DNA from: an uncultured delta proteobacterium
Lineage (GTDB): Bacteria; Desulfobacterota; Binatia; Binatales; Binataceae
Reading direction: 5' to 3'
Assembly (NCBI GenBank): GCA_963808235.1
Contig: CAWEEQ010000001.1
Location: forward strand, 96,001 to 160,000
DNA length: 64,000 bases
Positions 1-64,000 of the stretch are shown piece after piece; positions within the stretch are counted from its first letter, which is position 1; each line of letters opens with the position of its first letter. The notes under the pieces are model-generated. The model worked only from the letters and a program-made list of their open reading frames with translations. It did not search any database and was not told the DNA's origin. The translations under genes and the position numbers were made by a program.

Positions 1-2
1 CC

Positions 3-401
3 TATACGGGGGTGAAGCCCGAACAGAACAATCAGGTATCGGGTCTCATCAACCTGATGCGTAACATCGGCGCCAGCACGGGTATCTCGTTGACCGGCGC
101 GATGATAACCGAGCGTGGACAGTTCCATCAGGCGCAACTTGCGCAGAGTGCGACCTCCTACAGCTCGCACATGCAGGCGGCAATTCAGAACCTGGCGGGC
201 AGACTCGGTCCGGCCGGGCTGAGCACGCCCGATGCCACCCATCAGGCTTATGGCCGTATCTACGCGGCACTGGTGGGACAGGCGCAGACGCTGGCTTACA
301 TCGATACTTTCTGGGTAATGGCAATCGGCACGTTGCTCCTGATTCCGCTGGTTTTTTGTCTTGCGCGTCCTGAACGGGGCAAAGCGGTCGCAGCTCACTA
401 G
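3..401 (+). CDS. DHA2/EmrB-family MFS efflux permease, C-terminal part (5' partial)
   Basis: NLMRNIGASTG motif and QAQTLAYIDTFW plus final TM helix are typical of the EmrB/QacA C-terminus. Confidence 0.85.
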   Translation, partial: YTGVKPEQNNQVSGLINLMRNIGASTGISLTGAMITERGQFHQAQLAQSATSYSSHMQAAIQNLAGRLGPAGLSTPDATHQAYGRIYAALVGQAQTLAYIDTFWVMAIGTLLLIPLVFCLARPERGKAVAAH

Positions 402-412
402 AGGCTACAACC

Positions 413-559
413 ATGAAATCGTGCAACATCAACCTGATCGCAGCCTTTGCGTGCTTGGTCTGCGCAGTCGCTTACACCGTGGCCGGCAAACCGCCGGGCG
501 CGGTCGTAACCTTGGTCTTTCTTGGACTGGCAAACCTCGGGTTCGTTCTCGTGCGATGA
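413..559 (+). CDS. 48-aa hydrophobic small protein (two possible TM segments)
   Basis: Translated by hand: MKSCNINLIAAFACLVCAVAYTVAGKPPGAVVTLVFLGLANLGFVLVR; GAGG RBS; diverged copy at 1813. Confidence 0.55.
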   Translation: MKSCNINLIAAFACLVCAVAYTVAGKPPGAVVTLVFLGLANLGFVLVR

Positions 560-611
560 GCATTCTCGACAGTGTTTATTTAATTTAACCGAGCGCGGTG
601 AGGTTTCGGGC

Positions 612-1700
612 ATGATTCAAAAGAAATTCGTGTCGGTATTGTCGGTGCGGACGCCAAAGCGAGCTGGGCGAAGGTGGCGCACGTTCCGGCGATCAAAGGC
701 CTTCCCGGCCTGAAACTCGCGGCTGTGGCAACGCGCAACGAGCACAGTGCCCGGGAAGCGGCTGAAGCGTTCGGCGCTGATCGCTGGTTTTCCGATCCCT
801 TCGCGATGATCCGCGACGAACAGATCGATCTCATAACAATCGCGGTTAAGGTCCCCGCACACCGCGAGCTCGTTCTGGCCGCGCTGAACTCCGGCAAAAC
901 GGTCTACTGCGAGGCACCGCTGGGACGTAACGTCCGTGAGAGTGAGGAGATGGCGAGCGCGGTAGGGTCACTTCATACAGCGATCGGATTGCAGGGACGC
1001 TTGAATCCAGGCGTGCGGCGTGCGGCCCAGTTGGTTTCTTCCGGAAAAATTGGACGTCCAATAAATGCGAGAATTGTCTCCTCCACCTCCGGCTTCGGGC
1101 CGGAGCTTCCGTCCGCATATGACTATTTCAACAAGGCATCTCTGGTGCCAACCTGTTAACCATCACTGCGGGGCATACACTCGACGTGGTGGAAGCGGTC
1201 CTTGGACCGATCGTCGAGGTTGATGCCAAGACCGAAATTCTGTGGCCCACTATCAAACTTACGGATACCGGCGTGGAGAGTGCGCGTGAAACCGCCGATC
1301 ATGCAGGTATATTGGGAAAGACGCAATCTGGTGCGGTATTTAGAGCCGACATCAGCGGCGGTGTAAGCGCCACGGATGCTCGCTTCAGGTTTGAGATCAG
1401 CGGATCGGCGGGCTGGCTCAGCTTGACCAGCGATCACCCTTACGGCTTCCAGGCTGGCGATCTAAAGGTGACGTCAGGCCTCGCATTCTTGGCACCCGAG
1501 GAGCCCGTGGTCTCCGGCGGGCTCATGGGTGCGGCGATCAACGTCGGAGAGGTCTACTCTCATCTTGTCCGCGATGTGCGTGCGGGCACCTACAGCACAC
1601 CCGGCTTTGAACACGCCGTTCATAACGCCCGCCTCATCGAGGCTGTAATGCATGCCTCTGAATGCGGCGTGCGGCAGAACGTTACACTGGAGTTAGTGAT
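612..1700 (+). pseudogene. Gfo/Idh/MocA oxidoreductase broken by two 1-bp deletions (~615, ~1140); real or sequencing error
   Basis: EIRVGIVGADAKASWAKVAH, VYCEAPLG, and GANLLTITAGHTLD appear across frames; 3' end approximate because the ORF reads through to 1974. Confidence 0.75.
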
Positions 1701-1812
1701 CGGCGGGGCAGGAGCGCGACTGCCTGAAAATTTCCTCGGTCGCAATCTGACCTTCGTAACATTCGCCTTTCAGCCTTCTGCTCTTGGGTTCGCTCAACTA
1801 GAGGTTACAGTC

Positions 1813-1974
1813 ATGAAATGCACCAGCATCAACTTGATCGCTGCTGGTGCCCGCCTGGCTTTCGGAATCGCCTACAAGGCAGCAAACAGACCGGTAACGG
1901 CGATTGCCATTGAATCCATCGACGAGGACGAATCACGATTGGCAATGCATTCGAGTTACACCGACCGACGTTAG
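1813..1974 (+). CDS. 53-aa small ORF, diverged paralog of 413-559
   Basis: MKCTSINLIAAGARLAFGIAY vs MKSCNINLIAAFACLVCAVAY; same CTAGAGG-TACA--CATGAAAT upstream. Confidence 0.4.
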   Translation: MKCTSINLIAAGARLAFGIAYKAANRPVTAIAIESIDEDESRLAMHSSYTDRR

Positions 1975-2175
1975 CCAACTTTCTCGCCACGCGTCGTGCG
2001 CGAAGGACACGGTACTCCGGCTTCGATTGCCAACGCGGCGGCTTGAGTGGGCGGAGTCTGAGGATGGCGATGAAGTCCTGACCGAGGAATTCAGCCCGAC
2101 ATAGCCCGCGGCCGCTGCGAAAGTCAAAGGATCTCTTGCAGCGCGGGGTCCTCCGGGAGCACCTTTGGAGGCACG

Positions 2176-3348
2176 ATGAGCACGTCTCACCAATCCACAT
2201 TTGCGTCCGCGCGCAGAATTCAGTTCGCTTTCACCGATGAGCAGGAGCAATTTCGCACGGCGGTTCGGCGATTTCTAAACGACAAATCTCCTACTGCTGA
2301 GATTCGGCGCCTGATGGCGACTGCCGCGGGTTATGATCCTGAGGTGTGGCGCCAGTTGAGCGAGGATCTGGCACTGCCCGGCATCCACGTACCAGAGCAA
2401 TATGGCGGCGCAGGGTTTGGCATGGTGGAGCTTTGCATCGTTACGGAAGAGCTTGGCCGCGCACTGCTCTGCGCTCCTTATTTCTCTACGGCCGTGCTCG
2501 CTGCCAACGCGATTCTGTGCGCTGGTACCGATGAGCAGAAATCTGCATTGTTGCCCGAGATCGCAAAAGGCGCACGCTTGGCGACGCTAGCGGTCACCGA
2601 GCCCGACGGCAATTGGGATCCAGCCGGCATCAAGGTTGTCGCCACTCCCGATTCGGACGGCTACCGTCTCGACGGAGTCAAAAGTTTCGTCCTGGACGGC
2701 CACGTGGCGGAACTGTTGATCGTCGCCGCACGCGCCCCGAAGACTACCGGCCTTGAAGGATTGGCGCTGTTCACGCTCGATGCGAATGCCGCCGGCGTCG
2801 AACGACGCCTCCTCGAATCGATGGATCCTACTCGCAAGATCGCGCGCATCGATTTTCGAGGCGCTCGCGCGAAGCTGCTCGGCAATCTCGATGATGGTGC
2901 GGCTCCAATCCTCCGCACTCTCGATCGGGCGGCGATCGCGCTTGCTAACGAGATGGTGGGCGGCACCCAGACGATGCTGGACTCGGCGGTAAGTTATGCG
3001 AAGCTGCGGGTGCAATTCGGGCGGACCATAGGCTCGTTCCAGGCCATCAAGCACAAGCTCGCCGATATGCTGCTGGACCTGGAGCTTGCCAAGTCGGCGG
3101 CCTACTACGCAGCTCAAGCCGCGGCGGCGGACGATCCCGAGTGGCCCGCACTGGCCAGTCTCGCCAAAGCTGCCGCGTCAGAAACGTACCTGCATACCGC
3201 CGCCGAATGTATTCAGATTCATGGCGGCATCGGCTTCACTTGGGACAACGACACGCATCTCTGGTTCAAGCGAGCCAAAAGCTCGGAGGTGTTCCTCGGT
3301 CAACCGAGTTATCACCGGGAACTCCTGATGCAACGATGGGGAGTTTGA
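2176..3348 (+). CDS. Acyl-CoA dehydrogenase family protein (likely one subunit of a FadE-type pair)
   Basis: RVQFGRTIGSFQAIKHKLADM, CIQIHGGIGFTW. Confidence 0.92.
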   Translation: MSTSHQSTFASARRIQFAFTDEQEQFRTAVRRFLNDKSPTAEIRRLMATAAGYDPEVWRQLSEDLALPGIHVPEQYGGAGFGMVELCIVTEELGRALLCAPYFSTAVLAANAILCAGTDEQKSALLPEIAKGARLATLAVTEPDGNWDPAGIKVVATPDSDGYRLDGVKSFVLDGHVAELLIVAARAPKTTGLEGLALFTLDANAAGVERRLLESMDPTRKIARIDFRGARAKLLGNLDDGAAPILRTLDRAAIALANEMVGGTQTMLDSAVSYAKLRVQFGRTIGSFQAIKHKLADMLLDLELAKSAAYYAAQAAAADDPEWPALASLAKAAASETYLHTAAECIQIHGGIGFTWDNDTHLWFKRAKSSEVFLGQPSYHRELLMQRWGV

Positions 3349-3352
3349 AACG

Positions 3353-4597
3353 ATGAGCAAAGTCAGCGAAGCCGAGGTGCGTGCCGAAGTGCGCGAGTGG
3401 CTGGCGGCCAACTGGGATCCCGATATGTCGCTGCTCGAGTGGCGCAGCAAGCTTGCGGATTCCGGATGGGGAATGCCGCAATGGCCGAAGGAATGGTACG
3501 GCCGCGGACTTCCGCACGCGCTGGCGCGAGTGGTGGAGGAGGAGTTCGCCAACGTCGGCGCCGTCCGCGCCGCCAGCTCCGGAGTGCGATTGCTTGCCGC
3601 CGCAACCCTGCTGGAGCACGGATCTGATCAGCAAAAGAAGAATTTCCTTCGCCGTATTCTCACCGGGGAAGATACCTGGTGCCAGTTCTTCAGCGAGCCG
3701 GGCAGCGGTTCCGATCTCGCCGGCGCAACCACCCGCGCCGATTTGAAAGGGGATTTTTGGATCGTCAACGGACAGAAGGTTTGGACGACCAGTGCGCATC
3801 ATGCCGACCACGGTCTGTTGCTCGCCCGCACCGATTGGGACGCGCCCAAGCATGAAGGGCTCTCGTATTTCGTGATCAATCTGAAGCAACCCGGTGTCGA
3901 CGTACAGCCGCTCAAGCAGATGAACGGCCACGCGTCGTTTAACCAGGTGTTCTTCACCGACGCGAAAGTCCCGAAGGAGAATCTGGTCGGGCGTGTCGGC
4001 GACGGATGGAAGGTAGCGATGACGACGCTTGCCCACGAGCGTCGCGGCGCTGACGGGTTGCCGGCACCGTCAAAGCGCGGGACCCGGGTCGGAAAGATAC
4101 ACGCCGAAGAGCGCGCAGAAACCGAAAAGGCGAATCAGCCCTACAAATGGTATCCGCAGCGCGCCGGCCGCGTGGACCTCATCATCGATCGCGCGAAGGA
4201 GACGGGCGCGAACAAGGATCCATACGTCCGCCAGGAGATAGCCAGGCTGATGACCCTGGCCAAGTGCGCCGAGTGGACTGCGCGCCGCGCGCGCGCCGCT
4301 CAGCAACAGGGACGGCCGCAAGGTCCAGAAGGCTCGCTCGGAAAGCTCGCCGCCAGTCACGTCGCGCGAGCCTGCTCCCGAGTACATACGCTGATTACGG
4401 GCACAGAAGCGATGCTGACTGGACGCGAAAGCCCGCGGGAAGGAATCATCGCGGAAATTCTGGTCTCGGTGCCCGCCGTTTCCATCGCCGGGGGAACCGA
4501 CGAAATCCAGCGCAACATCATCGCCGAGCGTGTGCTCGAGCTACCGAAAGAACCCCGCTTCGACACCGGCCCATTCCGGAACGTGCGAAAGAACTAA
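3353..4597 (+). CDS. Acyl-CoA dehydrogenase family protein (partner subunit)
   Basis: WCQFFSEPGSGSDLA, NGQKVWTT, SIAGGTDEIQRNII. Confidence 0.92.
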   Translation: MSKVSEAEVRAEVREWLAANWDPDMSLLEWRSKLADSGWGMPQWPKEWYGRGLPHALARVVEEEFANVGAVRAASSGVRLLAAATLLEHGSDQQKKNFLRRILTGEDTWCQFFSEPGSGSDLAGATTRADLKGDFWIVNGQKVWTTSAHHADHGLLLARTDWDAPKHEGLSYFVINLKQPGVDVQPLKQMNGHASFNQVFFTDAKVPKENLVGRVGDGWKVAMTTLAHERRGADGLPAPSKRGTRVGKIHAEERAETEKANQPYKWYPQRAGRVDLIIDRAKETGANKDPYVRQEIARLMTLAKCAEWTARRARAAQQQGRPQGPEGSLGKLAASHVARACSRVHTLITGTEAMLTGRESPREGIIAEILVSVPAVSIAGGTDEIQRNIIAERVLELPKEPRFDTGPFRNVRKN

Positions 4598-4692
4598 GGG
4601 CTCGGGGTGCGGTCCCTGTCGCTACCGAAAACTCAATCTGAACCCGAGTTTGAGTTGTCTAGCGTTCGCAATCCCGTCTAAGGAGACGAACG

Positions 4693-5508
4693 ATGTCTGA
4701 CAAAATCGCGGTGACCGACGTGAAATTGAAATACGCGACCATCCAGGAAGCGAAGACAATGTCGGGGCTGCGTCTCATCCTCGGCGCGAGCACAGTCCCG
4801 GGTCCGTGGCGGGAAGCATGCAAGGGAATGTTTTACGTGAAAGGAGTTCCCTACACTCCGGTCGCATCCGCGGGTCAGGATGGCTCCCAGCGCGAGCTGG
4901 TTGATTGGACCGCGCAAACGAGCGCGCCGGTCGCTATTTGGAATGATGAACGCCCGCGCTCGACCTGGATGGAGCAGCTCTATCTCGCCGAGCGCCTGCA
5001 ACCCGAACCGGCGATGATTCCGGCAGAGGCGGACGATCGCGTTTCGATGTTCGGCCTTATCAATGAAATTGCGGGGGAAAACGGCCTCGGATGGCAACGG
5101 CGGCACCTCCTGATCAAAGGCAACGTCAGCAATCCGGCCACCGATCGACGAACGAAGGATTTCTGGCACCGCTTCGGCGAAAAGTATTTGTTTAGCGAGG
5201 AAGCTGCGGCGGCTGCTCCCTTGCGGGTCGCGTCGATTCTGAAATTTCTCGCCGAGCGTCTCGATCGTCAGAAGGCTAAGGGCAGCAAATTTTTCATCGG
5301 CGACAAGCTCTCGGCCGTCGATATCTATTGGGCCACGTTCGCCGCGCTGTTGCGTCCGATGCCGCCCGAGTTGTGCCCGATGGCCACGTCGTTTCGCGAA
5401 ATGTACACCGAGAAGAATCCGCTGATCGCGGCGGCGACAGCGCCGTCGCTGATGGAGCATCGCGATTTCATCTATAGCGAATACCTGGAGTTACCGGTGA
5501 TTTTCTAG
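4693..5508 (+). CDS. Glutathione S-transferase-like protein
   Basis: PGPWREACK, QTSAPV, FFIGDKLSAVDIYWA; AAGGAG RBS. Confidence 0.65.
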   Translation: MSDKIAVTDVKLKYATIQEAKTMSGLRLILGASTVPGPWREACKGMFYVKGVPYTPVASAGQDGSQRELVDWTAQTSAPVAIWNDERPRSTWMEQLYLAERLQPEPAMIPAEADDRVSMFGLINEIAGENGLGWQRRHLLIKGNVSNPATDRRTKDFWHRFGEKYLFSEEAAAAAPLRVASILKFLAERLDRQKAKGSKFFIGDKLSAVDIYWATFAALLRPMPPELCPMATSFREMYTEKNPLIAAATAPSLMEHRDFIYSEYLELPVIF

Positions 5509-6521
5509 CGATATTCGTCGCCGCAGTCGCCGATAGCCTTCAACAGGTCGCGCGACTTAGCGAGTACCGCGTCGATGCTGGTGCGATCTTTCGCATCGAG
5601 CGCGAAGCTGAACACGCGCGCATTGTCGGCGATATGCTGCGCGACCCCGAGCCGCGTGCCCACGATTACTCCGGCAACAGCGGGACGATCCAGGATGTAC
5701 CGAATGCCCACGTCGGCAACACTCGCCGCATGCTCGTCTGCGATCGGTTTCAAAGCGCCGAGCAGTTCCTGGAACAGTGTCCATCCTCCCCACACATCGA
5801 TCATGTTGCTGTACTTTTGCAGCGACGCAGTGTTGAGCTCACCGCGATGTGGCGCCGGACGACCGTGATATTTTTCCGAAAGCAACCCGCCGAGCAGGGT
5901 GCCATAGGTGAGCAATGTGATGTTGTGATCGCGGCAGAACCCCGCCATTGCCGCTTCGGGACGGCGATCAACCAGCGAGTACTGCACCTGGTTGGAGACA
6001 ATGCGAATGCCAGCATCACTGATGATTCGTAGACGCTCGGTGTCGAAGTTGGTGAGCGCGAGATGACGTATCTTGCCCTCGAGTTCCAGGTCGGCGAGAT
6101 GCTTGAGCGCATCGAGGTAGCTGCGATCCGCGTAGTCCCACCAATGGAATTGCAGAAGGTCGAGGCACTCGACGCCCATGCGCGAGAGCGAGCGTCCGAT
6201 CGCATCGTCGACCATTCGTCGGGTAACGCGACCCGGCCGCGGTACCCATTTGGTGAACGCTTGAATCTCCGAAAGGCGCTGCGCACCGTGACGCGTAACA
6301 AATTCGCGCCGAAACTCGCCGACGAAATCCTCGGCGGGGCCATAATGGTCGGCAAGATCCCAGCTCGTAAATCCGGCATCGTGGTACGCAAACATCTCGG
6401 CGATCGCGCGCCGAGGATCGATGTGCCCATGCGCACCGGAGACCTGCCACATGCCATTGAGAACACGGCAGATGCTGAGATCGGAGGCGAATTGGAAGCG
6501 GCACGATATGGGTAATGCCAT
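5505..6521 (-). CDS. Aldo/keto reductase
   Basis: GMWQ, DLADHYG, LDLLQFHWWD, SNQVQYSLVDRRP. Confidence 0.9.
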   Translation of the reverse strand: MALPISCRFQFASDLSICRVLNGMWQVSGAHGHIDPRRAIAEMFAYHDAGFTSWDLADHYGPAEDFVGEFRREFVTRHGAQRLSEIQAFTKWVPRPGRVTRRMVDDAIGRSLSRMGVECLDLLQFHWWDYADRSYLDALKHLADLELEGKIRHLALTNFDTERLRIISDAGIRIVSNQVQYSLVDRRPEAAMAGFCRDHNITLLTYGTLLGGLLSEKYHGRPAPHRGELNTASLQKYSNMIDVWGGWTLFQELLGALKPIADEHAASVADVGIRYILDRPAVAGVIVGTRLGVAQHIADNARVFSFALDAKDRTSIDAVLAKSRDLLKAIGDCGDEYR

Positions 6522-6646
6522 GGCCGCGATTCTAGCTCTTGCAGCTGCAGTCGCGAAGTTGAGGGCTCGACCGATTCGCGTGATTCGGTGCTAAGCTTGC
6601 AGCGACTCAAAGACCGCACGCAAAACCATAGCGAGGAAATTTATCG

Positions 6647-7510
6647 ATGAAAATTGGCGCATTGGTTTTTCTCACCGAGCAATCCGGCAACCCGGGCGCA
6701 ATCGCGCGCGAAGCTGAAGACCTGGGCTTCGAATCGTTTTTTGTCGCCGAACACATGGTGGTTCCGAGCACCTACACCACCCACTACCCGCGTTCACGCG
6801 ACGGAAAAGTCCCGGAGTTCTACGCGCGCCTGATCGATCCTTTCGTTGCACTCGCGATCGCGGCGGACACGACCTCGCGGATCAAAATCGGCACTGCTAT
6901 TTGTCTGTTGCCGCAGCGCAATGTGATCGAAACTGCCAAAGTGACGGCATCGATCGATCTCTATTCGAAGGGCCGGCTGATTCTCGGCGTCGGCGCTGGA
7001 TGGTTTCGCGAGGAAGCAGAAGTCATGGGCGTCAACTTCGCACGGCGCTGGCAGCATCTGCGCGAATCCGTCGAAGCGTTGCGCAAGCTGTGGAGCGGCG
7101 ACGACGTCAGCTATGCGGGCGAGATCGTGAAGTTCCCGCCGGTAAAGCTCGGGCCCAAGCCGGTGCAAAAGCCGGGTCCACCGATATTGCTCGGCGCGCA
7201 CGATCCGAAGTACGCGCTCAAACGTGTCGCGCGCTACGCAGACGGATGGTGCCCGGGCGGCCTTAGCGCCGAGAAGGCGCGCGAGTGCATTCCGCAGATC
7301 AAAAGGATGGCAAAAGAGTTCGGCCGCGATCCTGACCAGCTCGAGTTCTCGGTGCTGCTGGGCGCGGAAGGACCGAGCGCCGATGTGATGAAGCAATACC
7401 AGGAGGCGGGCGTGACCCGGCTGGTCGTAGCCGCGTCCGCAGTATCGGAAGATGGCGTCAAAGTGGTGCGAGGACTGAGATCGGTCGTCGAGCGCGCGGC
7501 GAAGCTATAG
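6647..7510 (+). CDS. LLM-class (probably F420-dependent) oxidoreductase
   Basis: GFESFFVAEH, DPFVALA, GRLILGVGAGW, PKPVQKPGPPI. Confidence 0.9.
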   Translation: MKIGALVFLTEQSGNPGAIAREAEDLGFESFFVAEHMVVPSTYTTHYPRSRDGKVPEFYARLIDPFVALAIAADTTSRIKIGTAICLLPQRNVIETAKVTASIDLYSKGRLILGVGAGWFREEAEVMGVNFARRWQHLRESVEALRKLWSGDDVSYAGEIVKFPPVKLGPKPVQKPGPPILLGAHDPKYALKRVARYADGWCPGGLSAEKARECIPQIKRMAKEFGRDPDQLEFSVLLGAEGPSADVMKQYQEAGVTRLVVAASAVSEDGVKVVRGLRSVVERAAKL

Positions 7511-7579
7511 CCTACTCCATCAACTACAAAATCGAATTGGGTCCAGATTTTGAATGAGTATCAGAGCCGGAGACTCTAG

Positions 7580-7687
7580 ATGAAACAGCTGATCGATCTG
7601 AAGGGAAGACGTGCGCTGGCTACCGGCGGTGGTCGCGGAATCGGCCGTTCAATCGCGCTTGCGCTGGGCGACTCCGGGGCCGATTAG
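7580..7687 (+). pseudogene. N-terminal remnant of an SDR oxidoreductase
   Basis: MKQLIDLKGRRALATGGGRGIGRSIALALGDSGAD then stop; GGAG RBS. Confidence 0.7.
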
Positions 7688-8151
7688 CGGCCAGAGCTTT
7701 TCGGCGGACGATTCATCATGCGATGATCGACGTATGCAACCAACTCACCCTTCTGATTGGTGAGCGTCGAGCGCACCACCGCAAAGATCATCGTTCCTGT
7801 ACGACCGGTTTTTTCATAGGTCTCCTTCGGTTCGGATGAGACTCGAATTGAATCGCCGACCCGAATCGGGACAAGCAGTTCAAGGTCGATACCGGCCATG
7901 AGTCCTCCTCGAGCAAAAGCAGGGAGACTCTCGAAAACATCGTCCGCGTATTGAAACGCGGCCACGAAGGCGGGTGGAGCGATGATCCCGCGGTGAGGGC
8001 CCGCCGCTGCCACTGCAGGATCGAGATAGAGCGGATTAGTCTCGCCGACCGCGACGCAAAAGTTCGCGATTCGTTCCGCGGTTACAGCTAAGGGCTCGCG
8101 CACCTTCAAGGTGCTGCCCGTCATGTCCGACTTGCCTGTCGCATCCGCCAT
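7684..8151 (-). CDS. MaoC-family dehydratase (hot-dog fold)
   Basis: ETNPLYLD, IIAPPAF, PIRVGDSI; start re-set to MADATG. Confidence 0.8.
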   Translation of the reverse strand: MADATGKSDMTGSTLKVREPLAVTAERIANFCVAVGETNPLYLDPAVAAAGPHRGIIAPPAFVAAFQYADDVFESLPAFARGGLMAGIDLELLVPIRVGDSIRVSSEPKETYEKTGRTGTMIFAVVRSTLTNQKGELVAYVDHRMMNRPPKSSGR

Positions 8152-8153
8152 AG

Positions 8154-9044
8154 CTAAACGTGGCGCCGCAGAAAGTCGAACATGAGCCGCAGTCCCTCGC
8201 GACACCCCGCGAGCTCCGTCATTTGCATGAACGCGTGCGGCATCTCCTCGACTATGTGCAATTCGTTCTCGATTCCCGCTCGGCTGATTGCATCGGCAAC
8301 AGTGCGCGATTCTCCCACGATGGCATCTGCCGTGCCTGCGATGATAAAGCTCGGCGGTAACGCCCCCGGCTTGATTGCGCGAATCGGACTCACCCGCGGA
8401 TCGTTCAAGGCCGCGGGATAGTTGGCGCCAAGATAGGCCTTGGCCAACGGTTCCGCGGCTTCCTTTGCCATTGCCACAAGACCCGCAAAATCGAACGCGC
8501 CATAAATCAAGATCGCCGCCTTGAATTTTGGTCCCCGCTGAGAGGAAGCAATCGCCGTCAATGCGGCAGCGGTCAGGTTGCCACCGGCCGAATCGCCACC
8601 CATCGCCATCCGCGTCGCATCGCCGCCAAAGCGGCCAGCGTTCTCCGCAGCCCAGTGCGACGTGAACACGCAATCGTCGAACCCGGCTGGAAATGGGTTC
8701 TCCGGCGCGAGTCGGTAGTTCGGCGCGATGGTTAAATATCCCGCCTCGGCGAACTGCTTCACGAGCTTGCGATGCGTCGTGGAACTGCCACGCGTCCACG
8801 CGCCGCCATGAATGTAGATTACGACCGGAAAAGGAGCGCTACCTTTCGGCACTGCGATATCGGCGTATAGCTCGGCCCTGAGATGCACCCCTTCGTGATA
8901 TGCACCGATCACGGGCGGATTGGCATTGAACTCCTCGAAATAGTCCGCGAGCTTCTTTCTCTGCTCGAGAAGAGATCCTTGGTCCGGCTTCAAATAGAAT
9001 TCATTCCAGCGCCGAATTATGTCCTGCTCGTGTAGTGTCAACAT
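8154..9044 (-). CDS. Alpha/beta hydrolase, HSL/Aes-like esterase
   Basis: HGGAW, YRLAPE, GDSAGG, MPHAF. Confidence 0.92.
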   Translation of the reverse strand: MLTLHEQDIIRRWNEFYLKPDQGSLLEQRKKLADYFEEFNANPPVIGAYHEGVHLRAELYADIAVPKGSAPFPVVIYIHGGAWTRGSSTTHRKLVKQFAEAGYLTIAPNYRLAPENPFPAGFDDCVFTSHWAAENAGRFGGDATRMAMGGDSAGGNLTAAALTAIASSQRGPKFKAAILIYGAFDFAGLVAMAKEAAEPLAKAYLGANYPAALNDPRVSPIRAIKPGALPPSFIIAGTADAIVGESRTVADAISRAGIENELHIVEEMPHAFMQMTELAGCREGLRLMFDFLRRHV

Positions 9045-9533
9045 CGCGCACCTCCAAGCAATGAGTGCCCACCACTCGGACTCATTTGCAACCTTCCTCC
9101 CCTCTCAAGAATCAATTTCCGCGACGTTTTTCTTTCGCAGCGGCTGCACCGGATTGAATCAGGCGGTCGATCTCGGCCACGCTATAACCGACCTCCCGAC
9201 CTCCCTTGGAGCCCTCCGTACGTTCGCGGCGATACAGTCCGCGCATGATCGCGCCGAACAATGTTGCCGCAGTTGGATGATCACCCATCGACTAGTCAGA
9301 AGCCAGTGTAGTGGAAGCCTGTACTTGGATAACCCGGAACTGAGGAGAACGTGCGCCAGAGATCGCCGTCTGGCGGCCTTTCGACTTTGACTGCGTCGGC
9401 GTCGAAGTCGGACAGGATAGTGGCAGCCGCCGGTCCGGCTACATAAGTTGCGCAGTTGATCACTTTCAGTCCGGTCAGAATGCCGTCATCTGTTTTCGTA
9501 AGACTCCCTAGCAGCCGCGAATATTTTTGGCTC

Positions 9534-10046
9534 CTAGCGACCCATCTTCAGGAGATCGTCGCCCGCCCATCCTTCTTTCAGCGGGACCATGAAGAATGGA
9601 GTGAGACTCATTTTGCTAAAGCGCCAGCGCCCATCGCGCTTTAGGTACTCGTCGTTGTAGCGAGCAGCGACGACGTAGCTCTCGCCATTATAAACCGGCT
9701 TGGCTTCCAGGTAGGCGTAGCCACTAGCGCGATCACCGTTGAGCTTCAGGACATGGTTATGGATGAACTGCCGGACGCGATAAAGACCGCGGCGGCTGTC
9801 AGGGGCGGAGCGATCGCGGCCGAGGCCCGAGAAAAACGCCTTGATTTGTTCGCGGCCTTTGGCCTTGCCCAGATGCCCGAAATCGAGTTCGCCGTCCTCC
9901 GTGAAGAGGTCGGGAATCTCTGCCATTTGAGCTTCGTTGATACATTCATGGTAGCGATAGCGCAGATCGCGGAGCGCCTCGCGATCGTAAAGGTCGGCAA
10001 CCTTCGCTTCCAGCTCTTTCACCTTGTCTTCGAGATTAGTAGCCAT
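9534..10046 (-). CDS. SnoaL/NTF2-family protein
   Basis: DREALRDLRYRY, LFTEDG, RYNDEYLKRDGRWRF. Confidence 0.85.
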   Translation of the reverse strand: MATNLEDKVKELEAKVADLYDREALRDLRYRYHECINEAQMAEIPDLFTEDGELDFGHLGKAKGREQIKAFFSGLGRDRSAPDSRRGLYRVRQFIHNHVLKLNGDRASGYAYLEAKPVYNGESYVVAARYNDEYLKRDGRWRFSKMSLTPFFMVPLKEGWAGDDLLKMGR

Positions 10047-10090
10047 CGTTGTGATCCTCGTAGCTATAGATTGTGCGTGATGCAGGCTAA

Positions 10091-10127
10091 CCTAACCCCG
10101 AACCCCTTCGCTTGAGGGAAGGGGAAC
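10091..10127. repeat. REP-like GC hairpin
   Basis: CCCCTTC-gcttgagg-GAAGGGG inverted repeat in an intergenic gap. Confidence 0.45.
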
Positions 10128-10173
10128 AATCGCGTGGGCCGCATCGGGATGGCTTTGTCGCAGTAAAGCCGGT

Positions 10174-11172
10174 CTAGTTCGGCACCCAGGTGACAGCGCG
10201 AATCTCGCCAAACTCGCGACGCACCTTGGTCCACGAATCCCCCGAATCGGTGCTCAAGTACAGGTAACCGTGCAGACTGTTGGCGACGACGACATCGGGG
10301 TTCGCTTGATTTGTTCCGAACCAGTAAATCGTGGAATTTGGCTCGACCGGCAACTTGCACACTTCCCAGCTAGCACCGCCGTCCCGCGACCTTTGGATAG
10401 CGCCGCGCTTGCCTGGGATGAAGTCGCCGTTGCCCACGAAGATCGTGTCGGGATCTCCGGGCTTGAGCGCGACTCCGCGGCAATAGGAGATCGTGTCCCG
10501 TTCCGCGAACCTGGGGAATCCGTGCAGCGACCATGAGTCTCCCTCGTCAAGGCTACTCCAGATTCCGTCTGGCGTCGTAACCAACAGCTTGGTCTTGAGG
10601 CCAGTCGCGAGCGCCACACCATGGACGTCGTGGTTGAGTTCCTTGTCACCGATTTTTGAATGTTTCCAGGTCTGGCCGTCATCGCGGCTGCAGTAGACCC
10701 CGTCGATTTCGACACCCACCCATATGGTGCGCTTGTCACGCGGATCGATCAGGATGTTGGTAACTTTTGGCGCGCCAGCAAGGCATCGCTCGGCCATCGG
10801 CACCGGCAGTCGATGCCAGCTTTTGCCGCGATCGTTCGTTCGGTAGACCCCGGGCTCCTTGGTGCCCGCGAGCATCGTGTCAGGATCGGCCGGATGGAAG
10901 GTCGCCGACCAGATCTGTTTGCCTTCCATCGGCGAGTCGATCCAGTCCCAGGTCGCACCATTGTCTTCGCTTCGATAAAGTCCCGCCTCGGAACCAGCCA
11001 GGAGGTGGTGAGGATTGTGGGGTGATACGGCGAGCGTGCGAACCTGTATTTCGCCGGGCTCGGCATAGAACGGCAGCTTCATCTTGCTGCGCCGCCAATG
11101 GTCGCCGCCGTCAGGGCTGAACCATACTCCCGCGCCTACCGTTCCAACGCAGATTGTAAAGTCGTTCGCCAT
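10174..11172 (-). CDS. BNR/Asp-box repeat beta-propeller protein (YCF48-like)
   Basis: Repeated SxDxGxTW boxes. Confidence 0.85.
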   Translation of the reverse strand: MANDFTICVGTVGAGVWFSPDGGDHWRRSKMKLPFYAEPGEIQVRTLAVSPHNPHHLLAGSEAGLYRSEDNGATWDWIDSPMEGKQIWSATFHPADPDTMLAGTKEPGVYRTNDRGKSWHRLPVPMAERCLAGAPKVTNILIDPRDKRTIWVGVEIDGVYCSRDDGQTWKHSKIGDKELNHDVHGVALATGLKTKLLVTTPDGIWSSLDEGDSWSLHGFPRFAERDTISYCRGVALKPGDPDTIFVGNGDFIPGKRGAIQRSRDGGASWEVCKLPVEPNSTIYWFGTNQANPDVVVANSLHGYLYLSTDSGDSWTKVRREFGEIRAVTWVPN

Positions 11173-11241
11173 TGGCCCGGACCTCCAGCGGAGTTCGCTT
11201 TCATCTCGACGCTAGCGACCGCATCGGCGAAAAGTCAAATC

Positions 11242-12258
11242 TCAACCGGGTCCTCGCGCACCCCGCTGTTTGGGATGCTCCAGTACCGCCGGATTCGCCA
11301 CCCGGATCGGCGCGCCATTAACGAATGCGACCACTGCGTCCAGGGTGTCGGTGTAAAACGCGGTCAGCGTCTCGTGCGTGACGTAGCCAAGATGCGGCGT
11401 GACGATGACGTTGTCCAGGGTGCGGAAAGGATGGGCGGCCGCTGGCGGCTCTTCGTCGAACACGTCGATTCCCGCGCCCGCGATTCGGCCGGAGCGGAGC
11501 GCAGCGAGTAGATCCGCTTCGACTACGATCGGCCCGCGCGAGGTGTTGATCAGGTAAGCGTCGGGCTTCATCATCGCGAGTTCATGCGCCGTCACCAGCC
11601 CGCGAGTCCGATCGCTCAATACCAGGTGAATCGAGAGAACGTCGGCCTGCCGGAAGAGCTCATCTTTCTCCACGCGCCGCGCGCCGGCAGACGCGGCAGT
11701 TTCATCGGTGAGATTCTGACTCCAGGCGATCACCTGCATCCCGAAAGCGCGTCCATACGCGGCCATCCGCTTGCCGATTCGCCCGAGCCCCAGCAGTCCG
11801 AGCGTGCGTCCAGCAAGGATGCTACCGACCGTGCTCTGCCATCCGCCTTCGCGCATCCGCCGCATCTCGAAACCAAGATGGCGAACGGTTGCGATCATCA
11901 GCCCCCACGTAAGTTCCGGTGTTGCGTTGGCGATGTTGGCGAAGATCGGGTTGGCAAAATTGGAATGCGCTACGATCACACCGTGCTCGGTCGCCGCCGC
12001 CAGGTCGAGGTTGGGCAGTGACATCCCGATGATCGTCACGAGCTTCAGATCGGGCAGGCGCTGGAACAGGCTCCGCGGCAGACTCATCCGCTCGCGGATG
12101 GTGCAGAGCACCTCGAAAGGTCTGAGCAGCGCCGCGGCTTCGTCTTCGGACAGATGCCGATCAAAGACGGTAATTTCCGCCCTGCCCTTGAGCACTGACC
12201 AGTCAGCCGATTTAAGCGCGACCCTGGCGTAGTCATCGAGAAGCGCGATCTTAAGCAT
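11242..12258 (-). CDS. D-2-hydroxyacid dehydrogenase family protein
   Basis: GLGRIG, INTSRG, DVFDEEP, TPHLGY. Confidence 0.92.
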   Translation of the reverse strand: MLKIALLDDYARVALKSADWSVLKGRAEITVFDRHLSEDEAAALLRPFEVLCTIRERMSLPRSLFQRLPDLKLVTIIGMSLPNLDLAAATEHGVIVAHSNFANPIFANIANATPELTWGLMIATVRHLGFEMRRMREGGWQSTVGSILAGRTLGLLGLGRIGKRMAAYGRAFGMQVIAWSQNLTDETAASAGARRVEKDELFRQADVLSIHLVLSDRTRGLVTAHELAMMKPDAYLINTSRGPIVVEADLLAALRSGRIAGAGIDVFDEEPPAAAHPFRTLDNVIVTPHLGYVTHETLTAFYTDTLDAVVAFVNGAPIRVANPAVLEHPKQRGARGPG

Positions 12259-12301
12259 TGTGAGCAGTCACACTTCACTCCGAGCAGGCCCATAAACGCG
12301 C

Positions 12302-12731
12302 TCAGTGCACGCGTTGATCGAACTGCAGAATCGTTCCGTCCGGATCCTCGAACAAACAAGTCAGGACCTTTCCGCCCTCCTTCTCGCCGTATGCGATCGA
12401 GTCGGCGGCATAGGGCGGCACCAGGATCTTGACGCCGGCGCTTTTGAGCTTCTCCACTCGTTTCTCTAGATCATCAACCCGGAACGCGAAGTGATGAAGC
12501 CCTACCTTGGTGAAGGCGGAGCGGCTTGCCCGACGCCTCCCGTCCAAGGGTTTGGGAGAGCACGATGAATCCGCCATCCTTCGCCCATCGCAGATAAACT
12601 GCGTGGCGCGAGCCGGAGCCAATCTTCTCCTCGGTATCGAGCATCACTTCGAGTCCGAGCAAATCCCGGTAGAACGGAAGCGAACGCACCATGTCGCTCA
12701 CTCCGATTGCGACATGTGAAATTCCTTTCAT
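12302..12731 (-). pseudogene. VOC/glyoxalase protein with a 1-bp insertion at ~12508
   Basis: ISHVAIGVSDM..FYRDLLG in one frame; GLHHFAFRVDD..EDPDG in the next. Confidence 0.8.
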
Positions 12732-12733
12732 GC

Positions 12734-13906
12734 CTAATTCAGCTCGATGTTGTAGAGCTTCGCCGCATTATCGCAAACGATTTTCCTGGTTACTGGCTCC
12801 GGCACTCCCTCGAAATCCTGCTTGATGACTTTAAGTGAGTTTGGCCAGGTCGAATCGGTATGCGGGAAGTCCGACGCCCACATGTAATTATCTTCGCCGA
12901 AGAATTTGTATGTCATCGGACCGATTGCGTCGTCCTGGAACGTTGCCCAAATATTCCGCCGCACGTACTCCGACGGCTTCATCTTGAGTTTCGTATCCTC
13001 GCGCATCGTCCCGAACTTCTCGTACATATGATCGCTGCGGTACATGAAGTGCGCGATCCAGCCGGTGTCGTTCTCGGCCGAGACGACGCGAAGCTCCGGA
13101 AAGCGCTCGAACACCTTGCCGAAGATGAAGCTCGAGAGCGTGCGCTGCACCAGGTAAACCGGCTGCATCGTGCCGAGCAGCATCCTGAGTCCACCGCTCA
13201 GGATCTGGTTGTTTTCCTCCCGATGGTTTTCCTCGGACCGCTCGCCGGTCTTGTCGCGACGCCGTCCCTTCTGGTCGCGCTGCGTGATGACATGCAGCGA
13301 CAGCGGCATCTTCATTTCCTGCGCCGCCGCCCAGAACGGATCGTAAAGCTCGCTATAGTAGGGCTTGTCCTCCGGCGGCACTCCCCAGATCATCGCGCCT
13401 TTGAGTCCCATCTTCGCGCATCGCTCCAGCTCCGCGACTGCAAGCGGGATGTCATCAAGCGAGATTAGCGCCACCGGATGCAGCCGCTTGGGGCTATATG
13501 AGCGGAATTGCCCGACCCAATCGTTGTACACGGCGAAACACGCACGGCGCAGTTCGTCGTCGTCGAGCCCGAACAGCGGCATCCCGAGTGTGGTGTAGAT
13601 CACCTCGGCCTGCACGCCGTCGATATCCTGATCCTTGATTCGCTCCGCGGGGTCCCAGCCGCTCGGCCGCGCCGCCTCGTAGCCCTTCTTCAGATGCTCC
13701 TTCAATTCTTCGCCGCTCTTGCCGATGCCGAAGCCGCCCGCGACCGGGAACGGCCGCACCCCGGGTGCGATAAAGAGATAGCCCTTGCCACTCTCGCTCT
13801 TGATCACTTTCGGCGCTCGGTCTTGAAATTTGCTGTCGAGCCGCGTCTCCCAGAGATCGGCGGGCTCCATCATGTGGGAGTCGGCGGAGATCACACGCAT
13901 GTCCAT
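12734..13906 (-). CDS. Amidohydrolase_2 family protein
   Basis: ISADSH, LSLH, WASDFPH. Confidence 0.9.
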   Translation of the reverse strand: MDMRVISADSHMMEPADLWETRLDSKFQDRAPKVIKSESGKGYLFIAPGVRPFPVAGGFGIGKSGEELKEHLKKGYEAARPSGWDPAERIKDQDIDGVQAEVIYTTLGMPLFGLDDDELRRACFAVYNDWVGQFRSYSPKRLHPVALISLDDIPLAVAELERCAKMGLKGAMIWGVPPEDKPYYSELYDPFWAAAQEMKMPLSLHVITQRDQKGRRRDKTGERSEENHREENNQILSGGLRMLLGTMQPVYLVQRTLSSFIFGKVFERFPELRVVSAENDTGWIAHFMYRSDHMYEKFGTMREDTKLKMKPSEYVRRNIWATFQDDAIGPMTYKFFGEDNYMWASDFPHTDSTWPNSLKVIKQDFEGVPEPVTRKIVCDNAAKLYNIELN

Positions 13907-14148
13907 TGGGAGTCCCTCCTGATTAGTGAAGGCTGCCAGTCTGCCTCAGTTTTTCTAATCGGATGTATCGCACCTCCTCACCGTTGAGGGCAAGGCTGAC
14001 CCCGTTCCTGATCGTGGCGCAGCGAAGTCGAGGATGGGATACAAAATCGAGCGCGGCTCTTGGAGAGCTCTTTCAGGCGGTGGTATAGGGGTTCTATAGC
14101 CTGGTACGACTACCATCCATTGTTCCGAGACACACCAGGAAGATCAGT

Positions 14149-15774
14149 ATGACGGATTCACTTCAGAAGGCCTCGGATGCTCGATCAGGACGCGTCGAAA
14201 ACTTTGACGCGATCGTGATCGGTGCGGGGGTGTCGGGATTGTATCAACTCTATCGCTTACGCGAACTCGGGATCTCGGTGCGATGCCTGGAGGACGGCGA
14301 CGGCGTTGGCGGCACCTGGTATTGGAACCGCTATCCGGGATGCCGCTTCGATTCGGAGAGCGAAAGTTACGGCTATTCGTTCTCAAAAGAGCTCCTTCAG
14401 GAGTGGGACTGGAAGGAACATTATTCCGGGCAGCCGGAGAACGAGCGCTATTTAAACTATGTAGCAGACAAGTTTGATCTGCGTCGCGACATCCAATTCA
14501 ATTCCCGGGTCACTTCAGCGGTCTTCGACGAGCGCGCAAACCGATGGGAAGTCCAGTTGGAGAGCGGACAACGGATGCGCGCGCAGTTTCTGATCGCCGC
14601 AGTCGGAATTTTGTCTGCGCGCAACATTCCGCCATTCGAGGGAGTCGACAGCTTCAAGGGTGAGTCATTCCACACATCCAGATGGCCCAAGGAGAAAGTC
14701 GATTTCACCGGCAAGCGTGTCGCAGTCATCGGCACCGGCGCCACCGCCGTCCAAATGATCCCAATTATCGCCAAAGAAGTCGGCCATCTCACGGTCTTCC
14801 AACGCACCGCAAACTACACCGCGCCGCTGCGAAACTCTTTGGTGAGCGACGAGACTCAGCGACGCTTCAAAGCTACCTACCCGGAGATTCACAAGAGGTG
14901 CAAAGAAACTACCGGCGGATTCCTCCATGACTTCGACCGGCGCGCGGCCCTGGATCTCCCGCGCGAGGAACGGCGCGCGGTGTACGAGCAATTGTGGGCG
15001 CTGCCTGGATTCGGCAAGTGGCTGGGCAACTTCAGGGACATCATGACCGACCGCGTTGCCAATGAGGACTTCGCCGAGTTTGTGCGGGAGAAGATCCGTG
15101 CGCGTGTGAAAGATCCGGCGGTGGCAGAAAAGTTGGTGCCGAAGGACCATCCGTTCGGCTCAAAGCGCGTGCCTTTAGAGACCGAATACTATGAGGCCTA
15201 CAACCGCGACAATGTTCAGCTGGTCGATATCAAGGAGACCCCAATCGAACGCATCACGCCTACAAGTATCAAGACCAGCGGTCGGGAGTACGAGTTTGAC
15301 GTCATCATCTACGCCACGGGCTTCGACGCGATAACTGGATCGATGACGCGGATCGATTTTCGCGGCGAGGGTGGACAGAGTCTCAAGGACAAATGGGCCA
15401 ATGGGATGCGCACTTACCTGCAACTTGTGACGGCCGGGTTTCCGAACCTCTTTATCGCCACCAATACCGCGTTCTGCAACTACACCGTTTGCGCTGAGAC
15501 GATCGTTGAGTGGATCACCGACTGCATCCGCTATGTTCGCGAAAACGGCTATTCACGCATCGCAGCCACACCGCACGCGGAAGATGAGTGGGTGGCGCAC
15601 ACCAACGAGGTCGGCAGTCGCACGCTATTGAGCAGTGCCAATGGATGGTTTGTTGGGGGAAACATTGAAGGTAAGGCGCGCGCGTTTCTTCTTTATGCAA
15701 ACCCCGCTCCCGCCTATCGGGCCAAGTGTGCAGAAGTAGCGGCGAAGGGCTACGAAGGTTTTGTCTTGCAATAG
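14149..15774 (+). CDS. Baeyer-Villiger monooxygenase (cyclohexanone monooxygenase-like)
   Basis: GAGVSG, GGTWYWNRYPG, FKGESFHTSRW fingerprint, GTGATA, ATGFD. Confidence 0.93.
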   Translation: MTDSLQKASDARSGRVENFDAIVIGAGVSGLYQLYRLRELGISVRCLEDGDGVGGTWYWNRYPGCRFDSESESYGYSFSKELLQEWDWKEHYSGQPENERYLNYVADKFDLRRDIQFNSRVTSAVFDERANRWEVQLESGQRMRAQFLIAAVGILSARNIPPFEGVDSFKGESFHTSRWPKEKVDFTGKRVAVIGTGATAVQMIPIIAKEVGHLTVFQRTANYTAPLRNSLVSDETQRRFKATYPEIHKRCKETTGGFLHDFDRRAALDLPREERRAVYEQLWALPGFGKWLGNFRDIMTDRVANEDFAEFVREKIRARVKDPAVAEKLVPKDHPFGSKRVPLETEYYEAYNRDNVQLVDIKETPIERITPTSIKTSGREYEFDVIIYATGFDAITGSMTRIDFRGEGGQSLKDKWANGMRTYLQLVTAGFPNLFIATNTAFCNYTVCAETIVEWITDCIRYVRENGYSRIAATPHAEDEWVAHTNEVGSRTLLSSANGWFVGGNIEGKARAFLLYANPAPAYRAKCAEVAAKGYEGFVLQ

Positions 15775-15839
15775 AGAATTTTTATCCATCGAAGGATTAG
15801 ACAAGTATCAACTGAGTGGCGGCGCGCAAGTGAAGCGCG

Positions 15840-16781
15840 CTAGTTCCATGTCGGCCGGTAGCCGTTGGTCTTCACCGCCAAAGCAAGTTCGTTGCACACT
15901 TCCGAGAGAGTCTCAGGACAGAAGAAATAGTAACGAACCCGGGTAATTGCACCTTCGTGTTCGTCGAGTCGCGCCAAACTCTTCACCGCATTTCCGTCGT
16001 TCTCCCTCGCCCAGAGGACTACGATTAGCTCGCCGCCAAATTCTCGCATCTCAGCCCGCCATGCATCAGAACTGGCGAAAGTGTGATGCAGGATACTCTT
16101 ACCACTCTTTCCGACCGATTCCCGCCCATTCTCCACAAACATCCCGACCATCTCCGAGCTCACATCTTCTCGCATCACGGCGAGCAGGCGGCTCAAGTCG
16201 CGGGCGTTGAATGCGTCTACAAATTCCTTCACCAGTGAGGCCGAGGAGCTTGGCTTGGTTTCATTTTCCCGCATTTTCTCAGGCATCTCATGGAGCTTCG
16301 CTCGTCCGCGGTGCAGGCCAGCTTTGACAGCGCCGACCGTAACGTCTAACGCACGAGCTGTTTCTTCCAAGCTGAAATCGAAAACATCTTTAAGAAGAAC
16401 GGTCGCTCGTTCCATTGGCGGCAGATGCGTGAGCAACTTCCGGGCGGCATCACGAATCTCGTATGGTTGCGCTAATTCCGCCTGGACGAGTTCCGGAAAA
16501 TCCGCTGAGGCGACTTCTCGTAAGCCGCGGAATTTATCGATCCACAAATTACTGGCGACCTTGAACATGTAGGATCGCACGTTCTCAATCGGTTCCGACG
16601 CCTGCGAAAGACGAGCAAACGCCCGAAGCAACGTGTCTTGGACCAGGTCCTCCCCGTCCCAGACCGAGCCGCTCAACGAACGACAATACTTATGCAGGTC
16701 AGGGCGCAGAGACTCAGTCCGCTCAAGGAAGAGGTGCCACGCTCCTTTTACGGGACCGACGATTTCATCACTTATCTTCAT
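15840..16781 (-). CDS. ECF sigma factor with C-terminal SnoaL-like extension
   Basis: EDLVQDTLLRA region 2, LKDVFDFSLEETA..GAVKAGLHRGR region 4, FVDAFNARD extension. Confidence 0.88.
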   Translation of the reverse strand: MKISDEIVGPVKGAWHLFLERTESLRPDLHKYCRSLSGSVWDGEDLVQDTLLRAFARLSQASEPIENVRSYMFKVASNLWIDKFRGLREVASADFPELVQAELAQPYEIRDAARKLLTHLPPMERATVLLKDVFDFSLEETARALDVTVGAVKAGLHRGRAKLHEMPEKMRENETKPSSSASLVKEFVDAFNARDLSRLLAVMREDVSSEMVGMFVENGRESVGKSGKSILHHTFASSDAWRAEMREFGGELIVVLWARENDGNAVKSLARLDEHEGAITRVRYYFFCPETLSEVCNELALAVKTNGYRPTWN

Positions 16782-16939
16782 TTTGGCTTCCGCGCTCCTT
16801 CTGATCTAAAGACGATCCGGCCATGCTGAAAGATACGACGAGTTGCACATGCGCGGCCCGATTGTCGCCTTCCTGCGGGCGGTTGGATCCACCCACATGA
16901 GGAGTTGCGCTACAGCCTACGAAGGGAGAAGTCCGCCGT

Positions 16940-17713
16940 TCACTTGCCGGCGAAGTGCGGTTCGCGCTTCTCCAGGAACGATCGAACTCCTTCGCGATGG
17001 TCTTCGGTCTTGAACAGTTCGGCCAGGCTGGTACTGACCCACGCTCCAAGTTCCTTCCAATCCGGATCGAGTGCGCGGCGGAGTCCATTCTTCAATTTTT
17101 TGATTGCAAGCGGCGGATTCGATGCGATCCTGCGCGCGAGCTCGGTCGCGGCCGGGATCAACTGTTCGTGTGGCACAACGCGGGAGACGAGCCGAATTTG
17201 CAACGCTCGATTGGCATCGATGATGTCGCCGGTGAACAGCAGCTCCGCCGCAGTCTCGCGCCCCACTAGCTGCGCGAGGCGCCCGATTCCCGGTACGTCG
17301 CAGCATAGTCCGCGCTTGATGAAGAGCTCACCGAAGCGCGCTTTCTCCGACGCCACGCGTATATCTGCCATCAGCGACAGCTCCATTCCCCATCCGATAG
17401 CGGCGCCATTCACTGCCGCAATGATGGGAATGTCGGTATGCAGCAGCGCGTCGGCTGCCGGCGTGAGCCGTGGTGCGAGATTGGTGACAGCAGGACGCGC
17501 GCCCTCGCCGCCGGCCATGATCTGCTTTACGTCGTCGCCCGAGCAGAAAGCCGGATCGGCACCCGTGATGACGAGGCATCGCACGGCCGCGTTGCGCACC
17601 GCATCTTCGAGTTCGCGGTAAGTCGTGAAGGTCAGAGCATTGCGCGCCTCGGGGCGGCGCAGAGTGATCACGCCAACATGTCCGTCAACGTCGTAGCTCA
17701 ACTCGGTGTACAT
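16940..17713 (-). CDS. Enoyl-CoA hydratase/isomerase
   Basis: AFCSGDD, IAAVNGAAIGWG, EDHREGVRSFLEKR. Confidence 0.92.
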   Translation of the reverse strand: MYTELSYDVDGHVGVITLRRPEARNALTFTTYRELEDAVRNAAVRCLVITGADPAFCSGDDVKQIMAGGEGARPAVTNLAPRLTPAADALLHTDIPIIAAVNGAAIGWGMELSLMADIRVASEKARFGELFIKRGLCCDVPGIGRLAQLVGRETAAELLFTGDIIDANRALQIRLVSRVVPHEQLIPAATELARRIASNPPLAIKKLKNGLRRALDPDWKELGAWVSTSLAELFKTEDHREGVRSFLEKREPHFAGK

Positions 17714-18394
17714 ATCGCTGGTCGCTCCTCGATGGCTAAGAGATTCGCTTCTCACTGTGAGAATCCCACGCACGCGGCAGCGGCGTCAAAGGTTTGCTTT
17801 CCGATGCAACTGCTTTTCCGCCAATTGACAGACACCATTTCGTCAAGGCCTTGGATAAAAGAGAATCCGGTTGTTGCCACTGTCGCCCATGTACAACTCT
17901 TGGCTCGAGTCAATTTCGATACCAAGCCCACTCGCTTGAGACGCCAACGGCGCTGGGGAGTTTAGCTCCCTCTTTGACGAAGCGTTTGCGACCGAGGATA
18001 ACCTCTAACTGAAAAGACAATCCAACGAGGCAAAACCCAAGGATCGGCTCAAAGGCAAAGTTGCTCCGATTTCGGACGGCGCGCCTGAAATGCGTGCGGA
18101 GATGCGCACGGGCTTTCCTTGTCGGCACCGGGTCAACGTCTGCCGCTCAGCTAGGTCCACGGGCTGCTTTAAACTCTGGGCGGTCCGTGCTCTGCTTGGG
18201 TGAAATAGGCGAGTTATAACCGGGTCCGAACGGTGGCAGGTACCGAGGAGTGATAAGCGTCAACTCGCCGTCACGGATATAGCGTGCTGACAGCTCGAGG
18301 TGCATCTCGACTCAACTTTCCTAATCATTCGGATAGAAATGTTACTTATTTCGTTTGCCTCGCTCGAAAGAATGGTCAGCTTTAAGAGGATGGC

Positions 18395-19435
18395 ATGAAA
18401 GTCAGCATTGGCATTGGCGGCGCCGCGTCGGGTCGCAAGCGCGACTTCGACGAACAAGTCGACTACGTCGTTGAAGCGGAAAAGCTTGGAGCGGATGCGG
18501 TCTGGTCCGCCGAGGCGTGGGGGCAGGACGCTATTTCGCCGCTCGCCTATCTCGCCGCGCGCACAAACCGGATCCGGCTCGGCACCGGCATCATGCAGAT
18601 AAGCGCGCGCGTGCCGGCGATGATCGCGATGACAGCGCTGACGATGGCCTCAATCAGTAATGATCGCTTCATCCTAGGCCTCGGTGCGAGCGGTCCGCAG
18701 GTAGTTGAAGGGCTGCAGGGCCGTCCGTTCAAAGCGCCGCTCACCAGGATGAAAGAAACGGTGGAGATCATCAAACTGGCGTTTGCGGGCGAAAAGATCG
18801 AATACCACGGCAAGTATCACGAACTGCCGCTGCCGGGCGGACAAGGCAAGGCTCTCCGGTTGTCACAACCCGGCAATGCTAACATTCCGATTTATCTAGC
18901 CACGCTCGGACCCCATGCATTGGAATACACCGGTGCTGCGGCCGATGGTTGGCTCGGAACGTCGTTTACGCCGGAGCATGCCGCTGCGCACCTCGACTAT
19001 CTGCGCCGGGGCGCAGAAGGGGCCGGTCGCAGCCTGGCCGACATCGACATTCAGGTCGGCGGAACAGTTGCGTTCGGCGACGATCTCGATGCGCTCGTGG
19101 AGCCTTTGAGGCCTGCGATGGCATTTACACTCGGTGCGATGGGTTCGGCGACGACGAATTTCTACAACGACGCTTTCAAACGGGGCGGGTGGGAGGCGGC
19201 GGCGCGCGAGGTGCAGCGTCTCTGGATTGCCGGGAGACGTCCCGAAGCCATTGCCAAGGTGCCGCCGGAAATGGTGATCCAGGCGAATCTGCTGGGCGAC
19301 ACCGAGATGGTGCGCAACCGCATCCGGACCTTCAGGGATGCAGGAGTCACGACGCTACGCGTCGCTCCCCAAGGGCGCGACCTCGCGGAGAAACTCGAGA
19401 CGCTCGGACGTGTGATGGACCTGGTGCGCGGTTAA
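18395..19435 (+). CDS. LLM-class (probably F420-dependent) oxidoreductase
   Basis: AEAWGQDA, LGLGASGPQVVEG. Confidence 0.9.
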   Translation: MKVSIGIGGAASGRKRDFDEQVDYVVEAEKLGADAVWSAEAWGQDAISPLAYLAARTNRIRLGTGIMQISARVPAMIAMTALTMASISNDRFILGLGASGPQVVEGLQGRPFKAPLTRMKETVEIIKLAFAGEKIEYHGKYHELPLPGGQGKALRLSQPGNANIPIYLATLGPHALEYTGAAADGWLGTSFTPEHAAAHLDYLRRGAEGAGRSLADIDIQVGGTVAFGDDLDALVEPLRPAMAFTLGAMGSATTNFYNDAFKRGGWEAAAREVQRLWIAGRRPEAIAKVPPEMVIQANLLGDTEMVRNRIRTFRDAGVTTLRVAPQGRDLAEKLETLGRVMDLVRG

Positions 19436-19447
19436 CCCGGGCGGCTT

Positions 19448-19972
19448 TCAACCGTGGTCGCTTGATCCACCCGGCCGCCGCCGGTTTGAGGCTTCTGTCT
19501 TATGCAAATAGCTCGTGAAGCCATCGCCTGGCGGCGTGATCGAGTTTTGCATCATGATCAAACTGATTTGCCCCCGGTGGTATTCGCCATGAACTGTCAC
19601 GTGCATCAGCATTTCTTCGCGTGACATGCGGCCGGGCAAGCCATCGGTAAATGCAAAGTCGATGCGCTCGGCCAACTGTGCTTCATCCAGACGTGAAACA
19701 TAGTCGATGTACCAATGATCGCTGGTCTTGATCGCCGCGGACAATTCTTCCAACGATGGCGCCTGGCCCGGGTTGGGCGAGGTGTATCCGTGCTCAGCTC
19801 GCCGGAGGTTCGCAGCGAAGATCCGGTCGACAGCATAAGTGTGGTTGAGGACTCTGATGGCAATCTCCTTTGTAGGAGAGGCATCGTCAAATTGTCGCAT
19901 CGCCGTGAGAATCTCTTCGTTGGCCTTTGCCTTGTAGCTGAAGACCCGTTCAAGCGTGCTGACTTGATCCAT
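19448..19972 (-). CDS. DinB-family protein
   Basis: LNHTYAVD, HVTVHGEYHRGQ. Confidence 0.85.
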   Translation of the reverse strand: MDQVSTLERVFSYKAKANEEILTAMRQFDDASPTKEIAIRVLNHTYAVDRIFAANLRRAEHGYTSPNPGQAPSLEELSAAIKTSDHWYIDYVSRLDEAQLAERIDFAFTDGLPGRMSREEMLMHVTVHGEYHRGQISLIMMQNSITPPGDGFTSYLHKTEASNRRRPGGSSDHG

Positions 19973-20027
19973 CTTCTTTCTCCTAATCGAGTAATAGCAA
20001 ACTCGTCCTCTCGGGAGGGCCACTTCA

Positions 20028-20758
20028 TCAGACTGATTGCAAACGCTTCCTTGCGGTCACGGTGCGGGCGAGCGGAAACGTCCAAAAGCTGAGACCGGAG
20101 ACTTCCACATCAATCATATCCGACTTGCGTAACTCGTCGGCGTAGAGGTCGAGGCTGAATATGTCGGAAATCGCCACTTGGCCGCCTTCATTGAGGGTGC
20201 GCACGATTTCACGGATGGCTTCGCGGCGTCCCTCGCGGCCGCGAACGTTGTGGATGGCAAAGTGGGCGACGGTGGCGTCAAAGCTACGGTCGGCGAAGGG
20301 CAATTTGCGCATGTCTCCGTCATGAACGCTGACTCGCTGCGCGACTCCCTCCAGCCCAGCATTTCTTAGCGTAGCTTCACGCGAATTGTCCGACTGTTCC
20401 CACTGCGACCACAGATCGATGCCTACCGCGTGACCTCGCGGCAGCAGCCTTGCGGCGGCGATGAGCAGGAGCCCATGGCCACAACCGACATCGAGCACGG
20501 TTTCGTCTCCGCGGAGCTTCAAGCGCGCGAGGATGCGATCGCGTGCGTGGAGTTTACCGAAGCGACTGCTGGCGAACATGAGAGTCGCGAGGATCAAACT
20601 GCAGAAGCCAAAAATCTGAAGCGTGTAGGCGAGGCCGAGGTGTCGGGTCAAAGTCCATTGCACGAGAAAGAAACCCCCGATTGTCGCCGCAAGGCCAACG
20701 ATGAACATCGCGCGGCTCTACCACCATCGAGACCATAATCGGGCGTTTGTCTGCGCAT
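20028..20758 (-). CDS. Class I SAM methyltransferase with N-terminal TM segments; probable 1-bp indel near the 5' end
   Basis: LDVGCGHG, GDMRKLPF; upstream out-of-frame MRRQTPDYGLD start at 20758. Confidence 0.8.
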
Positions 20759-20865
20759 GACTCTGCTACCTGCTTGTGTGGACACTGTCGTGACTTGCGT
20801 ATTCACTATGGGTAAAATATAAGCGATAGCTCATAATTGTAAACTCGCATTCCTGGCGGATGCAT

Positions 20866-21495
20866 ATGGCGCGGAAACCGCAAACAAATCCCAGAAAAGC
20901 GGCCTCCCAGGAGCGATCGCGTGCGACCGTCGATGCGCTTCTGGAAGCGACTGCTCGCGTTTTGATGAAGGAAGGCTATGACCGGGCGAGCACCAACAGG
21001 ATTGCCGAAGTGGCTGGCGTCAGTATCGGTTCGCTGTACCAGTACTTCCCGAGCAAGGAGGCGCTGGTAGCCGCGGTTATTGACCGCCATACACAAGAAA
21101 TTTCCGAGGTGACTCGCAACGCTCTGGTCAAGGCAGCGGCGCGTCCAATCGAGGTCGCGGCACGCGAATTTGTTTCCGTTGCAATCGACGCTCACCGCGT
21201 CAATCCCAAGCTGCATGGCGTCCTTGCCGAGCAGATCCCACGTGTTGGGCGGCTCGAAAATATCGAGGCTAATGTCCGAGAGGGTTATGCACTGGTCCGG
21301 GGCTACCTCGAGGCACATCGAGATGAGATCGACGTCGCAGACCTCGATCTCGCGGCCTTCGTCTTAGTGACGGCAGTGGAGGCGCTGACACACGCGGCAG
21401 TCCTGCGTCGCCCAGACATCCTCGCAGATGGGAAAGCACGACACTTTGTCGACGACGTAACGCGCCTCGTGGTCGGGTATCTGCGAACGTCGTGA
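20866..21495 (+). CDS. TetR/AcrR regulator
   Basis: IAEVAGVSIGSLYQYFPSKEAL. Confidence 0.92.
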   Translation: MARKPQTNPRKAASQERSRATVDALLEATARVLMKEGYDRASTNRIAEVAGVSIGSLYQYFPSKEALVAAVIDRHTQEISEVTRNALVKAAARPIEVAAREFVSVAIDAHRVNPKLHGVLAEQIPRVGRLENIEANVREGYALVRGYLEAHRDEIDVADLDLAAFVLVTAVEALTHAAVLRRPDILADGKARHFVDDVTRLVVGYLRTS

Positions 21496-21592
21496 TCTGA
21501 CGATGAGCAGGCGAAGCGCCTTCTGAGACGGAGATCGCGTAGCATTGATCGTCAGCTCCCGACTCTTCGAGCGGGAAGGGCACCTGCCTGAG

Positions 21593-21682
21593 ACTCACCG
21601 CTTTCTTCACGAGCGCAGTGATCCTTTGTTCTTCGGCGTGCGTCAACTCTTTCAGCGCGAAGGCGTCGGCCACATGGCGCCT
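21593..21682 (-). pseudogene. C-terminal remnant resembling DUF1801/YdhG proteins
   Basis: GAMWPT(frameshift)AFALKELTHAEEQRITALVKKAVS. Confidence 0.5.
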
Positions 21683-22076
21683 TTGGCCGACCGATCTTGC
21701 CTCCAAACCCGGATGAGCGCCAACGATTTCGACACTTCCTGCGTTTTACCCGTCGTCATCCAGCCATCCGCCAGCGTCGTACTAGAATGAGTTCGCTTTC
21801 AGTTCGGCGCGATTTCCGTCGCCAACCTTGAATTCCGGTGTCGCGAGAATGCGGCTGCGTCGACGAAATTTCCGGCCCACCTTTAGTCGCGAGCTATGGC
21901 GAAGGAGAGGCGTCTATGCGGTCGCCGTCCTTCGTCCTCAAAATATCGAGGATCGCGCGCGGGACGATCATCCGCCGATCATCTACCGCTGCCGGTGCCG
22001 CCAGCCAATCGAAACGGCGTCCCGGTATCACTCGTGCAGAACCTCAGGATGGGGCTTACGTTCCGGCCGCGGCGGC

Positions 22077-23690
22077 TCAGTCCCAATTTTTCAGCATCGG
22101 CCAGATCTGCGACAACGTGCGGCGCCCTTTAAGTTGTGTGCACAGATAGATCGTGAAGTGTTCATTCGCCATCGCGTATGGATTGCCCACTTCGGCCTTC
22201 GCTTCGACCTTCGCGAAACCTTGCTCCAATCGCTCGCGAGGCGCGCCGAGCACAATCACACTTTCGCCGGTGTAGTCTCTCGGGCCCCAATACCAGTAAT
22301 TCACATGCCCGCTGATTGCCTTGGGCAGCCCTAGCGCGGACCCGTAGAAATCAATTGCTCCAGCTTCTCCGTAGTTGCTCCCAATTATCGCCGTTCTCGC
22401 CCTCTGCTCAGGCGGCAAATCGTTATAGACCTTTGCGGCTGCCGCGACCATCTCGGGCCATCCGCACCGATCCGCGAGAAACTGAGGCAAATCACTTGCC
22501 TTGCGATTCTCGAACTTTGGTTCCGAGAACCCCATGAATCGCGTGTACGCTATATACTCGCGAGGAGGAAGTAACGGCAGGACGTTAAGCGCGGTGATTG
22601 CGCCAGTGACCGCAATAACAGCGGTGTAGGCCGGCCGCAGCCATCCGCGTCCGGGTTGTGACGACCACTTTTCGATAGCCACTGCTCCTGCGGCCAACAG
22701 CATCGGATAAGCCGGTGCCAGGTAATAGAATCGCCCCTCGGTGAGCAGCAGTAGCAGCAGCGACAGCAGGTATGCATAGCCGAGCGCGCGGAACGGCCGG
22801 ACGACGTCGCTGAACAGGAATGCGTACCAGCCACACAGCCAGATCGGCGCCGCCAGCGGTTGCATCCCCAGCAGTTGCCACCCGATGAACCCGATGGGAC
22901 CGATCGCTACGTTGCGCCCGCTGCGCTTGATATTCGCCAGCATCTCGAGATGGGGAAAATGATGCTGAATCTGCCATACGAGATTCGGCAGGAATATCGC
23001 AAACGCCGCCAGCCCGCCGAAGATAAACCATCGGTTCGCCATCAGGCGGCGCTCCGGCGTCAGCATCAGGCCGGCCACCAGCGCGAAGCCGAATAAGAGC
23101 ATCGTGTCCTTGTTTTCAAGCCCGACTCCAGCGACCACGCCGAACCATAGCCACAGTCTGACGTCGCCGGTCTGGATCATTCGGATTACGATCATCGCGC
23201 ATCCCATCCACAGCAGCGGCTCGATCGAATTCATCGACAGATAGCTGCCAAAGCTGAGATAGAACGGCGCCAACAGCACGGCGAGCGCGGCTAGAGTCTG
23301 GGCGAATCGTGCGCCGCCGAGTTGTCGCACGATCGCGCCTGTGATGATCACCAGTCCGGCTGCGGCGATTGTCGGGAAAATCCGAATCGCGAGAAGCGAA
23401 TCGCCGAATAGCTCTCGCGCCGCCCATGCCTGCACCGCCGTGAGCGGAGGCATGTCGACGTAGCCCCAGCTCAGATGCTGCCCGCAGGCCATGAAATAAA
23501 GCTCATCGATGAAAAATCCGTAACCGCCGGGGTTGGGCAAGTGAATCAGAAATTCCAAGCTGGCGAGATAGGCAACGATCGCAGGCCCTGAGACGAACCA
23601 GTTCGCGGGCGGTACCGCGTCGCTTGAGACCTGATCGCGTATTGCTGTCGCCACGGTGATCCTGCTATTCCGGCGACTCGCAAGTATCAA
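22077..23690 (-). CDS. GT39/ArnT-like (PMT_2) membrane glycosyltransferase
   Basis: GYGFFIDELY, WGYVDMPPL, many TM helices. Confidence 0.85.
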   Translation of the reverse strand: MILASRRNSRITVATAIRDQVSSDAVPPANWFVSGPAIVAYLASLEFLIHLPNPGGYGFFIDELYFMACGQHLSWGYVDMPPLTAVQAWAARELFGDSLLAIRIFPTIAAAGLVIITGAIVRQLGGARFAQTLAALAVLLAPFYLSFGSYLSMNSIEPLLWMGCAMIVIRMIQTGDVRLWLWFGVVAGVGLENKDTMLLFGFALVAGLMLTPERRLMANRWFIFGGLAAFAIFLPNLVWQIQHHFPHLEMLANIKRSGRNVAIGPIGFIGWQLLGMQPLAAPIWLCGWYAFLFSDVVRPFRALGYAYLLSLLLLLLTEGRFYYLAPAYPMLLAAGAVAIEKWSSQPGRGWLRPAYTAVIAVTGAITALNVLPLLPPREYIAYTRFMGFSEPKFENRKASDLPQFLADRCGWPEMVAAAAKVYNDLPPEQRARTAIIGSNYGEAGAIDFYGSALGLPKAISGHVNYWYWGPRDYTGESVIVLGAPRERLEQGFAKVEAKAEVGNPYAMANEHFTIYLCTQLKGRRTLSQIWPMLKNWD

Positions 23691-23722
23691 CGCCGCAAGT
23701 TCACTGCATGCTTCGGTTTTGA

Positions 23723-24451
23723 CTACGCAAACATATTCTCTCGGCTTTTCGTTGCAATCCCCGAAGCTGCAGTAGGATGCTCGGTGACGGCGGTGCTCAC
23801 GATAGTCCTTCGATCGTGGGCCAGAATGATCATCATGTAGAGCAGACGAAGCGACGCCGACGCCACAACGAACATATCAATCGCAGCGATGCCTTGGGCG
23901 TCATTCCGCAGGAAGCTGCGCCAAGTCGAGGAAGGCGCACCTCGTCTTCGCACCATGTATTTCGCGACACTCGCTTGGCTGACGTCGATGCCGAGCCTGA
24001 GAAGCTCACCGTGGATTCGTGGCGCACCCCACAACGAGTTCGCGCTGCTCATTTGCTTAATCAGATCGCGAATCTCGCGTTCCACTGACGGCCGCCCGGA
24101 TCTCGAACGCCATCGCCAGAACAGGCAGGATCCCTGACGGTGCCACTGGATCACAGTTGCCGGCTTGACCAACACGATCGAGTCGAGACAGCGCGGCCAT
24201 ATTCGATAGAGCCAAATCCAGAGCAGCCGATCGATCGCGAACAGACGGGGTCGACCCGGCCGCTGGCGCCGAAGGACATACAGCTGATGACGGAGGGCGA
24301 GGTTCTCTAATTCCACTGCCGCCCGCTGCACAGTCGGCAGGCTACTAATGAGACGATCCAACGCGCAGTTCATGCATGCCGGCGACACTACGGCGGTGAA
24401 TCGCAAACCTCTAGACTTTTCGGTGCTTTCGGAGTTTTTGGTACGCACAAG
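23723..24451 (-). mobile_element. Truncated integrase-core (rve) IS-like transposase remnant
   Basis: ELENLALRHQL, WGAPRIHGELLRLG, AIDMFVV, VTEHPTA and then loss of the DDE C-terminus. Confidence 0.8.
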
Positions 24452-24561
24452 TGGATAATTCGATCTCGCTGAAACGCCGTTCTAGCCGCTGCCCACTGGG
24501 CGGCTGCGGCTTTGCTCGGTTGACCGGTCGTAAATCAATTTGATGAATTAAAACCGGTTGA

Positions 24562-24594
24562 CTGGTTGACAACCGGTCATATGTATTGTAATAT
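24562..24594 (+). promoter_or_regulatory. sigma70 promoter TTGACA-17-TAATAT with palindromic operator over the -35
   Basis: CTGGTTGACAACCGG at 24562-24576; TAATAT at 24589-24594. Confidence 0.7.
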
Positions 24595-24634
24595 GACAGT
24601 TATCAACAAACTCCGCTCGAGAAGAGGGGCTTAT

Positions 24635-25723
24635 ATGCAATATGCCGCACAATCAGAGTCATCGTTCCATACTGACGCGTCCACACTTGCGCATAGGGAG
24701 TTCTTCGCTTGCGAAGAAGCATTGATCGGAGAAAGCGGCGCGATGCTACGCTTGCGTCGCGAGTTAGAGGAAGCAGCGCGGGTCGACTGCACGGTCTTGA
24801 TCACGGGTGAGACAGGGACCGGCAAGGGAGTTGTGGCTCGAGCGATTCACCGGCTTTCCGACCGACGTAATGGAGAATTCGTCCATATGGATTGTGGACT
24901 GCTCTCGCCTGGTCTCGTCGAAAGCGAAATGTTCGGCCACGAACGTGGTTCATTTACAGGCGCAGTCGGTACTCGACCCGGGCGTTTCGAACTTGCGAGC
25001 AGCGGCTCCATTTTCCTCGATGAGATTGGGGACATGGATCTCGCCCTTCAGCGCAAGCTGTTGCGGGTACTTCAAGACCATCAGTTCGAGCGTGTCGGAG
25101 GAACTCGAACGCTCAAGATGACTGCGCGCGTGATCGCCGCGACTAACTGCGACCTCTCTTTGGCGATACAACAAGGAAGGTTCAGATCAGATCTTTATTT
25201 TCGCCTGAACGTGTTGCAGATCAATGTTCCGCCCTTAAGGGAAAGGCGTTCTGACATTCCGTTACTTTTCACACACTACCTTCGTGCAATCGCCGCACAG
25301 CGTGGAATGGCAGTGCCGACGGTCTCCGAATCGTCGATTTCGCGATTGACTGAATATGAATGGTTCGGAAATGTCCGCGAATTGATCAACGTCGTAGAGC
25401 GGTTGCTTGTACGTTATAGCCTTTGCGAACAGAGCGGGCACGACTTGACGGAGATGCTGGACGGCAGCACGACCTTCGGGCCTAGAGCATGCGCGGCGCG
25501 ACCAGAAAGAATCTCTAAGGCCGACGAGCTCATTGAAGGGCGTGACCTCCGTCCTGCATCCACAGTAGACCAATGGCAGCCGTATCGAGACCAGCTGCTC
25601 GATGTGCTGCGTTCGACTGGAGGCAATGTAGCGCGAGCGTCTCGACGACTGGGAATTCCTCGAAGCACGCTTCGCTATTGGCTCACGCGATACTCATTGG
25701 AGAATGTAATTTCTCGCGACTGA
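24635..25723 (+). CDS. sigma54-dependent enhancer-binding protein (AAA+ plus Fis HTH), no N-terminal sensor domain
   Basis: GETGTGK, GSFTGA, FLDEIG, RSDLYFRLNV, GNVREL, GGNVARASRRLGI. Confidence 0.92.
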   Translation: MQYAAQSESSFHTDASTLAHREFFACEEALIGESGAMLRLRRELEEAARVDCTVLITGETGTGKGVVARAIHRLSDRRNGEFVHMDCGLLSPGLVESEMFGHERGSFTGAVGTRPGRFELASSGSIFLDEIGDMDLALQRKLLRVLQDHQFERVGGTRTLKMTARVIAATNCDLSLAIQQGRFRSDLYFRLNVLQINVPPLRERRSDIPLLFTHYLRAIAAQRGMAVPTVSESSISRLTEYEWFGNVRELINVVERLLVRYSLCEQSGHDLTEMLDGSTTFGPRACAARPERISKADELIEGRDLRPASTVDQWQPYRDQLLDVLRSTGGNVARASRRLGIPRSTLRYWLTRYSLENVISRD

Positions 25724-25824
25724 AACACATGGCAACGCGTCTCGCGAGTGTTTGCGCTCGGGCTTGAGCTGGTCGAAGCGCATGTACAATTACAGAGTCG
25801 GCAGCAGAACTGCGGCCCCGACTC

Positions 25825-26874
25825 CTACGATCCAGTCGTGAGCACGATCTTCCCAGTCACCTGGGAGTCTCCGAGCAGCCGATGGCTGGTGGTGGCTTCC
25901 TCCAGTGGAAGGCATCGATCAATCACCGGCCGTAGCCTTCCGGCTGCACACAGTTCCAGGAGGGTTCGCAAATCTTCGTGATACCAATCGGGGCGGACCT
26001 TGCAGAGATTCTGGGCGCTGTACCCGAAGATTCCTTTGTTCTGGGGCATCAGCTCGAGGGGACTTGGCCGCGGGTTCCTAAGCAACTCGACTAGAGTTTT
26101 AAGCGGCCTTCTCCTTCCCTGGCTTGTAGCGGCTGAGAATCCGTAGCCAACCAGGAGACCCCCTTGTGAAAGCGCCTGAAAGGAGCGGCGCCAATAGGAA
26201 CCGCCCACTGGATCGAAAACGACATCGACCCCCCGACCCGTCTCACGACGAACTATCTCGACGAAATCCTCGTGATGATAATCGATCGGCCGTGCGCCAT
26301 ACTTTCTCACCAGTTCGTGTTTTTGACTGGAGGCCGTTCCCCACACCGTGAGTTTCATCCAAAGCGCCAAGTCCAGTAACGCGGTGCCTACGCCTCCCGC
26401 CGCCCCGTGCACAAGTATGGTCTGCCCTTCTTGCAGATGAGCCACTCGCGACAACATCTGGTAGGCGGTCAAATAGTTCACCACGAGTGCTGCTGCGTCG
26501 ATGTCTCCAACCCGCTCGGGAACCTTCACAGCTCGCCAGGCATCAACTACCAGTGACTCGGTATAACCGCCGAAACCACACAGGACCGCTACCCTATCTC
26601 CAACTCTCAGATCGTTCACTTGTGCGCCGGCAACATCGATGGTTCCAGCGACCTCGACTCCCGGTACAAAGGGAAATCGAGGTATATCGGGGTAGAGACC
26701 TTCCCGCATCAGGAGATCTGCGAAAACGACTCCCACTGCGGATACTCGAACGCGTACCTGTCCGGGCCCGCAGTCGGGTGCGGGAACCCGGCGCATCTGA
26801 AGCACTTCAGGTCCGCCCCGCTTCGAGATAACAACTTGTCGGATTGATGTGCTCAGAGAGGACATTGCAAACAA
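25825..26874 (-). CDS. MDR-family NADPH quinone/enoyl reductase-like oxidoreductase
   Basis: GGPEVL, PFVPGVE, HGAAGGVG, GKIVL. Confidence 0.88.
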   Translation of the reverse strand: MFAMSSLSTSIRQVVISKRGGPEVLQMRRVPAPDCGPGQVRVRVSAVGVVFADLLMREGLYPDIPRFPFVPGVEVAGTIDVAGAQVNDLRVGDRVAVLCGFGGYTESLVVDAWRAVKVPERVGDIDAAALVVNYLTAYQMLSRVAHLQEGQTILVHGAAGGVGTALLDLALWMKLTVWGTASSQKHELVRKYGARPIDYHHEDFVEIVRRETGRGVDVVFDPVGGSYWRRSFQALSQGGLLVGYGFSAATSQGRRRPLKTLVELLRNPRPSPLELMPQNKGIFGYSAQNLCKVRPDWYHEDLRTLLELCAAGRLRPVIDRCLPLEEATTSHRLLGDSQVTGKIVLTTGS

Positions 26875-27059
26875 GATTGGCGATTCACCGAAAGGTTCGC
26901 AAGCGGATTCCGCAACTCCCCGCGGTCCGGCTTAAGTTATGTTGATTGGGTATCGTTTCCACTCGTTTCATTTTATTCAAGCTAGTCATGTGAATCGCGG
27001 ATGAGGCTGTCTCCGCCTCTCCACTCGGACTCTACAAATCATGGTGCCGAGCGCTGCCG

Positions 27060-28445
27060 TCAGGAGGCTTTGCTTAAAGGCTCGTGATGCGCTGCTTCGG
27101 GGCGGGCCAGTTCGTAGCGGCTCAGGAAGTCGGTCGAGAATTCGCCGCGATTGAAATCGGGATCGTGCAGAATCTTCAGATGCAACGGGATGTTGGTTTT
27201 GATGCCGTCGATTACATACTCGCGCAGCGCAGCTTTGGCTCGCGCGATCACTTCAGGTCGCGTCTCGGCATGCACTATCAGCTTGGCGATGAGCGGATCG
27301 TATTGCACCGGCACGCGATAGCCGTCGTATAGCGCCGTCTCGACGCGCACGCCCAGCCCGCCGGGAGCATGATGGTTGGTCACCACACCCGGCGACGGGA
27401 TGTGACGCTCGGGATCCTCCGCGTAGATGCGAAACTCCATCGACGCGCCGTCGAACGTCACGTGCCGTTGCTTCAGTGGGAGCTTCTCGCCCATCGCCAT
27501 CCGGATACTTTCTTTTACCAGGTCAACCCCGGTGACCATCTCGGTCACGCCGTGCTCGACCTGGATGCGCGTGTTCATCTCGATAAAATAGAACTCGCCA
27601 TTGCCGGCGAGCAAAAATTCCACTGTGCCGACGTTCGAATAGCCGACGACCTCGGCCGCGCGCACAGCAGCCCTGCCCATCTTCTCGCGGAGCCGCGGGG
27701 TAAGAATCGGGCACGGCGATTCCTCGACGACCTTCTGATGGCGCCGCTGAATCGAGCAGTCGCGCTCGCCAAGATGAATCGCGTTGCGCTGCAAGTCGGC
27801 GAGAATCTGAAACTCGACGTGACGCGCCCGTTCGAGATATTTCTCCAGGTACATTTTCCTTGAACTGAACGACGCCTCGGATTCGCCTTGCGCCAGCGGA
27901 AACAGACGGGTCAGCTCGTCTCCATTGCGAACGACTCGCATGCCCTTGCCGCCACCGCCGGCGGCCGCCTTGATCAGAACCGGGTAGCCGAGCCGCTTTG
28001 CATCTGCTTGAGCTTCGCGCAACTCAGTTACGCCCGTTCCCTCGCTGCCCGGAAGTACGGGGACGCCCGCGCGCGTCATGATTCGTCGCGCGCGCGGCTT
28101 GTCGCCCATCAGCCTGATATGACGCGCGCGCGGGCCCACGAAATACAGCCCCGACTTCTGACACGCCTCCGCGAAGTCGCCATTTTCCGACAGGAAGCCA
28201 TACCCCGGATGCACGCCGTCGGCGCCGATCATCGTCGCCGCGCTGAGATTCGCTGGGATGTTGAGGTAGCTGTCTTGAGCGGCCGGCGGACCGATACATA
28301 CCGACTCGTCCGCCATCCGCACATGCAGTGCACTTTTATCTGCCGTCGAATAAACGGCGACCGTCGAAATCCCCAGCTCGCGGCACGCGCGAATTATCCG
28401 TATTGCGATTGTCCCGCGGTTTGCGACCAGCAGTTTTTTGAACAT
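27060..28445 (-). CDS. accC: Biotin carboxylase subunit of acetyl-CoA carboxylase
   Basis: LVANRG, HPGYGFLSEN, GGGGKGM, RDCSIQRRHQK, EMNTRIQVEH. Confidence 0.92.
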   Translation of the reverse strand: MFKKLLVANRGTIAIRIIRACRELGISTVAVYSTADKSALHVRMADESVCIGPPAAQDSYLNIPANLSAATMIGADGVHPGYGFLSENGDFAEACQKSGLYFVGPRARHIRLMGDKPRARRIMTRAGVPVLPGSEGTGVTELREAQADAKRLGYPVLIKAAAGGGGKGMRVVRNGDELTRLFPLAQGESEASFSSRKMYLEKYLERARHVEFQILADLQRNAIHLGERDCSIQRRHQKVVEESPCPILTPRLREKMGRAAVRAAEVVGYSNVGTVEFLLAGNGEFYFIEMNTRIQVEHGVTEMVTGVDLVKESIRMAMGEKLPLKQRHVTFDGASMEFRIYAEDPERHIPSPGVVTNHHAPGGLGVRVETALYDGYRVPVQYDPLIAKLIVHAETRPEVIARAKAALREYVIDGIKTNIPLHLKILHDPDFNRGEFSTDFLSRYELARPEAAHHEPLSKAS

Positions 28446-28559
28446 CGGCGAGCGCTCCACCAGGTCAAATCACCTCGATGATCATCGACAATTCGCCGAG
28501 CAGATTCAGGTTGGGTCTGTTGACGGCCTGCAGTTAGACCAACAGTTGTCAGCAATTGA

Positions 28560-29198
28560 CTATGAAGCGATTTCCGCCGCTGGCGAGCTATCTTTGTAGA
28601 GCAGCAGGAAGTGCCCTATCTTCTTGACCCAATCGACCATCTCCAACAACTCGGGATTATCCTCGTCGCTAGGCGGGTAGAGAATTCGCGACAGCGCGAT
28701 CGCTTCGAGCTGGCCGTTTGTCACACGATCCAAAATGCGCAGCCTTTCAGGATCATATGAATCCGGGCCTAACAGCTCCTGCCAGATCCCCATGCTCGCT
28801 TCGGTAAAGCCCTGACTGATCTTCGCCACCGCCTCGCGCAGCGTGGGGTCAGTGCGGCTAGCTACGACCAATTCGATCCATGCGTGGAATGCCGGTCCCT
28901 TATAGACCGACCAGAGCGAATCGACGATATAATCGAGCCGATCGGAGACCCTTCCAAGTCGCTTCCCTATCTGTTGCGATTCAGCGATTCTCTGGTCGAA
29001 GATGTATTCAAGCGCCGCGATAACCAGGGTTTCCTTTTTCGGGAAATGATGCATTTCCGCGCCTCTGGAAACCCCAGCTCGCTCGGCGACCTCGGCTATC
29101 GTTGTGCCTGCATAGCCGCATTCAAACAGCGTGAGGGCGGCTGCTTCGAGAATTCTTCGTCTCGTCTCTGCGCTTCTTTCTTCTTGCAAGTTCGACAT
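28560..29198 (-). CDS. TetR/AcrR regulator
   Basis: AEVAERAGVSRGAEMHHFPKK; start re-set to MSNLQEE. Confidence 0.9.
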   Translation of the reverse strand: MSNLQEERSAETRRRILEAAALTLFECGYAGTTIAEVAERAGVSRGAEMHHFPKKETLVIAALEYIFDQRIAESQQIGKRLGRVSDRLDYIVDSLWSVYKGPAFHAWIELVVASRTDPTLREAVAKISQGFTEASMGIWQELLGPDSYDPERLRILDRVTNGQLEAIALSRILYPPSDEDNPELLEMVDWVKKIGHFLLLYKDSSPAAEIAS

Positions 29199-29218
29199 TT
29201 CAACTCTCTCTGGATCGG

Positions 29219-29251
29219 AGCTTATCAACCGTACTTCCGGTTGTCAACCAG
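29219..29251 (-). promoter_or_regulatory. sigma70 promoter TTGACA-17-TAAGCT for tetR with the same operator
   Basis: CCGGTTGTCAACCAG at 29237-29251 is the exact reverse complement of 24562-24576. Confidence 0.7.
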
Positions 29252-29285
29252 CTAACACGCTTTTTGCCCACATCTTCGTCATCTC

Positions 29286-31052
29286 TCAAACGGCCGAAAG
29301 TCCTTGCATACGGCCCAGATCTTTGCCGATTGAGCGAATAACCCGCAATCCATTCGAGTTGAGTGCTTCCCGGCAGGCACGTCGCATTATTTTGCCGCTT
29401 GAGGTCCTTGGAATCTCGCCGGTTTTCAGCAAAACGATGGACTGCACTCTGAGGTCGTGACGCTCAGATATCGAACCCCGAATGGATGTAAAGAGTCCGG
29501 TCGGGGCTTCCGCGACTCCCCGTTCGTAGCGATGGGGTACCTCGGCCGCGACTACTATATTGCAGTCGGCCTCGTCAGAGAAAACGGCACACCGGCTCGT
29601 TCGCAGCCATCGGTGACTTTCAAGGACGGTTCGTTCGATGTCTTCGGGATAGTGGTTGGCACCTCTTACAATGAGAAGATCCTTAATTCGGCCGGTAATG
29701 AACACTTCCCCCGCACAGACAAAACCGAGATCTCCGGTCCGAAGAAACGGTCCGCCGCTCGAATTGGCGATTTTGGCTCTAAAGGTGGCCTCGGTTTCCT
29801 CGGATTTGTTCCAGTAGCCCTGTGCGACATTTGGGCCGCTGATCCAAATCTCCCCGATTTGGTCTGATTCGCACTCCAGCAGAGTTTCAGGATCGACTAT
29901 CCGCACCTCCGTGCCGAGCCGTGAGAAACCACATCCAACCAGCGCGACCGAGTCTTCTGCGTCGCTGGCTTCGACTCGATGTTCTTTCAGAGCGGCGCGA
30001 GACAACCTCATAACCTCGAACGATTTGTTTCGCCCCGGGCTGGTGACGAACAGCGTGGCTTCAGCCATGCCGTAACACGGAAGAAACGCTTTCGCATTGA
30101 AGCCCGTGTCGGAAAAGCATCGGGCAAATTTGTCCAGGGTCAGTGGATCTATCGGTTCCGAGCCACAGAAGGCGACCTCCCATTGGGATAGATCAAGCTG
30201 AGCGGCGCGCTCGGGTTGATATCTGGTCACGCACAACTCATAAGCGAAATTCGGCCCGCCACTGACGCGGATCCGATACTTGTGAATCAGTTCCAGCCAG
30301 CTCATCGGGTCGCGGACGAAGTGCACCGGTGACATCAATACCGTCGTGGAACCGAGGTAGAGCGGGTGCAGCATTTGTCCGATTAGCCCCATGTCGTGAT
30401 ACAGGGGAAGCCATCCGCCGACGACACAGTCTGGGCCGGCGCCAAAAGCCTCACGAATCTGCGCATGATTCGCCAGCAGGTTCCCGTGACTGACTGTCAC
30501 GCCTTTCGCGATCCCTGTTGAACCAGAGGTGTACTGGAGCAACGCGATGGAATCGCCGTCGAGGGGGGGCGGATACCAGTTTTCGTTTTCGGGTTCCGGC
30601 TCGGAATCATCGGTCATCAGCCAGCGAACGTCCTTGAACGCCGGGCATTGCTCCAGCGCGCCTTCCGCGAGCGAGCTAAGCGATTTGGTGGTTAACGCGA
30701 CTGCGGCGTCGCAGTCGGAAATTATCGTGCGCAATCGAGCAAAGGATCTTTCCAACCGGCGAGGGCTGGGGCACAGCGCCGGAACCGCGATCATCCCGGC
30801 ATACAGACATCCGAAAAAGCCCTCTATGAAATCCAGTCCCGGCGGATACAACAGAATCACCCGATCGCCATGACCGGCGATCCGCCGGAGCCGTGTAGCT
30901 ATAACGCGTGCTCGGTGGTCGAGTTCTCTGTAAGAGAGGTTGGGCACGGAGCCGTGCTCGCCTGCGTAGACCACCGAAAGTGCGTCTCCGCGACGGGCGG
31001 CATGGCGATTCAGCATCTCAACCAGGCTGATGGGTTGACTTTCAAGGCCCAT
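29286..31052 (-). CDS. Fatty acyl-AMP ligase (FAAL) 2
   Basis: LQYTSGSTG, WLPLYHDMGL, PCYGMAEATL, RTGDLGF, RTSSGK. Confidence 0.92.
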   Translation of the reverse strand: MGLESQPISLVEMLNRHAARRGDALSVVYAGEHGSVPNLSYRELDHRARVIATRLRRIAGHGDRVILLYPPGLDFIEGFFGCLYAGMIAVPALCPSPRRLERSFARLRTIISDCDAAVALTTKSLSSLAEGALEQCPAFKDVRWLMTDDSEPEPENENWYPPPLDGDSIALLQYTSGSTGIAKGVTVSHGNLLANHAQIREAFGAGPDCVVGGWLPLYHDMGLIGQMLHPLYLGSTTVLMSPVHFVRDPMSWLELIHKYRIRVSGGPNFAYELCVTRYQPERAAQLDLSQWEVAFCGSEPIDPLTLDKFARCFSDTGFNAKAFLPCYGMAEATLFVTSPGRNKSFEVMRLSRAALKEHRVEASDAEDSVALVGCGFSRLGTEVRIVDPETLLECESDQIGEIWISGPNVAQGYWNKSEETEATFRAKIANSSGGPFLRTGDLGFVCAGEVFITGRIKDLLIVRGANHYPEDIERTVLESHRWLRTSRCAVFSDEADCNIVVAAEVPHRYERGVAEAPTGLFTSIRGSISERHDLRVQSIVLLKTGEIPRTSSGKIMRRACREALNSNGLRVIRSIGKDLGRMQGLSAV

Positions 31053-31057
31053 CGTTT

Positions 31058-32890
31058 TCACTCCGCAGCCTGAGCACGGTCCGAAACGACCTGTCCCGGT
31101 GCCACGATTGGCGATCGCCGCCAAGCTGCGATGCATTGGAGCCGCCCTGACTGAAACGCCTTGCCGCATTCACTTCGCTGCAGTTTTCCGCTGGAAGTTT
31201 TGAACATCGCGTGAGGGGGCAGGAGCGCGACCGCTTCCAACTGCACTCCGAACGTGTCGGCTACCGTATGGCGGATGCGCGCAAATATCTTTTCCGCATC
31301 GACGGTACCGGGGTCGCTGACTTCATATGCGACTGCGATTCCTTCCGAGCCTCCGGCATCGACAGGGAAAGCGGCGCCGCATCCTCGCCGTAACCCCGGT
31401 TCGGATTGTTCGATCGCCGATTCGACATCCTGCGGATAAATGTTGCGCCCTCTGACGACGAGCATGTCCTTCAGGCGTCCCGTCACAAACAGTTCGCCGT
31501 CTATGTCCACGAAGCCGAGGTCGCCGGTGCGCAGAAACTGCCGACCTTCGCAGCCGAAGAGTTGCGCTTTGAGAAGTTGCTCGCTCTCGACCGGCTTTTT
31601 CCAGTAGCCCTTGGCGATGCCTGGACCCGCCAGCCAGATTTCGCCCACCTCGCGCGCGGGGCATTCCCGTCTCGTATGGGGGTTAGCGATGCGGAGCTCG
31701 ACTCCGCTGATCGGCGTGCCGCATCCGACCAGGTCTCGCACCCCCATTTCACTCTCCGTGGCGGGCAGCGCGATACCGCGCTCGAGCTCATCGGCCAGCC
31801 AGCTTCTGGTTACGGGGACTTGTGAGCGTTTAGCCAGCGTGGCAACCAGTGTTGCCTCGGCAAGCCCGTAGGCCGGACGGAAAGCTTTTGCGTTGAAACC
31901 ATGAGGACTGAAGGCCGCTACAAACCGGTCCATAGTCTTCTTTCGCACCGGCTCCGCACTGCAGAAGGCGACCTCCCAGCTGCTGAGGTCGAGAGCTTTT
32001 CTGTCCTCAGCTTTTCCCTTGTCAACGCACAGATCGAAAGCGAAATTAGGCCCTCCGCTGTAAGTCGCGCGATAGCTGGTCAGCATCTCGAGCCAGCGCA
32101 TCGGTCGCTGCAAGAACGCGATCGGCGACATCACCACCAAAGGTCTCTGCCGCACGTAGACCGGCAGCAGAACGCCCTGCACGAGACCCATGTCGTGGTA
32201 GGTAGGCGACCACATCAATCCACGCTGCGATTCCGCGACCGATTGTGGATCGCTGCGGCAAATCATCGCCAGATACTCGACGATGTTCGAATGAGACAGC
32301 ATCACTCCCTTGGGCGTACCGGTGGATCCCGAGGTGTATTGCAGGACGGCAGGCTGATTAGCGGAGAAATTGGGGCGCTTCCATTGCGCGGCGTCCGTGG
32401 CCGAGGATGCGTCAGTCGTGATCCAGGGCATCCCTTGCAGCTCGGGCGCGTGTTTGAGAATCGACGGTCGAAGCGCCGTCATCTGCGTCTCGCTGAGGAT
32501 CAGCTTCGCGTCAGCGTCTTCGATCATCGAACGCAGGCGGGGGACCGAACGTTCGAGGCGGAACGGATCAGGTGGATATGCGGGAATCGCGATCAGACCC
32601 GCGTACAGACAGGCGAAGAAGCCGACCATAAAGTCCAGCCCGGGCGGGTAAATGAGCAGCGCCGCATCGCCCGCGTTTGAGTGTTGCTGAATGACAGCGG
32701 CAGCGGACCGAGCCCTGGTGTCGAGTTCCGCGAAGGTCAGCGTTCGTTCGGCCGGCGCGCCGTTCGCGGCGAAATCAAGAAATACGCAAGGGATACTCGA
32801 CGGTTCGGTAGAGGCGTGGATGTGCAGCACGTCGACTATATTGGTTTCAAACTGCCAGCAATATTCATCCGCATCGTTGTAAGTATTCAC
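31058..32890 (-). CDS. Fatty acyl-AMP ligase (FAAL) 1
   Basis: LQYTSGSTGTPKG, PTYHDMGL, PAYGLAEATL, KTSSGK; GTG start after AGGGAG RBS. Confidence 0.92.
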   Translation of the reverse strand: MNTYNDADEYCWQFETNIVDVLHIHASTEPSSIPCVFLDFAANGAPAERTLTFAELDTRARSAAAVIQQHSNAGDAALLIYPPGLDFMVGFFACLYAGLIAIPAYPPDPFRLERSVPRLRSMIEDADAKLILSETQMTALRPSILKHAPELQGMPWITTDASSATDAAQWKRPNFSANQPAVLQYTSGSTGTPKGVMLSHSNIVEYLAMICRSDPQSVAESQRGLMWSPTYHDMGLVQGVLLPVYVRQRPLVVMSPIAFLQRPMRWLEMLTSYRATYSGGPNFAFDLCVDKGKAEDRKALDLSSWEVAFCSAEPVRKKTMDRFVAAFSPHGFNAKAFRPAYGLAEATLVATLAKRSQVPVTRSWLADELERGIALPATESEMGVRDLVGCGTPISGVELRIANPHTRRECPAREVGEIWLAGPGIAKGYWKKPVESEQLLKAQLFGCEGRQFLRTGDLGFVDIDGELFVTGRLKDMLVVRGRNIYPQDVESAIEQSEPGLRRGCGAAFPVDAGGSEGIAVAYEVSDPGTVDAEKIFARIRHTVADTFGVQLEAVALLPPHAMFKTSSGKLQRSECGKAFQSGRLQCIAAWRRSPIVAPGQVVSDRAQAAE

Positions 32891-32945
32891 TAAGGTGCTC
32901 CCTTGTTTTCGGTCGCCACGCAATGGCGTTAGTTCGCTGGCTAAC

Positions 32946-32961
32946 TGCAATGATGGTGCCG
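32946..32961 (-). promoter_or_regulatory. sigma54 -24/-12 promoter for the FAAL operon
   Basis: Minus strand CGGCAC-CATCA-TTGCA. Confidence 0.8.
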
Positions 32962-33167
32962 AGGGTTCCAAGGGTCGCTTTCGCGCCTCGCCTCTGATCT
33001 CGCGGATGTTTCAGGGGGCGAGGCAAGTTCGGCAACATAACTGGCACCTATGATGACGAATGCTCGCCAGACTTGGCGGATTCTTGCACCTGTTGGCCAT
33101 TGCTCCCGCAGACCGCCATCGCGAAAAAATATCGGCTCACGATGCAATAGCCTCGCTTCGGTGCCGA

Positions 33168-33183
33168 TGGCACGCCGCATGCG
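33168..33183 (+). promoter_or_regulatory. Candidate sigma54 promoter for maoC
   Basis: TGGCAC-GCCGC-ATGCG (GG-N10-GC), ~245 bp upstream of the start. Confidence 0.5.
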
Positions 33184-33428
33184 TAGACGAACCGAATATC
33201 ATGGACCCCCGATACGCAAAGTGCGATTCAGCAGGATGCGGCAACCGCGTTGCTGTTTTGCTGTTATCGCTGTCGACGCGAGTCACCAAAGCTATGTGCC
33301 TGGCCTGCTATATCCGGGAGAAGGGCTGGAGAACCATCGGCCTGTTAAAAGAGGCCGGAGGCTCGACGCCCTCGCTCAGTGCTAGTCGCGGATGAGACGC
33401 GCCCGCGCTGTCTGCGAGAGGAGATTCT

Positions 33429-34283
33429 ATGTCGATCGATTTGGAATCCGCGCTTGGTGCTGAGCTCCCTGAGACCTGGAGCGAGTGGGAACCAGATGAT
33501 GTGATTCTCTATCATCTCGGCCTGGGAGCCGGAGTTCCACCGAGCTCGGCGCGCGAACTCTCCTATACATATGAGGCGAATCTGAAGGTTCTGCCGAGTT
33601 TCGCGACCATACCTTTGCATTCCATTCTGGCAGGGCTGCTGGACGCGCCCGGTTTGAAGATCGATCTGAGTAAGCTGCTCTCGTTAGGCCATGATCTGCA
33701 GATTGTTGGCGCCGTGCCTGCGTCGGGCAGAGTGCGCCACACGGGCCGGATCGCTGGCATCTATGATGAAGGATGGGCCGCAGTGGTTGTTCTCGAACTC
33801 GAGACAGAGACATCCGCGGGCGATCTAATCTGGCTCGACCACTTTTCCCTGTTGCTGCGTGATGAAGGAGGCTTTAGCGGAATTCGCGCCCCTATCGGCG
33901 ATGAAGCGATCCCAGCCAGGCCACCTGATTGCGTGGTGGAACTTCCAATCCTCCCGCAGCAGGCGCTGCTCTACAGACTCACGGGCGACAAGAATCCGGT
34001 GCACATCGATCCTGACTTTGCCCGGAACGCCGGACTGCCGCGGCCCATCCTGCACGGTTTGTGTTCATACGGGATGGTCTGCAAGGCGGTCGTCGATGAG
34101 TTGCTGGATGGTGACGCTACGCGCGTGGGGAGATATTCGGCGCGATTTGCCGGGATAGTGTTTCCCGGCGAGACCATCGTGACTTCCTTATGGAAGGAAG
34201 ACGATCGGATCGCGATCAAAGCCGAGGTCAAGGAACGCGGAACACCAGTAATGTCGCACGCGTCGATCGTGTTGCGAAACTGA
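33429..34283 (+). CDS. Double hot-dog MaoC (R)-hydratase/dehydratase
   Basis: LLYRLTGDKNPVHID, PILHGLCSYG. Confidence 0.9.
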   Translation: MSIDLESALGAELPETWSEWEPDDVILYHLGLGAGVPPSSARELSYTYEANLKVLPSFATIPLHSILAGLLDAPGLKIDLSKLLSLGHDLQIVGAVPASGRVRHTGRIAGIYDEGWAAVVVLELETETSAGDLIWLDHFSLLLRDEGGFSGIRAPIGDEAIPARPPDCVVELPILPQQALLYRLTGDKNPVHIDPDFARNAGLPRPILHGLCSYGMVCKAVVDELLDGDATRVGRYSARFAGIVFPGETIVTSLWKEDDRIAIKAEVKERGTPVMSHASIVLRN

Positions 34284-34364
34284 ATTGTCTTCCTGTGGCA
34301 TATGAGATTCGCCACTTATGGCTGCCACAGAGCAACAAAACTACGGAAGTATGGAACTCAATAC

Positions 34365-34380
34365 CGGCACAAAACGTGCT
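34365..34380 (+). promoter_or_regulatory. sigma54 promoter for the ACP-PKS-NRPS operon
   Basis: CGGCAC-AAAAC-GTGCT 50 bp upstream of the ACP. Confidence 0.7.
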
Positions 34381-34429
34381 CAGCAGAACGACTGATACGC
34401 AGCTCGAAAAGTGAGGAAGAAGTTGTCCC

Positions 34430-34804
34430 ATGGCTACTGAATTCGATCGCGCTCGCAACGACACATCCAAATTAACCGCCGGCGCGATCGAGACATGGCT
34501 GATCGCCCAGCTGGCCGAACGGCTGGGCATCGACCAAAACGCGATTGAGCCGACTTGTCCACTCGGAGACTATGGGCTCGATTCGGTCGATGCGGTTGGC
34601 CTGGTCGGAGACCTCGAGCGCTATCTCCATCGCCAGCTTTCTCCCACGCTTACCTACGAGCACGCAACCTTGCGCGTCCTTGCGCACCACCTCGCGGAGA
34701 GTGAGTCGCCGGTTCCGACCTTATACGCGCAACGCCGGGCAAGCTTGCAGCGCGCAGCGATTGCAAGCCGGCGTGGTGCGCCGCGCGTGATGCGGATCAG
34801 TTAG
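34430..34804 (+). CDS. Acyl carrier protein of the FAAL-partner type
   Basis: YGLDSVDAV, LSPTLTYEHAT. Confidence 0.88.
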   Translation: MATEFDRARNDTSKLTAGAIETWLIAQLAERLGIDQNAIEPTCPLGDYGLDSVDAVGLVGDLERYLHRQLSPTLTYEHATLRVLAHHLAESESPVPTLYAQRRASLQRAAIASRRGAPRVMRIS

Positions 34805-34861
34805 GTCATCGAGGGACTTGGAGTATTTGCAGTCCATCGTCACTACACAAGGAGCAGTCTC

Positions 34862-35050
34862 ATGGAGCTAACACAACAAACCAAGACGCTATTCATTAGG
34901 CGCGATGAATCGCATCACCGCTGGACAATGCAAACGTCGGCGGGCTGGCTGGATACTCCTTGGAGCGACGATGCCGATGCCGTGTCGGTCGTTATGTGGC
35001 TCAAGGGCCGCGCCAACGAGTGCATCGAAGTAAGACCTATATATAAGTAA
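34862..35050 (+). CDS. 62-aa Trp-rich hypothetical protein
   Basis: AAGGAG RBS; lies between ACP and PKS. Confidence 0.6.
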   Translation: MELTQQTKTLFIRRDESHHRWTMQTSAGWLDTPWSDDADAVSVVMWLKGRANECIEVRPIYK

Positions 35051-35175
35051 GGCCACTGTAAGAGCGCGAGTCGTCAAGGTTACAGGCGTCCAGCTCCGTG
35101 CTCACTTCGAGACTGTGACCACAAGCGAGTGACGCGTGGATTGTGTGACATGCAATACGAAACCACGGATTTGCA

Positions 35176-38100
35176 ATGAATTCCAATTGTAGCGGCGAAA
35201 TGTCGAACGCAATAGCGATCATAGCGATGCAGTGCCGGGTGCCGGGCGCGTCCGACGTGCATGCATTCTGGCGCAATCTGCAGGCTGGCACCGAATCGAT
35301 TACTTTCTTCTCCGACGACGAACTAAGAGAGGCGGGCGTTCCCAAGATCCTGCTCGACAATCCCCGCTACGTGAAGGCGAAGCCCTGCATAGACGGGCTC
35401 GACCTGTTCGACGCCGAATTCTTCGGCATCAATGCGCGGGAAGCCGCTCTGATGGATCCGCAGCATCGTATTTTTCTCGAGGCCGCCTACCAGGCGCTGG
35501 AAATCGCTGGTTACGACACTCGGCGTTGGCAGGGACTGACCGGCGTTTTCGCCAGTGTCAACATGAGCCGTTATCTGCTGGCCAATCTGAGCGCGAATCC
35601 GAATACGTTTGGACTCGGCGGATTGTTCGAAGCTATCATTACAAACGACAAGGACTACCTGGCGCCACGGCTGGCCTATCATTTGAATCTTCGCGGCCCG
35701 AGCTTGATGGTTCAAACCGCCTGCTCCGGATCGCTCGTCGCGGTCATAGAAGCGTGCAAGAGCCTGGCTAACTTCGAGTGCGACATGGCGCTGGCCGGTG
35801 GCGTTTCGCTACTTTTGCCGCACCGCGCCGGCTATATGCACCAAGAGGGCGGACTGTTTTCACCCGACGGACATGTCAGGCCCTACGATTCAAGGGCCAA
35901 TGGTACGGTGTTTGGGGACGGCCTCGGCGTCGTCGTCCTGAAGCGCCTTGAAGATGCAATCGCGGATCGTGACAGGGTGCTGTCCGTTGTCCGCGGCTGG
36001 GCCATCAACAACGACGGAGCGAGCCGCGCAGGGTTCACCGCTCCAGGTGTGGCCGGACAGTCGGAAGTGATTGCCGCAGCGCAAGCGATGGCTGGCGTCG
36101 AATCGCGCTCTATAGGCCTTGTCGAGGGACATGGCAGCGGGACGCCGCTGGGCGACGCGATCGAAGTACAAGCGCTCACCAAAGTTTTCGGTGGGAACGC
36201 GGTCGAACGGGGCTCCTGCGCTCTGAGGATCAGTGAAGAGCAACCTCGGTCATCTTTATTCCGCGGCCGGAATCGTTGGACTGATCAAGGCGGTTCTCGC
36301 GCTGCAGCACGGAGCGATTCCACCCACGGCCAACTTCTCTGAATCTAATCCGGCCCTGGGACTTGATCAGAGCTCGTTCTACGTAAACAACCAGTTAGTC
36401 CAATGGCATCGGCATGCGACCCCGCGCAGGGCGGGTGTGAGCTCGTTCGGCTTGGGCGGCACCAACGCTCACGTGGTCCTCGAGGAAGCGCCCACACCCG
36501 AGTGCGGTGACGAATCGCCAAGGAGATGGGAACTGGTTCCCATTTCCGCGCGCACAGAAACTGCGCTCGAGACCGCCACCGAGAATCTCGGCCGTCATCT
36601 GGCGGGCGATTCAAATCTCTGTCTTGCGGACGCGGCGTACACGCTGCAAACGGGCCGGCCGGCTTTCCCGCACCGTCGCGTGCTCGTCACAAGAGACGTA
36701 ACGGAGGCTTCCGAGGTTCTGCTGAATCGGGACAAGGCAAGACTATTCGGCGCCGTTCGCAAGAGCGCCGAGCAGCGGGTCGCTTTCATGTTCTCTGGAG
36801 TTGGCGATCAGTATCCGAGCATGGGGAGCGGTCTCTACGAGGACGAGCCGATCTTCCGCGAAGAATTCGATACTTGCTGTGCGCTGCTGAACTCGCACCT
36901 CGGATTCGATCTTCGAGACGCGATATTCGATCGCCACAGCAAACCGGACGATCAAGCAGGAACGACCAAGCTGGACCTGGTAGCGATGCTCAAGCGCGGC
37001 GGCGCGGATCGGAGCGGCGCCGACCGTCGTCTCGATCAACCCCGCTACTCTCAGCCGGCGGCGTTTGCGATTGACTACGCGCTGGCAAAGCTGTGGATGA
37101 GCTGGGGCATTCAGCCGTCCGCGATGATCGGGCACAGCATAGGGGAATACGTAGCTGCCTGCCTGGCAGGAGTGTTCTCGCTGCGCGACGCAGCGATGCT
37201 GGTGGCGCAGAGGGCTTTGTTGATCGATCAGCTTCCGGGCGGAGCGATGCTCGCAATCATGGCGACCGAAGAGGAGCTCGCCGGAGTTCTTCCGCCGGGG
37301 GTGTCTGTCGCGGCGATTAACGCGCCCCGGCTCTGCGTAGTCTCTGGCAGCGCGGCCGCAATCGATCAATTCGAGCGAGGCGCACATGGGTTCATGTGCC
37401 AGCGCGTTCCAGCGTCGCATGCGTATCACTCACGAATGCTCCTGTCCGCGGCCGAGCGTCTGGCCGAGTTAGTCGGCAAAAGTGAGCTCCATCCGCCGCG
37501 CATTCCTTATATTTCGAATCTCACCGGAACCTGGACTAGTGCTGAACAAGCGTCCGACCCTCGATACTGGGCGGATCACACATGCCAAACGGTACGCTTC
37601 AGCGACGGAATAAACCGGCTGCTCGAAGACCGCGATTGCGCATTGATCGAGGTGGGTGCCGGCCAGGCGCTTACCAGCTTCGGGTTGCAAACCGCGGCAA
37701 CACTTGGCGCGGATATGCCGTTGGTAGTGCCGTCTCTGCGCAATGTTTATCAGCGCGAGGCGGACAGCGCATTCATTCTCACCAGCCTGTCGAAACTATG
37801 GCTGGCGGGAATCGAGATTAATTGGGATGCGCTCGGGCGGCGAGGACAGCGGCGCCGGATTTCTCTTCCCGGGTATCCATTCGAGCGCAAACGGCACTGG
37901 GTCGAAGCGGAGCCGCCGCCTGTGCGATCGACGGAACCGGGCGCGGCGTCAGGCACCGAAGCAGTCGCAGAAAAGCGGCCGCTCGAAGAATGGTTCTACA
38001 CGCCGGCGTGGGTGCAGCGCGATCTGCCGATTTGCACGGACCCGGCCGGTGCAAAGCAATGTTGGATGGTGTTCCTCGATCAGTGTGGGATCGGCGAAAA

Positions 38101-39962
38101 GCTGGTGCAGAGGCTCGAAACGCTTGGGCATAGGGTAGTGAGTGTTCGGCCGGGCCAGAAATTCCGGCGCGAGGCGCCTCGCAAGTACTGCATCGATCCT
38201 GACTCTCAGCCGCATTACGACCTGCTCTTGCAACAGCTCGCCAGCCTTCAGCGCTATCCCGGACGTATAGCGCATTGCTGGTCGATCACATCCGGCGATG
38301 CCGTGCCCACTCTAGAGACATTTGCCAGAGCGCAATCGGCCGGCTTCTCGAGCCTGCTCCGCCTGGCGCGCGCTATGGGGGATCAACGGCCGAAAGGACA
38401 CGTGCGCTTGCTGGCGCTATCCAGTGGACTGCACGACATCCTCGGCGAAGAGCTTCAGCAACCGGAAAAGGCGACACTGCTTGGCGCGAGCGGCGTAATA
38501 GCGAAGGAATATGATTTCCTGGACTGTCGAAGCGTGGACCTCGCGCTTTCCCAGAACCCGCAGTCTGCTGACGGGCGGATCATCAATCAAATCATCTCGG
38601 AGGCAGAAACGGACCGCAACGAGACCGTCGTCGCCTATCGTGGACGGCATCGCTGGGTACGCGAATTCTCTCGGATCCCGGTCGAGGCCGTAGCTGATTC
38701 AACTCTGCTGCGCGAACGTGGTGTGTATCTCATCACCGGTGGATTGGGCGGTATCGGCCTCGGAATCGCTGCGCATCTTGCCAGAAAGTACCATGCCCGT
38801 CTTGCACTGGTTGGCAGAACTGGTCTTCCCCGACGCGAAGATTGGCATCGCTGGCTCGCCGAGCATGACCGCACCGATCCGATCAGCCTTAAGATCGAAA
38901 AGGTTCAGGACCTCGAGGGCTCCGGCGCGGAAGTCGAAGTGATCGCCGCCGACGTTCTCTGATCCGAATGCGATGCGGACAGCAATCACCGCGGTGAACG
39001 AGCGATTTGGGGAAATCAACGGTGTTGTGCATGCGGCCGGCGTCGCGGGTGCCGGACTTGTCCAGCTCAAGACCGATGAAGCCGTCGCGGCTGTGACACG
39101 GCCCAAAGCCATCGGCATACTGGTGCTGGAGTCCGTTCTCGCAGCAGCAAAACTGGACTTCATCGCGCTGTTTTCCTCGGAGCTTGCCATCTGTCCGACC
39201 GTCGGCCAGGCCGACTACTGTGCCGCCAACGCTTTTCTCGATGCATATGCGCACTACAAAAGTGCGCGCGGGAGTGTTCCCGTTTTCTCTATCAACTGGA
39301 GCGCATGGCAGTGGGACGCGTGGCAATCCGGCCAACTCGCGACTCTGGGGGATTTGCAACGCCGCATTAGAGAATTCCGAAGCAAGTTTGGCATTTCGTT
39401 CGACGAAGGTGCCGAGGCATTCGAGCGCATCCTGCACGCCGGTCTTCCCCAGGTCGCCGTGGCAACAGTCGAATTGGGTCGAGCAACCAGTATCTCTCCA
39501 GTCATGAAGGCAAGCGCAACTGTGGAAGCGCACACCTCGGTCTTGGTAGCGCCGGTCGCTCGCCGCTCCCAGACGACCGAGTACGCAGGACCTAGAAGTG
39601 AGCTCGAGCGCAGGCTCGCCGAGTTATGGGCCGAAGGGTTGGGACTGGACCGTGTTGGAATCTACGACAACTTCCTTGAGATCGGTGGTCATTCTTTGCT
39701 GGCCGCGCAAATCATTTCTCGGCTACGCGATGTGTTCGCCGCCGAAATCTCTATGAATGCCTTCTTCGAGCATCCGACAGTAGCCGCCATGGCATCGCTG
39801 CTGGAAACAGCCGGCGGCGATTCGTGTGAGCAGACCGCCTCGCGCATCGAGCCGGCCGCTGATGCCGAAGTGGAACGGCAAGCGGTCGAGGAGATCGACG
39901 GCCTTTCGGACCAGGAGTTGAGTCAGCGTCTCGAAAGTATGCTCGGAGGACAAACCGAATGA
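35176..39962 (+). CDS. Type I PKS module KS-AT-KR-carrier, split by two 1-bp insertions (36226, ~38957)
   Basis: QTACSGS, EGHGSGT, KSNLGH; GHSIG and HAYH; GGLGGIG and YCAAN; IGGHSL. Confidence 0.88.
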
Positions 39963-41494
39963 CTCAGCACTCGGATACCAGTCTCGCGAACATGTCAGTC
40001 GAGCAGAAAAGGAATCTGCTGTCTCGGTTGATGGCGCGGAAAGCCGCGTGGGAACGGCGTCTGCCTTTGTCGTTCGCCGAAGAGCGGCTCTGGTATTTGG
40101 ATGCGCTGGAGCCCGGTAACCGGGCCTATGTTATGTCGGCCGCGGCCCAGTTTAGCGGCCAGTTCGACGCATCGGCGTTCGCTCGGGCCGTGAACGACAC
40201 GGTGCGGCGGCACGAATCTCTGCGAACATTCTATCTCACAGGGGAAAATGGGCCCGTGCGTGCAATCGCGTCCACGCTCACCGTCGAAGTACCGGTGATT
40301 GACCTGCGCCAGCTGGAACCCGGCGAACAGCAGCGGGCCATACTGTCCCACGCACTTGATGATTCACTACTCGGCTTCAGTCTTTCCGAGTTGCCGCTCT
40401 TCAGAATCCTGCTGCTGCGGCTCGATGAGAATGTGCACGTAAGTCTCGCGGCGATTCATCATATAATCTTCGATCATTGGTCGACGCAGATTTTCCACCG
40501 CGAGGTGATGGCTCGATACGCCGCCCTATGTTCACGCCAGGAGTGCCGGCTCCCCGAACTCCCTATTCAGCTTTCGGACTTCGCTACCTGGCAGAGAAAA
40601 ACGCTGCGAGGCGATGTTCTACAGAGCCATCTGGACTATTGGCGAACCAAGCTCTCCGGAATTCCCAACCTTGATCTCCCCACTGATCACCCACGACCAT
40701 CAATCAAGACCTACGCCGCCGCAAGCTTCAGCCGAAAGCTAACCGCCGGTCTGGCGGAGGACCTTGCCAGACGCAGCAGCCAGCACGGGGTGACGCTTTT
40801 CATGACCTTGCTGGCTTGCTTCAAGATTCTCCTGCACTACTATTCGCGCCAAGACGACATAGTGGTCGGCATCGACGTCGCCGGGCGCACGCGCTCAGAG
40901 GCGGAGCCCCTGATCGGTTTCTTTGTCAATGAGCTCCCGCTTCGCACCGACCTGTCGGGAAATCCGCAGTTCGAGGAAATGTTGGCTCGGGTTCGTCAGA
41001 CCTGCCTCGAAGCGTATTCGCATCAGGATGCGCCCTTTCATCAGATCGTCAAGCTGTTGCCGCGAGCGCGTGACCTGAGCCGCGCCCCGGTTTTTCAAAT
41101 CAAGCTTGCCCTGGCGCGCCCCGCTATTCCGGAAAGCGCCTTGCCGGATCTATCGGTACAGCCGCTGGAGCTCGTGCCACCGGCTACTGAATTGGACCTG
41201 ACGCTCTTCCTGGAAGATACGCGTGAGGGCTTCATCGCGACGATTCAATATAACCGGGATCTCTTCGACCGCAGCACGATAGCTCTGTTGATGTGCAGAC
41301 TTGAGATGGTGCTTGACGCCGTAGCGCGCGGCTCCCACCAGCGGCTCGATAAATTTATCGAACAGCTGAGTCTCACTACGACCAACGCAAAATCTCAGGT
41401 ACGCACTTTTCTTTCGTCCCGGCCGCATGCGATCTCCGGCAGCCGCAAGGCGGTATCGATTAGTGGAGAATCTGCCCTTCACGTCTCAGGTTGA
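39959..41494 (+). CDS. Stand-alone NRPS condensation domain
   Basis: LSFAEERLW, RHESLRT, HHIIFDHWS, LPTDHPRP, IGFFVNEL. Confidence 0.9.
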   Translation: MTQHSDTSLANMSVEQKRNLLSRLMARKAAWERRLPLSFAEERLWYLDALEPGNRAYVMSAAAQFSGQFDASAFARAVNDTVRRHESLRTFYLTGENGPVRAIASTLTVEVPVIDLRQLEPGEQQRAILSHALDDSLLGFSLSELPLFRILLLRLDENVHVSLAAIHHIIFDHWSTQIFHREVMARYAALCSRQECRLPELPIQLSDFATWQRKTLRGDVLQSHLDYWRTKLSGIPNLDLPTDHPRPSIKTYAAASFSRKLTAGLAEDLARRSSQHGVTLFMTLLACFKILLHYYSRQDDIVVGIDVAGRTRSEAEPLIGFFVNELPLRTDLSGNPQFEEMLARVRQTCLEAYSHQDAPFHQIVKLLPRARDLSRAPVFQIKLALARPAIPESALPDLSVQPLELVPPATELDLTLFLEDTREGFIATIQYNRDLFDRSTIALLMCRLEMVLDAVARGSHQRLDKFIEQLSLTTTNAKSQVRTFLSSRPHAISGSRKAVSISGESALHVSG

Positions 41495-41507
41495 CAGGAC
41501 GTTGATC

Positions 41508-44500
41508 ATGGAACAGCTCTTCGAAGATCCATCGCTCGTTGGGAACACAGGCTACGAACTCTCGCCCGAGCAACAACACGTCTGGACGTTGCGATCTCAG
41601 GGCGCCGCAAATGCCGTGCAGTGCCGAATTTTGCTGCGCGGACCGGTCAGGCCGGAATTGATCGCTGACGCGCTGGCGATGCTCGTGAAGCGTCACGAGA
41701 TTCTGCGGACGGTCTTCGTTCAACCGCATGCCGGGAGTGATCCTTTACAGGTGGTGCTTCCCGAACTCGCGCCCGACATCGAGACTGTCAGCTTGCGCGG
41801 TCTGTCATCCGGACACCGTCATGAAGCCGTCTCCGAACTCGCCGCCGGCGAATTTCGCAATGATGACGCGCGGAGAGTGCCGGGACTGCGTGCGTTAGTA
41901 ATCGAGATCGCGCATGACGAGTACGAGTGTGTTCTCACCGTTGATTCCATGTACGCCGACCAACGCACGCTCGACTACCTGATGGCAGAATTTGCGGGCT
42001 GCTACGAATGTTGTGCGCGCGGAGGTGCGCGAACCGGCGACATTATTCAATATGCGGACTTCGCAGCCTGGCATAACGACATTCTCAACAGCGATGCCGC
42101 CGAGGTTGGCAAGGGGTTCTGGAGAGAAAGCGGTTTGGCGGCGGCCACTCATCCCCAGCTGTCGTACGAGAAAGGCACGGTGCGCGGGAACCACCTCTCT
42201 CCGAGGATTGCAACCGTCAATCTCGATCGACGTCTCGTGAGTGAAATCGAAGAAGTATCGCGCACGCTGGATTCCCGGCCCGCCGACTTTGTGATGTTGT
42301 GCTGGCAGACGGTCCTGTTTCGAAATACGCTGCAAAGCCCGGTGGTCGTGTTTGAAAGTTCTGACCAGCGCAGCGAAGGCGCCACCATTGGTCTCTTCAG
42401 CAGATGGCTTCCCATCGACACCCAGCTTTCACAAAGCTCGCGCTTCTCCACCAGCTTGCGAGAGTTGACCGGTCGTATCGATCGGGCGGCGGAATGGAGG
42501 GACTACTACGCAGAAGTCGACTGCGAACGCGGAGGTATCGCGTTCGAGTTCATCGACGAATTTTCCTCGATCGACGCCGCGGGCGTTCGGGTTGCGATCC
42601 GTGATCGCTTCGCGCCGGCGCCACAGTTCAAGCTATGTATGACGTGCTTCCGCCACGAAGATGCTTGGCAATTGGCCCTGCAGTTCGACACAAACGTCTT
42701 CACCACCGAGCAGGCGGAGAGTCTTCTGGCGCAGACCATCGAAGTGCTCCGAACGGCGACCGTGGCTTGCGATTACCTAATCCAGGATCTCGCTCTGATC
42801 GACTCACAAGCCGGCCACAAACTTATCGCGCATCTGAACCAGACTCAGACCGCTTACCCGCGTACGGCATCGCTTCAAGTCTTGTTTGAAACCCAGGCCG
42901 GCCAACAGACTGAGCGGGTCGCGGTGCGTTTCGGGGAGCAAACGCTCACCTACGAGGATCTCAGCGAACGCGGTAATCGCATCGCACTTCGACTCGCGGC
43001 CTTGGGAGCCAAGCCGGGTGACGCGGTCGGGCTCTGCCTCGAGCGCGGGATCGAAATGCCGATCGGCGTGATCGGAATCATAAAAGCCGGATGCGCATAT
43101 GTGCCTATCGATTGCGAATGCCCGCGCGAACGCGCGCATTTGATGGCCCGTGATGCCGGTCTGCGGCTCGTCTTGACCGACGCACGGGGAGCGGAGCTCT
43201 TCTCGAATGTTGAAGGCGTCAAATCTGTCGATATCAGTTTGACTCTGCTCGAGACGCCTAACCTCGGCAATCCGGCGTGCGCAACGGATGGCGACAGCAT
43301 CGCGTACGTCATGTACACGTCGGGATCGACCGGTGTCCCCAAAGGAATAAGCATTCCGCATCGCGGCGTCTCACGCCTGGTTGTCGACACCAACTACGTC
43401 TCTATAAAACCGGGCGATTCTATCGCGCAGGTCGCGAATTGCGCTTTTGACGCCGTAACGTTCGAGATTTGGGGGGCCCTCCTCAACGGCGCTGAATTGG
43501 TGATCATCCCGCGAGAGATCGTGCTCTCGCCGCAGGAATTCGCCGACGCTCTGTCCCGGCGGCCGATTAGAGCGATGTTTCTGACTTCCGCTCTGTTCAA
43601 CCAGGTGGCGCAGACGATTCCACATGCGTTCCACACGGTAGACACTCTCCTGGTCGGCGGAGATGCGCTCAATCCATTGTGGATTCGCAAGGTGCTTTCG
43701 TGCGAGGGGAGGCCGCGTCGCATCCTGAATGGCTATGGCCCGACGGAGAGCACCACCTTCGCTTGCGTGTTCGAGGTGAAAGAGGTTGCACAAGATGCCG
43801 TCGCGATTCCGATCGGAAAGCCAATCGCGAACACCGAGGCGTTCGTGCTCGACCACTGTCTGCGGCCGCTTCCGCCAGGCGTTCCCGGCGATTTGTTCAT
43901 CGCAGGCGACGGCTTAGCGACCGGATACCTGAACGATCCGAAACGAACCGCTTTTTCCTTTTTAGCGAATCCTTATGCCATACCCGGCTCGCGCATGTAC
44001 CGGACCGGCGACATCGCCCGTCTGCGTTTCGATGGGAATTTCGACTTTCTGGGACGCAACGACGATCAAGTCAAAGTACGCGGTTTCAGAATCGAGCTGG
44101 CCGAAATCGAAGCTGCGCTGATTGCGCATCCGCGAGTCGAGTCGGCGGCTGCAATTGTGCGGTCGGACCCTTCAGGCAACAAACGGTTGATCGCATACTA
44201 TGTCGAAACGGCTGGCGCGGAGGCCGCCCTGACCGTCGCCGACTTGCGGGCCTTTCTCTTAACTCGATTACCGGAGTACATGCTGCCAGCAGTTTTTCTC
44301 AGACTCGATACCCTGCCGCTGAACCTCAACGGCAAACTGGATCGAACGAGATTGCCGGAGCCCGCTGAGGTTGAGACAGAGTTCACACGCGCGCCAATTG
44401 CGCCACGCAACTCGGTCGAGCAACAACTGTCGGACATCTGGAGAAAAGTCCTCAACCTGAAAGAAGTCGGGGTGAAGGATAATTTCTTCGAGCTCGGTGG

Positions 44501-45998
44501 AGATTCGATTCTGAGCATACGCGTGGTCACCGAGGCCCGGAAATTGGGCATCGCTTTGACGCCCAAACGCTTTCTGCAATGTCAAACGATTGCCGAATTG
44601 GCTGCGGTCGCATCGTCGGAAGCTGGTTCCGATTATCCCGATTCGGAACCGCTGGCAGGATCGAGCGCGCTGTCCTCTTCTCAGGCATGGCACTTCGATC
44701 AGCCAGGCCCTGACTTTCATCACTACAACATGGCGATTCAATTGCAGGCACGCAGACCGATCGATGTCCATGTGCTCGAAGCAGCGGTGAACGCTTTGTT
44801 CGACTATCACGACGCGCTCCGTCTCCGGTTCCGCATGGGTGCGGAAGGCTGGCAGCAATCCACGGGCGACCGGTCAACGGCCACCCTGCTCACCACGATC
44901 GATTTGAGCCGTCTGGCGGACAGCGAGGCTCGCCAAAAAGCCCTGGACGATGCCACCAGCGAGATCCAGGCGAGTCTCGATCATTCCGACGGCCCGCTGA
45001 CCAGATTTGTCTACTTCGAGCTCGGAAAAGATTCGCCGGGCCGCCTGCTGATAGTCACTCATCACCTCGTAGCTGATGCGGTGTCGTTGCGGATTCTGGT
45101 CGAGGATCTTTTGACTGCTTACGAACAAATTAGTGGAGGCGGGCCGATTGCACTGCCTGCCAAGACCGCATCCTACAGCCGATGGGCCGATTACGTTAAC
45201 CGCCGCGTACGGCAAGGCGCTCTGGATCATGAACTGCAGTACTGGATCGAGGAGCTATCGCAGGCGAATGCGCCGGTTCGAGTTGATCGGAGTATAGATC
45301 CGGTCCAGGTCGACACGGAACAGTGGTCCCGGTCGTTCGTCGAGCGGCTGACTTCGGAAGATACGCGATTCCTTCTTCAGCATGCGCCCACCATTTACAA
45401 ATCGCAGTTCCTCGAGCTGCTGCTGGCTGCATTCGCTCGCTCCTTCGCCCGGTGGAATCGCGATCGCTCGGTCTTTATCGACCTTAGTATTCACGGCCGC
45501 CAGGACTTTGACGAGGAGGCACCCGACATCTCCCGCTCGGTCGGATGGTTCAGCGGGCTAACGCCCCTTCGTCTCAATTCATGCGGCATGGATGACCCCG
45601 GCTGCGACCTGAGCATCGTCAAGCGCCAACTGGCGCGGATGCCCAACGGCGGCATCGGTTACCAGATGATTCGCTATCTCGGCATGGAGTCGGAACAGAC
45701 GCGGGCCCTGCGAGCGCTGCAGGGTCCAAAGGTCTGCTTCGCGTATCTAGGCCAGTTTGATGAAAAGATCCTGGACCAACCCATCTTCGAGCTTGTACGC
45801 GCCAATAACGGACCTGCTCGAAGTGCTCGAAACGCCAGGCGATATACCCTCGAAGTGTTCGTCGGAGTGGTCAATCAACAACTCGAAATCGAGTGCAACT
45901 TCAGCTCGCTGCGCTACGATGACGCGAGCATTCGCGCGCTGCTTGAGGAAATGGCAGGGGCTCTCCGCGCGCTCAAACAGGATTCCAGAACCGCATAG
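41508..45998 (+). CDS. NRPS: degenerate C (interface-like) - A - PCP - E-like domain
   Basis: YTSGSTGVPKG, NGYGPTE, YRTGD, LGGDSI, HHLVADAVS, RSVGWFS, FAYLGQF. Confidence 0.92.
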   Translation: MEQLFEDPSLVGNTGYELSPEQQHVWTLRSQGAANAVQCRILLRGPVRPELIADALAMLVKRHEILRTVFVQPHAGSDPLQVVLPELAPDIETVSLRGLSSGHRHEAVSELAAGEFRNDDARRVPGLRALVIEIAHDEYECVLTVDSMYADQRTLDYLMAEFAGCYECCARGGARTGDIIQYADFAAWHNDILNSDAAEVGKGFWRESGLAAATHPQLSYEKGTVRGNHLSPRIATVNLDRRLVSEIEEVSRTLDSRPADFVMLCWQTVLFRNTLQSPVVVFESSDQRSEGATIGLFSRWLPIDTQLSQSSRFSTSLRELTGRIDRAAEWRDYYAEVDCERGGIAFEFIDEFSSIDAAGVRVAIRDRFAPAPQFKLCMTCFRHEDAWQLALQFDTNVFTTEQAESLLAQTIEVLRTATVACDYLIQDLALIDSQAGHKLIAHLNQTQTAYPRTASLQVLFETQAGQQTERVAVRFGEQTLTYEDLSERGNRIALRLAALGAKPGDAVGLCLERGIEMPIGVIGIIKAGCAYVPIDCECPRERAHLMARDAGLRLVLTDARGAELFSNVEGVKSVDISLTLLETPNLGNPACATDGDSIAYVMYTSGSTGVPKGISIPHRGVSRLVVDTNYVSIKPGDSIAQVANCAFDAVTFEIWGALLNGAELVIIPREIVLSPQEFADALSRRPIRAMFLTSALFNQVAQTIPHAFHTVDTLLVGGDALNPLWIRKVLSCEGRPRRILNGYGPTESTTFACVFEVKEVAQDAVAIPIGKPIANTEAFVLDHCLRPLPPGVPGDLFIAGDGLATGYLNDPKRTAFSFLANPYAIPGSRMYRTGDIARLRFDGNFDFLGRNDDQVKVRGFRIELAEIEAALIAHPRVESAAAIVRSDPSGNKRLIAYYVETAGAEAALTVADLRAFLLTRLPEYMLPAVFLRLDTLPLNLNGKLDRTRLPEPAEVETEFTRAPIAPRNSVEQQLSDIWRKVLNLKEVGVKDNFFELGGDSILSIRVVTEARKLGIALTPKRFLQCQTIAELAAVASSEAGSDYPDSEPLAGSSALSSSQAWHFDQPGPDFHHYNMAIQLQARRPIDVHVLEAAVNALFDYHDALRLRFRMGAEGWQQSTGDRSTATLLTTIDLSRLADSEARQKALDDATSEIQASLDHSDGPLTRFVYFELGKDSPGRLLIVTHHLVADAVSLRILVEDLLTAYEQISGGGPIALPAKTASYSRWADYVNRRVRQGALDHELQYWIEELSQANAPVRVDRSIDPVQVDTEQWSRSFVERLTSEDTRFLLQHAPTIYKSQFLELLLAAFARSFARWNRDRSVFIDLSIHGRQDFDEEAPDISRSVGWFSGLTPLRLNSCGMDDPGCDLSIVKRQLARMPNGGIGYQMIRYLGMESEQTRALRALQGPKVCFAYLGQFDEKILDQPIFELVRANNGPARSARNARRYTLEVFVGVVNQQLEIECNFSSLRYDDASIRALLEEMAGALRALKQDSRTA

Positions 45999-46033
45999 CC
46001 GAGATCGCGCCAAGCCGATCTTCTCCGAGCCAT

Positions 46034-46069
46034 CGGCGCGGGGGCATAACGCCACCGCGCCGTTTTTTT
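46034..46069 (+). terminator. Rho-independent terminator after the NRPS
   Basis: CGGCGCGG-G-GGC/ATAAC/GCC-A-CCGCGCCG followed by T7. Confidence 0.8.
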
Positions 46070-46223
46070 CACGCTGCCGCTCAATTGGCGCCATCTGCAG
46101 GACCTGAACAATCCGCCGATATCGGCGAACAGTCGCCGCGGTCCATGTCTCCGATCGGGAATGCGCAAATTATGATCGCTGTAATCTCTGGGCAATTTGC
46201 TCATCCACCCAAGGCAGCTGGGC

Positions 46224-46239
46224 TGGCAGGCTCTTTGCG
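46224..46239 (+). promoter_or_regulatory. sigma54 promoter for the extender-unit operon
   Basis: TGGCAG-GCTCT-TTGCG ~45 bp upstream of 46285. Confidence 0.75.
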
Positions 46240-46284
46240 ATACACCCATCCGAACAGCCACTTGGAAGTGAGGGCCACACCACA

Positions 46285-47136
46285 ATGAAATACGATGTCG
46301 TCGGCGTTCTGGGCGCGGGAGTGATGGGCAGCGGTGTCGCCCAAGCGCTCGCGGAGCATGGACATCGAGTGGTTCTGGTCGACAGCTCCTCCGATGCGTT
46401 GAAGTCTTCGCAGCGGCTGATCGGCAAGAACATCCGGCTCGCCTGCTTGCTGAACAAGGAAGCCCGGCCCACCACCGATGCGATCTACTCGAGGATCAAT
46501 TTCTCGACCCGCTTCGACGCTCTCGCTGAAGCCAGGTTCGTAGTCGAAAACGTTACCGAAAACTGGTTCATCAAAGAGTCGGTCTATCGGCAACTCGATC
46601 GAACTTGCAGCCCGGAAGTGTGTATCGGCGTCAACACCTCCGCGATCTCCATCACCAAGCTCGGTTCGATCACAAACCGGCCTGGGCAGGTGATCGGAAT
46701 GCACTTCATGAATCCTGTGCCAGTAATGCCGACCGTCGAGTTGATTCGCGGCTATCACACTTCCCAGGCAACCATAGAGGCGGCGCAGACGCTGGTCGCG
46801 GATATGGGCAAAGAGTCGATCCTGGTCCAGGACTCACCGGGCTTCGTGACAAATCGGGTAATGATGCTGATGGTCAACGAGGCGATCTTCCTGGTGCAGG
46901 AGGGAGTAGCCACTTCGCAGGAAGTGGATCGGCTCTTCAAGACCTGCTTCGGCCACAAGATGGGGCCGCTAGAAACCGCTGATCTGATCGGCCTCGATAC
47001 CATTCTGTATTCAATCGAAGTCCTGTCCGAGAGCTTCGACGACAGCAAATACCGGCCCTGCACGCTACTCAAGAAGATGGTCAGCGCGGGATTGCTGGGA
47101 CAGAAATCGGGCGAAGGGTTCTATCGCTATAGCTGA
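46285..47136 (+). CDS. 3-hydroxyacyl-CoA dehydrogenase, FkbK/ZmaG/ClbD-like
   Basis: GAGVMG, VENVTENW, NTSAISIT, HFMNPVP, CFGHKMGPLETADLIGLDT. Confidence 0.88.
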   Translation: MKYDVVGVLGAGVMGSGVAQALAEHGHRVVLVDSSSDALKSSQRLIGKNIRLACLLNKEARPTTDAIYSRINFSTRFDALAEARFVVENVTENWFIKESVYRQLDRTCSPEVCIGVNTSAISITKLGSITNRPGQVIGMHFMNPVPVMPTVELIRGYHTSQATIEAAQTLVADMGKESILVQDSPGFVTNRVMMLMVNEAIFLVQEGVATSQEVDRLFKTCFGHKMGPLETADLIGLDTILYSIEVLSESFDDSKYRPCTLLKKMVSAGLLGQKSGEGFYRYS

Positions 47137-47187
47137 TCTAATTCTAATTCCGGCGCAACCCGGCACTTGCCAACACAGGCGGTCATT

Positions 47188-47448
47188 ATGGAAGCAACTG
47201 ACAAACTCAACGGATTCTTTTCGAAAAGCTTCGCAGGTCGGCAACTTCATCGCGACGACGACATCTTCGCATCGGGCTTCGCCAATTCGATGTTCGCGAT
47301 GCAGCTCGTTAACTTCATCGAGAAGGAGTTTCGGGTCGAGATCGAAAACGAAGATCTGGACCTGGAAAACTTTCGCACGATCGACCGGATCGCGAACCTC
47401 ATCGATCGCAAGCAGACAGCCAGCCGAGTCTCTGGGTCGGCGTCATGA
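47188..47448 (+). CDS. Extender-unit ACP, FkbJ/ZmaH/ClbE-like
   Basis: DDDIFASGFANSMFAMQLV (NS rather than DS attachment motif), DLDLENFRTI. Confidence 0.88.
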   Translation: MEATDKLNGFFSKSFAGRQLHRDDDIFASGFANSMFAMQLVNFIEKEFRVEIENEDLDLENFRTIDRIANLIDRKQTASRVSGSAS

Positions 47449-48260
47449 TGGACGGAGTTCAAAGTTCATTCGAACCTCGGCGCGACGAAGCCGCGGTTCA
47501 GCTTGCCAAAGGATCGTGGGCGACGATCGCCGAGCTACGCGGTTCCGCCCGGATGCGACTCTTCTGCTTTCCCTATGCCGGCGGCGGTTCCTGGATCTTC
47601 AATCGATGGAGTGACGGTCTTGGACCATCGTTCCAGATCTGCCCCATCCATCTCCCTGGCCGTGGCATAAGGTTTCTCGAAAGGGCGATGCGCAGGGTCG
47701 ACGAAGTCGCAGTAGCGGCAGCGCGAGCGCTCGCGCCACAAATCAACGCGCCGTTCGCCGTTTTTGGACACAGTTTCGGAGGCTTGGCGGCGTTTGAATT
47801 CGTGCGCGAACTCCGACGGGTGGGCGCGCCACAGCCAGTTGCGTTCGTCGCTTCCGCTTGTTCAGCTCCACAAATCCAGCGCGCGCGGCATGGTCTCCAT
47901 CGCCTTGAAGAAGGTGATTTGCTGGCAGCGCTGAGGCACATGGGCGGCACTCCCGAGCCGATTCTTCGGGACACAGAGTATATGCGGATGGTTCTGCCGA
48001 CTATTCGCGCCGACTTCGAAGCGCTCGAGACTTACGAATACCAGGATGAGCCACCGCTCGATTGTCCAATCACGGTCTTCGGAGGCAAGGACGACCGCGG
48101 GATGACTATCGAACAACTCGCGGGCTGGTCGGATCAGACGACGGCTGGCTTCAGGCTTCGCATTCTGGCCGGCGGACATTTCTTCCTGTCCACTCACGAA
48201 GCCGACCTGATGCCGCTCCTGGCTCGCGAGTTTGACGCTGCGCTATCTGCGGCAACCTGA
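47445..48260 (+). CDS. Stand-alone (type II) thioesterase
   Basis: LFCFPYAGG, FGHSFG, GGHFF. Confidence 0.92.
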   Translation: MMDGVQSSFEPRRDEAAVQLAKGSWATIAELRGSARMRLFCFPYAGGGSWIFNRWSDGLGPSFQICPIHLPGRGIRFLERAMRRVDEVAVAAARALAPQINAPFAVFGHSFGGLAAFEFVRELRRVGAPQPVAFVASACSAPQIQRARHGLHRLEEGDLLAALRHMGGTPEPILRDTEYMRMVLPTIRADFEALETYEYQDEPPLDCPITVFGGKDDRGMTIEQLAGWSDQTTAGFRLRILAGGHFFLSTHEADLMPLLAREFDAALSAAT

Positions 48261-48270
48261 GGCAAGCACC

Positions 48271-49419
48271 ATGATGGATTCTACTACTTGCGAGAACGAA
48301 GTCCGTTCGGAAATCAGAGCCTTCGCGGTGGAGAAAGTCGCACCGCTTGCCGAGATCGTGGACCGCGAGCAGCGCATTCCTTCCGAAGTTCTTGATGGAT
48401 TGCGACGCAGATTTCTGGGTTGCGCGCTGCCGCGCGCGGCTGGCGGTGGCGGTATAAGCCCGGTCCTTTACGGGGTCATGAATGAGGAGCTGGGCCGCAT
48501 CAGCGCGTCCGTGCAGGGCGTGCTCAACGTCCACAACATGGCGTCTCAGCCGGTGGCGCGCTGGGGCGATCGCCAATTGAAAAATCGATGGCTGCCGCGG
48601 CTAGCCGGCGGAGAGCTGCTCGCCGCGATCGCGATCACCGAAGCCGCGGTCGGTTCGAATGCTGAGCGAGTGCAGACCACCGCCCGCCCCTCGGGCGATC
48701 ACTATGTTCTGAATGGCGCAAAACGATGGATAACTTGTGGTCAGATTGCCGACGTATTCCTGGTGCTCGCGCGATGTGGTGAGCTCCCGACTGCATTCCT
48801 TGTTCGGCGCGATACACCCGGTCTCGCCGTCGAACCGATCCGCGACATGCTGGGCTGTCGCGGCTACATGCTCGCCGAGTTGACGTTCAGCGATTGCCGC
48901 GTGCCAGCTCAGGATCTGGTTGGAAGGCCGGGTTTTGGTTTCTCGCACGTGATCTCGCACGGCCTCGATGTGGGCCGCTACGGACTCGCTTGGGGGTGCG
49001 TCGGGCTGGCGCAAGGCTGTCTTGACGTCAGTATTGAATATGCGTCCAGACGCGAGCAGTTTGGCTCTCTCATCCGCGATCACCAGTTGATTCAGCGTCT
49101 GATCGCGAACATGTCGGTCGGCGTCAAGGCAGCGCGGCTGCTATGCCGCGAGGCAGGCCGCCTGCGCGCCGACGGCGAGCCCAGCGCGATCGTAGAGACC
49201 ACGACTGCAAAGTACTTCGCTTCGCGGGTATGCGCCGACGCGGCGCGCGACGCGGTCCAGATTCATGGGGCCAACGGCTGCAGCCGGCGGTATGCGGTCG
49301 AACGTTACTTTCGCGATTCAAAGATCATGGAGATCATCGAGGGCACCTCGCAGGTGCTCGAACTGTTAATCGCCACCCATGCTTACACCGATCACGTCGC
49401 AGCCGCGGCGGTCGATTGA
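48271..49419 (+). CDS. Acyl-CoA/acyl-ACP dehydrogenase, FkbI/ZmaI/ClbF-like
   Basis: GAKRWITCGQIAD, AWGCVGLAQ, AVQIHGANG, DSKIMEIIEGT. Confidence 0.88.
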   Translation: MMDSTTCENEVRSEIRAFAVEKVAPLAEIVDREQRIPSEVLDGLRRRFLGCALPRAAGGGGISPVLYGVMNEELGRISASVQGVLNVHNMASQPVARWGDRQLKNRWLPRLAGGELLAAIAITEAAVGSNAERVQTTARPSGDHYVLNGAKRWITCGQIADVFLVLARCGELPTAFLVRRDTPGLAVEPIRDMLGCRGYMLAELTFSDCRVPAQDLVGRPGFGFSHVISHGLDVGRYGLAWGCVGLAQGCLDVSIEYASRREQFGSLIRDHQLIQRLIANMSVGVKAARLLCREAGRLRADGEPSAIVETTTAKYFASRVCADAARDAVQIHGANGCSRRYAVERYFRDSKIMEIIEGTSQVLELLIATHAYTDHVAAAAVD

Positions 49420-49431
49420 GGGATAACACCA

Positions 49432-50631
49432 GTGACGTACACGCAAAGCTATGACATTTCCGGGATGGATTCCGCCCTTGTTGAGCACATCACGAGCACG
49501 ATCCGGATCGGGCGCGAAAGCTTGGACTCGTGGTCAATCGACGAAAACTCGAAGACTCTCTTCATCGAGACGGGCAATCGCCAGGCGCTCGACTATATAG
49601 ACGGTTTCGTCGATCACGTCCGCGGCACGCGCAAGAAGCTGCGCAGCAAAGAGCTTCTCTCCAACTCAGCGCGAGATCTGTATCAGGGAGATATCGATCG
49701 CGACCTCGCGGAATCCGGTGAGGTGTTGGAACTGGACGCAGGCCTGGTCGGATTGCGCGGTACCTTGCTCGGACTGTTCCGGTTCTTCGAAAGCGAGTTC
49801 ATCGCGATAGCTCGCGAGTATCGAGCGCAAGAGCATCACTATCCAGTCATGATTCCGATCCGTATTCTCGAAGAGCTCAAATACTTTGAACATTTCCCGC
49901 AACAGGTAACCTTCTGTTCGCATCTGCCGGAAGACTTGCCGCTCCTCAGCGGTCTCGCCGAAGACGTCCACGCAAATGCGGGATGCTTGTCGGCGGCGCA
50001 GCGCGAGCGCCTTGCTCCGGCCAATCACGCCCTTAAGCCGGCCGTGTGCATCCCATGCTACCGGCAATACCGCGACACAACGTTGCCGCCGGGTGGAATC
50101 GCCGTGACGATGCAGAACCACGTTTACCGCTACGAGGGGGCTAACTTCCGGTCGCTCAGCCGGCTTTGGGACTTCTCGGTGCGAGATATCGTGTTCTTCG
50201 GCGAGGGCGACACCCTGGTTCGTCTGCGACAGGAGGCTGCGTCCCGCGCGATGTCGCTGTGCATAGAGCTCGATCTCGAGGCAAAGATTCAACTGGCCAA
50301 CGATCCTTTCTTTCTCGATCAATCTCGCGACAAACGAATCTATCAGCGCATGGGCGAGGTCAAATACGAACTGGTCTTGCCGCTGCCGCATCGCGGGGGC
50401 GAACTGGCAGTTTCGTCGTTCAACCTCCACCGCGACTTCTACAGCAGCGTTTACAACATTCGCATCGAAGACGGATCCCTGGCCGAGACTGCCTGCATGG
50501 GTTTCGGTGTAGAGCGATGGTTGTACGGTTTCTTGAGCCAGAAGGGACTCGACGCCCGGCGATGGCCGTCGCGAATCAACGATTTTATTCGAAGCAACGC
50601 CGCCGCGAGCGGCTCAGGACCAAACCCATGA
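49432..50631 (+). CDS. Class II aaRS-like (atypical SerRS-related) amino acid:carrier protein ligase
   Basis: KPAVCIPCY, YRYE..RLWDFSVRDIVF (motif 2), ANDPFF, KYEL, SFNLH, TACMGFGVERW (motif 3). Confidence 0.8.
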   Translation: MTYTQSYDISGMDSALVEHITSTIRIGRESLDSWSIDENSKTLFIETGNRQALDYIDGFVDHVRGTRKKLRSKELLSNSARDLYQGDIDRDLAESGEVLELDAGLVGLRGTLLGLFRFFESEFIAIAREYRAQEHHYPVMIPIRILEELKYFEHFPQQVTFCSHLPEDLPLLSGLAEDVHANAGCLSAAQRERLAPANHALKPAVCIPCYRQYRDTTLPPGGIAVTMQNHVYRYEGANFRSLSRLWDFSVRDIVFFGEGDTLVRLRQEAASRAMSLCIELDLEAKIQLANDPFFLDQSRDKRIYQRMGEVKYELVLPLPHRGGELAVSSFNLHRDFYSSVYNIRIEDGSLAETACMGFGVERWLYGFLSQKGLDARRWPSRINDFIRSNAAASGSGPNP

Positions 50632-52361
50632 CGCTCCATAACTCAGGTTCCAGGAGTACGAGTTTCATCGACGCCCTGATAACCGGAAGATGCGATTGGT
50701 CGCTCATCACGCCGTTTCCTTCTCAGCCCAGGGAAGACAAAGCGATCGGTGATCAATTTCTTCGTCGGTTTGAATCCGACTTGCGCAGCACGATCGATCC
50801 AAACGCCGGCACCGACGATGAGAAAATCGCGCTTTCGTCAATCGCGGCATTAGCCGACAAAGGCTACCTCGGATTGCGCATACCATTGGAATATGGCGGC
50901 GCTGGCCTGTCTGAGCACAACTACTTCAGGGCGCTGAGCCTCGCGGGAACCTGGTGTTTGTCGACTACCTGCACGCTGCTTGCGCATTCGAGCATCGGAC
51001 TGACCGGACCGCTACTGCTGTTTGGCAGCGAAGAGCAAAAGCGCAAGTTTCTTCCGCTACTGGCGCGCGGCGCACTGTCGGGGTTTGCCTTGACCGAGCC
51101 TGACGCCGGGAACGACTACAGCCGGACCAGGAGCGTGCTTGTGCCGGTTGATGGAGGATACCTTCTGAGCGGCGAGAAGCTCTTCATTACCAACGCACCC
51201 ATAGCCCAGTTTCTCTGCGTATTTGCCAGGTTGGGCAATGCCGTTGATCAATATGCGTTGGTGATCGTGGAGACTGATCGGCCTGGCTTTTCCGTAGTCG
51301 AGCAATGCTCCTTCCTTGGATTGCCCGGCATTCACAACGGCCTCGTCAGATTCGATAACGTGAGAATTCCTCGCGATGCCGTTATCGGCGAGCTAGGACA
51401 CGGGTTCGAGCATCTTCTCGATGCGGCGACCGGCGGCTGGATGACGCTTGCTTCGGTTTCTTCAGGAGTATCGCGCCATTGCTTACGGATATTGCGCGAT
51501 TGGGCCAATCGCCGTGTTCAGTGGGGTAGTCCAATCGGAAAGCATGAGGCGATCCAGAGGATCCTCTCCAAGGCAGCCGCTCACGTTTATGCGATCGATA
51601 ACCTCTCGAGTCTGACCGTGGCTGCCGCTGGAACTATATCTCCCGGGTTCAGAACCCTTGCCCGCATAGCCAAGTACTTCGGCCAGGAACAATGCTGGCT
51701 AATCGTCGACGATTCCTTGCAGGTCTGCGGGGCGCGTGGCTACGAGACGCTGCGCTCGGCCCGCAAGCGCGTAAATGCATGTGCGTCCGACGAGGTGCAG
51801 CATGAAGAGCTGCTGGCGCCTATCGAGAAGGTCTTCCGGGACTTCCGTCTCTTCAGACTCGCCGAGGGATCGAGCCAGACCCTCCCGCTCATGATGTCGC
51901 TCGACCTCTTGTCAGCTACCGCCGCGGAACCGTGTGGCGTTCCGTCGGTAGATCCGACGGTGATCCGCAGAAATCTGCCTCTGCTTAGTGACGAAAATCT
52001 GCGACACGCCGCCTTCGTTGGTACATCCGCCGCGCGACTCGCTCATGAAGTCCGCGCCAGTCTCAACAAATACGGTGCGGAGCTGCAGGCCGAACAGGAA
52101 GTCCTGATTGCCCAAGGCGACATTCTGACCGATCTGGTCGCGATGAGCGCGAGCCTCTCGCATGCGGGCTCCGAACATTCGGATGAACATGTGACAGAGG
52201 CAGAGCAGGAACTCACCGATCGGTTCTGTCTATACGCCGAGCATCGCATAAATCGGAACTTCGATCGAATTCGCAACCATGAGGTGGGAGCATATTCCCC
52301 CATAAGCGAACGCCTTTTGAGTGGCGGACTGGATTGGATGATGCGCGACATCGTCAGTTGA
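50628..52361 (+). CDS. Long acyl-CoA dehydrogenase with C-terminal extension (VLCAD/ACAD9-like)
   Basis: FALTEPDAGND, GEKLFITN, RVQWGSPIGKHE, GARGYE, RLAEGS; ATGA overlap with the ligase gene. Confidence 0.85.
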   Translation: MTLHNSGSRSTSFIDALITGRCDWSLITPFPSQPREDKAIGDQFLRRFESDLRSTIDPNAGTDDEKIALSSIAALADKGYLGLRIPLEYGGAGLSEHNYFRALSLAGTWCLSTTCTLLAHSSIGLTGPLLLFGSEEQKRKFLPLLARGALSGFALTEPDAGNDYSRTRSVLVPVDGGYLLSGEKLFITNAPIAQFLCVFARLGNAVDQYALVIVETDRPGFSVVEQCSFLGLPGIHNGLVRFDNVRIPRDAVIGELGHGFEHLLDAATGGWMTLASVSSGVSRHCLRILRDWANRRVQWGSPIGKHEAIQRILSKAAAHVYAIDNLSSLTVAAAGTISPGFRTLARIAKYFGQEQCWLIVDDSLQVCGARGYETLRSARKRVNACASDEVQHEELLAPIEKVFRDFRLFRLAEGSSQTLPLMMSLDLLSATAAEPCGVPSVDPTVIRRNLPLLSDENLRHAAFVGTSAARLAHEVRASLNKYGAELQAEQEVLIAQGDILTDLVAMSASLSHAGSEHSDEHVTEAEQELTDRFCLYAEHRINRNFDRIRNHEVGAYSPISERLLSGGLDWMMRDIVS

Positions 52362-52480
52362 ACGGGGAATTTCCGCATCAGGGTGCAAAAATACCTGCAA
52401 CTCCAATCGAATTTGAAATTGTGATCTAAACCCAACATCTGGCATGCAGAAATCAAAGCGACGATCCTATCAATTAAACA

Positions 52481-52523
52481 AACCGGATAGATGGTTGATA
52501 ACCATATGTCCGGTTGCTAAAAT
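52481..52523 (+). promoter_or_regulatory. sigma70 promoter TTGATA-17-TAAAAT inside a 16-bp inverted repeat operator
   Basis: AACCGGATAGATGGTT-gat-AACCATATGTCCGGTT (2 mismatches); core GGTTGATAACC. Confidence 0.7.
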
Positions 52524-52547
52524 TAGTCCTAATAGAGGAGCACTCCC

Positions 52548-53297
52548 ATGATTTCCAATGCAGTAGAATTCGAGCGAGTTTTGCGGACCTATCGGCGCGG
52601 CGAGTTTGAGGTCATAGCGATCAATGAAGTCTCGCTGGTGATTCCTCAGGGTAAATTCGTTGCGATAATGGGTCCGTCGGGCTCCGGCAAAACGTCGATT
52701 CTGAACCTCATCGCCGGAATTGATCAGCCCACTTCCGGGCGTGTCATGGTCTCTGGCAGCGACCTCGGCGCACTGAGCGAGCGTGAGCTTGCACGCTGGC
52801 GGGCGCACAACGTCGGTCTGATTTTCCAGTTCTACAATCTGATTCCGGTACTGACTGCCGGAGAAAATGTAGAGCTGCCGTTGCTTCTTACCGAACTTCC
52901 AAAGTCCGAGCGGCACTCTCACGTCGAGGCTGCGCTGAGGGTCGCGGGGCTCGCCGATCGCATCGATCACTACCCCAGCCAGCTTTCAGGCGGTCAGGAA
53001 CAACGCGTAGCGATAGCGCGCGCACTGATTACGGACGGCGCGATCATCGTCGCAGACGAGCCTACCGGAGACCTCGACGCCAACTCGGCCCACGAGATCC
53101 TCACATTGATGCGTGAGCTGAGCCGTCGTCACAACAAGACCGTAATCATGGTGACACATGACCCACGCGCAGAGCGCTACGTCGACACGGTGTTCCGGAT
53201 GGACAAAGGCGTGCTGGTCAGCATCGAAGATATGGCGCGAGGGCCGCAACCTCGCCCCGAATCGACGGTCGAACTCGCGCACGTCGGCCTTGGCTAG
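52548..53297 (+). CDS. ABC transporter ATPase, MacB/LolD type
   Basis: GPSGSGKT, LSGGQEQRV, ADEPTG, VTHD. Confidence 0.93.
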   Translation: MISNAVEFERVLRTYRRGEFEVIAINEVSLVIPQGKFVAIMGPSGSGKTSILNLIAGIDQPTSGRVMVSGSDLGALSERELARWRAHNVGLIFQFYNLIPVLTAGENVELPLLLTELPKSERHSHVEAALRVAGLADRIDHYPSQLSGGQEQRVAIARALITDGAIIVADEPTGDLDANSAHEILTLMRELSRRHNKTVIMVTHDPRAERYVDTVFRMDKGVLVSIEDMARGPQPRPESTVELAHVGLG

Positions 53298-53331
53298 GAT
53301 GCGGACGATCTGAATACCGGAGGCAATCTCT

Positions 53332-54471
53332 ATGGATACCCTGTGGTTGATTTTGAAAAACCTCAGACGAAACCGGCGCCGCACGATACTGACGTTGGTT
53401 TCAATCGCGATGTCGTTGTTCATTTTTTCCGCATTGGTGAGTCTGCCGGGAGCAGCGCGCGAGATGCTTGGCGCGACCGCATCATCGCTTCGCGTGACGA
53501 CTCACAGCAACGTCGGCCTGACATATCCGCTTCCCGAGGCGCTCGGACGCAAAATTGCGGCATTGCGACATGTGCAGGCGGTCGCTGCAGTAACCTGGTT
53601 TGGAGGAATATATGATCAGCCCTCCAACCAGTTTCCGAACTTCGCCGTGGATCACGAACAGTTCGGCAAGATTTGGCCGGACTGGGGCGCATCGCGCCAA
53701 TCGCTCTCTGAATTCCAGAAGAATCGCATCGCGTGCCTGGTGGGACCTTCCACGATGCGGCGTTTCCGCTGGCACGTCGGACAGCAAATCATCCTACGCG
53801 GCGTGTTCGTTCCGGCCACGATCACCCTTCAAATCGCGGGAGAGCTTGGTGAGAAGGCGGCTGATTTTCTGATTTTTCGTCGTGACTATCTACAAGAAGT
53901 CCTCGGCCAGCCGCTGTGGGTCAATAACTTCTGGCTCCACGTCGATCGCCCCGAGTCGATTCCGCGGGTGATTGCGGAAGTTGACGAAACGTTTCGCAAT
54001 TCCGAGAATGAAACTCGCAGCGAATCGGAGGCGAGCTTCCTGGGGGGGATCTTTGGCAGCTATCGATCGCTGTTTGCAATCGCCGAGGTTCTCGGCCTGA
54101 TCGTGATCGCTGCGATCGTCCTGGTCGCCGCCAACACCGCCGCCATGTCGATTCGGGAGCGACGGGTCGAGGTCGCAGTGTTGCGCTCTCTCGGCTTCAC
54201 CTCAGACACGGTATTTGTCCTTTTGATCGGCGAGTCGATACTGCTGGGCGCGGCAGGAGGTCTGCTCGGATGCCTTGCATGCTATGGCGTCTTCAAGCTG
54301 ATGGCGGTTGGCGCAGCGGCGCTGGGTCCTATGGCCGTGATCAAAATGCCGCCCTGGGTGCTTGGCCAAAGTCTCACAGTGGCGGTTCTGATTGGCTTGT
54401 TCAGCGCACTGGTTCCGGCCTTCAATGCGTCGCGGCGCAATATCGTAACTGCTTTGCGCGAGGTGGGGTAA
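53332..54471 (+). CDS. ABC permease, MacB/FtsX type
   Basis: KNLRRNRRRTILT, IRERRVEVAVLRSLGF. Confidence 0.9.
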   Translation: MDTLWLILKNLRRNRRRTILTLVSIAMSLFIFSALVSLPGAAREMLGATASSLRVTTHSNVGLTYPLPEALGRKIAALRHVQAVAAVTWFGGIYDQPSNQFPNFAVDHEQFGKIWPDWGASRQSLSEFQKNRIACLVGPSTMRRFRWHVGQQIILRGVFVPATITLQIAGELGEKAADFLIFRRDYLQEVLGQPLWVNNFWLHVDRPESIPRVIAEVDETFRNSENETRSESEASFLGGIFGSYRSLFAIAEVLGLIVIAAIVLVAANTAAMSIRERRVEVAVLRSLGFTSDTVFVLLIGESILLGAAGGLLGCLACYGVFKLMAVGAAALGPMAVIKMPPWVLGQSLTVAVLIGLFSALVPAFNASRRNIVTALREVG

Positions 54472-54473
54472 TC

Positions 54474-55637
54474 ATGGCAATTCCAATCCGATACAACATT
54501 CGCAATCTGATGGCGCGGCGCACGTCGACAATCATGACGCTGGGCGGAATCGGGCTGGTGGTCGGAATCTTCACGCTGATGATGGCGATGGTTTCCGGTC
54601 TGCGCAAGGCGATCGTCAGCACTGCCTCGCCTGACAACCTGGTCGTGGTCCGCAAGGGATCGACTACTGAAACGAATTCCACGATCTCGGTCGAACAATT
54701 CAACGCTATGCGTTTTCTGAGAGGGGTACGCCACAACGCTACAGGCGAGCCTCTGGCCTCACCGGAACTAACGATGCAGGTCTTCTTGCAGCGCGTCGGC
54801 GGCGGCAGCGACAACATAGTCGCGCGCGGCGTTCTGCCAATCGCGATGGAAGTTCACGAGGGGATAAAGCTGGTCGCGGGACGCATGTTTCGGCCGGGTC
54901 TCAAGGAGGTCGTCGTCGGCTCGAATCTGCCCGGTCGTTACCAGAACTGCAAATTAGGTTCGACCCTGCGCTTCGGCAGAGATCAATGGAAAGTCGTTGG
55001 CGTATTCGCGGCGCGCGGCAGCTCCTTTGAATCCGAAATATGGTCCGACCTTCATGAACTGATCGCCGACAGCCGGCGGGGCGATTACTATTCCTCGGTC
55101 CGACTGCGTGGCGCGGGCGGCCCCGAACGAGCCGAGCTGATCAGCCGCATCGAGCGCGATCCGAGGATCAGCCTCCACGCCGAAACCGAAACCGACTACT
55201 ACGCTGAGCAATCGGTCGCCGCAAATCAGCTTGCCACGATCGGTCTGATGCTGGCTTTGGTAATGGCGATCGGTGCGGTGTCTGGAGCGATGAACACGAT
55301 GTACGCCGCAGTTGCCGCGCGGGTGCCCGAGATAGGAACGTTGCGCGCGCTGGGCTTTAGCTCGGCGAGCGTGCTGTGCTCATTCCTGTTCGAGTCGATG
55401 CTCCTGGCACTGGCCGGCGGCGTAGTAGGCGTTCTGCTGGCGCTACCGATTAACGGGTTTACCTCAAACTTCACCAATTTTTTCAGTTACTCTACTCTGA
55501 GTTTCAAATTTCAGGTCACGCCGCAGATAGTGCTGGAGGCTATTTTGTTTGCCGCCGTTATGGGCACTCTCGGCGGTCTGCTACCGGCTCGCCAGGCGAT
55601 TCGCAAGCGTCTGATTGAATCGCTCAGGAGAATCTAA
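54474..55637 (+). CDS. ABC permease, MacB/FtsX type
   Basis: MAIPIRYNIRNL, EIGTLRALGF. Confidence 0.9.
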   Translation: MAIPIRYNIRNLMARRTSTIMTLGGIGLVVGIFTLMMAMVSGLRKAIVSTASPDNLVVVRKGSTTETNSTISVEQFNAMRFLRGVRHNATGEPLASPELTMQVFLQRVGGGSDNIVARGVLPIAMEVHEGIKLVAGRMFRPGLKEVVVGSNLPGRYQNCKLGSTLRFGRDQWKVVGVFAARGSSFESEIWSDLHELIADSRRGDYYSSVRLRGAGGPERAELISRIERDPRISLHAETETDYYAEQSVAANQLATIGLMLALVMAIGAVSGAMNTMYAAVAARVPEIGTLRALGFSSASVLCSFLFESMLLALAGGVVGVLLALPINGFTSNFTNFFSYSTLSFKFQVTPQIVLEAILFAAVMGTLGGLLPARQAIRKRLIESLRRI

Positions 55638-55639
55638 CC

Positions 55640-56869
55640 ATGTCCAGCACACCAGCGATTGAAGCTCGAATAGAAGACCTGAGCCATCTGAGCATCGTCC
55701 GCTCCAAGGCCAGAATTTCCGAGCCGAGGCGCTTTCCACGTAGACTCATATTGGCTGGTGCGCTAGCGGCGGGCAGCGCGGTCCTCTGGTTTGGGGCCGG
55801 TAAGGTGACCGCCGCAAGACCGGTGACCGTTCAGACTGCGCCGGCAGAAGAACTCAGGTCGGATAGTGCCAGCGCGGTGCTCAGCGGTTCGGGATACGTC
55901 GTGACGGATCACAGCTACGTCACCGTCGGAACTTTGATCAGCGGTCAAATAGTCGCAGAGCCAATCGAAGAAGGTCAGCACGTTAAAAGAGGCGACCTGA
56001 TCGCGCAAATTGGCGATTCCGATTACCGCGCCCATCTTGGCGAAGCCAATGCCGATTACGCTCGCGCAGTCGCAGAATCTGCGTTGGCTGATCAGCGCGC
56101 AGAGCGGATGAAGCAGCTCTATAGCGAGGGCGTGACGTCGCGCGATGAATACGATTCGCTAATGAGTTCTCAGCGCGTATCGCACGCGGCGCTTGCGCGA
56201 GCCAAAGCTACGGTCGCCTACGCGGCATCGCAGGTCAGGCAGTGCGCGATACGCTCGCCTCTGAACGGGGTTGTGTTGCGGAAATTCCGCGACCAGGGAA
56301 GTACAATCAACTATAGCGTCGAACTGCAGAGCGAAGGCGGATCAACCGACATCGCGATGCTGGCGGACACCGACAATTTGCGCGTAGAGCTCGACGTGAG
56401 CGAATCCGACATCTCGAAAGTGCATGTGGGTATGCCCGCCAGCATCAGCTTGGACGCTTACCCGGACCGTAGCTTCGAAGCGAAGGTTGTCAAGATCTAT
56501 CCCGAAGCAAACCGGCAGAAAGGAAGCATCAAGGTCGAAGTCCTGCTGTTGCATCCCGACCCCACACTCATCCGCCCTGAGATGAGCGCCAAGGTCAACT
56601 TTCTCGACAAACCCGCCCACACCGGCAGCGACGCGCCCATCGTCACCGTGCCGAAGGCTGCGTTGTTCAAATCTGCGGATGGGGCGCCCTTCGTATGGAT
56701 CGTGAATGATGGCCGTGCGGAAAAGACTCCCGTCGAGACAGGACGCCAGGTCGCCGACAACGTACAGATTCAACACGGGCTTAGCGGTTCAGAAACGGTT
56801 GTCGTCGAGCCAGGGGCGAAACTGGTTGATGGTCAGGCTGTCATCGAAAAAAGCGATACTGGCCAGTGA
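55640..56869 (+). CDS. Periplasmic adaptor/membrane fusion protein (MacA/HlyD type)
   Basis: SGYVV, EEGQHVKRGD, IRSPLNGVV, ELDVSESDI. Confidence 0.9.
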   Translation: MSSTPAIEARIEDLSHLSIVRSKARISEPRRFPRRLILAGALAAGSAVLWFGAGKVTAARPVTVQTAPAEELRSDSASAVLSGSGYVVTDHSYVTVGTLISGQIVAEPIEEGQHVKRGDLIAQIGDSDYRAHLGEANADYARAVAESALADQRAERMKQLYSEGVTSRDEYDSLMSSQRVSHAALARAKATVAYAASQVRQCAIRSPLNGVVLRKFRDQGSTINYSVELQSEGGSTDIAMLADTDNLRVELDVSESDISKVHVGMPASISLDAYPDRSFEAKVVKIYPEANRQKGSIKVEVLLLHPDPTLIRPEMSAKVNFLDKPAHTGSDAPIVTVPKAALFKSADGAPFVWIVNDGRAEKTPVETGRQVADNVQIQHGLSGSETVVVEPGAKLVDGQAVIEKSDTGQ

Positions 56870-56884
56870 TGCGACTGCGAGCGG

Positions 56885-57664
56885 GTGAACGGCATGGGCG
56901 GCCACTGGAAAATCAGTCCAGGAGAAGTTCATCTTTGGGTCGCGGAGACGAATGCTTTCAGCGATCCCGCGCTGCTCCACGCCTGCGCCCCGCTGCTCGA
57001 TGACGATGAACTTGAAACACTGGGCAAACTTCGTGTTCAGAGCAAGCGTAACGAATTCCTCACAGCGCATGCGCTCTTACGTACAACTCTTTCTCACTAC
57101 TCGAATGTAGATCCGCACGACTGGCGCTTTCGTCGCCGCAAATACGGTAAGCCCGAGGTCTCGGCGCCGCCCGTGACCTCGCCGCCACGCTTCAATCTGT
57201 CGCATGCTGACGGGCTGGCAGTCTGTGCAATTGCGTGTGGCCCGGTGGGTGTAGATGTCGAGCAAATTAGTTCCTCTATTCCTGCGGCGGAAATCGCGGA
57301 GCGGTTTTTCACGCCAGAAGAAGCGAAGTCACTAGTTCAACTTGCTGCAGAAGACGCGCTCCAACGATTTTTCGAACTTTGGACTCTCAAGGAAGCGTTT
57401 TCCAAAGCGCTCGGCTGCGGAATCACGATCGGGTTCGATCGATTCCGATTCATCGTTGAAGACGGATCCTACCCGAAGTTTCCTGCGATCCTTGACTGCC
57501 TCCGCCCGCAAGATCCAAGTTCCAAGTGGAATTTCGTCCTCCTGCGCCCGTTCCCATCGCACATCGTGGCACTCGCAACTCAGGGGATCAGTAAGGTGAC
57601 CGTACGTTTGGGTGGTGTGCAATCGACCCTCCGGCACGAACCTGAAGCTGGACAACACATTTGA
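56885..57664 (+). CDS. Sfp-type 4'-phosphopantetheinyl transferase
   Basis: YGKP, FNLSH, VGVDVE, LWTLKEAFSKALG. Confidence 0.92.
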   Translation: MNGMGGHWKISPGEVHLWVAETNAFSDPALLHACAPLLDDDELETLGKLRVQSKRNEFLTAHALLRTTLSHYSNVDPHDWRFRRRKYGKPEVSAPPVTSPPRFNLSHADGLAVCAIACGPVGVDVEQISSSIPAAEIAERFFTPEEAKSLVQLAAEDALQRFFELWTLKEAFSKALGCGITIGFDRFRFIVEDGSYPKFPAILDCLRPQDPSSKWNFVLLRPFPSHIVALATQGISKVTVRLGGVQSTLRHEPEAGQHI

Positions 57665-57686
57665 TACGTCGAAGAGAGATAGTTCG

Positions 57687-58637
57687 ATGAAATCCAATTC
57701 AGCGCCAGGCTTGGCAGGTCTGCTCGGCGAAACTCGTATGTTCGGCGAGGTTGCATCGTTCGCTCTCTACGGTCTCTTCCACCGGGCGCGTCCAAACGAG
57801 CGTCGTCAGGGGCGGGGAATTTTGCTGATACCCGGTTTCGGTGCTGGAGATCTAAGTCTGAGCCTGCTCGGCCATAGACTCGGCGAGCTTGACTACAGAA
57901 TTTTTTTCAGCGGCATTTGGTGCAACGCGGATTACCCGGTTCATACGCTGCCGCGATTGGAAAACGTTCTGCGCGAGGCGAATCGGAGAACCCACGGAAG
58001 GATCGTCATCGTAGGCCACAGCCTCGGTGGTATCTACGCACGTGAGCTTGCCTGTCGGTTTCCCGATCTGGTTGAGCGAGCGATACTGCTGGGTTCTCCC
58101 GTGAAAGCACCACTCGAAGGCTCGAACACATTTCTGAGACCGCTCTTTGAATGGGTGCAAAGGCGATGGGTCGCTAAGTTTGCAGCGGCGTCTGGCCCGA
58201 CGGAAGTTGAGATGAGTCCTGTACCTCCGCGCGTTCCCGAGACACTCATTTACTCGAAGACTGATGGCGTAGTTCAATGGCAGCACTGCGTCGAATCAGG
58301 GCCGCGCGTGGAGGCGGTCGAGGTACCGTCCAGCCACTGTGGGCTTCCGTTCCATCCGGAGGTTTTCGAAATAATCGTCGAGCGGCTCGCGCGACGCTCT
58401 GGGCGCGGCCGTCTTGTCGCGGCCAATTCCGAACTTCCGAAACATCGCCCGTTCCACCGAGTTCGCACCGCTTCAAGGGTGGCGGAACATACTGGCGGCG
58501 GTGAAAGCCGGTCAGAACGAATTCATGGACGTGCTCGCCAAGATGAGACTCCTCGAGGAGTTCGGCCTCTACACCAGCGCAGTCCACGCGTCCGAGGAAA
58601 TAGAGATTCACGCCTTCATCCTGGGAATAGTATCTGA
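57687..58637 (+). CDS. Alpha/beta hydrolase (lipase/PGAP1-like); 3' end uncertain
   Basis: LIPGF, VGHSLGG, LGSP, YSKTDGVV, SHCG. Confidence 0.75.
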   Translation: MKSNSAPGLAGLLGETRMFGEVASFALYGLFHRARPNERRQGRGILLIPGFGAGDLSLSLLGHRLGELDYRIFFSGIWCNADYPVHTLPRLENVLREANRRTHGRIVIVGHSLGGIYARELACRFPDLVERAILLGSPVKAPLEGSNTFLRPLFEWVQRRWVAKFAAASGPTEVEMSPVPPRVPETLIYSKTDGVVQWQHCVESGPRVEAVEVPSSHCGLPFHPEVFEIIVERLARRSGRGRLVAANSELPKHRPFHRVRTASRVAEHTGGGESRSERIHGRARQDETPRGVRPLHQRSPRVRGNRDSRLHPGNSI

Positions 58638-58720
58638 TGATAGGTGGGAAGAGATTCAGACGAAGTCGTTCCTAACCTACGCCTCACACTGGATAGACGA
58701 CTTCTTCGACAGTCCGGCGC
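58450..58720 (+). pseudogene. Fragment of a DDxxD-containing protein, cut off by the tRNA-like remnant
   Basis: ..KSFLTYASHWIDDFFDSP followed by non-coding sequence. Confidence 0.35.
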
Positions 58721-58766
58721 CGTGTTTTCGAGTTTCCCGCAGAGAACGTGAAAATCGCGGACTGCT

Positions 58767-58800
58767 TGGCGGAGAGGGGGGGATTCGAACCCCCGAGACC
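58767..58800 (-). other. 3' end of a tRNA (Ser-like T-arm, acceptor strand, CCA); possible att site
   Basis: Minus strand GGGGGTTCGAATCCCCCCCTCTCCGCCA; no recognisable 5' half. Confidence 0.7.
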
Positions 58801-59334
58801 CTTTCCCGCAGATCGGCCAAATTCATCGGCCAAAGTGGCTGGGTATTTCGCCCAGAAACCAGCAACGCTGCTGGAGAGAAGATCATCGGCGTGTCTTCGC
58901 CCTGGCTCAATATCTCCGGTGCCCAATCGGCGCGCCAGGAATCCATCTCGTGAACATTCCCTGAAGGGTCGCCCGAATTTGGGGAGTTCGAATCTGCCCC
59001 TCTCTGTGCTCAGCCAGCAATCATCAGAACTACGCCGTGACAGGCGTCCAGATCTGCTGTTGATGGCCCGACAGTAGCCCCGCGCTTCGCGCGCTGCTGG
59101 CGCGCCGAAATTCTGTCGTTGGGCTTCGTTCTGCCATTGGATGGTAAAACCTCTCTACCGAAGAAAGCTCGACGCAAGCCTTCCGGAGCGATCTGTTCGA
59201 GGCGAGATGCTAAGGTTAGAGTACGTGAGCCAGAATTCCACCGCCGACCAGACCGCGTCGAAAGCATTGGAAGCTGCGCTACCGCTCAACTCCGAGCTGT
59301 CAGATTAACTCCCGCTGAAATTCGGGGCGGATTC

Positions 59335-59362
59335 ATGTCCGCTTTCGGGCAGAAGCGGACAT
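59335..59362. repeat. REP-like palindrome
   Basis: ATGTCCGCTT-tcgggcag-AAGCGGACAT. Confidence 0.55.
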
Positions 59363-59563
59363 TGCTGACACAACCTACTGGGCGCTACTTGCAGGCGACC
59401 GCGCAAGGCTATCCTTCAGTTCTTGTTCTGCCTTACTCGCGCATCGTCGATACGATGGCGGGAATACCCACAGTAATGAGGAAGCACGATCAGCGAAATC
59501 ATCCTAGCTACGATCGGGCCCTCTCGGCGCGCGCTCGCGGGGACGACAGCGCGCGCCGGTGCG

Positions 59564-62500
59564 CTAAGGCGTATACCGGTAGAGGCGCTGGCAGTTGGCC
59601 TCGACCCTGCTGGTCTGCCAGTCGACCACACCGCCACAGTTATCCCCGTTCACGAAAAGCGAGCTGGTCCCCGCTAGCGGTACACCCGGGATGTCGTCGT
59701 TGCCGACGTTTGACGGGGAGAGCAGGACGAGCTCTCCGTCGCGATAGGCGAAAGACTTCGCCGTGAGGATCGCATGTACCGGCGAGAGAGCGCCCCGCAT
59801 GAGGAGCCAGCCGGACGCGGCGTCGTATCTCCACCCTTGCGCCGGCCCGGCCGTTCCGAACTCGGTTTGGCTGCTGGCGAGCGCCGGGAACGGTACCTCG
59901 AAGCCCGGGAACGCCGTGTGGCTAGGTGTCGTGGACATGTACGTACACAGATCCGTGCCCGGATTGTACGCCCAGAAGTACTGGACCCCGTCGGCGACCA
60001 ACCGGAAGTCGCCGTAGAGGGAGCACGCCCTCAAGTACTGGGTGGAGGTGCTGCTGATGGGGAAATACTGCACGGTGGGTGAGCTGCCGATCGGATACCC
60101 CTCCCGGATGTACTGGACGCCCCCGCCGCCCGGCCCCTCGTAGACGATCCCGTCGACCACCGTGGCGTTGAACGGCACAAGGTAGTAGGCGCCCTGGTAC
60201 TGGACGATCCGATCGCCCTCGCCCTGGATGTTGGCCAGCGCGTCGCCCGGGCCGATCGGCACCGGCGAGCTCGCGTCAATCTCGTACGCGCCTCCCCCGG
60301 CCGCTGTGAAAAAGAGGTTCCCGTTGATGACGGACGAGTCGCCGCCGCGGCGCTCGGTCGGGTTCCAGACCGGAGCGTCGTCGCCGCCGGGGACGATGTC
60401 CGTGCGGTTGGAGCTGGCTAGGACCGGCGGGTCGCCAGGCGCCCACTTGTAGATCTTACTGTTGCCGTTGACGGTGCCCTTAAAGAAGAGCACCCCTCCG
60501 ACGTTGGTCAGCAGCGAGATCTCATCACTACCGCCGGGCACGAGATTGCTGATGGCGTTCGCGGCGACCAGCGGGCCGTCGCCCACGGTGTGCTCGAAGA
60601 GCTTGTATTGCGGGTTGCCGGCGGAGCCGATGTCGCCGATGAAGTACAGCGTGTTCCCGATCGCGAACATTGGGATGTTGGGCATCTGGAAGTCGGCGTT
60701 GATCTTGACGGTGGCCAGCCCCTCGCCCGGGGCGTGCGAGAAGAGCCCGTACTGCGGGTTCGGGTTTCCAGGCACGGTGTCGGTGCGCGCGCGGAAGTAC
60801 ATCCGGTCGCCGACCTGCGTCAGGGCACTCGGGTACTTCGTGCCCGAGGCAACGTCATCGCCGTCGCTGTCGATGTCGACGGTGTCGAAAACCTGCTGCG
60901 CCGTGGTCGAGCCGGCCGGCAGGACGTAGAGCTCGTGGTTCCCGTACCCGCTCCGTCCGTTGCCTCGCTCGAAGCCGTAATTGGGGAACTTGTCGCTGTG
61001 CAAGTACCCGACGAAGCCCTCGTAGGACAGGAAGTAGACCGCATCGCCCAGCGTCGCGGAGGTGACGACATAGGACATTGGGGCGGTGTTGACGGTGAAC
61101 GCCGGGCTCGCGCTGACGCTCGACGAGACGGGCCACGCTGTCTGGTAGAACTTCAGGCCCTTCGAGGAGTCGCGCCCGTTAAAGTAGAACTGGTCGCCGA
61201 TCAGCCCGACCGGTGTTGAGGGCTCGCTGCACGGACTGCTGCACGTGGCGACGAGGGGCGTCGTCACCGTCGCCAGTCCGCCGGGCGTGTAGGCGTAGAT
61301 CTCGCGCTCTTGTGTGTTGTCGTTGTCGACCGCGGAGAACACCACCGTGCCGTTGATGACGCCGAGGTCGGCGATGTTGCTGATTCCCGCCGAGAGCATG
61401 GTGGGCGCGGCGTCGCCGATGGTCCAGCTCGCGAGCCCCCCGCCGTTGTCGAAGTAGTTCACGTTGTTCAGGAGGATACCGGTGGCGACCTCGATGCCGA
61501 CGGGCGGGGTGCCCGGCGTCGTCGGCGCGGTCACCGGCGGACCTCCCGGCGTATACTGGTAGATCCCGTCCGCGGTGGCGAAGACCAGCTGGCCCGCGTT
61601 GACGCCAAGGAGGTAGAGCCCGTCGGGAGTGACGACGGGCGTCGGAAGGTTCGTGATCGCGCGCGTCTTCCGCATCTGCGGGTTGTACTCGTAGACGTCG
61701 TAGCGCGATCCGTTGTTCGCCACGAAGTAAACGAGCGTGCCGACGCCGATCGGCGCGAAGTAGCCGGGGGCAGGCGTATCATTGCCGAGATTAAAAGGAA
61801 TCGATCCCGTCTGGCCGTTCCCAAACGCAAGGTCGGGCTCGGTCGCGATCTGGTCGGGGATCGGGTTGCACATGTCCTTATTCACGTTCGCGATCGGGCC
61901 AGTCACCATCGGATCTCCGGGCGCGTACTTGTAGATCTTGATGCAGCCCTTGTTCGAAAACGCGTTGAAGTAGATGACGCCGTTGACCACGCGGACGCCC
62001 CCGGCCCACTGGTGGTCCGGGCCGGTCGGGTTCGTGTTCGATCGCTGCTGGACGCCGCCGACCGGGTCGTAGGAGTAGAGCTTGCCGCCCATGCCGTTGC
62101 TCGCGAAAAAGTAGATCTGCCCGTTGAGCGAGATCCCGCCATCGAGCGCGCCGTCGTCGATCACGTTGTTGTTGGTCGGGATCGCGACGAGCTGTTTCCG
62201 CTTGGGCGTGACGAGCGTGGAGATACCGGGCTCGACCGAGAGTGAGTTGGTGCTCACCTGGATGCCGGAGATCGTTGTGCTCGCCGCCCTGACCGCGACC
62301 GTCACCGACTGCGTGGGGCCGGTGACCAGCGCGAGCTCGAAGAGGAAGCCGCCGTCGCGTGACAAGAGCAGCGTCGCCTTCTTGGCCGCGCGGTCGGTGG
62401 TCGTGATGTCGATCGGCTTTGTGCAAGCGACCGGGCTGGTCCCGTTCAACAGCGTGACCTGAAGCTGCGCCGGGACGCCGGATTCAACGATCATGGGATA

Positions 62501-62626
62501 CGTCGCCTCGACCGACGTGACGGTGCACGGCGGGGGCGGGGGGCCCTTGGATTGCACTTCCGTGCCCCCCAGAGCCAGAAACGCCACAAGGCCCAGGAGA
62601 GAGCTTGTCCGAACGAGCCTTCGCAT
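59564..62626 (-). CDS. Large secreted repeat protein (beta-propeller, ELWxxDGT-like)
   Basis: Signal-peptide-like MRRLVRTSSLLGLVAFLALGG; recurring xNGxxYF/LTxVGxxxYF/ELY units. Confidence 0.7.
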   Translation of the reverse strand: MRRLVRTSSLLGLVAFLALGGTEVQSKGPPPPPCTVTSVEATYPMIVESGVPAQLQVTLLNGTSPVACTKPIDITTTDRAAKKATLLLSRDGGFLFELALVTGPTQSVTVAVRAASTTISGIQVSTNSLSVEPGISTLVTPKRKQLVAIPTNNNVIDDGALDGGISLNGQIYFFASNGMGGKLYSYDPVGGVQQRSNTNPTGPDHQWAGGVRVVNGVIYFNAFSNKGCIKIYKYAPGDPMVTGPIANVNKDMCNPIPDQIATEPDLAFGNGQTGSIPFNLGNDTPAPGYFAPIGVGTLVYFVANNGSRYDVYEYNPQMRKTRAITNLPTPVVTPDGLYLLGVNAGQLVFATADGIYQYTPGGPPVTAPTTPGTPPVGIEVATGILLNNVNYFDNGGGLASWTIGDAAPTMLSAGISNIADLGVINGTVVFSAVDNDNTQEREIYAYTPGGLATVTTPLVATCSSPCSEPSTPVGLIGDQFYFNGRDSSKGLKFYQTAWPVSSSVSASPAFTVNTAPMSYVVTSATLGDAVYFLSYEGFVGYLHSDKFPNYGFERGNGRSGYGNHELYVLPAGSTTAQQVFDTVDIDSDGDDVASGTKYPSALTQVGDRMYFRARTDTVPGNPNPQYGLFSHAPGEGLATVKINADFQMPNIPMFAIGNTLYFIGDIGSAGNPQYKLFEHTVGDGPLVAANAISNLVPGGSDEISLLTNVGGVLFFKGTVNGNSKIYKWAPGDPPVLASSNRTDIVPGGDDAPVWNPTERRGGDSSVINGNLFFTAAGGGAYEIDASSPVPIGPGDALANIQGEGDRIVQYQGAYYLVPFNATVVDGIVYEGPGGGGVQYIREGYPIGSSPTVQYFPISSTSTQYLRACSLYGDFRLVADGVQYFWAYNPGTDLCTYMSTTPSHTAFPGFEVPFPALASSQTEFGTAGPAQGWRYDAASGWLLMRGALSPVHAILTAKSFAYRDGELVLLSPSNVGNDDIPGVPLAGTSSLFVNGDNCGGVVDWQTSRVEANCQRLYRYTP

Positions 62627-63111
62627 GCTCCCACCCCTAAGAACGGGTTGTCCGCAGTTCTCTTGAGAAGCTTTGCTGGTTCTCATGATCGCTGTCCTCT
62701 TTTGTAGGGATGTCTGGGCCGAACCGAACTCACACTCAAGCAGCTGATTTAGTGAATCGTCCAGATAAAGGCAAATCGAGACAGGTCAAACTCCCTTTCA
62801 ATTTTCGAATAGAAATCAGACGACTCTATTCGTTGCTCAACCCCGACTTCGATCCCGAGCCGGTCGCTGTCCGCATCTTCCGGATTCACTACGTCTCGAA
62901 GTGCAAGGCCCCGCGCTGTCTGGAGCGGGCGACGATCGCTGCCGAGAAGGTTGACCGCGCCGGCCGCCACGTGCGGCAGATCGAGCTACGCGATTGGCAC
63001 TGTGAGGTCGTGATCAATCGGGAGCGCGCACGCGAGATGAAGATCGCAGATCAATTTCAAGTCGCTCGACTTAAAGCGGGCGACTTCCTTGAATCGAAGA
63101 AACCAAATTGG

Positions 63112-64000
63112 GGCAATAATATACTTGACTGACCACGCTCTGTTTGCTATGTTTGGAGCATGAAGTATCCAAGCACACTCCAGCAAGCGATTCGTTACTT
63201 CACTGATTTCGAGAACTGCCAGCAATTCATGATCGAGATGCGCTGGCCGGATGGCAAGGTCCGCTGCCCGACTTGTAAATCAGAGAAGGTAACCTATCTC
63301 GAAAAAGCGCGCCTCTGGAAATGCTACGCGAAACATCCGCGCGCAAAGTTCTCGCTCAAGGTCGGAACGATCTTCGAGGACTCGCCAATTGGCCTCGATA
63401 AGTGGCTACCCGCGATGTGGCTGATCGCCAACTGCAAGAACGGGATTAGCAGCTACGAAATGGCGCGCGGCCTTGGCGTGACGCAGAAAACCGCGTGGTT
63501 TATGGATCATCGCATCCGGCTCGCGATGCAGAATCGTTCGCTCGATATGTTCGATGGCTCGGAAGTGGAAGCAGACGAAACTTTTATCGGCGGCCTCGCT
63601 CGAAACATGCACAAGGACAAGAAGGCCAAGATCACGGGCACGGGCGGGGCCGGAAAAGCAATCGTGATGGGTCTGCTGGATCGCCACACCGCTAAAGTTC
63701 GCCTGCTCCATGTACCGAACACGCAGGGCGATACGCTCAAGACTCACGTGCGCCGATACGTGCGAGGCGGATCATATGTCTTCACCGATGCGTGGGCCGG
63801 TTATCACGGCCTCGATCAGGATTATGTTCACAACGTTATCGACCATGCCGAAACCTACGTTCGCGGCAACGTGCATACGAACAAAATCGAAAACTTCTGG
63901 AGTCTGCTAAAGCGCGGCCTGAAGGGAACCTATGTCAGCGTCGAGCCGTTTCACTTGTTCCGGTATCTTGATGAGCAGGCGTATCGCTTCAATGAGCGCA
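63112..64000 (+). mobile_element. IS1595-family element, left end plus transposase (3' partial)
   Basis: Terminal-like GGCAATAATATACTTGAC at 63112; internal TTGACT-17-TATGTT. Confidence 0.85.
63160..64000 (+). CDS. IS1595-family transposase (3' partial; absent from the ORF track)
   Basis: RWPDGKVRCPTC zinc ribbon, KNGISS..LGVTQKTAWFM, EADETFIG, HTNKIENFWSLLKR, RYLDEQAYRFNER. Confidence 0.92.
   Translation, partial: MKYPSTLQQAIRYFTDFENCQQFMIEMRWPDGKVRCPTCKSEKVTYLEKARLWKCYAKHPRAKFSLKVGTIFEDSPIGLDKWLPAMWLIANCKNGISSYEMARGLGVTQKTAWFMDHRIRLAMQNRSLDMFDGSEVEADETFIGGLARNMHKDKKAKITGTGGAGKAIVMGLLDRHTAKVRLLHVPNTQGDTLKTHVRRYVRGGSYVFTDAWAGYHGLDQDYVHNVIDHAETYVRGNVHTNKIENFWSLLKRGLKGTYVSVEPFHLFRYLDEQAYRFNER

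Follow-up and report, generated by a model that had tools for sequence, protein, structure and literature searches.

Assembly lines of the puwainaphycin/minutissamide type use a fatty acyl-AMP ligase (FAAL) starter, a free ACP and one PKS extension ahead of the NRPS part, and they have two alternative FAALs. In the ligase Bll0957, the zinc site is a Cys/Glu/Cys triad whose Glu binds zinc, and a study of an A281G mutant reportedly found that Gly at that position admits Ser. Reitz reportedly described interface-domain modules (C / I-A-T-E) in 2019, for siderophores that contain beta-hydroxy-Asp/His. The interface-domain class is cited in the available part of PMC12230676, and ZmaJ of zwittermicin A is a seryl-AMP synthetase according to the available part of PMC6395733. 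In the accessible text of a 2022 review (PMC9437257), characterised amino acid:carrier protein ligases load Gly, Ala or Ser, and the role of such ligases is given as unknown.

The window is a 64,000-nucleotide stretch of DNA from an uncultured soil bacterium of the Binataceae. The original prediction had placed a complete-looking orphan cluster at 24562..58637, and all of its listed parts were found with Pfam and NCBIfam: two FAALs, an ACP, KS-AT-KR-T, C, C*-A-T-E*, the extender cassette, a TE, an exporter, a PPTase and regulators. A syntenic copy, the sibling cluster, is present in a different Binataceae genus (1 of 164 family genomes; with the window genome, 2 of 165). The cluster is an orphan in that a literature search found no characterised cluster of matching architecture, but it is not unique. 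The conserved cluster extends over about 24520-57660, because the sibling has neither accC nor the terminal hydrolase; the core of the predicted span is borne out, and these two genes fall outside it. The accC gene matches a second copy in the same genome at 89%. On the other hand, a SerRS-like ligase, a long acyl-CoA dehydrogenase (ACAD), a MaoC protein and an MDR reductase, none of them named in that prediction, are conserved in the sibling.

27060..28460, reverse strand: biotin carboxylase accC (NCBIfam), an insertion that is not part of the conserved cluster
57612..58637, forward strand: alpha/beta hydrolase (Pfam)

The starter and extension genes support the predicted single extension of a FAAL-loaded acyl chain. 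Both FAALs are encoded on the minus strand and point away from the other parts listed in the prediction.

29286..31169 (likely start 31052), reverse strand: fatty acyl-AMP ligase 1 (Pfam, NCBIfam; 71% to sibling)
31058..32971 (likely start 32890), reverse strand: fatty acyl-AMP ligase 2 (Pfam, NCBIfam; 71% to sibling)
34430..34804, forward strand: ACP of the FAAL-loaded starter chain, motif GLDSV (Pfam)
35176..39962, forward strand: PKS module KS-AT-KR-T, split in the assembly near 36225 and 38955
35176-36342, 36233-38962 and 38973-39962, forward strand: the three ORF pieces of KS-AT-KR-T
PKS sites: KS Cys 35716; AT GVGDQY 36797, GHSIG 37130 and HAYH 37418; KR Tyr 39216; T Ser 39684

The best PDB match of the AT is ZmaA-AT (310 vs 257 bits), and its GVG motif is shared with ZmaF, in line with the predicted ACP-linked extender; the domain is of the ACP-extender type that accompanies Zma/Clb-type cassettes. 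The pattern G[LV]G[DE][HQ]Y occurs in this AT and in 15 further cassette-linked ATs; for one cassette locus, L022, the sole AT within the range examined is of the ordinary GQG type. The full KR motif set is intact, in line with the acting KR on which the original prediction depends.

The extender cassette consists of four genes in the order of both zmaG-H-I-J and the FkbH cassettes, and it includes the trio of HCDH, dedicated ACP and acyl-ACP dehydrogenase known from Zma/Clb-type cassettes.

46285..47136, forward strand: 3-hydroxyacyl-CoA dehydrogenase-like protein (HCDH), ZmaG/FkbK/ClbD role (Pfam)
47167..47448 (likely start 47188), forward strand: extender ACP, motif ANSMFAM (NCBIfam)
48232..49419 (likely start 48271), forward strand: extender acyl-ACP dehydrogenase (extender ACAD), ZmaI/ZmaE/FkbI role (Pfam, tree)
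49432..50631, forward strand: the ligase that fills the loader slot (methanogen-type SerRS homologue / amino acid:carrier protein ligase), with Cys206, Asp252, Cys355 and Gly357

A Ser-activating standalone A-domain of the ZmaJ/ClbH type is absent from the cluster, whose only A-domain has the code DAFFLGGTFK (ZmaJ, DVWHFSLIDK); the ligase occupies the loader slot. FkbH is also absent from the cluster; the sibling genome has zero matches, and the sole match in the window genome lies on another contig (C4:2.19 Mb). The same cassette was recovered in nearly all of the 65 loci found, which span four phyla, usually with an adjoining PKS that has an ACP-extender-type AT. Among loci with enough flank, the ACAD is directly upstream of the ligase in 33/33 GTDB and 21/21 metagenome loci, an ACP is nearby in 28/29 and 19/19, and an HCDH in 28/29 and 12/16, respectively; a phosphopantetheinyl carrier protein neighbours the ligase in 47 of 48. 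A search of the openly available literature found no paper on a ligase-type extender cassette.

The ligase has PDB matches only to Bll0957-type ligases and type-2 SerRS, and a fold search agrees, with type-2 SerRS structures on top. The methanogen-type SerRS catalytic core is present, as is an N-terminal domain of ~90 residues; the NCBIfam score for the Bll0957 type (NF005479) is 142 bits, where the cut-off is 357. Assignment as a type-2 seryl-tRNA synthetase was rejected, the protein lacking the complete tRNA-binding N-terminal domain and having 399 aa vs 522-527 aa and 102-121 bits vs cut-offs of 490-611. Cys206 and Cys355 of the zinc triad are kept, Glu is replaced by Asp252 in 65/65 cassette loci, and an additional Cys209 is found in 63/64; consequently, the pocket is unlike that of all characterised members. 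Gly357 is invariant across all 61 loci with coverage; the equivalent residue of Bll0957-type relatives is Ala.

Because the loader is in an amino-acid-activating family, we rank Ser-derived aminomalonyl first among possible extenders and regard it as moderately probable; a hydroxymalonyl extender has a lower but appreciable probability. The aminomalonyl unit of the original prediction is therefore retained as the leading candidate, but the choice between amino and hydroxy is not established, since the cassette ACP and ACAD are nearer to the FkbH type and ZmaD/E than to ZmaH/I (ACP: 60% FkbH-cassette, 47% ZmaD, 37% ZmaH; ACAD: 50% FkbH-type, 41% ZmaE, 39% ZmaI). In the ACAD tree, too, amino and hydroxy types are not resolved from each other. 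The main rival, which we judge rather unlikely, is that the ligase stands in for FkbH, with glycerate or a different hydroxy acid as its substrate, and that hydroxymalonyl leads to a 2,3-dihydroxyacyl-Val/Ile or its morpholinedione. This would fit the closeness of the cassette proteins to FkbH cassettes (for HCDH, 57% to a cyanobacterial copy and 51% to ZmaG), the position of the ligase in the FkbH slot, the Glu to Asp change in the zinc site, and the hydroxymalonyl specificity of the top AT match, ZmaA-AT. However, characterised ligases load Gly, Ala or Ser, so far as the available part of PMC9437257 goes; the ligase-linked ACADs form their own clade (21/21 rows, support 100/99); ligase-linked ATs have xAYH in the window and 14 loci, whereas FkbH-linked ATs have HAFH in 4/4; and the genome of Sorangium So ce375 has both the FkbH and the ligase type of cassette, ~25 kb apart.

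Aminomalonyl remaining the preferred extender, the next stage falls to the NRPS part.

39959..41494, forward strand: standalone condensation domain, HHIIFDHWS (Pfam)
41508..45998 (open frame from 41427), forward strand: NRPS C*-A-T-E*; C* His-less, A code as above, T motif GGDSI, catalytic Glu of E* replaced by Ser
47445..48260, forward strand: standalone thioesterase, type II-like, 271 aa (Pfam; 59% to sibling)

One active C domain and an A code that we take to be of the Val/Ile type are consistent with the predicted amidation with one branched aliphatic amino acid. The C* domain (VDSMYAD, without His) opens the protein that follows a C-terminated one, as interface domains do; its 21 best homologues are all likewise N-terminal and His-less, and its motif presumably belongs to the interface (I) class. 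No standalone beta-hydroxylase partner was found by Pfam in 24.5-58.6 kb or in the sibling. E* retains HHLVAD and has SIHGR where the E domain of PvdL has EGHGR (SVHGR in the sibling); it was rejected as a regular epimerisation domain, which requires the His of HHxxxD and the Glu of EGHGRE, since this Glu is missing.

Gene content, catalytic motifs, synteny, promoter/operator-like sites and the recurring four-gene cassette are established by sequence and comparison. Based on these, we give an even chance to a FAAL-ACP-PKS-NRPS line that uses the SerRS-like ligase as loader and makes an exported fatty acid/Ser-derived aminomalonate/Val-or-Ile hybrid. Counting against it are the FkbH-like identities of the cassette proteins, the altered zinc site and low NCBIfam score of the ligase, the GQG-type AT of L022 and a frameshift in the sibling NRPS. 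Either FAAL would load a fatty acid on the ACP at 34430. The ligase, with ATP, would load L-Ser on the ACP at 47188, and HCDH and the ACAD at 48271 may then oxidise Ser-ACP to aminomalonyl-ACP, by analogy with ZmaG/ZmaI after ZmaJ. The in-cis AT and the KS would perform one chain extension, and the KR would yield the thioester of a long-chain beta-hydroxy-alpha-amino acid (2-amino-3-hydroxyacyl), which the standalone C would couple to Val/Ile on A-T, with the His-less C* as a docking scaffold. Because a type I TE is absent from the window cluster, two release routes are proposed: the standalone TE may hydrolyse the dipeptidyl thioester, or the free alpha-amine may close a 2,5-diketopiperazine, possibly with the help of the Glu-less E domain. 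We hold the cyclic diketopiperazine and the linear amide to be roughly equally plausible. The linear sphingoid-like amide originally predicted is thus one among several end products, because it leaves release and three conserved chain-editing enzymes unaccounted for.

25825..26874, reverse strand: MDR-family reductase, quinone/enoyl reductase-like (Pfam, NCBIfam; 78% to sibling)
33429..34283, forward strand: MaoC/MFE-2-type (de)hydratase, motif GDKNPVH (Pfam; 75% to sibling)
50628..52361, forward strand: long acyl-CoA dehydrogenase, VLCAD/ACAD9-like, with its catalytic Glu retained and GW in place of the conserved GR motif

These enzymes likely tune chain unsaturation or hydroxylation, and the MDR protein is a possible trans enoyl reductase. 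The best PDB match of the long ACAD is EpxF, the epoxyketone synthase of epoxomicin, in which Arg273 and Ser406 are both essential (PMC12624316, available part). An EpxF-type function was rejected: these positions are Gly and Ala in the long ACAD, which, unlike EpxF, keeps the usual ACAD Glu, and the cluster lacks a terminal beta-keto acid module. A less probable rival, which we consider unlikely, retains aminomalonyl but lets MaoC and MDR act as trans dehydratase/enoyl reductase and/or the long ACAD desaturate the Val/Ile thioester, giving a reduced long-chain alpha-amino acid or an alkylidene/dehydro diketopiperazine without the sphingoid-like 3-hydroxyl. MaoC and MDR show some of the highest identities to the sibling, MaoC is first in the PKS operon and also adjoins the cassette, following it, in another locus (L037), and GW in the long ACAD replaces a near-universal GR (besides the sibling copy, 118 of 119 homologues have GR or are unaligned there; among those listed, GR 117, GW 1). 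A dehydro residue would also suit the Glu-less E and an interface-like C* that has no beta-hydroxylase to go with it. However, MaoC occurs in only 1/65 ligase loci in the flanks examined (the sibling MaoC lies beyond the flank), and an ACAD and hydratase acting on the starter acyl-ACP would be equally simple. It is very unlikely that the FAALs supply two chains and that N-acylation of the 2-amino group by a C-type domain gives a ceramide-like product: the FAALs are only 40% identical to one another and both conserved, and E* keeps HxxxD, but there is a single starter ACP, just one of the C domains is clearly active, and cyanobacterial lipopeptides have alternative FAALs for one ACP.

The regulators, FAALs and exporter are tied to the cluster by conserved sigma-54 promoters and a palindromic operator.

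24564..24574, no strand: operator palindrome GGTTGACAACC ahead of the sigma-54 activator gene, same place in sibling (L044:16393)
24566..25723 (likely start 24635), forward strand: sigma-54 activator, AAA+ and Fis HTH (Pfam; 58% to sibling)
28560..29228, reverse strand: TetR-family regulator (Pfam; 74% to sibling)
29239..29249, no strand: same palindromic operator as at 24564..24574, upstream of tetR, kept in sibling (L045:2495)
52493..52503, no strand: same operator (GGTTGATAACC), upstream of the exporter (sibling L035:13033)
32947..32961, reverse strand: sigma-54 -24/-12-like site ahead of the FAAL genes, kept in sibling (L045:6215-6229)
33168..33182, forward strand: sigma-54 -24/-12-like site ahead of MaoC, kept in sibling (L045:6400)
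34365..34379, forward strand: sigma-54-like site ahead of the acyl ACP (sibling L045:7387)
46224..46238, forward strand: sigma-54-like site ahead of the extender cassette (sibling L035:6597)
52548..56869, forward strand: MacAB/FtsX-type exporter, four genes (Pfam, NCBIfam, sibling comparison)
Exporter parts, forward strand: ATPase 52548-53297; permeases 53332-54471 and 54474-55637; membrane fusion protein 55640-56869
56885..57664, forward strand: Sfp/HetI-type phosphopantetheinyl transferase (Pfam, NCBIfam)

The palindrome is likely the TetR site, with tetR autoregulated; TetR would also control the exporter and the sigma-54 activator, which in turn likely drives the four biosynthetic promoters. 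Pfam found no sensory domain in the activator.

Both PKS breaks are +1 bases relative to the intact 1684-aa sibling PKS. The base at 36225 is missing in a short-read contig (run X1) and that at 38955 in another (run X2), with one contig per site at a depth of 2.4-3.2; since these contigs lack the extra bases, the two frameshifts are most likely assembly errors. Decay of the cluster to no product is highly improbable: it would fit the PKS breaks, one frameshift in the sibling NRPS (seen in assembly sequence alone), the degenerate C* and E*, and the occurrence in only 2/165 family genomes, but the reads lack either extra base, the essential serS is likewise split into three by the assembly, no cluster gene apart from the PKS is broken, the 58 strain variants (34 synonymous, 24 non-synonymous) include zero nonsense changes, 41400-52400 has no indels, and the regulatory sites are conserved. 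Least probable of all is a resistance SerRS copy against a SerRS-inhibiting product, with another gene loading the extender, for although type-2 SerRS leads the fold search, the N-terminal domain is retained and clusters with resistant aaRS copies are known (PMC5388404, available part), the ligase is much shorter than type-2 SerRS and keeps its position behind ACP and ACAD across architecturally different clusters, and the cluster has no other loader.

We tentatively propose a widespread, undescribed third route to ACP-bound polyketide extenders, in which a tRNA-synthetase paralogue loads Ser for aminomalonyl-ACP in Myxococcota, Acidobacteriota, Pseudomonadota and Binatota, and by which the PKS here may build a long-chain beta-hydroxy-alpha-amino acid that leaves as a lipid-bearing diketopiperazine without a thioesterase. 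If true, it would provide a direct example of an aaRS core that serves a PKS/NRPS assembly line, and a SerRS-like loader would give the ligase family a testable natural-product role.

Compared with the zwittermicin A (ZmaG/H/I/J, AT ZmaF) and colibactin (ClbD/E/F/G/H) cassettes, the window shows the same succession of HCDH, ACP and ACAD homologues, but its loader is a class II aaRS homologue whereas ZmaJ is an NRPS A-domain, its AT is in cis, and its ACAD falls in a separate clade. The hydroxy/methoxymalonyl-ACP cassettes (FkbK-J-I-H; ZmaD/E/N) share three genes, their order, the highest identities and the AT nearest to ZmaA-AT; however, FkbH is absent here and the AT has HAYH and GHS, not HAFH and GYS. 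Like Bll0957/Atu2573 and methanogen-type SerRS, the ligase has a class II SerRS2-like core, two zinc-site Cys, the motif 2 Arg/Glu and an adjacent carrier protein; it differs from Bll0957/Atu2573 in its ~30% identity, extra N-terminal domain, zinc-site Glu to Asp and Ala281 to Gly changes, and its embedding in PKS/NRPS clusters. As in beta-hydroxy-Asp/His siderophore modules, the upstream protein ends in C and the next opens with a His-less LPxLCAD-group domain followed by A-T-E, but window and sibling lack a TauD or diiron hydroxylase, the A code is aliphatic and a siderophore receptor is absent. Finally, the FAAL starter, free ACP, single PKS extension, following NRPS and two FAALs resemble the puwainaphycin/minutissamide lines, from which the window differs in having one amino-acid module and an ACP-linked extender and in lacking an aminotransferase and a type I TE.

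The main novelty of the cluster is an extender cassette predicted to be loaded by a SerRS-like ligase (49432-50631). This ORF matches no Pfam family, and in the PDB it has no matches other than amino acid:carrier protein ligases of the Bll0957 type and type-2 SerRS; a fold search with its predicted structure (pLDDT 77) points to these two groups as well, and its scores lie under the NCBIfam cut-offs of both families. The closest named homologue (72%) is from a Candidatus Binataceae bacterium. A second SerRS-like ligase of the source genome (28-31%; G000:C4:2617306-2618646, L010) is located in a polysaccharide locus and has Glu at one marker position and Gly at the other. By searching with a profile built from 32 homologues, 33 GTDB loci and 32 metagenome loci were obtained; some of these 65 loci are duplicates or kin, and the counts below are not independent. 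Wherever the flank was sufficient, an acyl-CoA/ACP dehydrogenase (ACAD) gene lies directly 5' of the ligase (33/33 GTDB and 21/21 metagenome loci), an ACP gene is found upstream too (28/29 and 19/19), and so is a 3-hydroxyacyl dehydrogenase (HCDH) gene (28/29 and 12/16); in locus L028, HCDH is absent from its usual slot and is found elsewhere in the same cluster. In a tree whose input was 20 of the 56 ligase-linked ACAD rows plus the window, the ligase-linked ACADs form a single clade (21/21 rows, support 100/99).

The cassette occurs in Myxococcota, Acidobacteriota, Pseudomonadota and Binatota, and its cultured hosts include Hyalangium versicolor, Polyangium jinanense, Sorangium So ce375, Granulicella mallensis, Sphingomonas oligophenolica, Pseudophaeobacter leonis and Acanthopleuribacter pedis. 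In one biosynthetic region of Sorangium So ce375 (G064:C1:5749445-5784607; L049, L050), approximately 25 kb separates an FkbH cassette from a ligase cassette. A larger, recurring cluster type with the ligase cassette is also present in cultured strains (L013, L019, L023, L028, L029, L034, L041, L050, L053, L093-L095); it consists of a variable starter, A(DIWQVTTDDK), A(DASTVAAVCK), KS-AT-KR-T and A(DVRxFALLAK)-T-TE, often with SbnA/SbnB-like, AsnB, PLP and JmjC genes.

The chemistry of HCDH and ACAD needs a primary alcohol, which leaves serine and glycerate as the main candidates for the loaded unit. The window AT is closest to ZmaA-AT; the residues preceding HAYH are MCQ in the window AT and MCM in ZmaA-AT as given in the excerpted text of PMC4207774, a weak indication. 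In the window AT and 15 other cassette-linked ATs, G[LV]G[DE][HQ]Y replaces GQG, with L022 as the exception within the fetched range, and ZmaF (GVGSHY) and four FkbH-linked ATs partly share this departure. This indicates that the window AT takes an ACP-bound unit. Aminomalonyl is, in our judgement, the fairly probable extender. Serine is favoured because the ligase family loads small amino acids, because Gly357 stands in 61/61 sequences for the Ala of Gly-specific relatives (a replacement that reportedly admits Ser), because xAYH sets the ligase-linked ATs apart from the HAFH of FkbH-linked ones, and because Sorangium So ce375 keeps both kinds of cassette. A hydroxymalonyl extender, for which the ligase would load glycerate, seems rather unlikely; it would agree with the higher identity of the window ACP, ACAD and HCDH to FkbH-type proteins and with the replacement of the zinc-site Glu by Asp in 65/65 sequences. 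Two further markers failed to separate amino from hydroxy units: ZmaI falls among FkbH-type rows in the ACAD phylogeny, and the Asp or Glu of the AT motif is found in FkbH-linked ATs too.

All of the parts named in the original prediction of an orphan FAAL-PKS-NRPS cluster were recovered by ORF listing and family scans. The FAAL genes lie on the minus strand and point away from the plus-strand genes, which are MaoC, ACP, PKS, C, NRPS, HCDH, ACP, TE, ACAD, an ORF without Pfam match, a further ACAD, an exporter of four genes, PPTase and a hydrolase. The cluster is real and uncharacterised. Its boundaries are fixed by comparison with a sibling cluster in genome G061, from another Binataceae genus, where the order activator-MDR-TetR-FAAL-FAAL-MaoC-ACP-PKS-C-NRPS-cassette-TE-ACAD-ligase-ACAD-exporter-PPTase is as in the window and the proteins are 49-81% identical. 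The hydrolase and accC were rejected as cluster genes, since neither is conserved and both are missing from the sibling. The accC copy and two neighbouring features are as follows:
23723-24448, minus strand: transposase/integrase-like remnant with weak HTH_21/HTH_32 matches, directly left of the cluster
27060-28460, minus strand: accC copy between mdr and tetR, an insertion
59564-62686, minus strand: likely secreted repeat protein of 1040 aa in a 65% GC stretch, with no match in Pfam or NCBIfam

The accC copy is 89% identical to G000 C4:2030228-2031625, and no accB or accD lies near it. Among 164 other genomes of the family, many of them incomplete, an orthologue of the ligase was detected in a single one, which belongs to a different genus; the 46 genomes of the window's own genus gave none. 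The remnant fits a patchy, possibly mobile cluster. The source genome also holds a second FAAL-ACP-PKS-NRPS-TE-PPTase cluster (G000:C4:2068880-2085950), with a methylmalonyl-like AT (FASH) and an LDD-type KR.

The sibling PKS is intact (1684 aa); relative to it, the PKS of the window carries one extra base near 36225 and another near 38955. Both are missing from short-read contigs (one contig each, of low depth and possibly from related strains), and no indels occur within 41400-52400 where contigs cover the region. The essential housekeeping serS (G000:C4:773511-774820) is split over three frames, which points to indel errors in the assembly; rpoC and valS are each in one piece. Self-comparison, drawing on 700 of 3147 long ORFs, gave 5 frameshifts over 362 kb, a rate of approximately 0.14 per 10 kb; at this rate the cluster would carry approximately 0.5, below the 2 observed. 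The 58 strain variants comprise 34 synonymous, 24 non-synonymous and no nonsense changes. The assembled sibling NRPS has a one-base loss of its own within a C run. True pseudogenisation of the PKS was rejected on the short reads and the serS control, and the cluster is probably intact.

The best PDB match of the long ACAD is EpxF; EpxF-type epoxyketone chemistry was rejected, as Arg273 and Ser406 are absent and the ACAD Glu is kept. Its only close relative is the sibling copy (71%, the next being 37%), and only these two copies have GW at the GR motif. A 2-enoyl starter would yield a sphingosine-like 2-amino-3-hydroxy-4-ene unit; with MaoC acting as well, the outcome could be a 3-hydroxy starter; alternatively, the 3-hydroxyl could be removed by MaoC and MDR. 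In the NRPS part, the standalone C domain keeps HHxxxD. The His-less C domain groups with other N-terminal domains of this kind; the His pair is absent from all of the 21 best homologues and from 29 of the best 40. We take this domain to resemble Interface domains, and no hydroxylase partner accompanies it. The A code reads DAFFLGGTFK (DAFFMGGTFK in the sibling), presumably of Val/Ile type. PDB matching identifies the final domain as an E domain; the Glu of this domain is replaced by Ser in window and sibling and by Gly in L011, and is intact in L037. The NRPS end lacks both a type I TE and a reductase domain. With an aminomalonyl extender, the bound intermediate would be a dipeptidyl thioester whose alpha-amine is free, and such thioesters can close to diketopiperazines. 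Release may thus proceed by diketopiperazine closure or, alternatively, by hydrolysis through the standalone TE. The originally proposed 2-amino-3-hydroxy acyl amide with a branched amino acid is plausible as far as the extended acyl unit and more tentative after it.

Four sigma-54-like sites occupy equivalent intergenic positions in window and sibling, and rpoN is present. Across the window, neither the general pattern (11 found, 6.9 expected; 12/100 shuffles reach 11) nor the strict one (4 found, 4.4 expected) exceeds chance, so that only the positional conservation counts; in the sibling locus L045 the pattern is enriched (0/200 shuffles). A candidate TetR site was also recognised:
before activator, tetR and exporter, in both copies: palindromic operator GGTTGACAACC, pattern GGTTG(A/T)(C/T)AACC

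The cluster sites make up 3 of the 6 distinct matches in the 4.6-Mb genome to this pattern, which was chosen after seeing the sites; the matches outside the cluster are at G000:C1:87578, C4:927406 and C4:2218660.

A proposal of 2010 saw in the SerRS-like carrier-protein ligases a link between ribosomal and non-ribosomal synthesis (excerpted text of PMC4849084), and the corresponding part of a 2022 review still describes their role as unknown (PMC9437257). Among the openly accessible papers searched, none joins such a ligase to a malonyl-type cassette, and the accessible parts of PMC13691573, PMC10204066, PMC5563371 and PMC10212144 have no bearing on it. The extender ACP (47167-47448) weakly matches NF052616 (ornithine lipid ACP) and NF005480, both under cut-off; the former match implies that the function of some relatives may have been described after that review. 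The cassette would give one SerRS-like ligase subfamily a concrete job, with four small proteins checkable in vitro, and would serve as a genome-mining marker invisible to Pfam. It offers a compact loader and an in-cis AT for 2-amino or 2-hydroxy groups in polyketides, and the cluster itself would be a pathway small enough to clone (33 kb), taken from an uncultured lineage of soil bacteria.

Among cultured strains, the closest architecture is that of Acanthopleuribacter pedis (L091 and L037), in which the cassette, MaoC and TauD come after FAAL-ACP-flavin oxidoreductase-KS-AT(GVGDQY)-KR-T-C-A-T-E. No FkbH is encoded in the cluster and none was matched in the sibling genome, and blastn of zmaG-I against E. 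coli gave no match. The order HCDH-ACP-ACAD-loader in the window is that of zmaG-H-I-J in the zwittermicin cassette and is identical to that of FkbH cassettes, the loader in the window being the ligase.

Follow-up and report, generated by a model that had tools for sequence, protein, structure and literature searches.

A seryl-tRNA synthetase relative as the candidate loading enzyme of a proposed aminomalonyl-ACP cassette in an uncultured Binataceae bacterium

In a 64,000-nucleotide stretch of DNA from an uncultured Binataceae bacterium (hereafter, the window), a 3-hydroxyacyl dehydrogenase (HCDH), a free-standing ACP and an acyl-ACP dehydrogenase (ACAD1) are encoded together with a class II aminoacyl-tRNA synthetase (aaRS)-derived ligase. 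In known cassettes of this type the loader slot is held by FkbH (hydroxy- or methoxymalonyl-ACP) or by ZmaJ (aminomalonyl-ACP), and it is exactly this slot that the ligase occupies. We propose, with a probability of roughly 0.6, that the ligase forms seryl-ACP, which is then oxidised to aminomalonyl-ACP. Supporting evidence comes from homology, from catalytic residues that have remained intact, from a gene order kept across loci and from a neighbourhood in which no other loader occurs; serine as the substrate is suggested by pathway logic. If true, a relative of seryl-tRNA synthetase (SerRS) replaces the usual loader of special polyketide building blocks. The literature yielded no paper describing an aaRS-derived loading route to aminomalonyl-ACP, in agreement with the first-pass annotation of this DNA, which knew of no such description.

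The run of six co-oriented, tightly packed genes with an N-S motif ACP that had been noticed at first is present on the + strand at 46285-52361 (Table 1). The ACP open reading frame spans 47167-47448, with a likely ATG start at 47188, and its phosphopantetheine (Ppant) serine, Ser41, lies within GFANS, which makes the motif N-S instead of D-S; this serine is invariant in alignments A2 and A3. The thioesterase and ACAD2 had been counted as members of the cassette, a view that does not hold, as both are lineage-specific additions outside its conserved core. ACAD2, whose start codon overlaps the ligase stop codon as ATGA, is 25% identical to ClbF, has an ortholog only in L006 among the related loci and is confined to Binataceae loci; it probably functions in tailoring of the lipid tail. 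Thioesterase genes are likewise cassette neighbours in L006, L008, L011 and the Streptomyces plasmids described below.

Table 1. Features of the cassette and its surroundings (positions within the window)
Feature	Position	Strand	Evidence
FAAL-type stand-alone adenylating enzyme 1	29286-31169	-	PF00501 2.5e-71; PF23024 DIP2-like C-terminal domain 1e-10
FAAL-type stand-alone adenylating enzyme 2	31058-32971	-	PF00501 4.3e-65; PF23024 4.5e-06
MaoC-type (R)-hydratase/dehydratase	33429-34283	+	PF01575 8.5e-30; PF22622 1.2e-18
Loading ACP, GLDS motif, upstream of PKS	34430-34804	+	ORF translation read directly
PKS module KS-AT-KR-ACP	35176-39962	+	Pfam domains, three frames
Stand-alone condensation-domain protein	39959-41494	+	PF00668 6.3e-93
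NRPS C-A-T-C	41427-45998	+	Pfam
NAD-dependent 3-hydroxyacyl dehydrogenase (HCDH), ClbD/ZmaG/FkbK type	46285-47136	+	PF02737 1e-52; PF00725 1.4e-33
Free-standing ACP, ClbE/ZmaH/FkbJ type	47188-47448	+	PF00550 4e-05
Type II thioesterase	47445-48260	+	PF00975 1.9e-47
FAD-dependent acyl-ACP dehydrogenase ACAD1, ClbF/ZmaI/FkbI type	48232-49419	+	Pfam; tree
Class II aaRS-derived aa:CP ligase-like enzyme P0001	49432-50631	+	399 aa
ACAD2, VLCAD/ACAD9-like C-terminal domain	50628-52361	+	Pfam
MacB-type ABC exporter (ATPase, two FtsX permeases) and HlyD adaptor	52548-56869	+	Pfam
Sfp-type phosphopantetheinyl transferase (PPTase)	56885-57664	+	PF01648 1.5e-20
Alpha/beta hydrolase	57612-58637	+	PF00561, PF12697

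The dehydrogenase-ACP-ACAD triad is homologous to ClbD/E/F of colibactin (E. coli CFT073, L039), with 53% identity for HCDH, 44% for the ACP and 39% for ACAD1 (1e-91), and the gene order is identical. In both systems the serine of the carrier protein is part of a non-DS motif (GLVHS in colibactin). In colibactin biosynthesis, ClbH loads serine through its A1 domain and a free-standing AT, ClbG, moves the unit, whereas in the window the ligase follows the ACAD and the AT is present in cis only. The zwittermicin genes ZmaG-ZmaH-ZmaI-ZmaJ (B. thuringiensis pBMB400, L050) also have the order HCDH-ACP-ACAD-loader and adjoin PKS/NRPS genes like the window cassette, with identities of 51%, 35% and 39% for HCDH, ACP and ACAD, respectively. 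A difference is that ZmaJ is an NRPS-type adenylation enzyme to which the class II ligase bears no sequence relation; furthermore, the separate ZmaF-type AT known for zwittermicin has no counterpart in the window. The closest sequence relatives found for the triad are FkbH-type cassettes of the same order (Nostoc flagelliforme pNFSY04, L048; Streptomyces durmitorensis p1, L049; HCDH 60-62%, ACP 44-51%, ACAD 48%). In those cassettes a HAD-IIIC/FkbH phosphatase-acyltransferase brings in a glyceryl unit that leads to a C2 hydroxyl, whereas the window ligase is predicted to lead to a C2 amine. Amino- and hydroxymalonyl types do not separate in the ACAD tree.

The assessment of cassette conservation covered 34 related loci as well as the Streptomyces plasmids L041 and L042. 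The cassette is found again on dozens of unrelated contigs, a recurrence far above chance. Of the 34 related loci, 27 have 267 bp or more of sequence before the ligase, and in every one of them ACAD1 is the gene immediately preceding it; with enough flank, the ACP is present in 19 of 20 and HCDH in 14 of 18, and it is in 14 of these 18 that the full triad stands in canonical order. The order HCDH-ACP-ACAD-ligase of the window recurs in L004, L009, L012 and others, and 11 related loci have a PPTase gene close to the cassette. On both Streptomyces plasmids the gene order is TE-HCDH-ACP-ACAD-ligase, with the gene for a stand-alone AT after it; the GYSxG motif of this AT is the mark of the ACP-dependent ATs ZmaF and ZmaA-AT (PMC4207774, Table 2). 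The ligases on these plasmids are only 31% identical to the window ligase, and since the ACADs linked to them are only 32% identical to ACAD1, the ACAD-ligase association may either date far back or have more than one origin. The suggestion in the first-pass annotation that an aaRS-like ligase stands in for FkbH or an A domain gains from this adjacency, as it does from the homology and gene slot described above.

The ligase carries an N-terminal extension of ~100 aa and has no match in Pfam. An HMM comparison, proposed earlier as a check, gave matches to the NCBIfam amino acid:ACP ligase model NF005479 (1.8e-41) and to methanogen SerRS models (6.4e-35 and 2.5e-29), with similar scores for the two families that in either case fall far short of the curated cut-offs. 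The ligase reaches 142 bits against an NF005479 cut-off of 357 bits (a canonical aa:CP ligase scores 553.7 bits), and 102-121 bits against SerRS cut-offs of 490-611. Because of these low scores, sequence comparison places it in a separate, unnamed family of ~390 aa. A search of the PDB returned Bll0957 (4.4e-27) and M. kandleri SerRS (9.4e-27), while the best fold matches of an AF2 model (pLDDT 77.9) are the methanogen-type SerRS of M. kandleri and M. barkeri (3W3S and 2CJ9; E 3.6e-23 to 1e-19), followed by the Bll0957:CP complex. The zinc ligands Cys206, Glu235 and Cys355, Arg233 of motif 2 and Arg362 of motif 3 (GFG..R362) are invariant across 30 ligase homologs, and these zinc ligands and motif arginines align with the corresponding residues of Bll0957. 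In our preferred reading, the protein would be a carrier-protein aminoacylating enzyme from the methanogen-type SerRS/aa:CP-ligase lineage.

The canonical aa:CP ligases (Bll0957/Atu2573 type) resemble the window ligase in their class II core, in their zinc ligands and in having a small carrier-protein gene next to them. Such a gene adjoins more distant ligase relatives in B. thuringiensis, B. mycoides, S. decoyicus, B. gladioli and R. leguminosarum, the last two with ACP-ACAD-ligase-DUF1839 as their gene order. In contrast to the window, the canonical ligases are ~310-320 aa long and lack the N-terminal extension, their ACAD is 30% identical to ACAD1 over 143 aa and falls in a separate clade (support 100/100), and their loci contain neither HCDH nor a PKS context. 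Gly and Ala are the preferred substrates of those aa:CP ligases that have been characterised.

The following route is proposed. First, the ligase, which has kept intact class II motifs and the Cys-Glu-Cys zinc site that binds the alpha-amino group, would activate L-serine with ATP. Next, the free-standing ACP, the presumed acceptor, primed by the PPTase of the cluster, would take up the seryl group on its phosphopantetheine thiol. By analogy to the Zma and Clb enzymes, HCDH would then oxidise the beta-hydroxyl to an aldehyde, which the flavoenzyme ACAD1 would oxidise to the acid, giving aminomalonyl-ACP. Finally, the aminomalonyl unit would most likely be received by the KS-AT-KR-ACP module to extend a fatty acyl group provided as starter by the FAAL pair and the loading ACP; the NRPS part would act next.

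Several observations count against aminomalonyl-ACP formation and lend weight to other readings. The cis-AT has GHSIG rather than GYSxG and, with its HA(Y)H motif, is largely malonyl-like, which would suit a ligase that loads the free ACP with Gly, Ala, Thr or 2,3-diaminopropionate. The dehydrogenases would then make another tethered unit, such as a dehydro or 2-amino-3-oxo residue, and its use may be as a C-domain acceptor and not as a PKS extender; the window has three C domains for one A-T pair, and a trans-loaded carrier protein would fit as acceptor for one of the two extra domains. Known aa:CP ligases take Gly or Ala, and a review lists Gly, Ala and Ser as substrates (PMC9437257). The ligase family may also not always load serine, since four loci without HCDH (L016, L018, L031 and L032) have SbnA/SbnB-like genes in its stead, together with a small kinase gene directly upstream of the ACP. 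Six ligase alignment columns consistently differ between loci with and without HCDH, three of them with a hydroxyl-bearing residue replaced by a non-polar one. We nevertheless consider loading of another amino acid rather unlikely here: a ClbD/FkbK-type dehydrogenase requires a beta-hydroxyl on a primary carbon for a malonyl-type product, the full triad prevails in the related loci, and the dedicated GYSxG AT of the Streptomyces cassettes points to an extender unit.

The nearness of the triad to FkbH-linked cassettes, rather than to ClbDEF or ZmaGHI, would accord with hydroxymalonyl- or methoxymalonyl-ACP as product, loaded by a distant FkbH-like protein or another route, while the ligase acts on some other carrier protein or has another function. 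The genome does contain one FkbH-like gene above the TIGR01686 cut-off (G000 C4:2191973-2192950), but on a different contig; its neighbours are radical SAM, FkbM-methyltransferase and sugar-transferase genes, a polysaccharide-type context that has no PKS close by. The reported absence of FkbH from the window was corroborated by tblastn with three FkbH-like proteins, and FkbH-like sequences were likewise absent from the 306 kb of related loci and from the two Streptomyces loci, in all of which the ligase holds the loader slot. In none of these loci does an FkbH-like gene or a stand-alone amino-acid A domain accompany the ligase, the co-occurrence pattern that had been proposed as a check; the only amino-acid A domains in these loci and the window are in-line NRPS domains. 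Together with the invariant alpha-amino-binding zinc site of the ligase lineage, these results make a hydroxymalonyl- or methoxymalonyl-ACP product improbable. Charging of tRNA, either by a second SerRS for self-resistance or as a supply of seryl-tRNA to a tRNA-dependent tailoring step, has a very slim chance of being correct. Many homologs carry the JGI annotation seryl-tRNA synthetase, and the zinc-dependent active-site architecture and best fold matches are those of methanogen-type SerRS. However, the window protein is ~120 residues shorter, covers only 223-505 of the ~518 model positions, yields no sequence match to the tRNA-binding N-terminal domain (NCBIfam models, PDB) and is encoded inside a biosynthetic operon with conserved linkage to a carrier protein and ACAD; a bacterial-type serS in the genome serves translation separately.

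The surroundings of the cassette modify one further early statement, that the window holds no stand-alone A domain: the two FAAL-type genes encode stand-alone adenylating enzymes, none of amino-acid type, and an A domain is also present in cis in the NRPS. The first FAAL-type enzyme probably activates a fatty acid starter, and the loading ACP is the likely acceptor of both. The NRPS A domain is 31-33% identical to ClbH-A1 and ZmaJ, a generic A-domain similarity, and its pocket residues resemble a Val-type rather than a Ser-type code. The cis-AT is 24-26% identical to ClbG and ZmaF (24% to ClbG), and its unusual HAYH motif is conserved. The PKS module is interrupted by two 1-nt shifts, at 36225/6 and 38956/7; alignment by tblastn to the intact 1568-aa homolog in L022 switches frame with zero residues lost, and contigs from other runs have one letter fewer at 36225 and 38955.

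The window contains a single biosynthetic gene cluster, extending from ~29.3 kb to 58.6 kb (table below). A co-oriented run of six genes had been proposed for 46224-52361 in the first-pass annotation, and each of these genes is borne out by an open reading frame together with domain or profile evidence. From the 3-hydroxyacyl dehydrogenase (HCDH) to ACAD2, the second of two acyl-ACP/CoA dehydrogenase-type flavoenzymes (ACADs), starts and stops overlap or almost touch in an operon-like manner, as at the ATGA of the ligase/ACAD2 junction. The top NCBIfam match of the ACP in this run is NF005480 (7e-08, under the cut-off), while ACAD2 shares only 25% identity with ClbF of the colibactin cluster. 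The FAALs have a loading ACP of their own, which sits ahead of the KS.

Genes of the biosynthetic cluster, with positions in the window
Feature	Position	Strand	Remarks
FAAL-type stand-alone adenylating enzyme	29286-31169	-	PF00501 + DIP2-like C-terminal domain
FAAL-type stand-alone adenylating enzyme	31058-32971	-	PF00501 + DIP2-like C-terminal domain
MaoC hydratase	33429-34283	+	
Small loading ACP	34430-34804	+	Read from ORF translation
PKS module KS-AT-KR-ACP	35176-39962	+	
Free C-domain protein	39959-41494	+	
NRPS C-A-T-C	41427-45998	+	
HCDH	46285-47136	+	
ACP	47188-47448	+	
Thioesterase	47445-48260	+	
ACAD1	48232-49419	+	
Ligase P0001	49432-50631	+	
ACAD2	50628-52361	+	
MacB/HlyD-type exporter, Sfp-type PPTase, alpha/beta hydrolase	Downstream of ACAD2, in that order	+	

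Among extender units, aminomalonyl-ACP is a rare one: it places a free amine on the polyketide backbone and is found in zwittermicin and colibactin; to our knowledge, the only loaders named for it so far are NRPS A domains. The window contains the HCDH, dedicated ACP and ACAD of an aminomalonyl cassette within one operon and in the same order as Clb and Zma, and it equally contains a triad of the FkbK/FkbJ/FkbI type. The order dehydrogenase-ACP-ACAD-loader is common to the cassettes compared, and the loader slot is filled by ZmaJ in the zwittermicin cluster of B. thuringiensis pBMB400, by a HAD-IIIC/FkbH protein on plasmids of Nostoc flagelliforme (pNFSY04; L048) and Streptomyces durmitorensis (p1; L049), and by the ligase P0001 in the window. 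The window genes are thus similar to FkbH cassettes but without the FkbH loader, and they probably work in a manner similar to ZmaGHIJ and ClbDEF with ClbH-A1 but without the A-domain loader that defines those systems. They are filed as a putative ACP-linked extender-unit cassette with a loader from a different enzyme superfamily.

The window triad is nearer the FkbH-linked cassettes than ClbDEF or ZmaGHI, because its identities to the former (HCDH 60–62%, ACP 44–51%, ACAD1 48%) exceed or equal those to ClbD (53%, 5e-109), ClbE (44%) and ClbF (39%, 1e-91) and to ZmaG (51%), ZmaH (35%) and ZmaI (39%). Whether ACAD1 groups with the amino-type enzymes (ZmaI, ClbF) or with the hydroxy-type ones (ZmaE, FkbH-linked) was addressed by a tree using 18 of the 27 related loci with an ACAD1; L005, L010, L013, L017, L018, L020, L029, L031 and L032 were omitted as partial or near-duplicate, only the first 420 residues of ACAD2 were included, and the stretch taken from L028 ended ahead of a stop codon. 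The region containing ACAD1, the amino type and the hydroxy type is a polytomy in which the types are not separated.

The ligase itself has no matches in Pfam. On NF005479, the model for amino acid-[ACP] ligases of the Bll0957 type, P0001 scores 142.1 bits (E 1.8e-41; curated cut-off 357), and on the methanogen-type SerRS models NF002120 and TIGR00415 it scores 120.7 bits (cut-off 611) and 102.1 bits (cut-off 489.55), respectively. The kinship with aa:CP ligases and methanogen SerRS seen by the first-pass annotation is upheld, with scores under the cut-offs of both families. The match to the methanogen-type SerRS profile covers only positions 223-505 of 518 and leaves the N-terminal tRNA-binding domain unmatched, and the PDB matches are Bll0957 (4.4e-27) and M. 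kandleri SerRS (9.4e-27). The ~390-aa group to which P0001 belongs appears to be a third, unnamed branch of the SerRS/aa:CP-ligase lineage, because a canonical aa:CP ligase from B. gladioli reaches 553.7 bits on NF005479, whereas all tested members of the group score 130–170 bits on both kinds of model. A 524-aa representative (P0206) is also far under the SerRS cut-off.

Similar to aa:CP ligases, P0001 possesses a Cys-Glu-Cys triad and the arginines of class II motifs 2 and 3. Across 30 homologs, residues C206, E235, C355, R233 (motif 2) and R362 (motif 3, GFG..R) do not vary, and each aligns with its counterpart in Bll0957; in line with published work on Bll0957 and on SerRS of M. barkeri, C206, E235 and C355 are taken to be Zn ligands. 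The AF2 model (pLDDT 77.9) has methanogen SerRS as its closest fold, followed by the Bll0957:carrier-protein complex, and begins with a beta-alpha-beta-beta-alpha-beta part of ~80–100 residues. Prediction of the ligase-ACP complex returned 0.00 in both runs, a method outcome that gives no verdict and was weighed neither way. A small carrier protein encoded nearby, a further feature of aa:CP ligases, is present as the ACP of the same operon. P0001 probably works similarly to aa:CP ligases but differs from them in its score under the curated cut-off and in its extra N-terminal domain, and aminoacylation of the adjacent ACP by this enzyme is very likely.

Loaders of the known types were also sought. 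The first-pass annotation had reported the absence of FkbH from the window, and this holds, as tblastn gave zero FkbH-like matches in the window, in 34 related ligase loci (L003-L036; 306 kb) and in two Streptomyces plasmids (L041, L042). The single TIGR01686 (FkbH-like) match in the genome lies on another contig, beside genes for radical SAM, FkbM-methyltransferase and sugar-transferase proteins in a non-PKS context. Queries with ZmaJ and ClbH-A1 against the window and related loci returned only in-line NRPS A domains at 29–34% identity (31–33% in the window) and, weakly, a FAAL; a Ser-specific NRPS-type adenylation loader was not found in the window. The pocket residues of the window's NRPS A domain are of the DAF.LGGTFK kind, presumably a Val-type code unlike that for Ser. 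A literature search outside subscription journals and supplements found no work that connects aaRS-like ligases with aminomalonyl-ACP or with an extender-unit cassette, nor any joining a CP ligase with a polyketide, in agreement with the earlier remark that such a route was not known as described.

In the proposed mechanism, the ligase would load Ser onto the ACP, HCDH would oxidize the loaded Ser to the aldehyde, and ACAD1 would oxidize the aldehyde to aminomalonyl-ACP, an order of steps that reportedly follows the Zma work of Chan et al. from 2006. Ser is the favored substrate because a primary beta-hydroxyl group is required by the two dehydrogenases and because the Zn site of the loader is the alpha-amino-binding site in this enzyme lineage. 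The aminomalonyl unit would then probably be delivered to the KS-AT-KR-ACP module, where it would extend a starter of the fatty acyl type; another possibility is that it acts as acceptor for either of the two surplus C domains. PMC6395733 has ZmaJ loading Ser onto ZmaH and describes ZmaE and ZmaI as pathway-specific. We assign the full chain from Ser loading to aminomalonyl-ACP a probability of roughly 0.6. The main doubts are the closeness of the triad to hydroxy-type cassettes, the polytomy in the ACAD tree and the existence of relatives that lack HCDH, the last of which suggests that some members of the family use other substrates.

Conservation of the cassette was examined across the 34 related ligase loci, 5 from genomes and 29 from metagenomes. 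Wherever the upstream sequence reaches at least 267 bp, which is so at 27 loci, ACAD1 lies directly upstream of the ligase; the other seven loci have 54 bp or less. With enough flank, the ACP is found in 19 of 20 loci (not detected in L007) and HCDH in 14 of 18. The fetched flanks contain PKS and/or NRPS ORFs at 11 loci and a PPTase at 11. A thioesterase is also present at L006, L008 and L011 and, as PF00975, at the Streptomyces loci, whereas for ACAD2 the sole further occurrence is in L006, a Binataceae relative. The two Streptomyces plasmids encode a KS, TE, HCDH, carrier protein, ACAD and 397-aa 'hypothetical protein', followed by a stand-alone AT; the 397-aa protein shares 31% identity with P0001 and keeps all three Zn-ligand positions.

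The four loci without HCDH (L016, L018, L031 and L032) are close kin of one another and encode, directly upstream of the ACP (L018:4834-7531 and likewise in the others), a PALP enzyme, an ornithine-cyclodeaminase-family protein and a small AAA/kinase-like protein. We take the first two to be an SbnA/SbnB-type pair for diaminopropionate synthesis. Six ligase columns differ consistently between HCDH-containing and HCDH-less loci (in that order, Y137F, Q212L, Y304A, V310A, S328A and L332I), and the HCDH-less ligases may load a different amino acid. Such variants may point to additional amino units, used as extenders or acceptors, that have yet to be described.

Several ligase-linked clusters also contain Cupin_8/JmjC-like hydroxylases (L012:11123-13553, L014:9015-9830, L022:8470-9567 and L042:4489-5409), and L012 has in addition a CmlA-type diiron beta-hydroxylase between cassette and NRPS; these enzymes suggest products with hydroxylated residues.

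The acyltransferases were also compared. The Streptomyces stand-alone ATs, 40% identical to the window cis-AT, contain GYSIG or GYSVG, and in Table 2 of PMC4207774 the ATs that depend on an ACP, ZmaF and ZmaA-AT, are distinguished by GYSxG. At the HAFH/YASH specificity motif, the cis-ATs of ligase-linked PKSs (window 36233-38962; L012, L014, L015, L018 and L022) have the unusual variant HAYH, where ClbG, an aminomalonyl AT, has VPYH. In the window this variant is combined with GHSIG, while L015 has GYSIG instead. Overall identity of the window AT to ClbG and ZmaF is 24–26% and not informative. Taken from sequence motifs, these features lend weak support to an aminomalonyl unit.

The PKS of the window is spread over three frames, with frame changes at 36225/6 and 38956/7. 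The shifts are read as assembly indels or very recent variants rather than as decay of the cluster, because an intact 1568-aa homolog (L022) aligns through both junctions with zero residues lost, because other public runs yield contigs with exactly one letter fewer, at 36225 in a single X2 contig (depth 3.2) and at 38955 in a single X1 contig (depth 2.4), and because the housekeeping bacterial-type serS of the same genome (contig C4, 773511-774820) is similarly split, over three ORFs (profile positions 1-89, 90-204 and 203-418). The split serS points to indel errors in the assembly, which argues that the PKS frameshifts are artefacts too.

Beyond the cluster, window positions 59564-62686 (-) hold a 1040-aa ORF with zero Pfam matches, within a stretch of raised G+C (0.65 at 60–62 kb), after which an IS1595-family transposase (63160-63999, +) ends the window; this stretch is possibly the edge of a horizontally acquired cluster.

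Close relatives of P0001 (E <= 2.5e-115) occur in Binataceae, Binatia, Thermoanaerobaculia, Sorangium, Hyalangium and Azospirillum thermophilum and, clustered at 90% identity, make up at least 120 clusters within a wider superfamily of 1755 clusters at 50% identity (E <= 1e-3), 326 of them at 1e-30. All close relatives are named 'hypothetical protein' (the RefSeq label) or 'seryl-tRNA synthetase' (the JGI label). The distribution is sporadic: a sample of 400 further genomes from the window's phylum gave no ligase at E <= 1e-60. The cassette is small and portable, and it is widespread among bacteria of soil, being carried by Binataceae, Thermoanaerobaculia, Sorangium, Hyalangium, Azospirillum thermophilum and plasmids of Streptomyces; it is therefore directly testable in cultured strains. 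It could serve to install amino groups in engineered polyketides.

It is conceivable, at a little under even odds, that the ~390-aa aaRS-derived ligases constitute a third general class of loader beside NRPS A domains and FkbH, here giving an A-domain-independent path from Ser to aminomalonyl-ACP and a first physiological role for the orphan aa:CP-ligase lineage. If true, the recruitment of a loader from translation would represent a biosynthetic logic that is new, carried by genes to which genome-mining tools are blind, and would provide a biological context for aa:CP ligases, enzymes discovered in 2010 to which, as far as we know, a cellular role has yet to be assigned.

Members of the ligase family adjoin carrier proteins in very different clusters. 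Carrier-protein aminoacylation appears to be a common theme, since distant relatives too adjoin small carrier proteins, as in B. thuringiensis and B. mycoides, where the gene order is ACP then ligase. Canonical aa:CP ligases on plasmids of B. gladioli (L046:5368-8832) and R. leguminosarum (L047:5449-8766) lie in a conserved ACP-ACAD-ligase-DUF1839 operon for which we know of no function. In contrast to ACAD1, the ACAD of this operon is of a different kind (30% identity over 143 aa; separate clade with 100/100 support), and partnership with a ClbF/FkbI-type ACAD appears specific to the window-type cassette.

On an S. decoyicus plasmid (L052:4937-9903), a 376-aa distant ligase homolog is divergent from genes for a carrier protein and a glycine amidinotransferase, in a neighborhood with DpgA-C genes and a PGM1-related peptide ligase; this may be a further type of cluster in which an aaRS-like ligase loads a carrier protein. 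The genome of the window also encodes a second aaRS-like ligase (C4:2617307-2618647; L044:8307-9647), a 446-aa paralog with 161 bits on NF005479 and 31% identity to P0001, whose neighbors are genes for a GNAT, a DltB-like acyltransferase (MBOAT) and polysaccharide export. One database relative, the 743-aa P0226, is a ligase-GNAT fusion, and the paralog system may aminoacylate a surface polymer.
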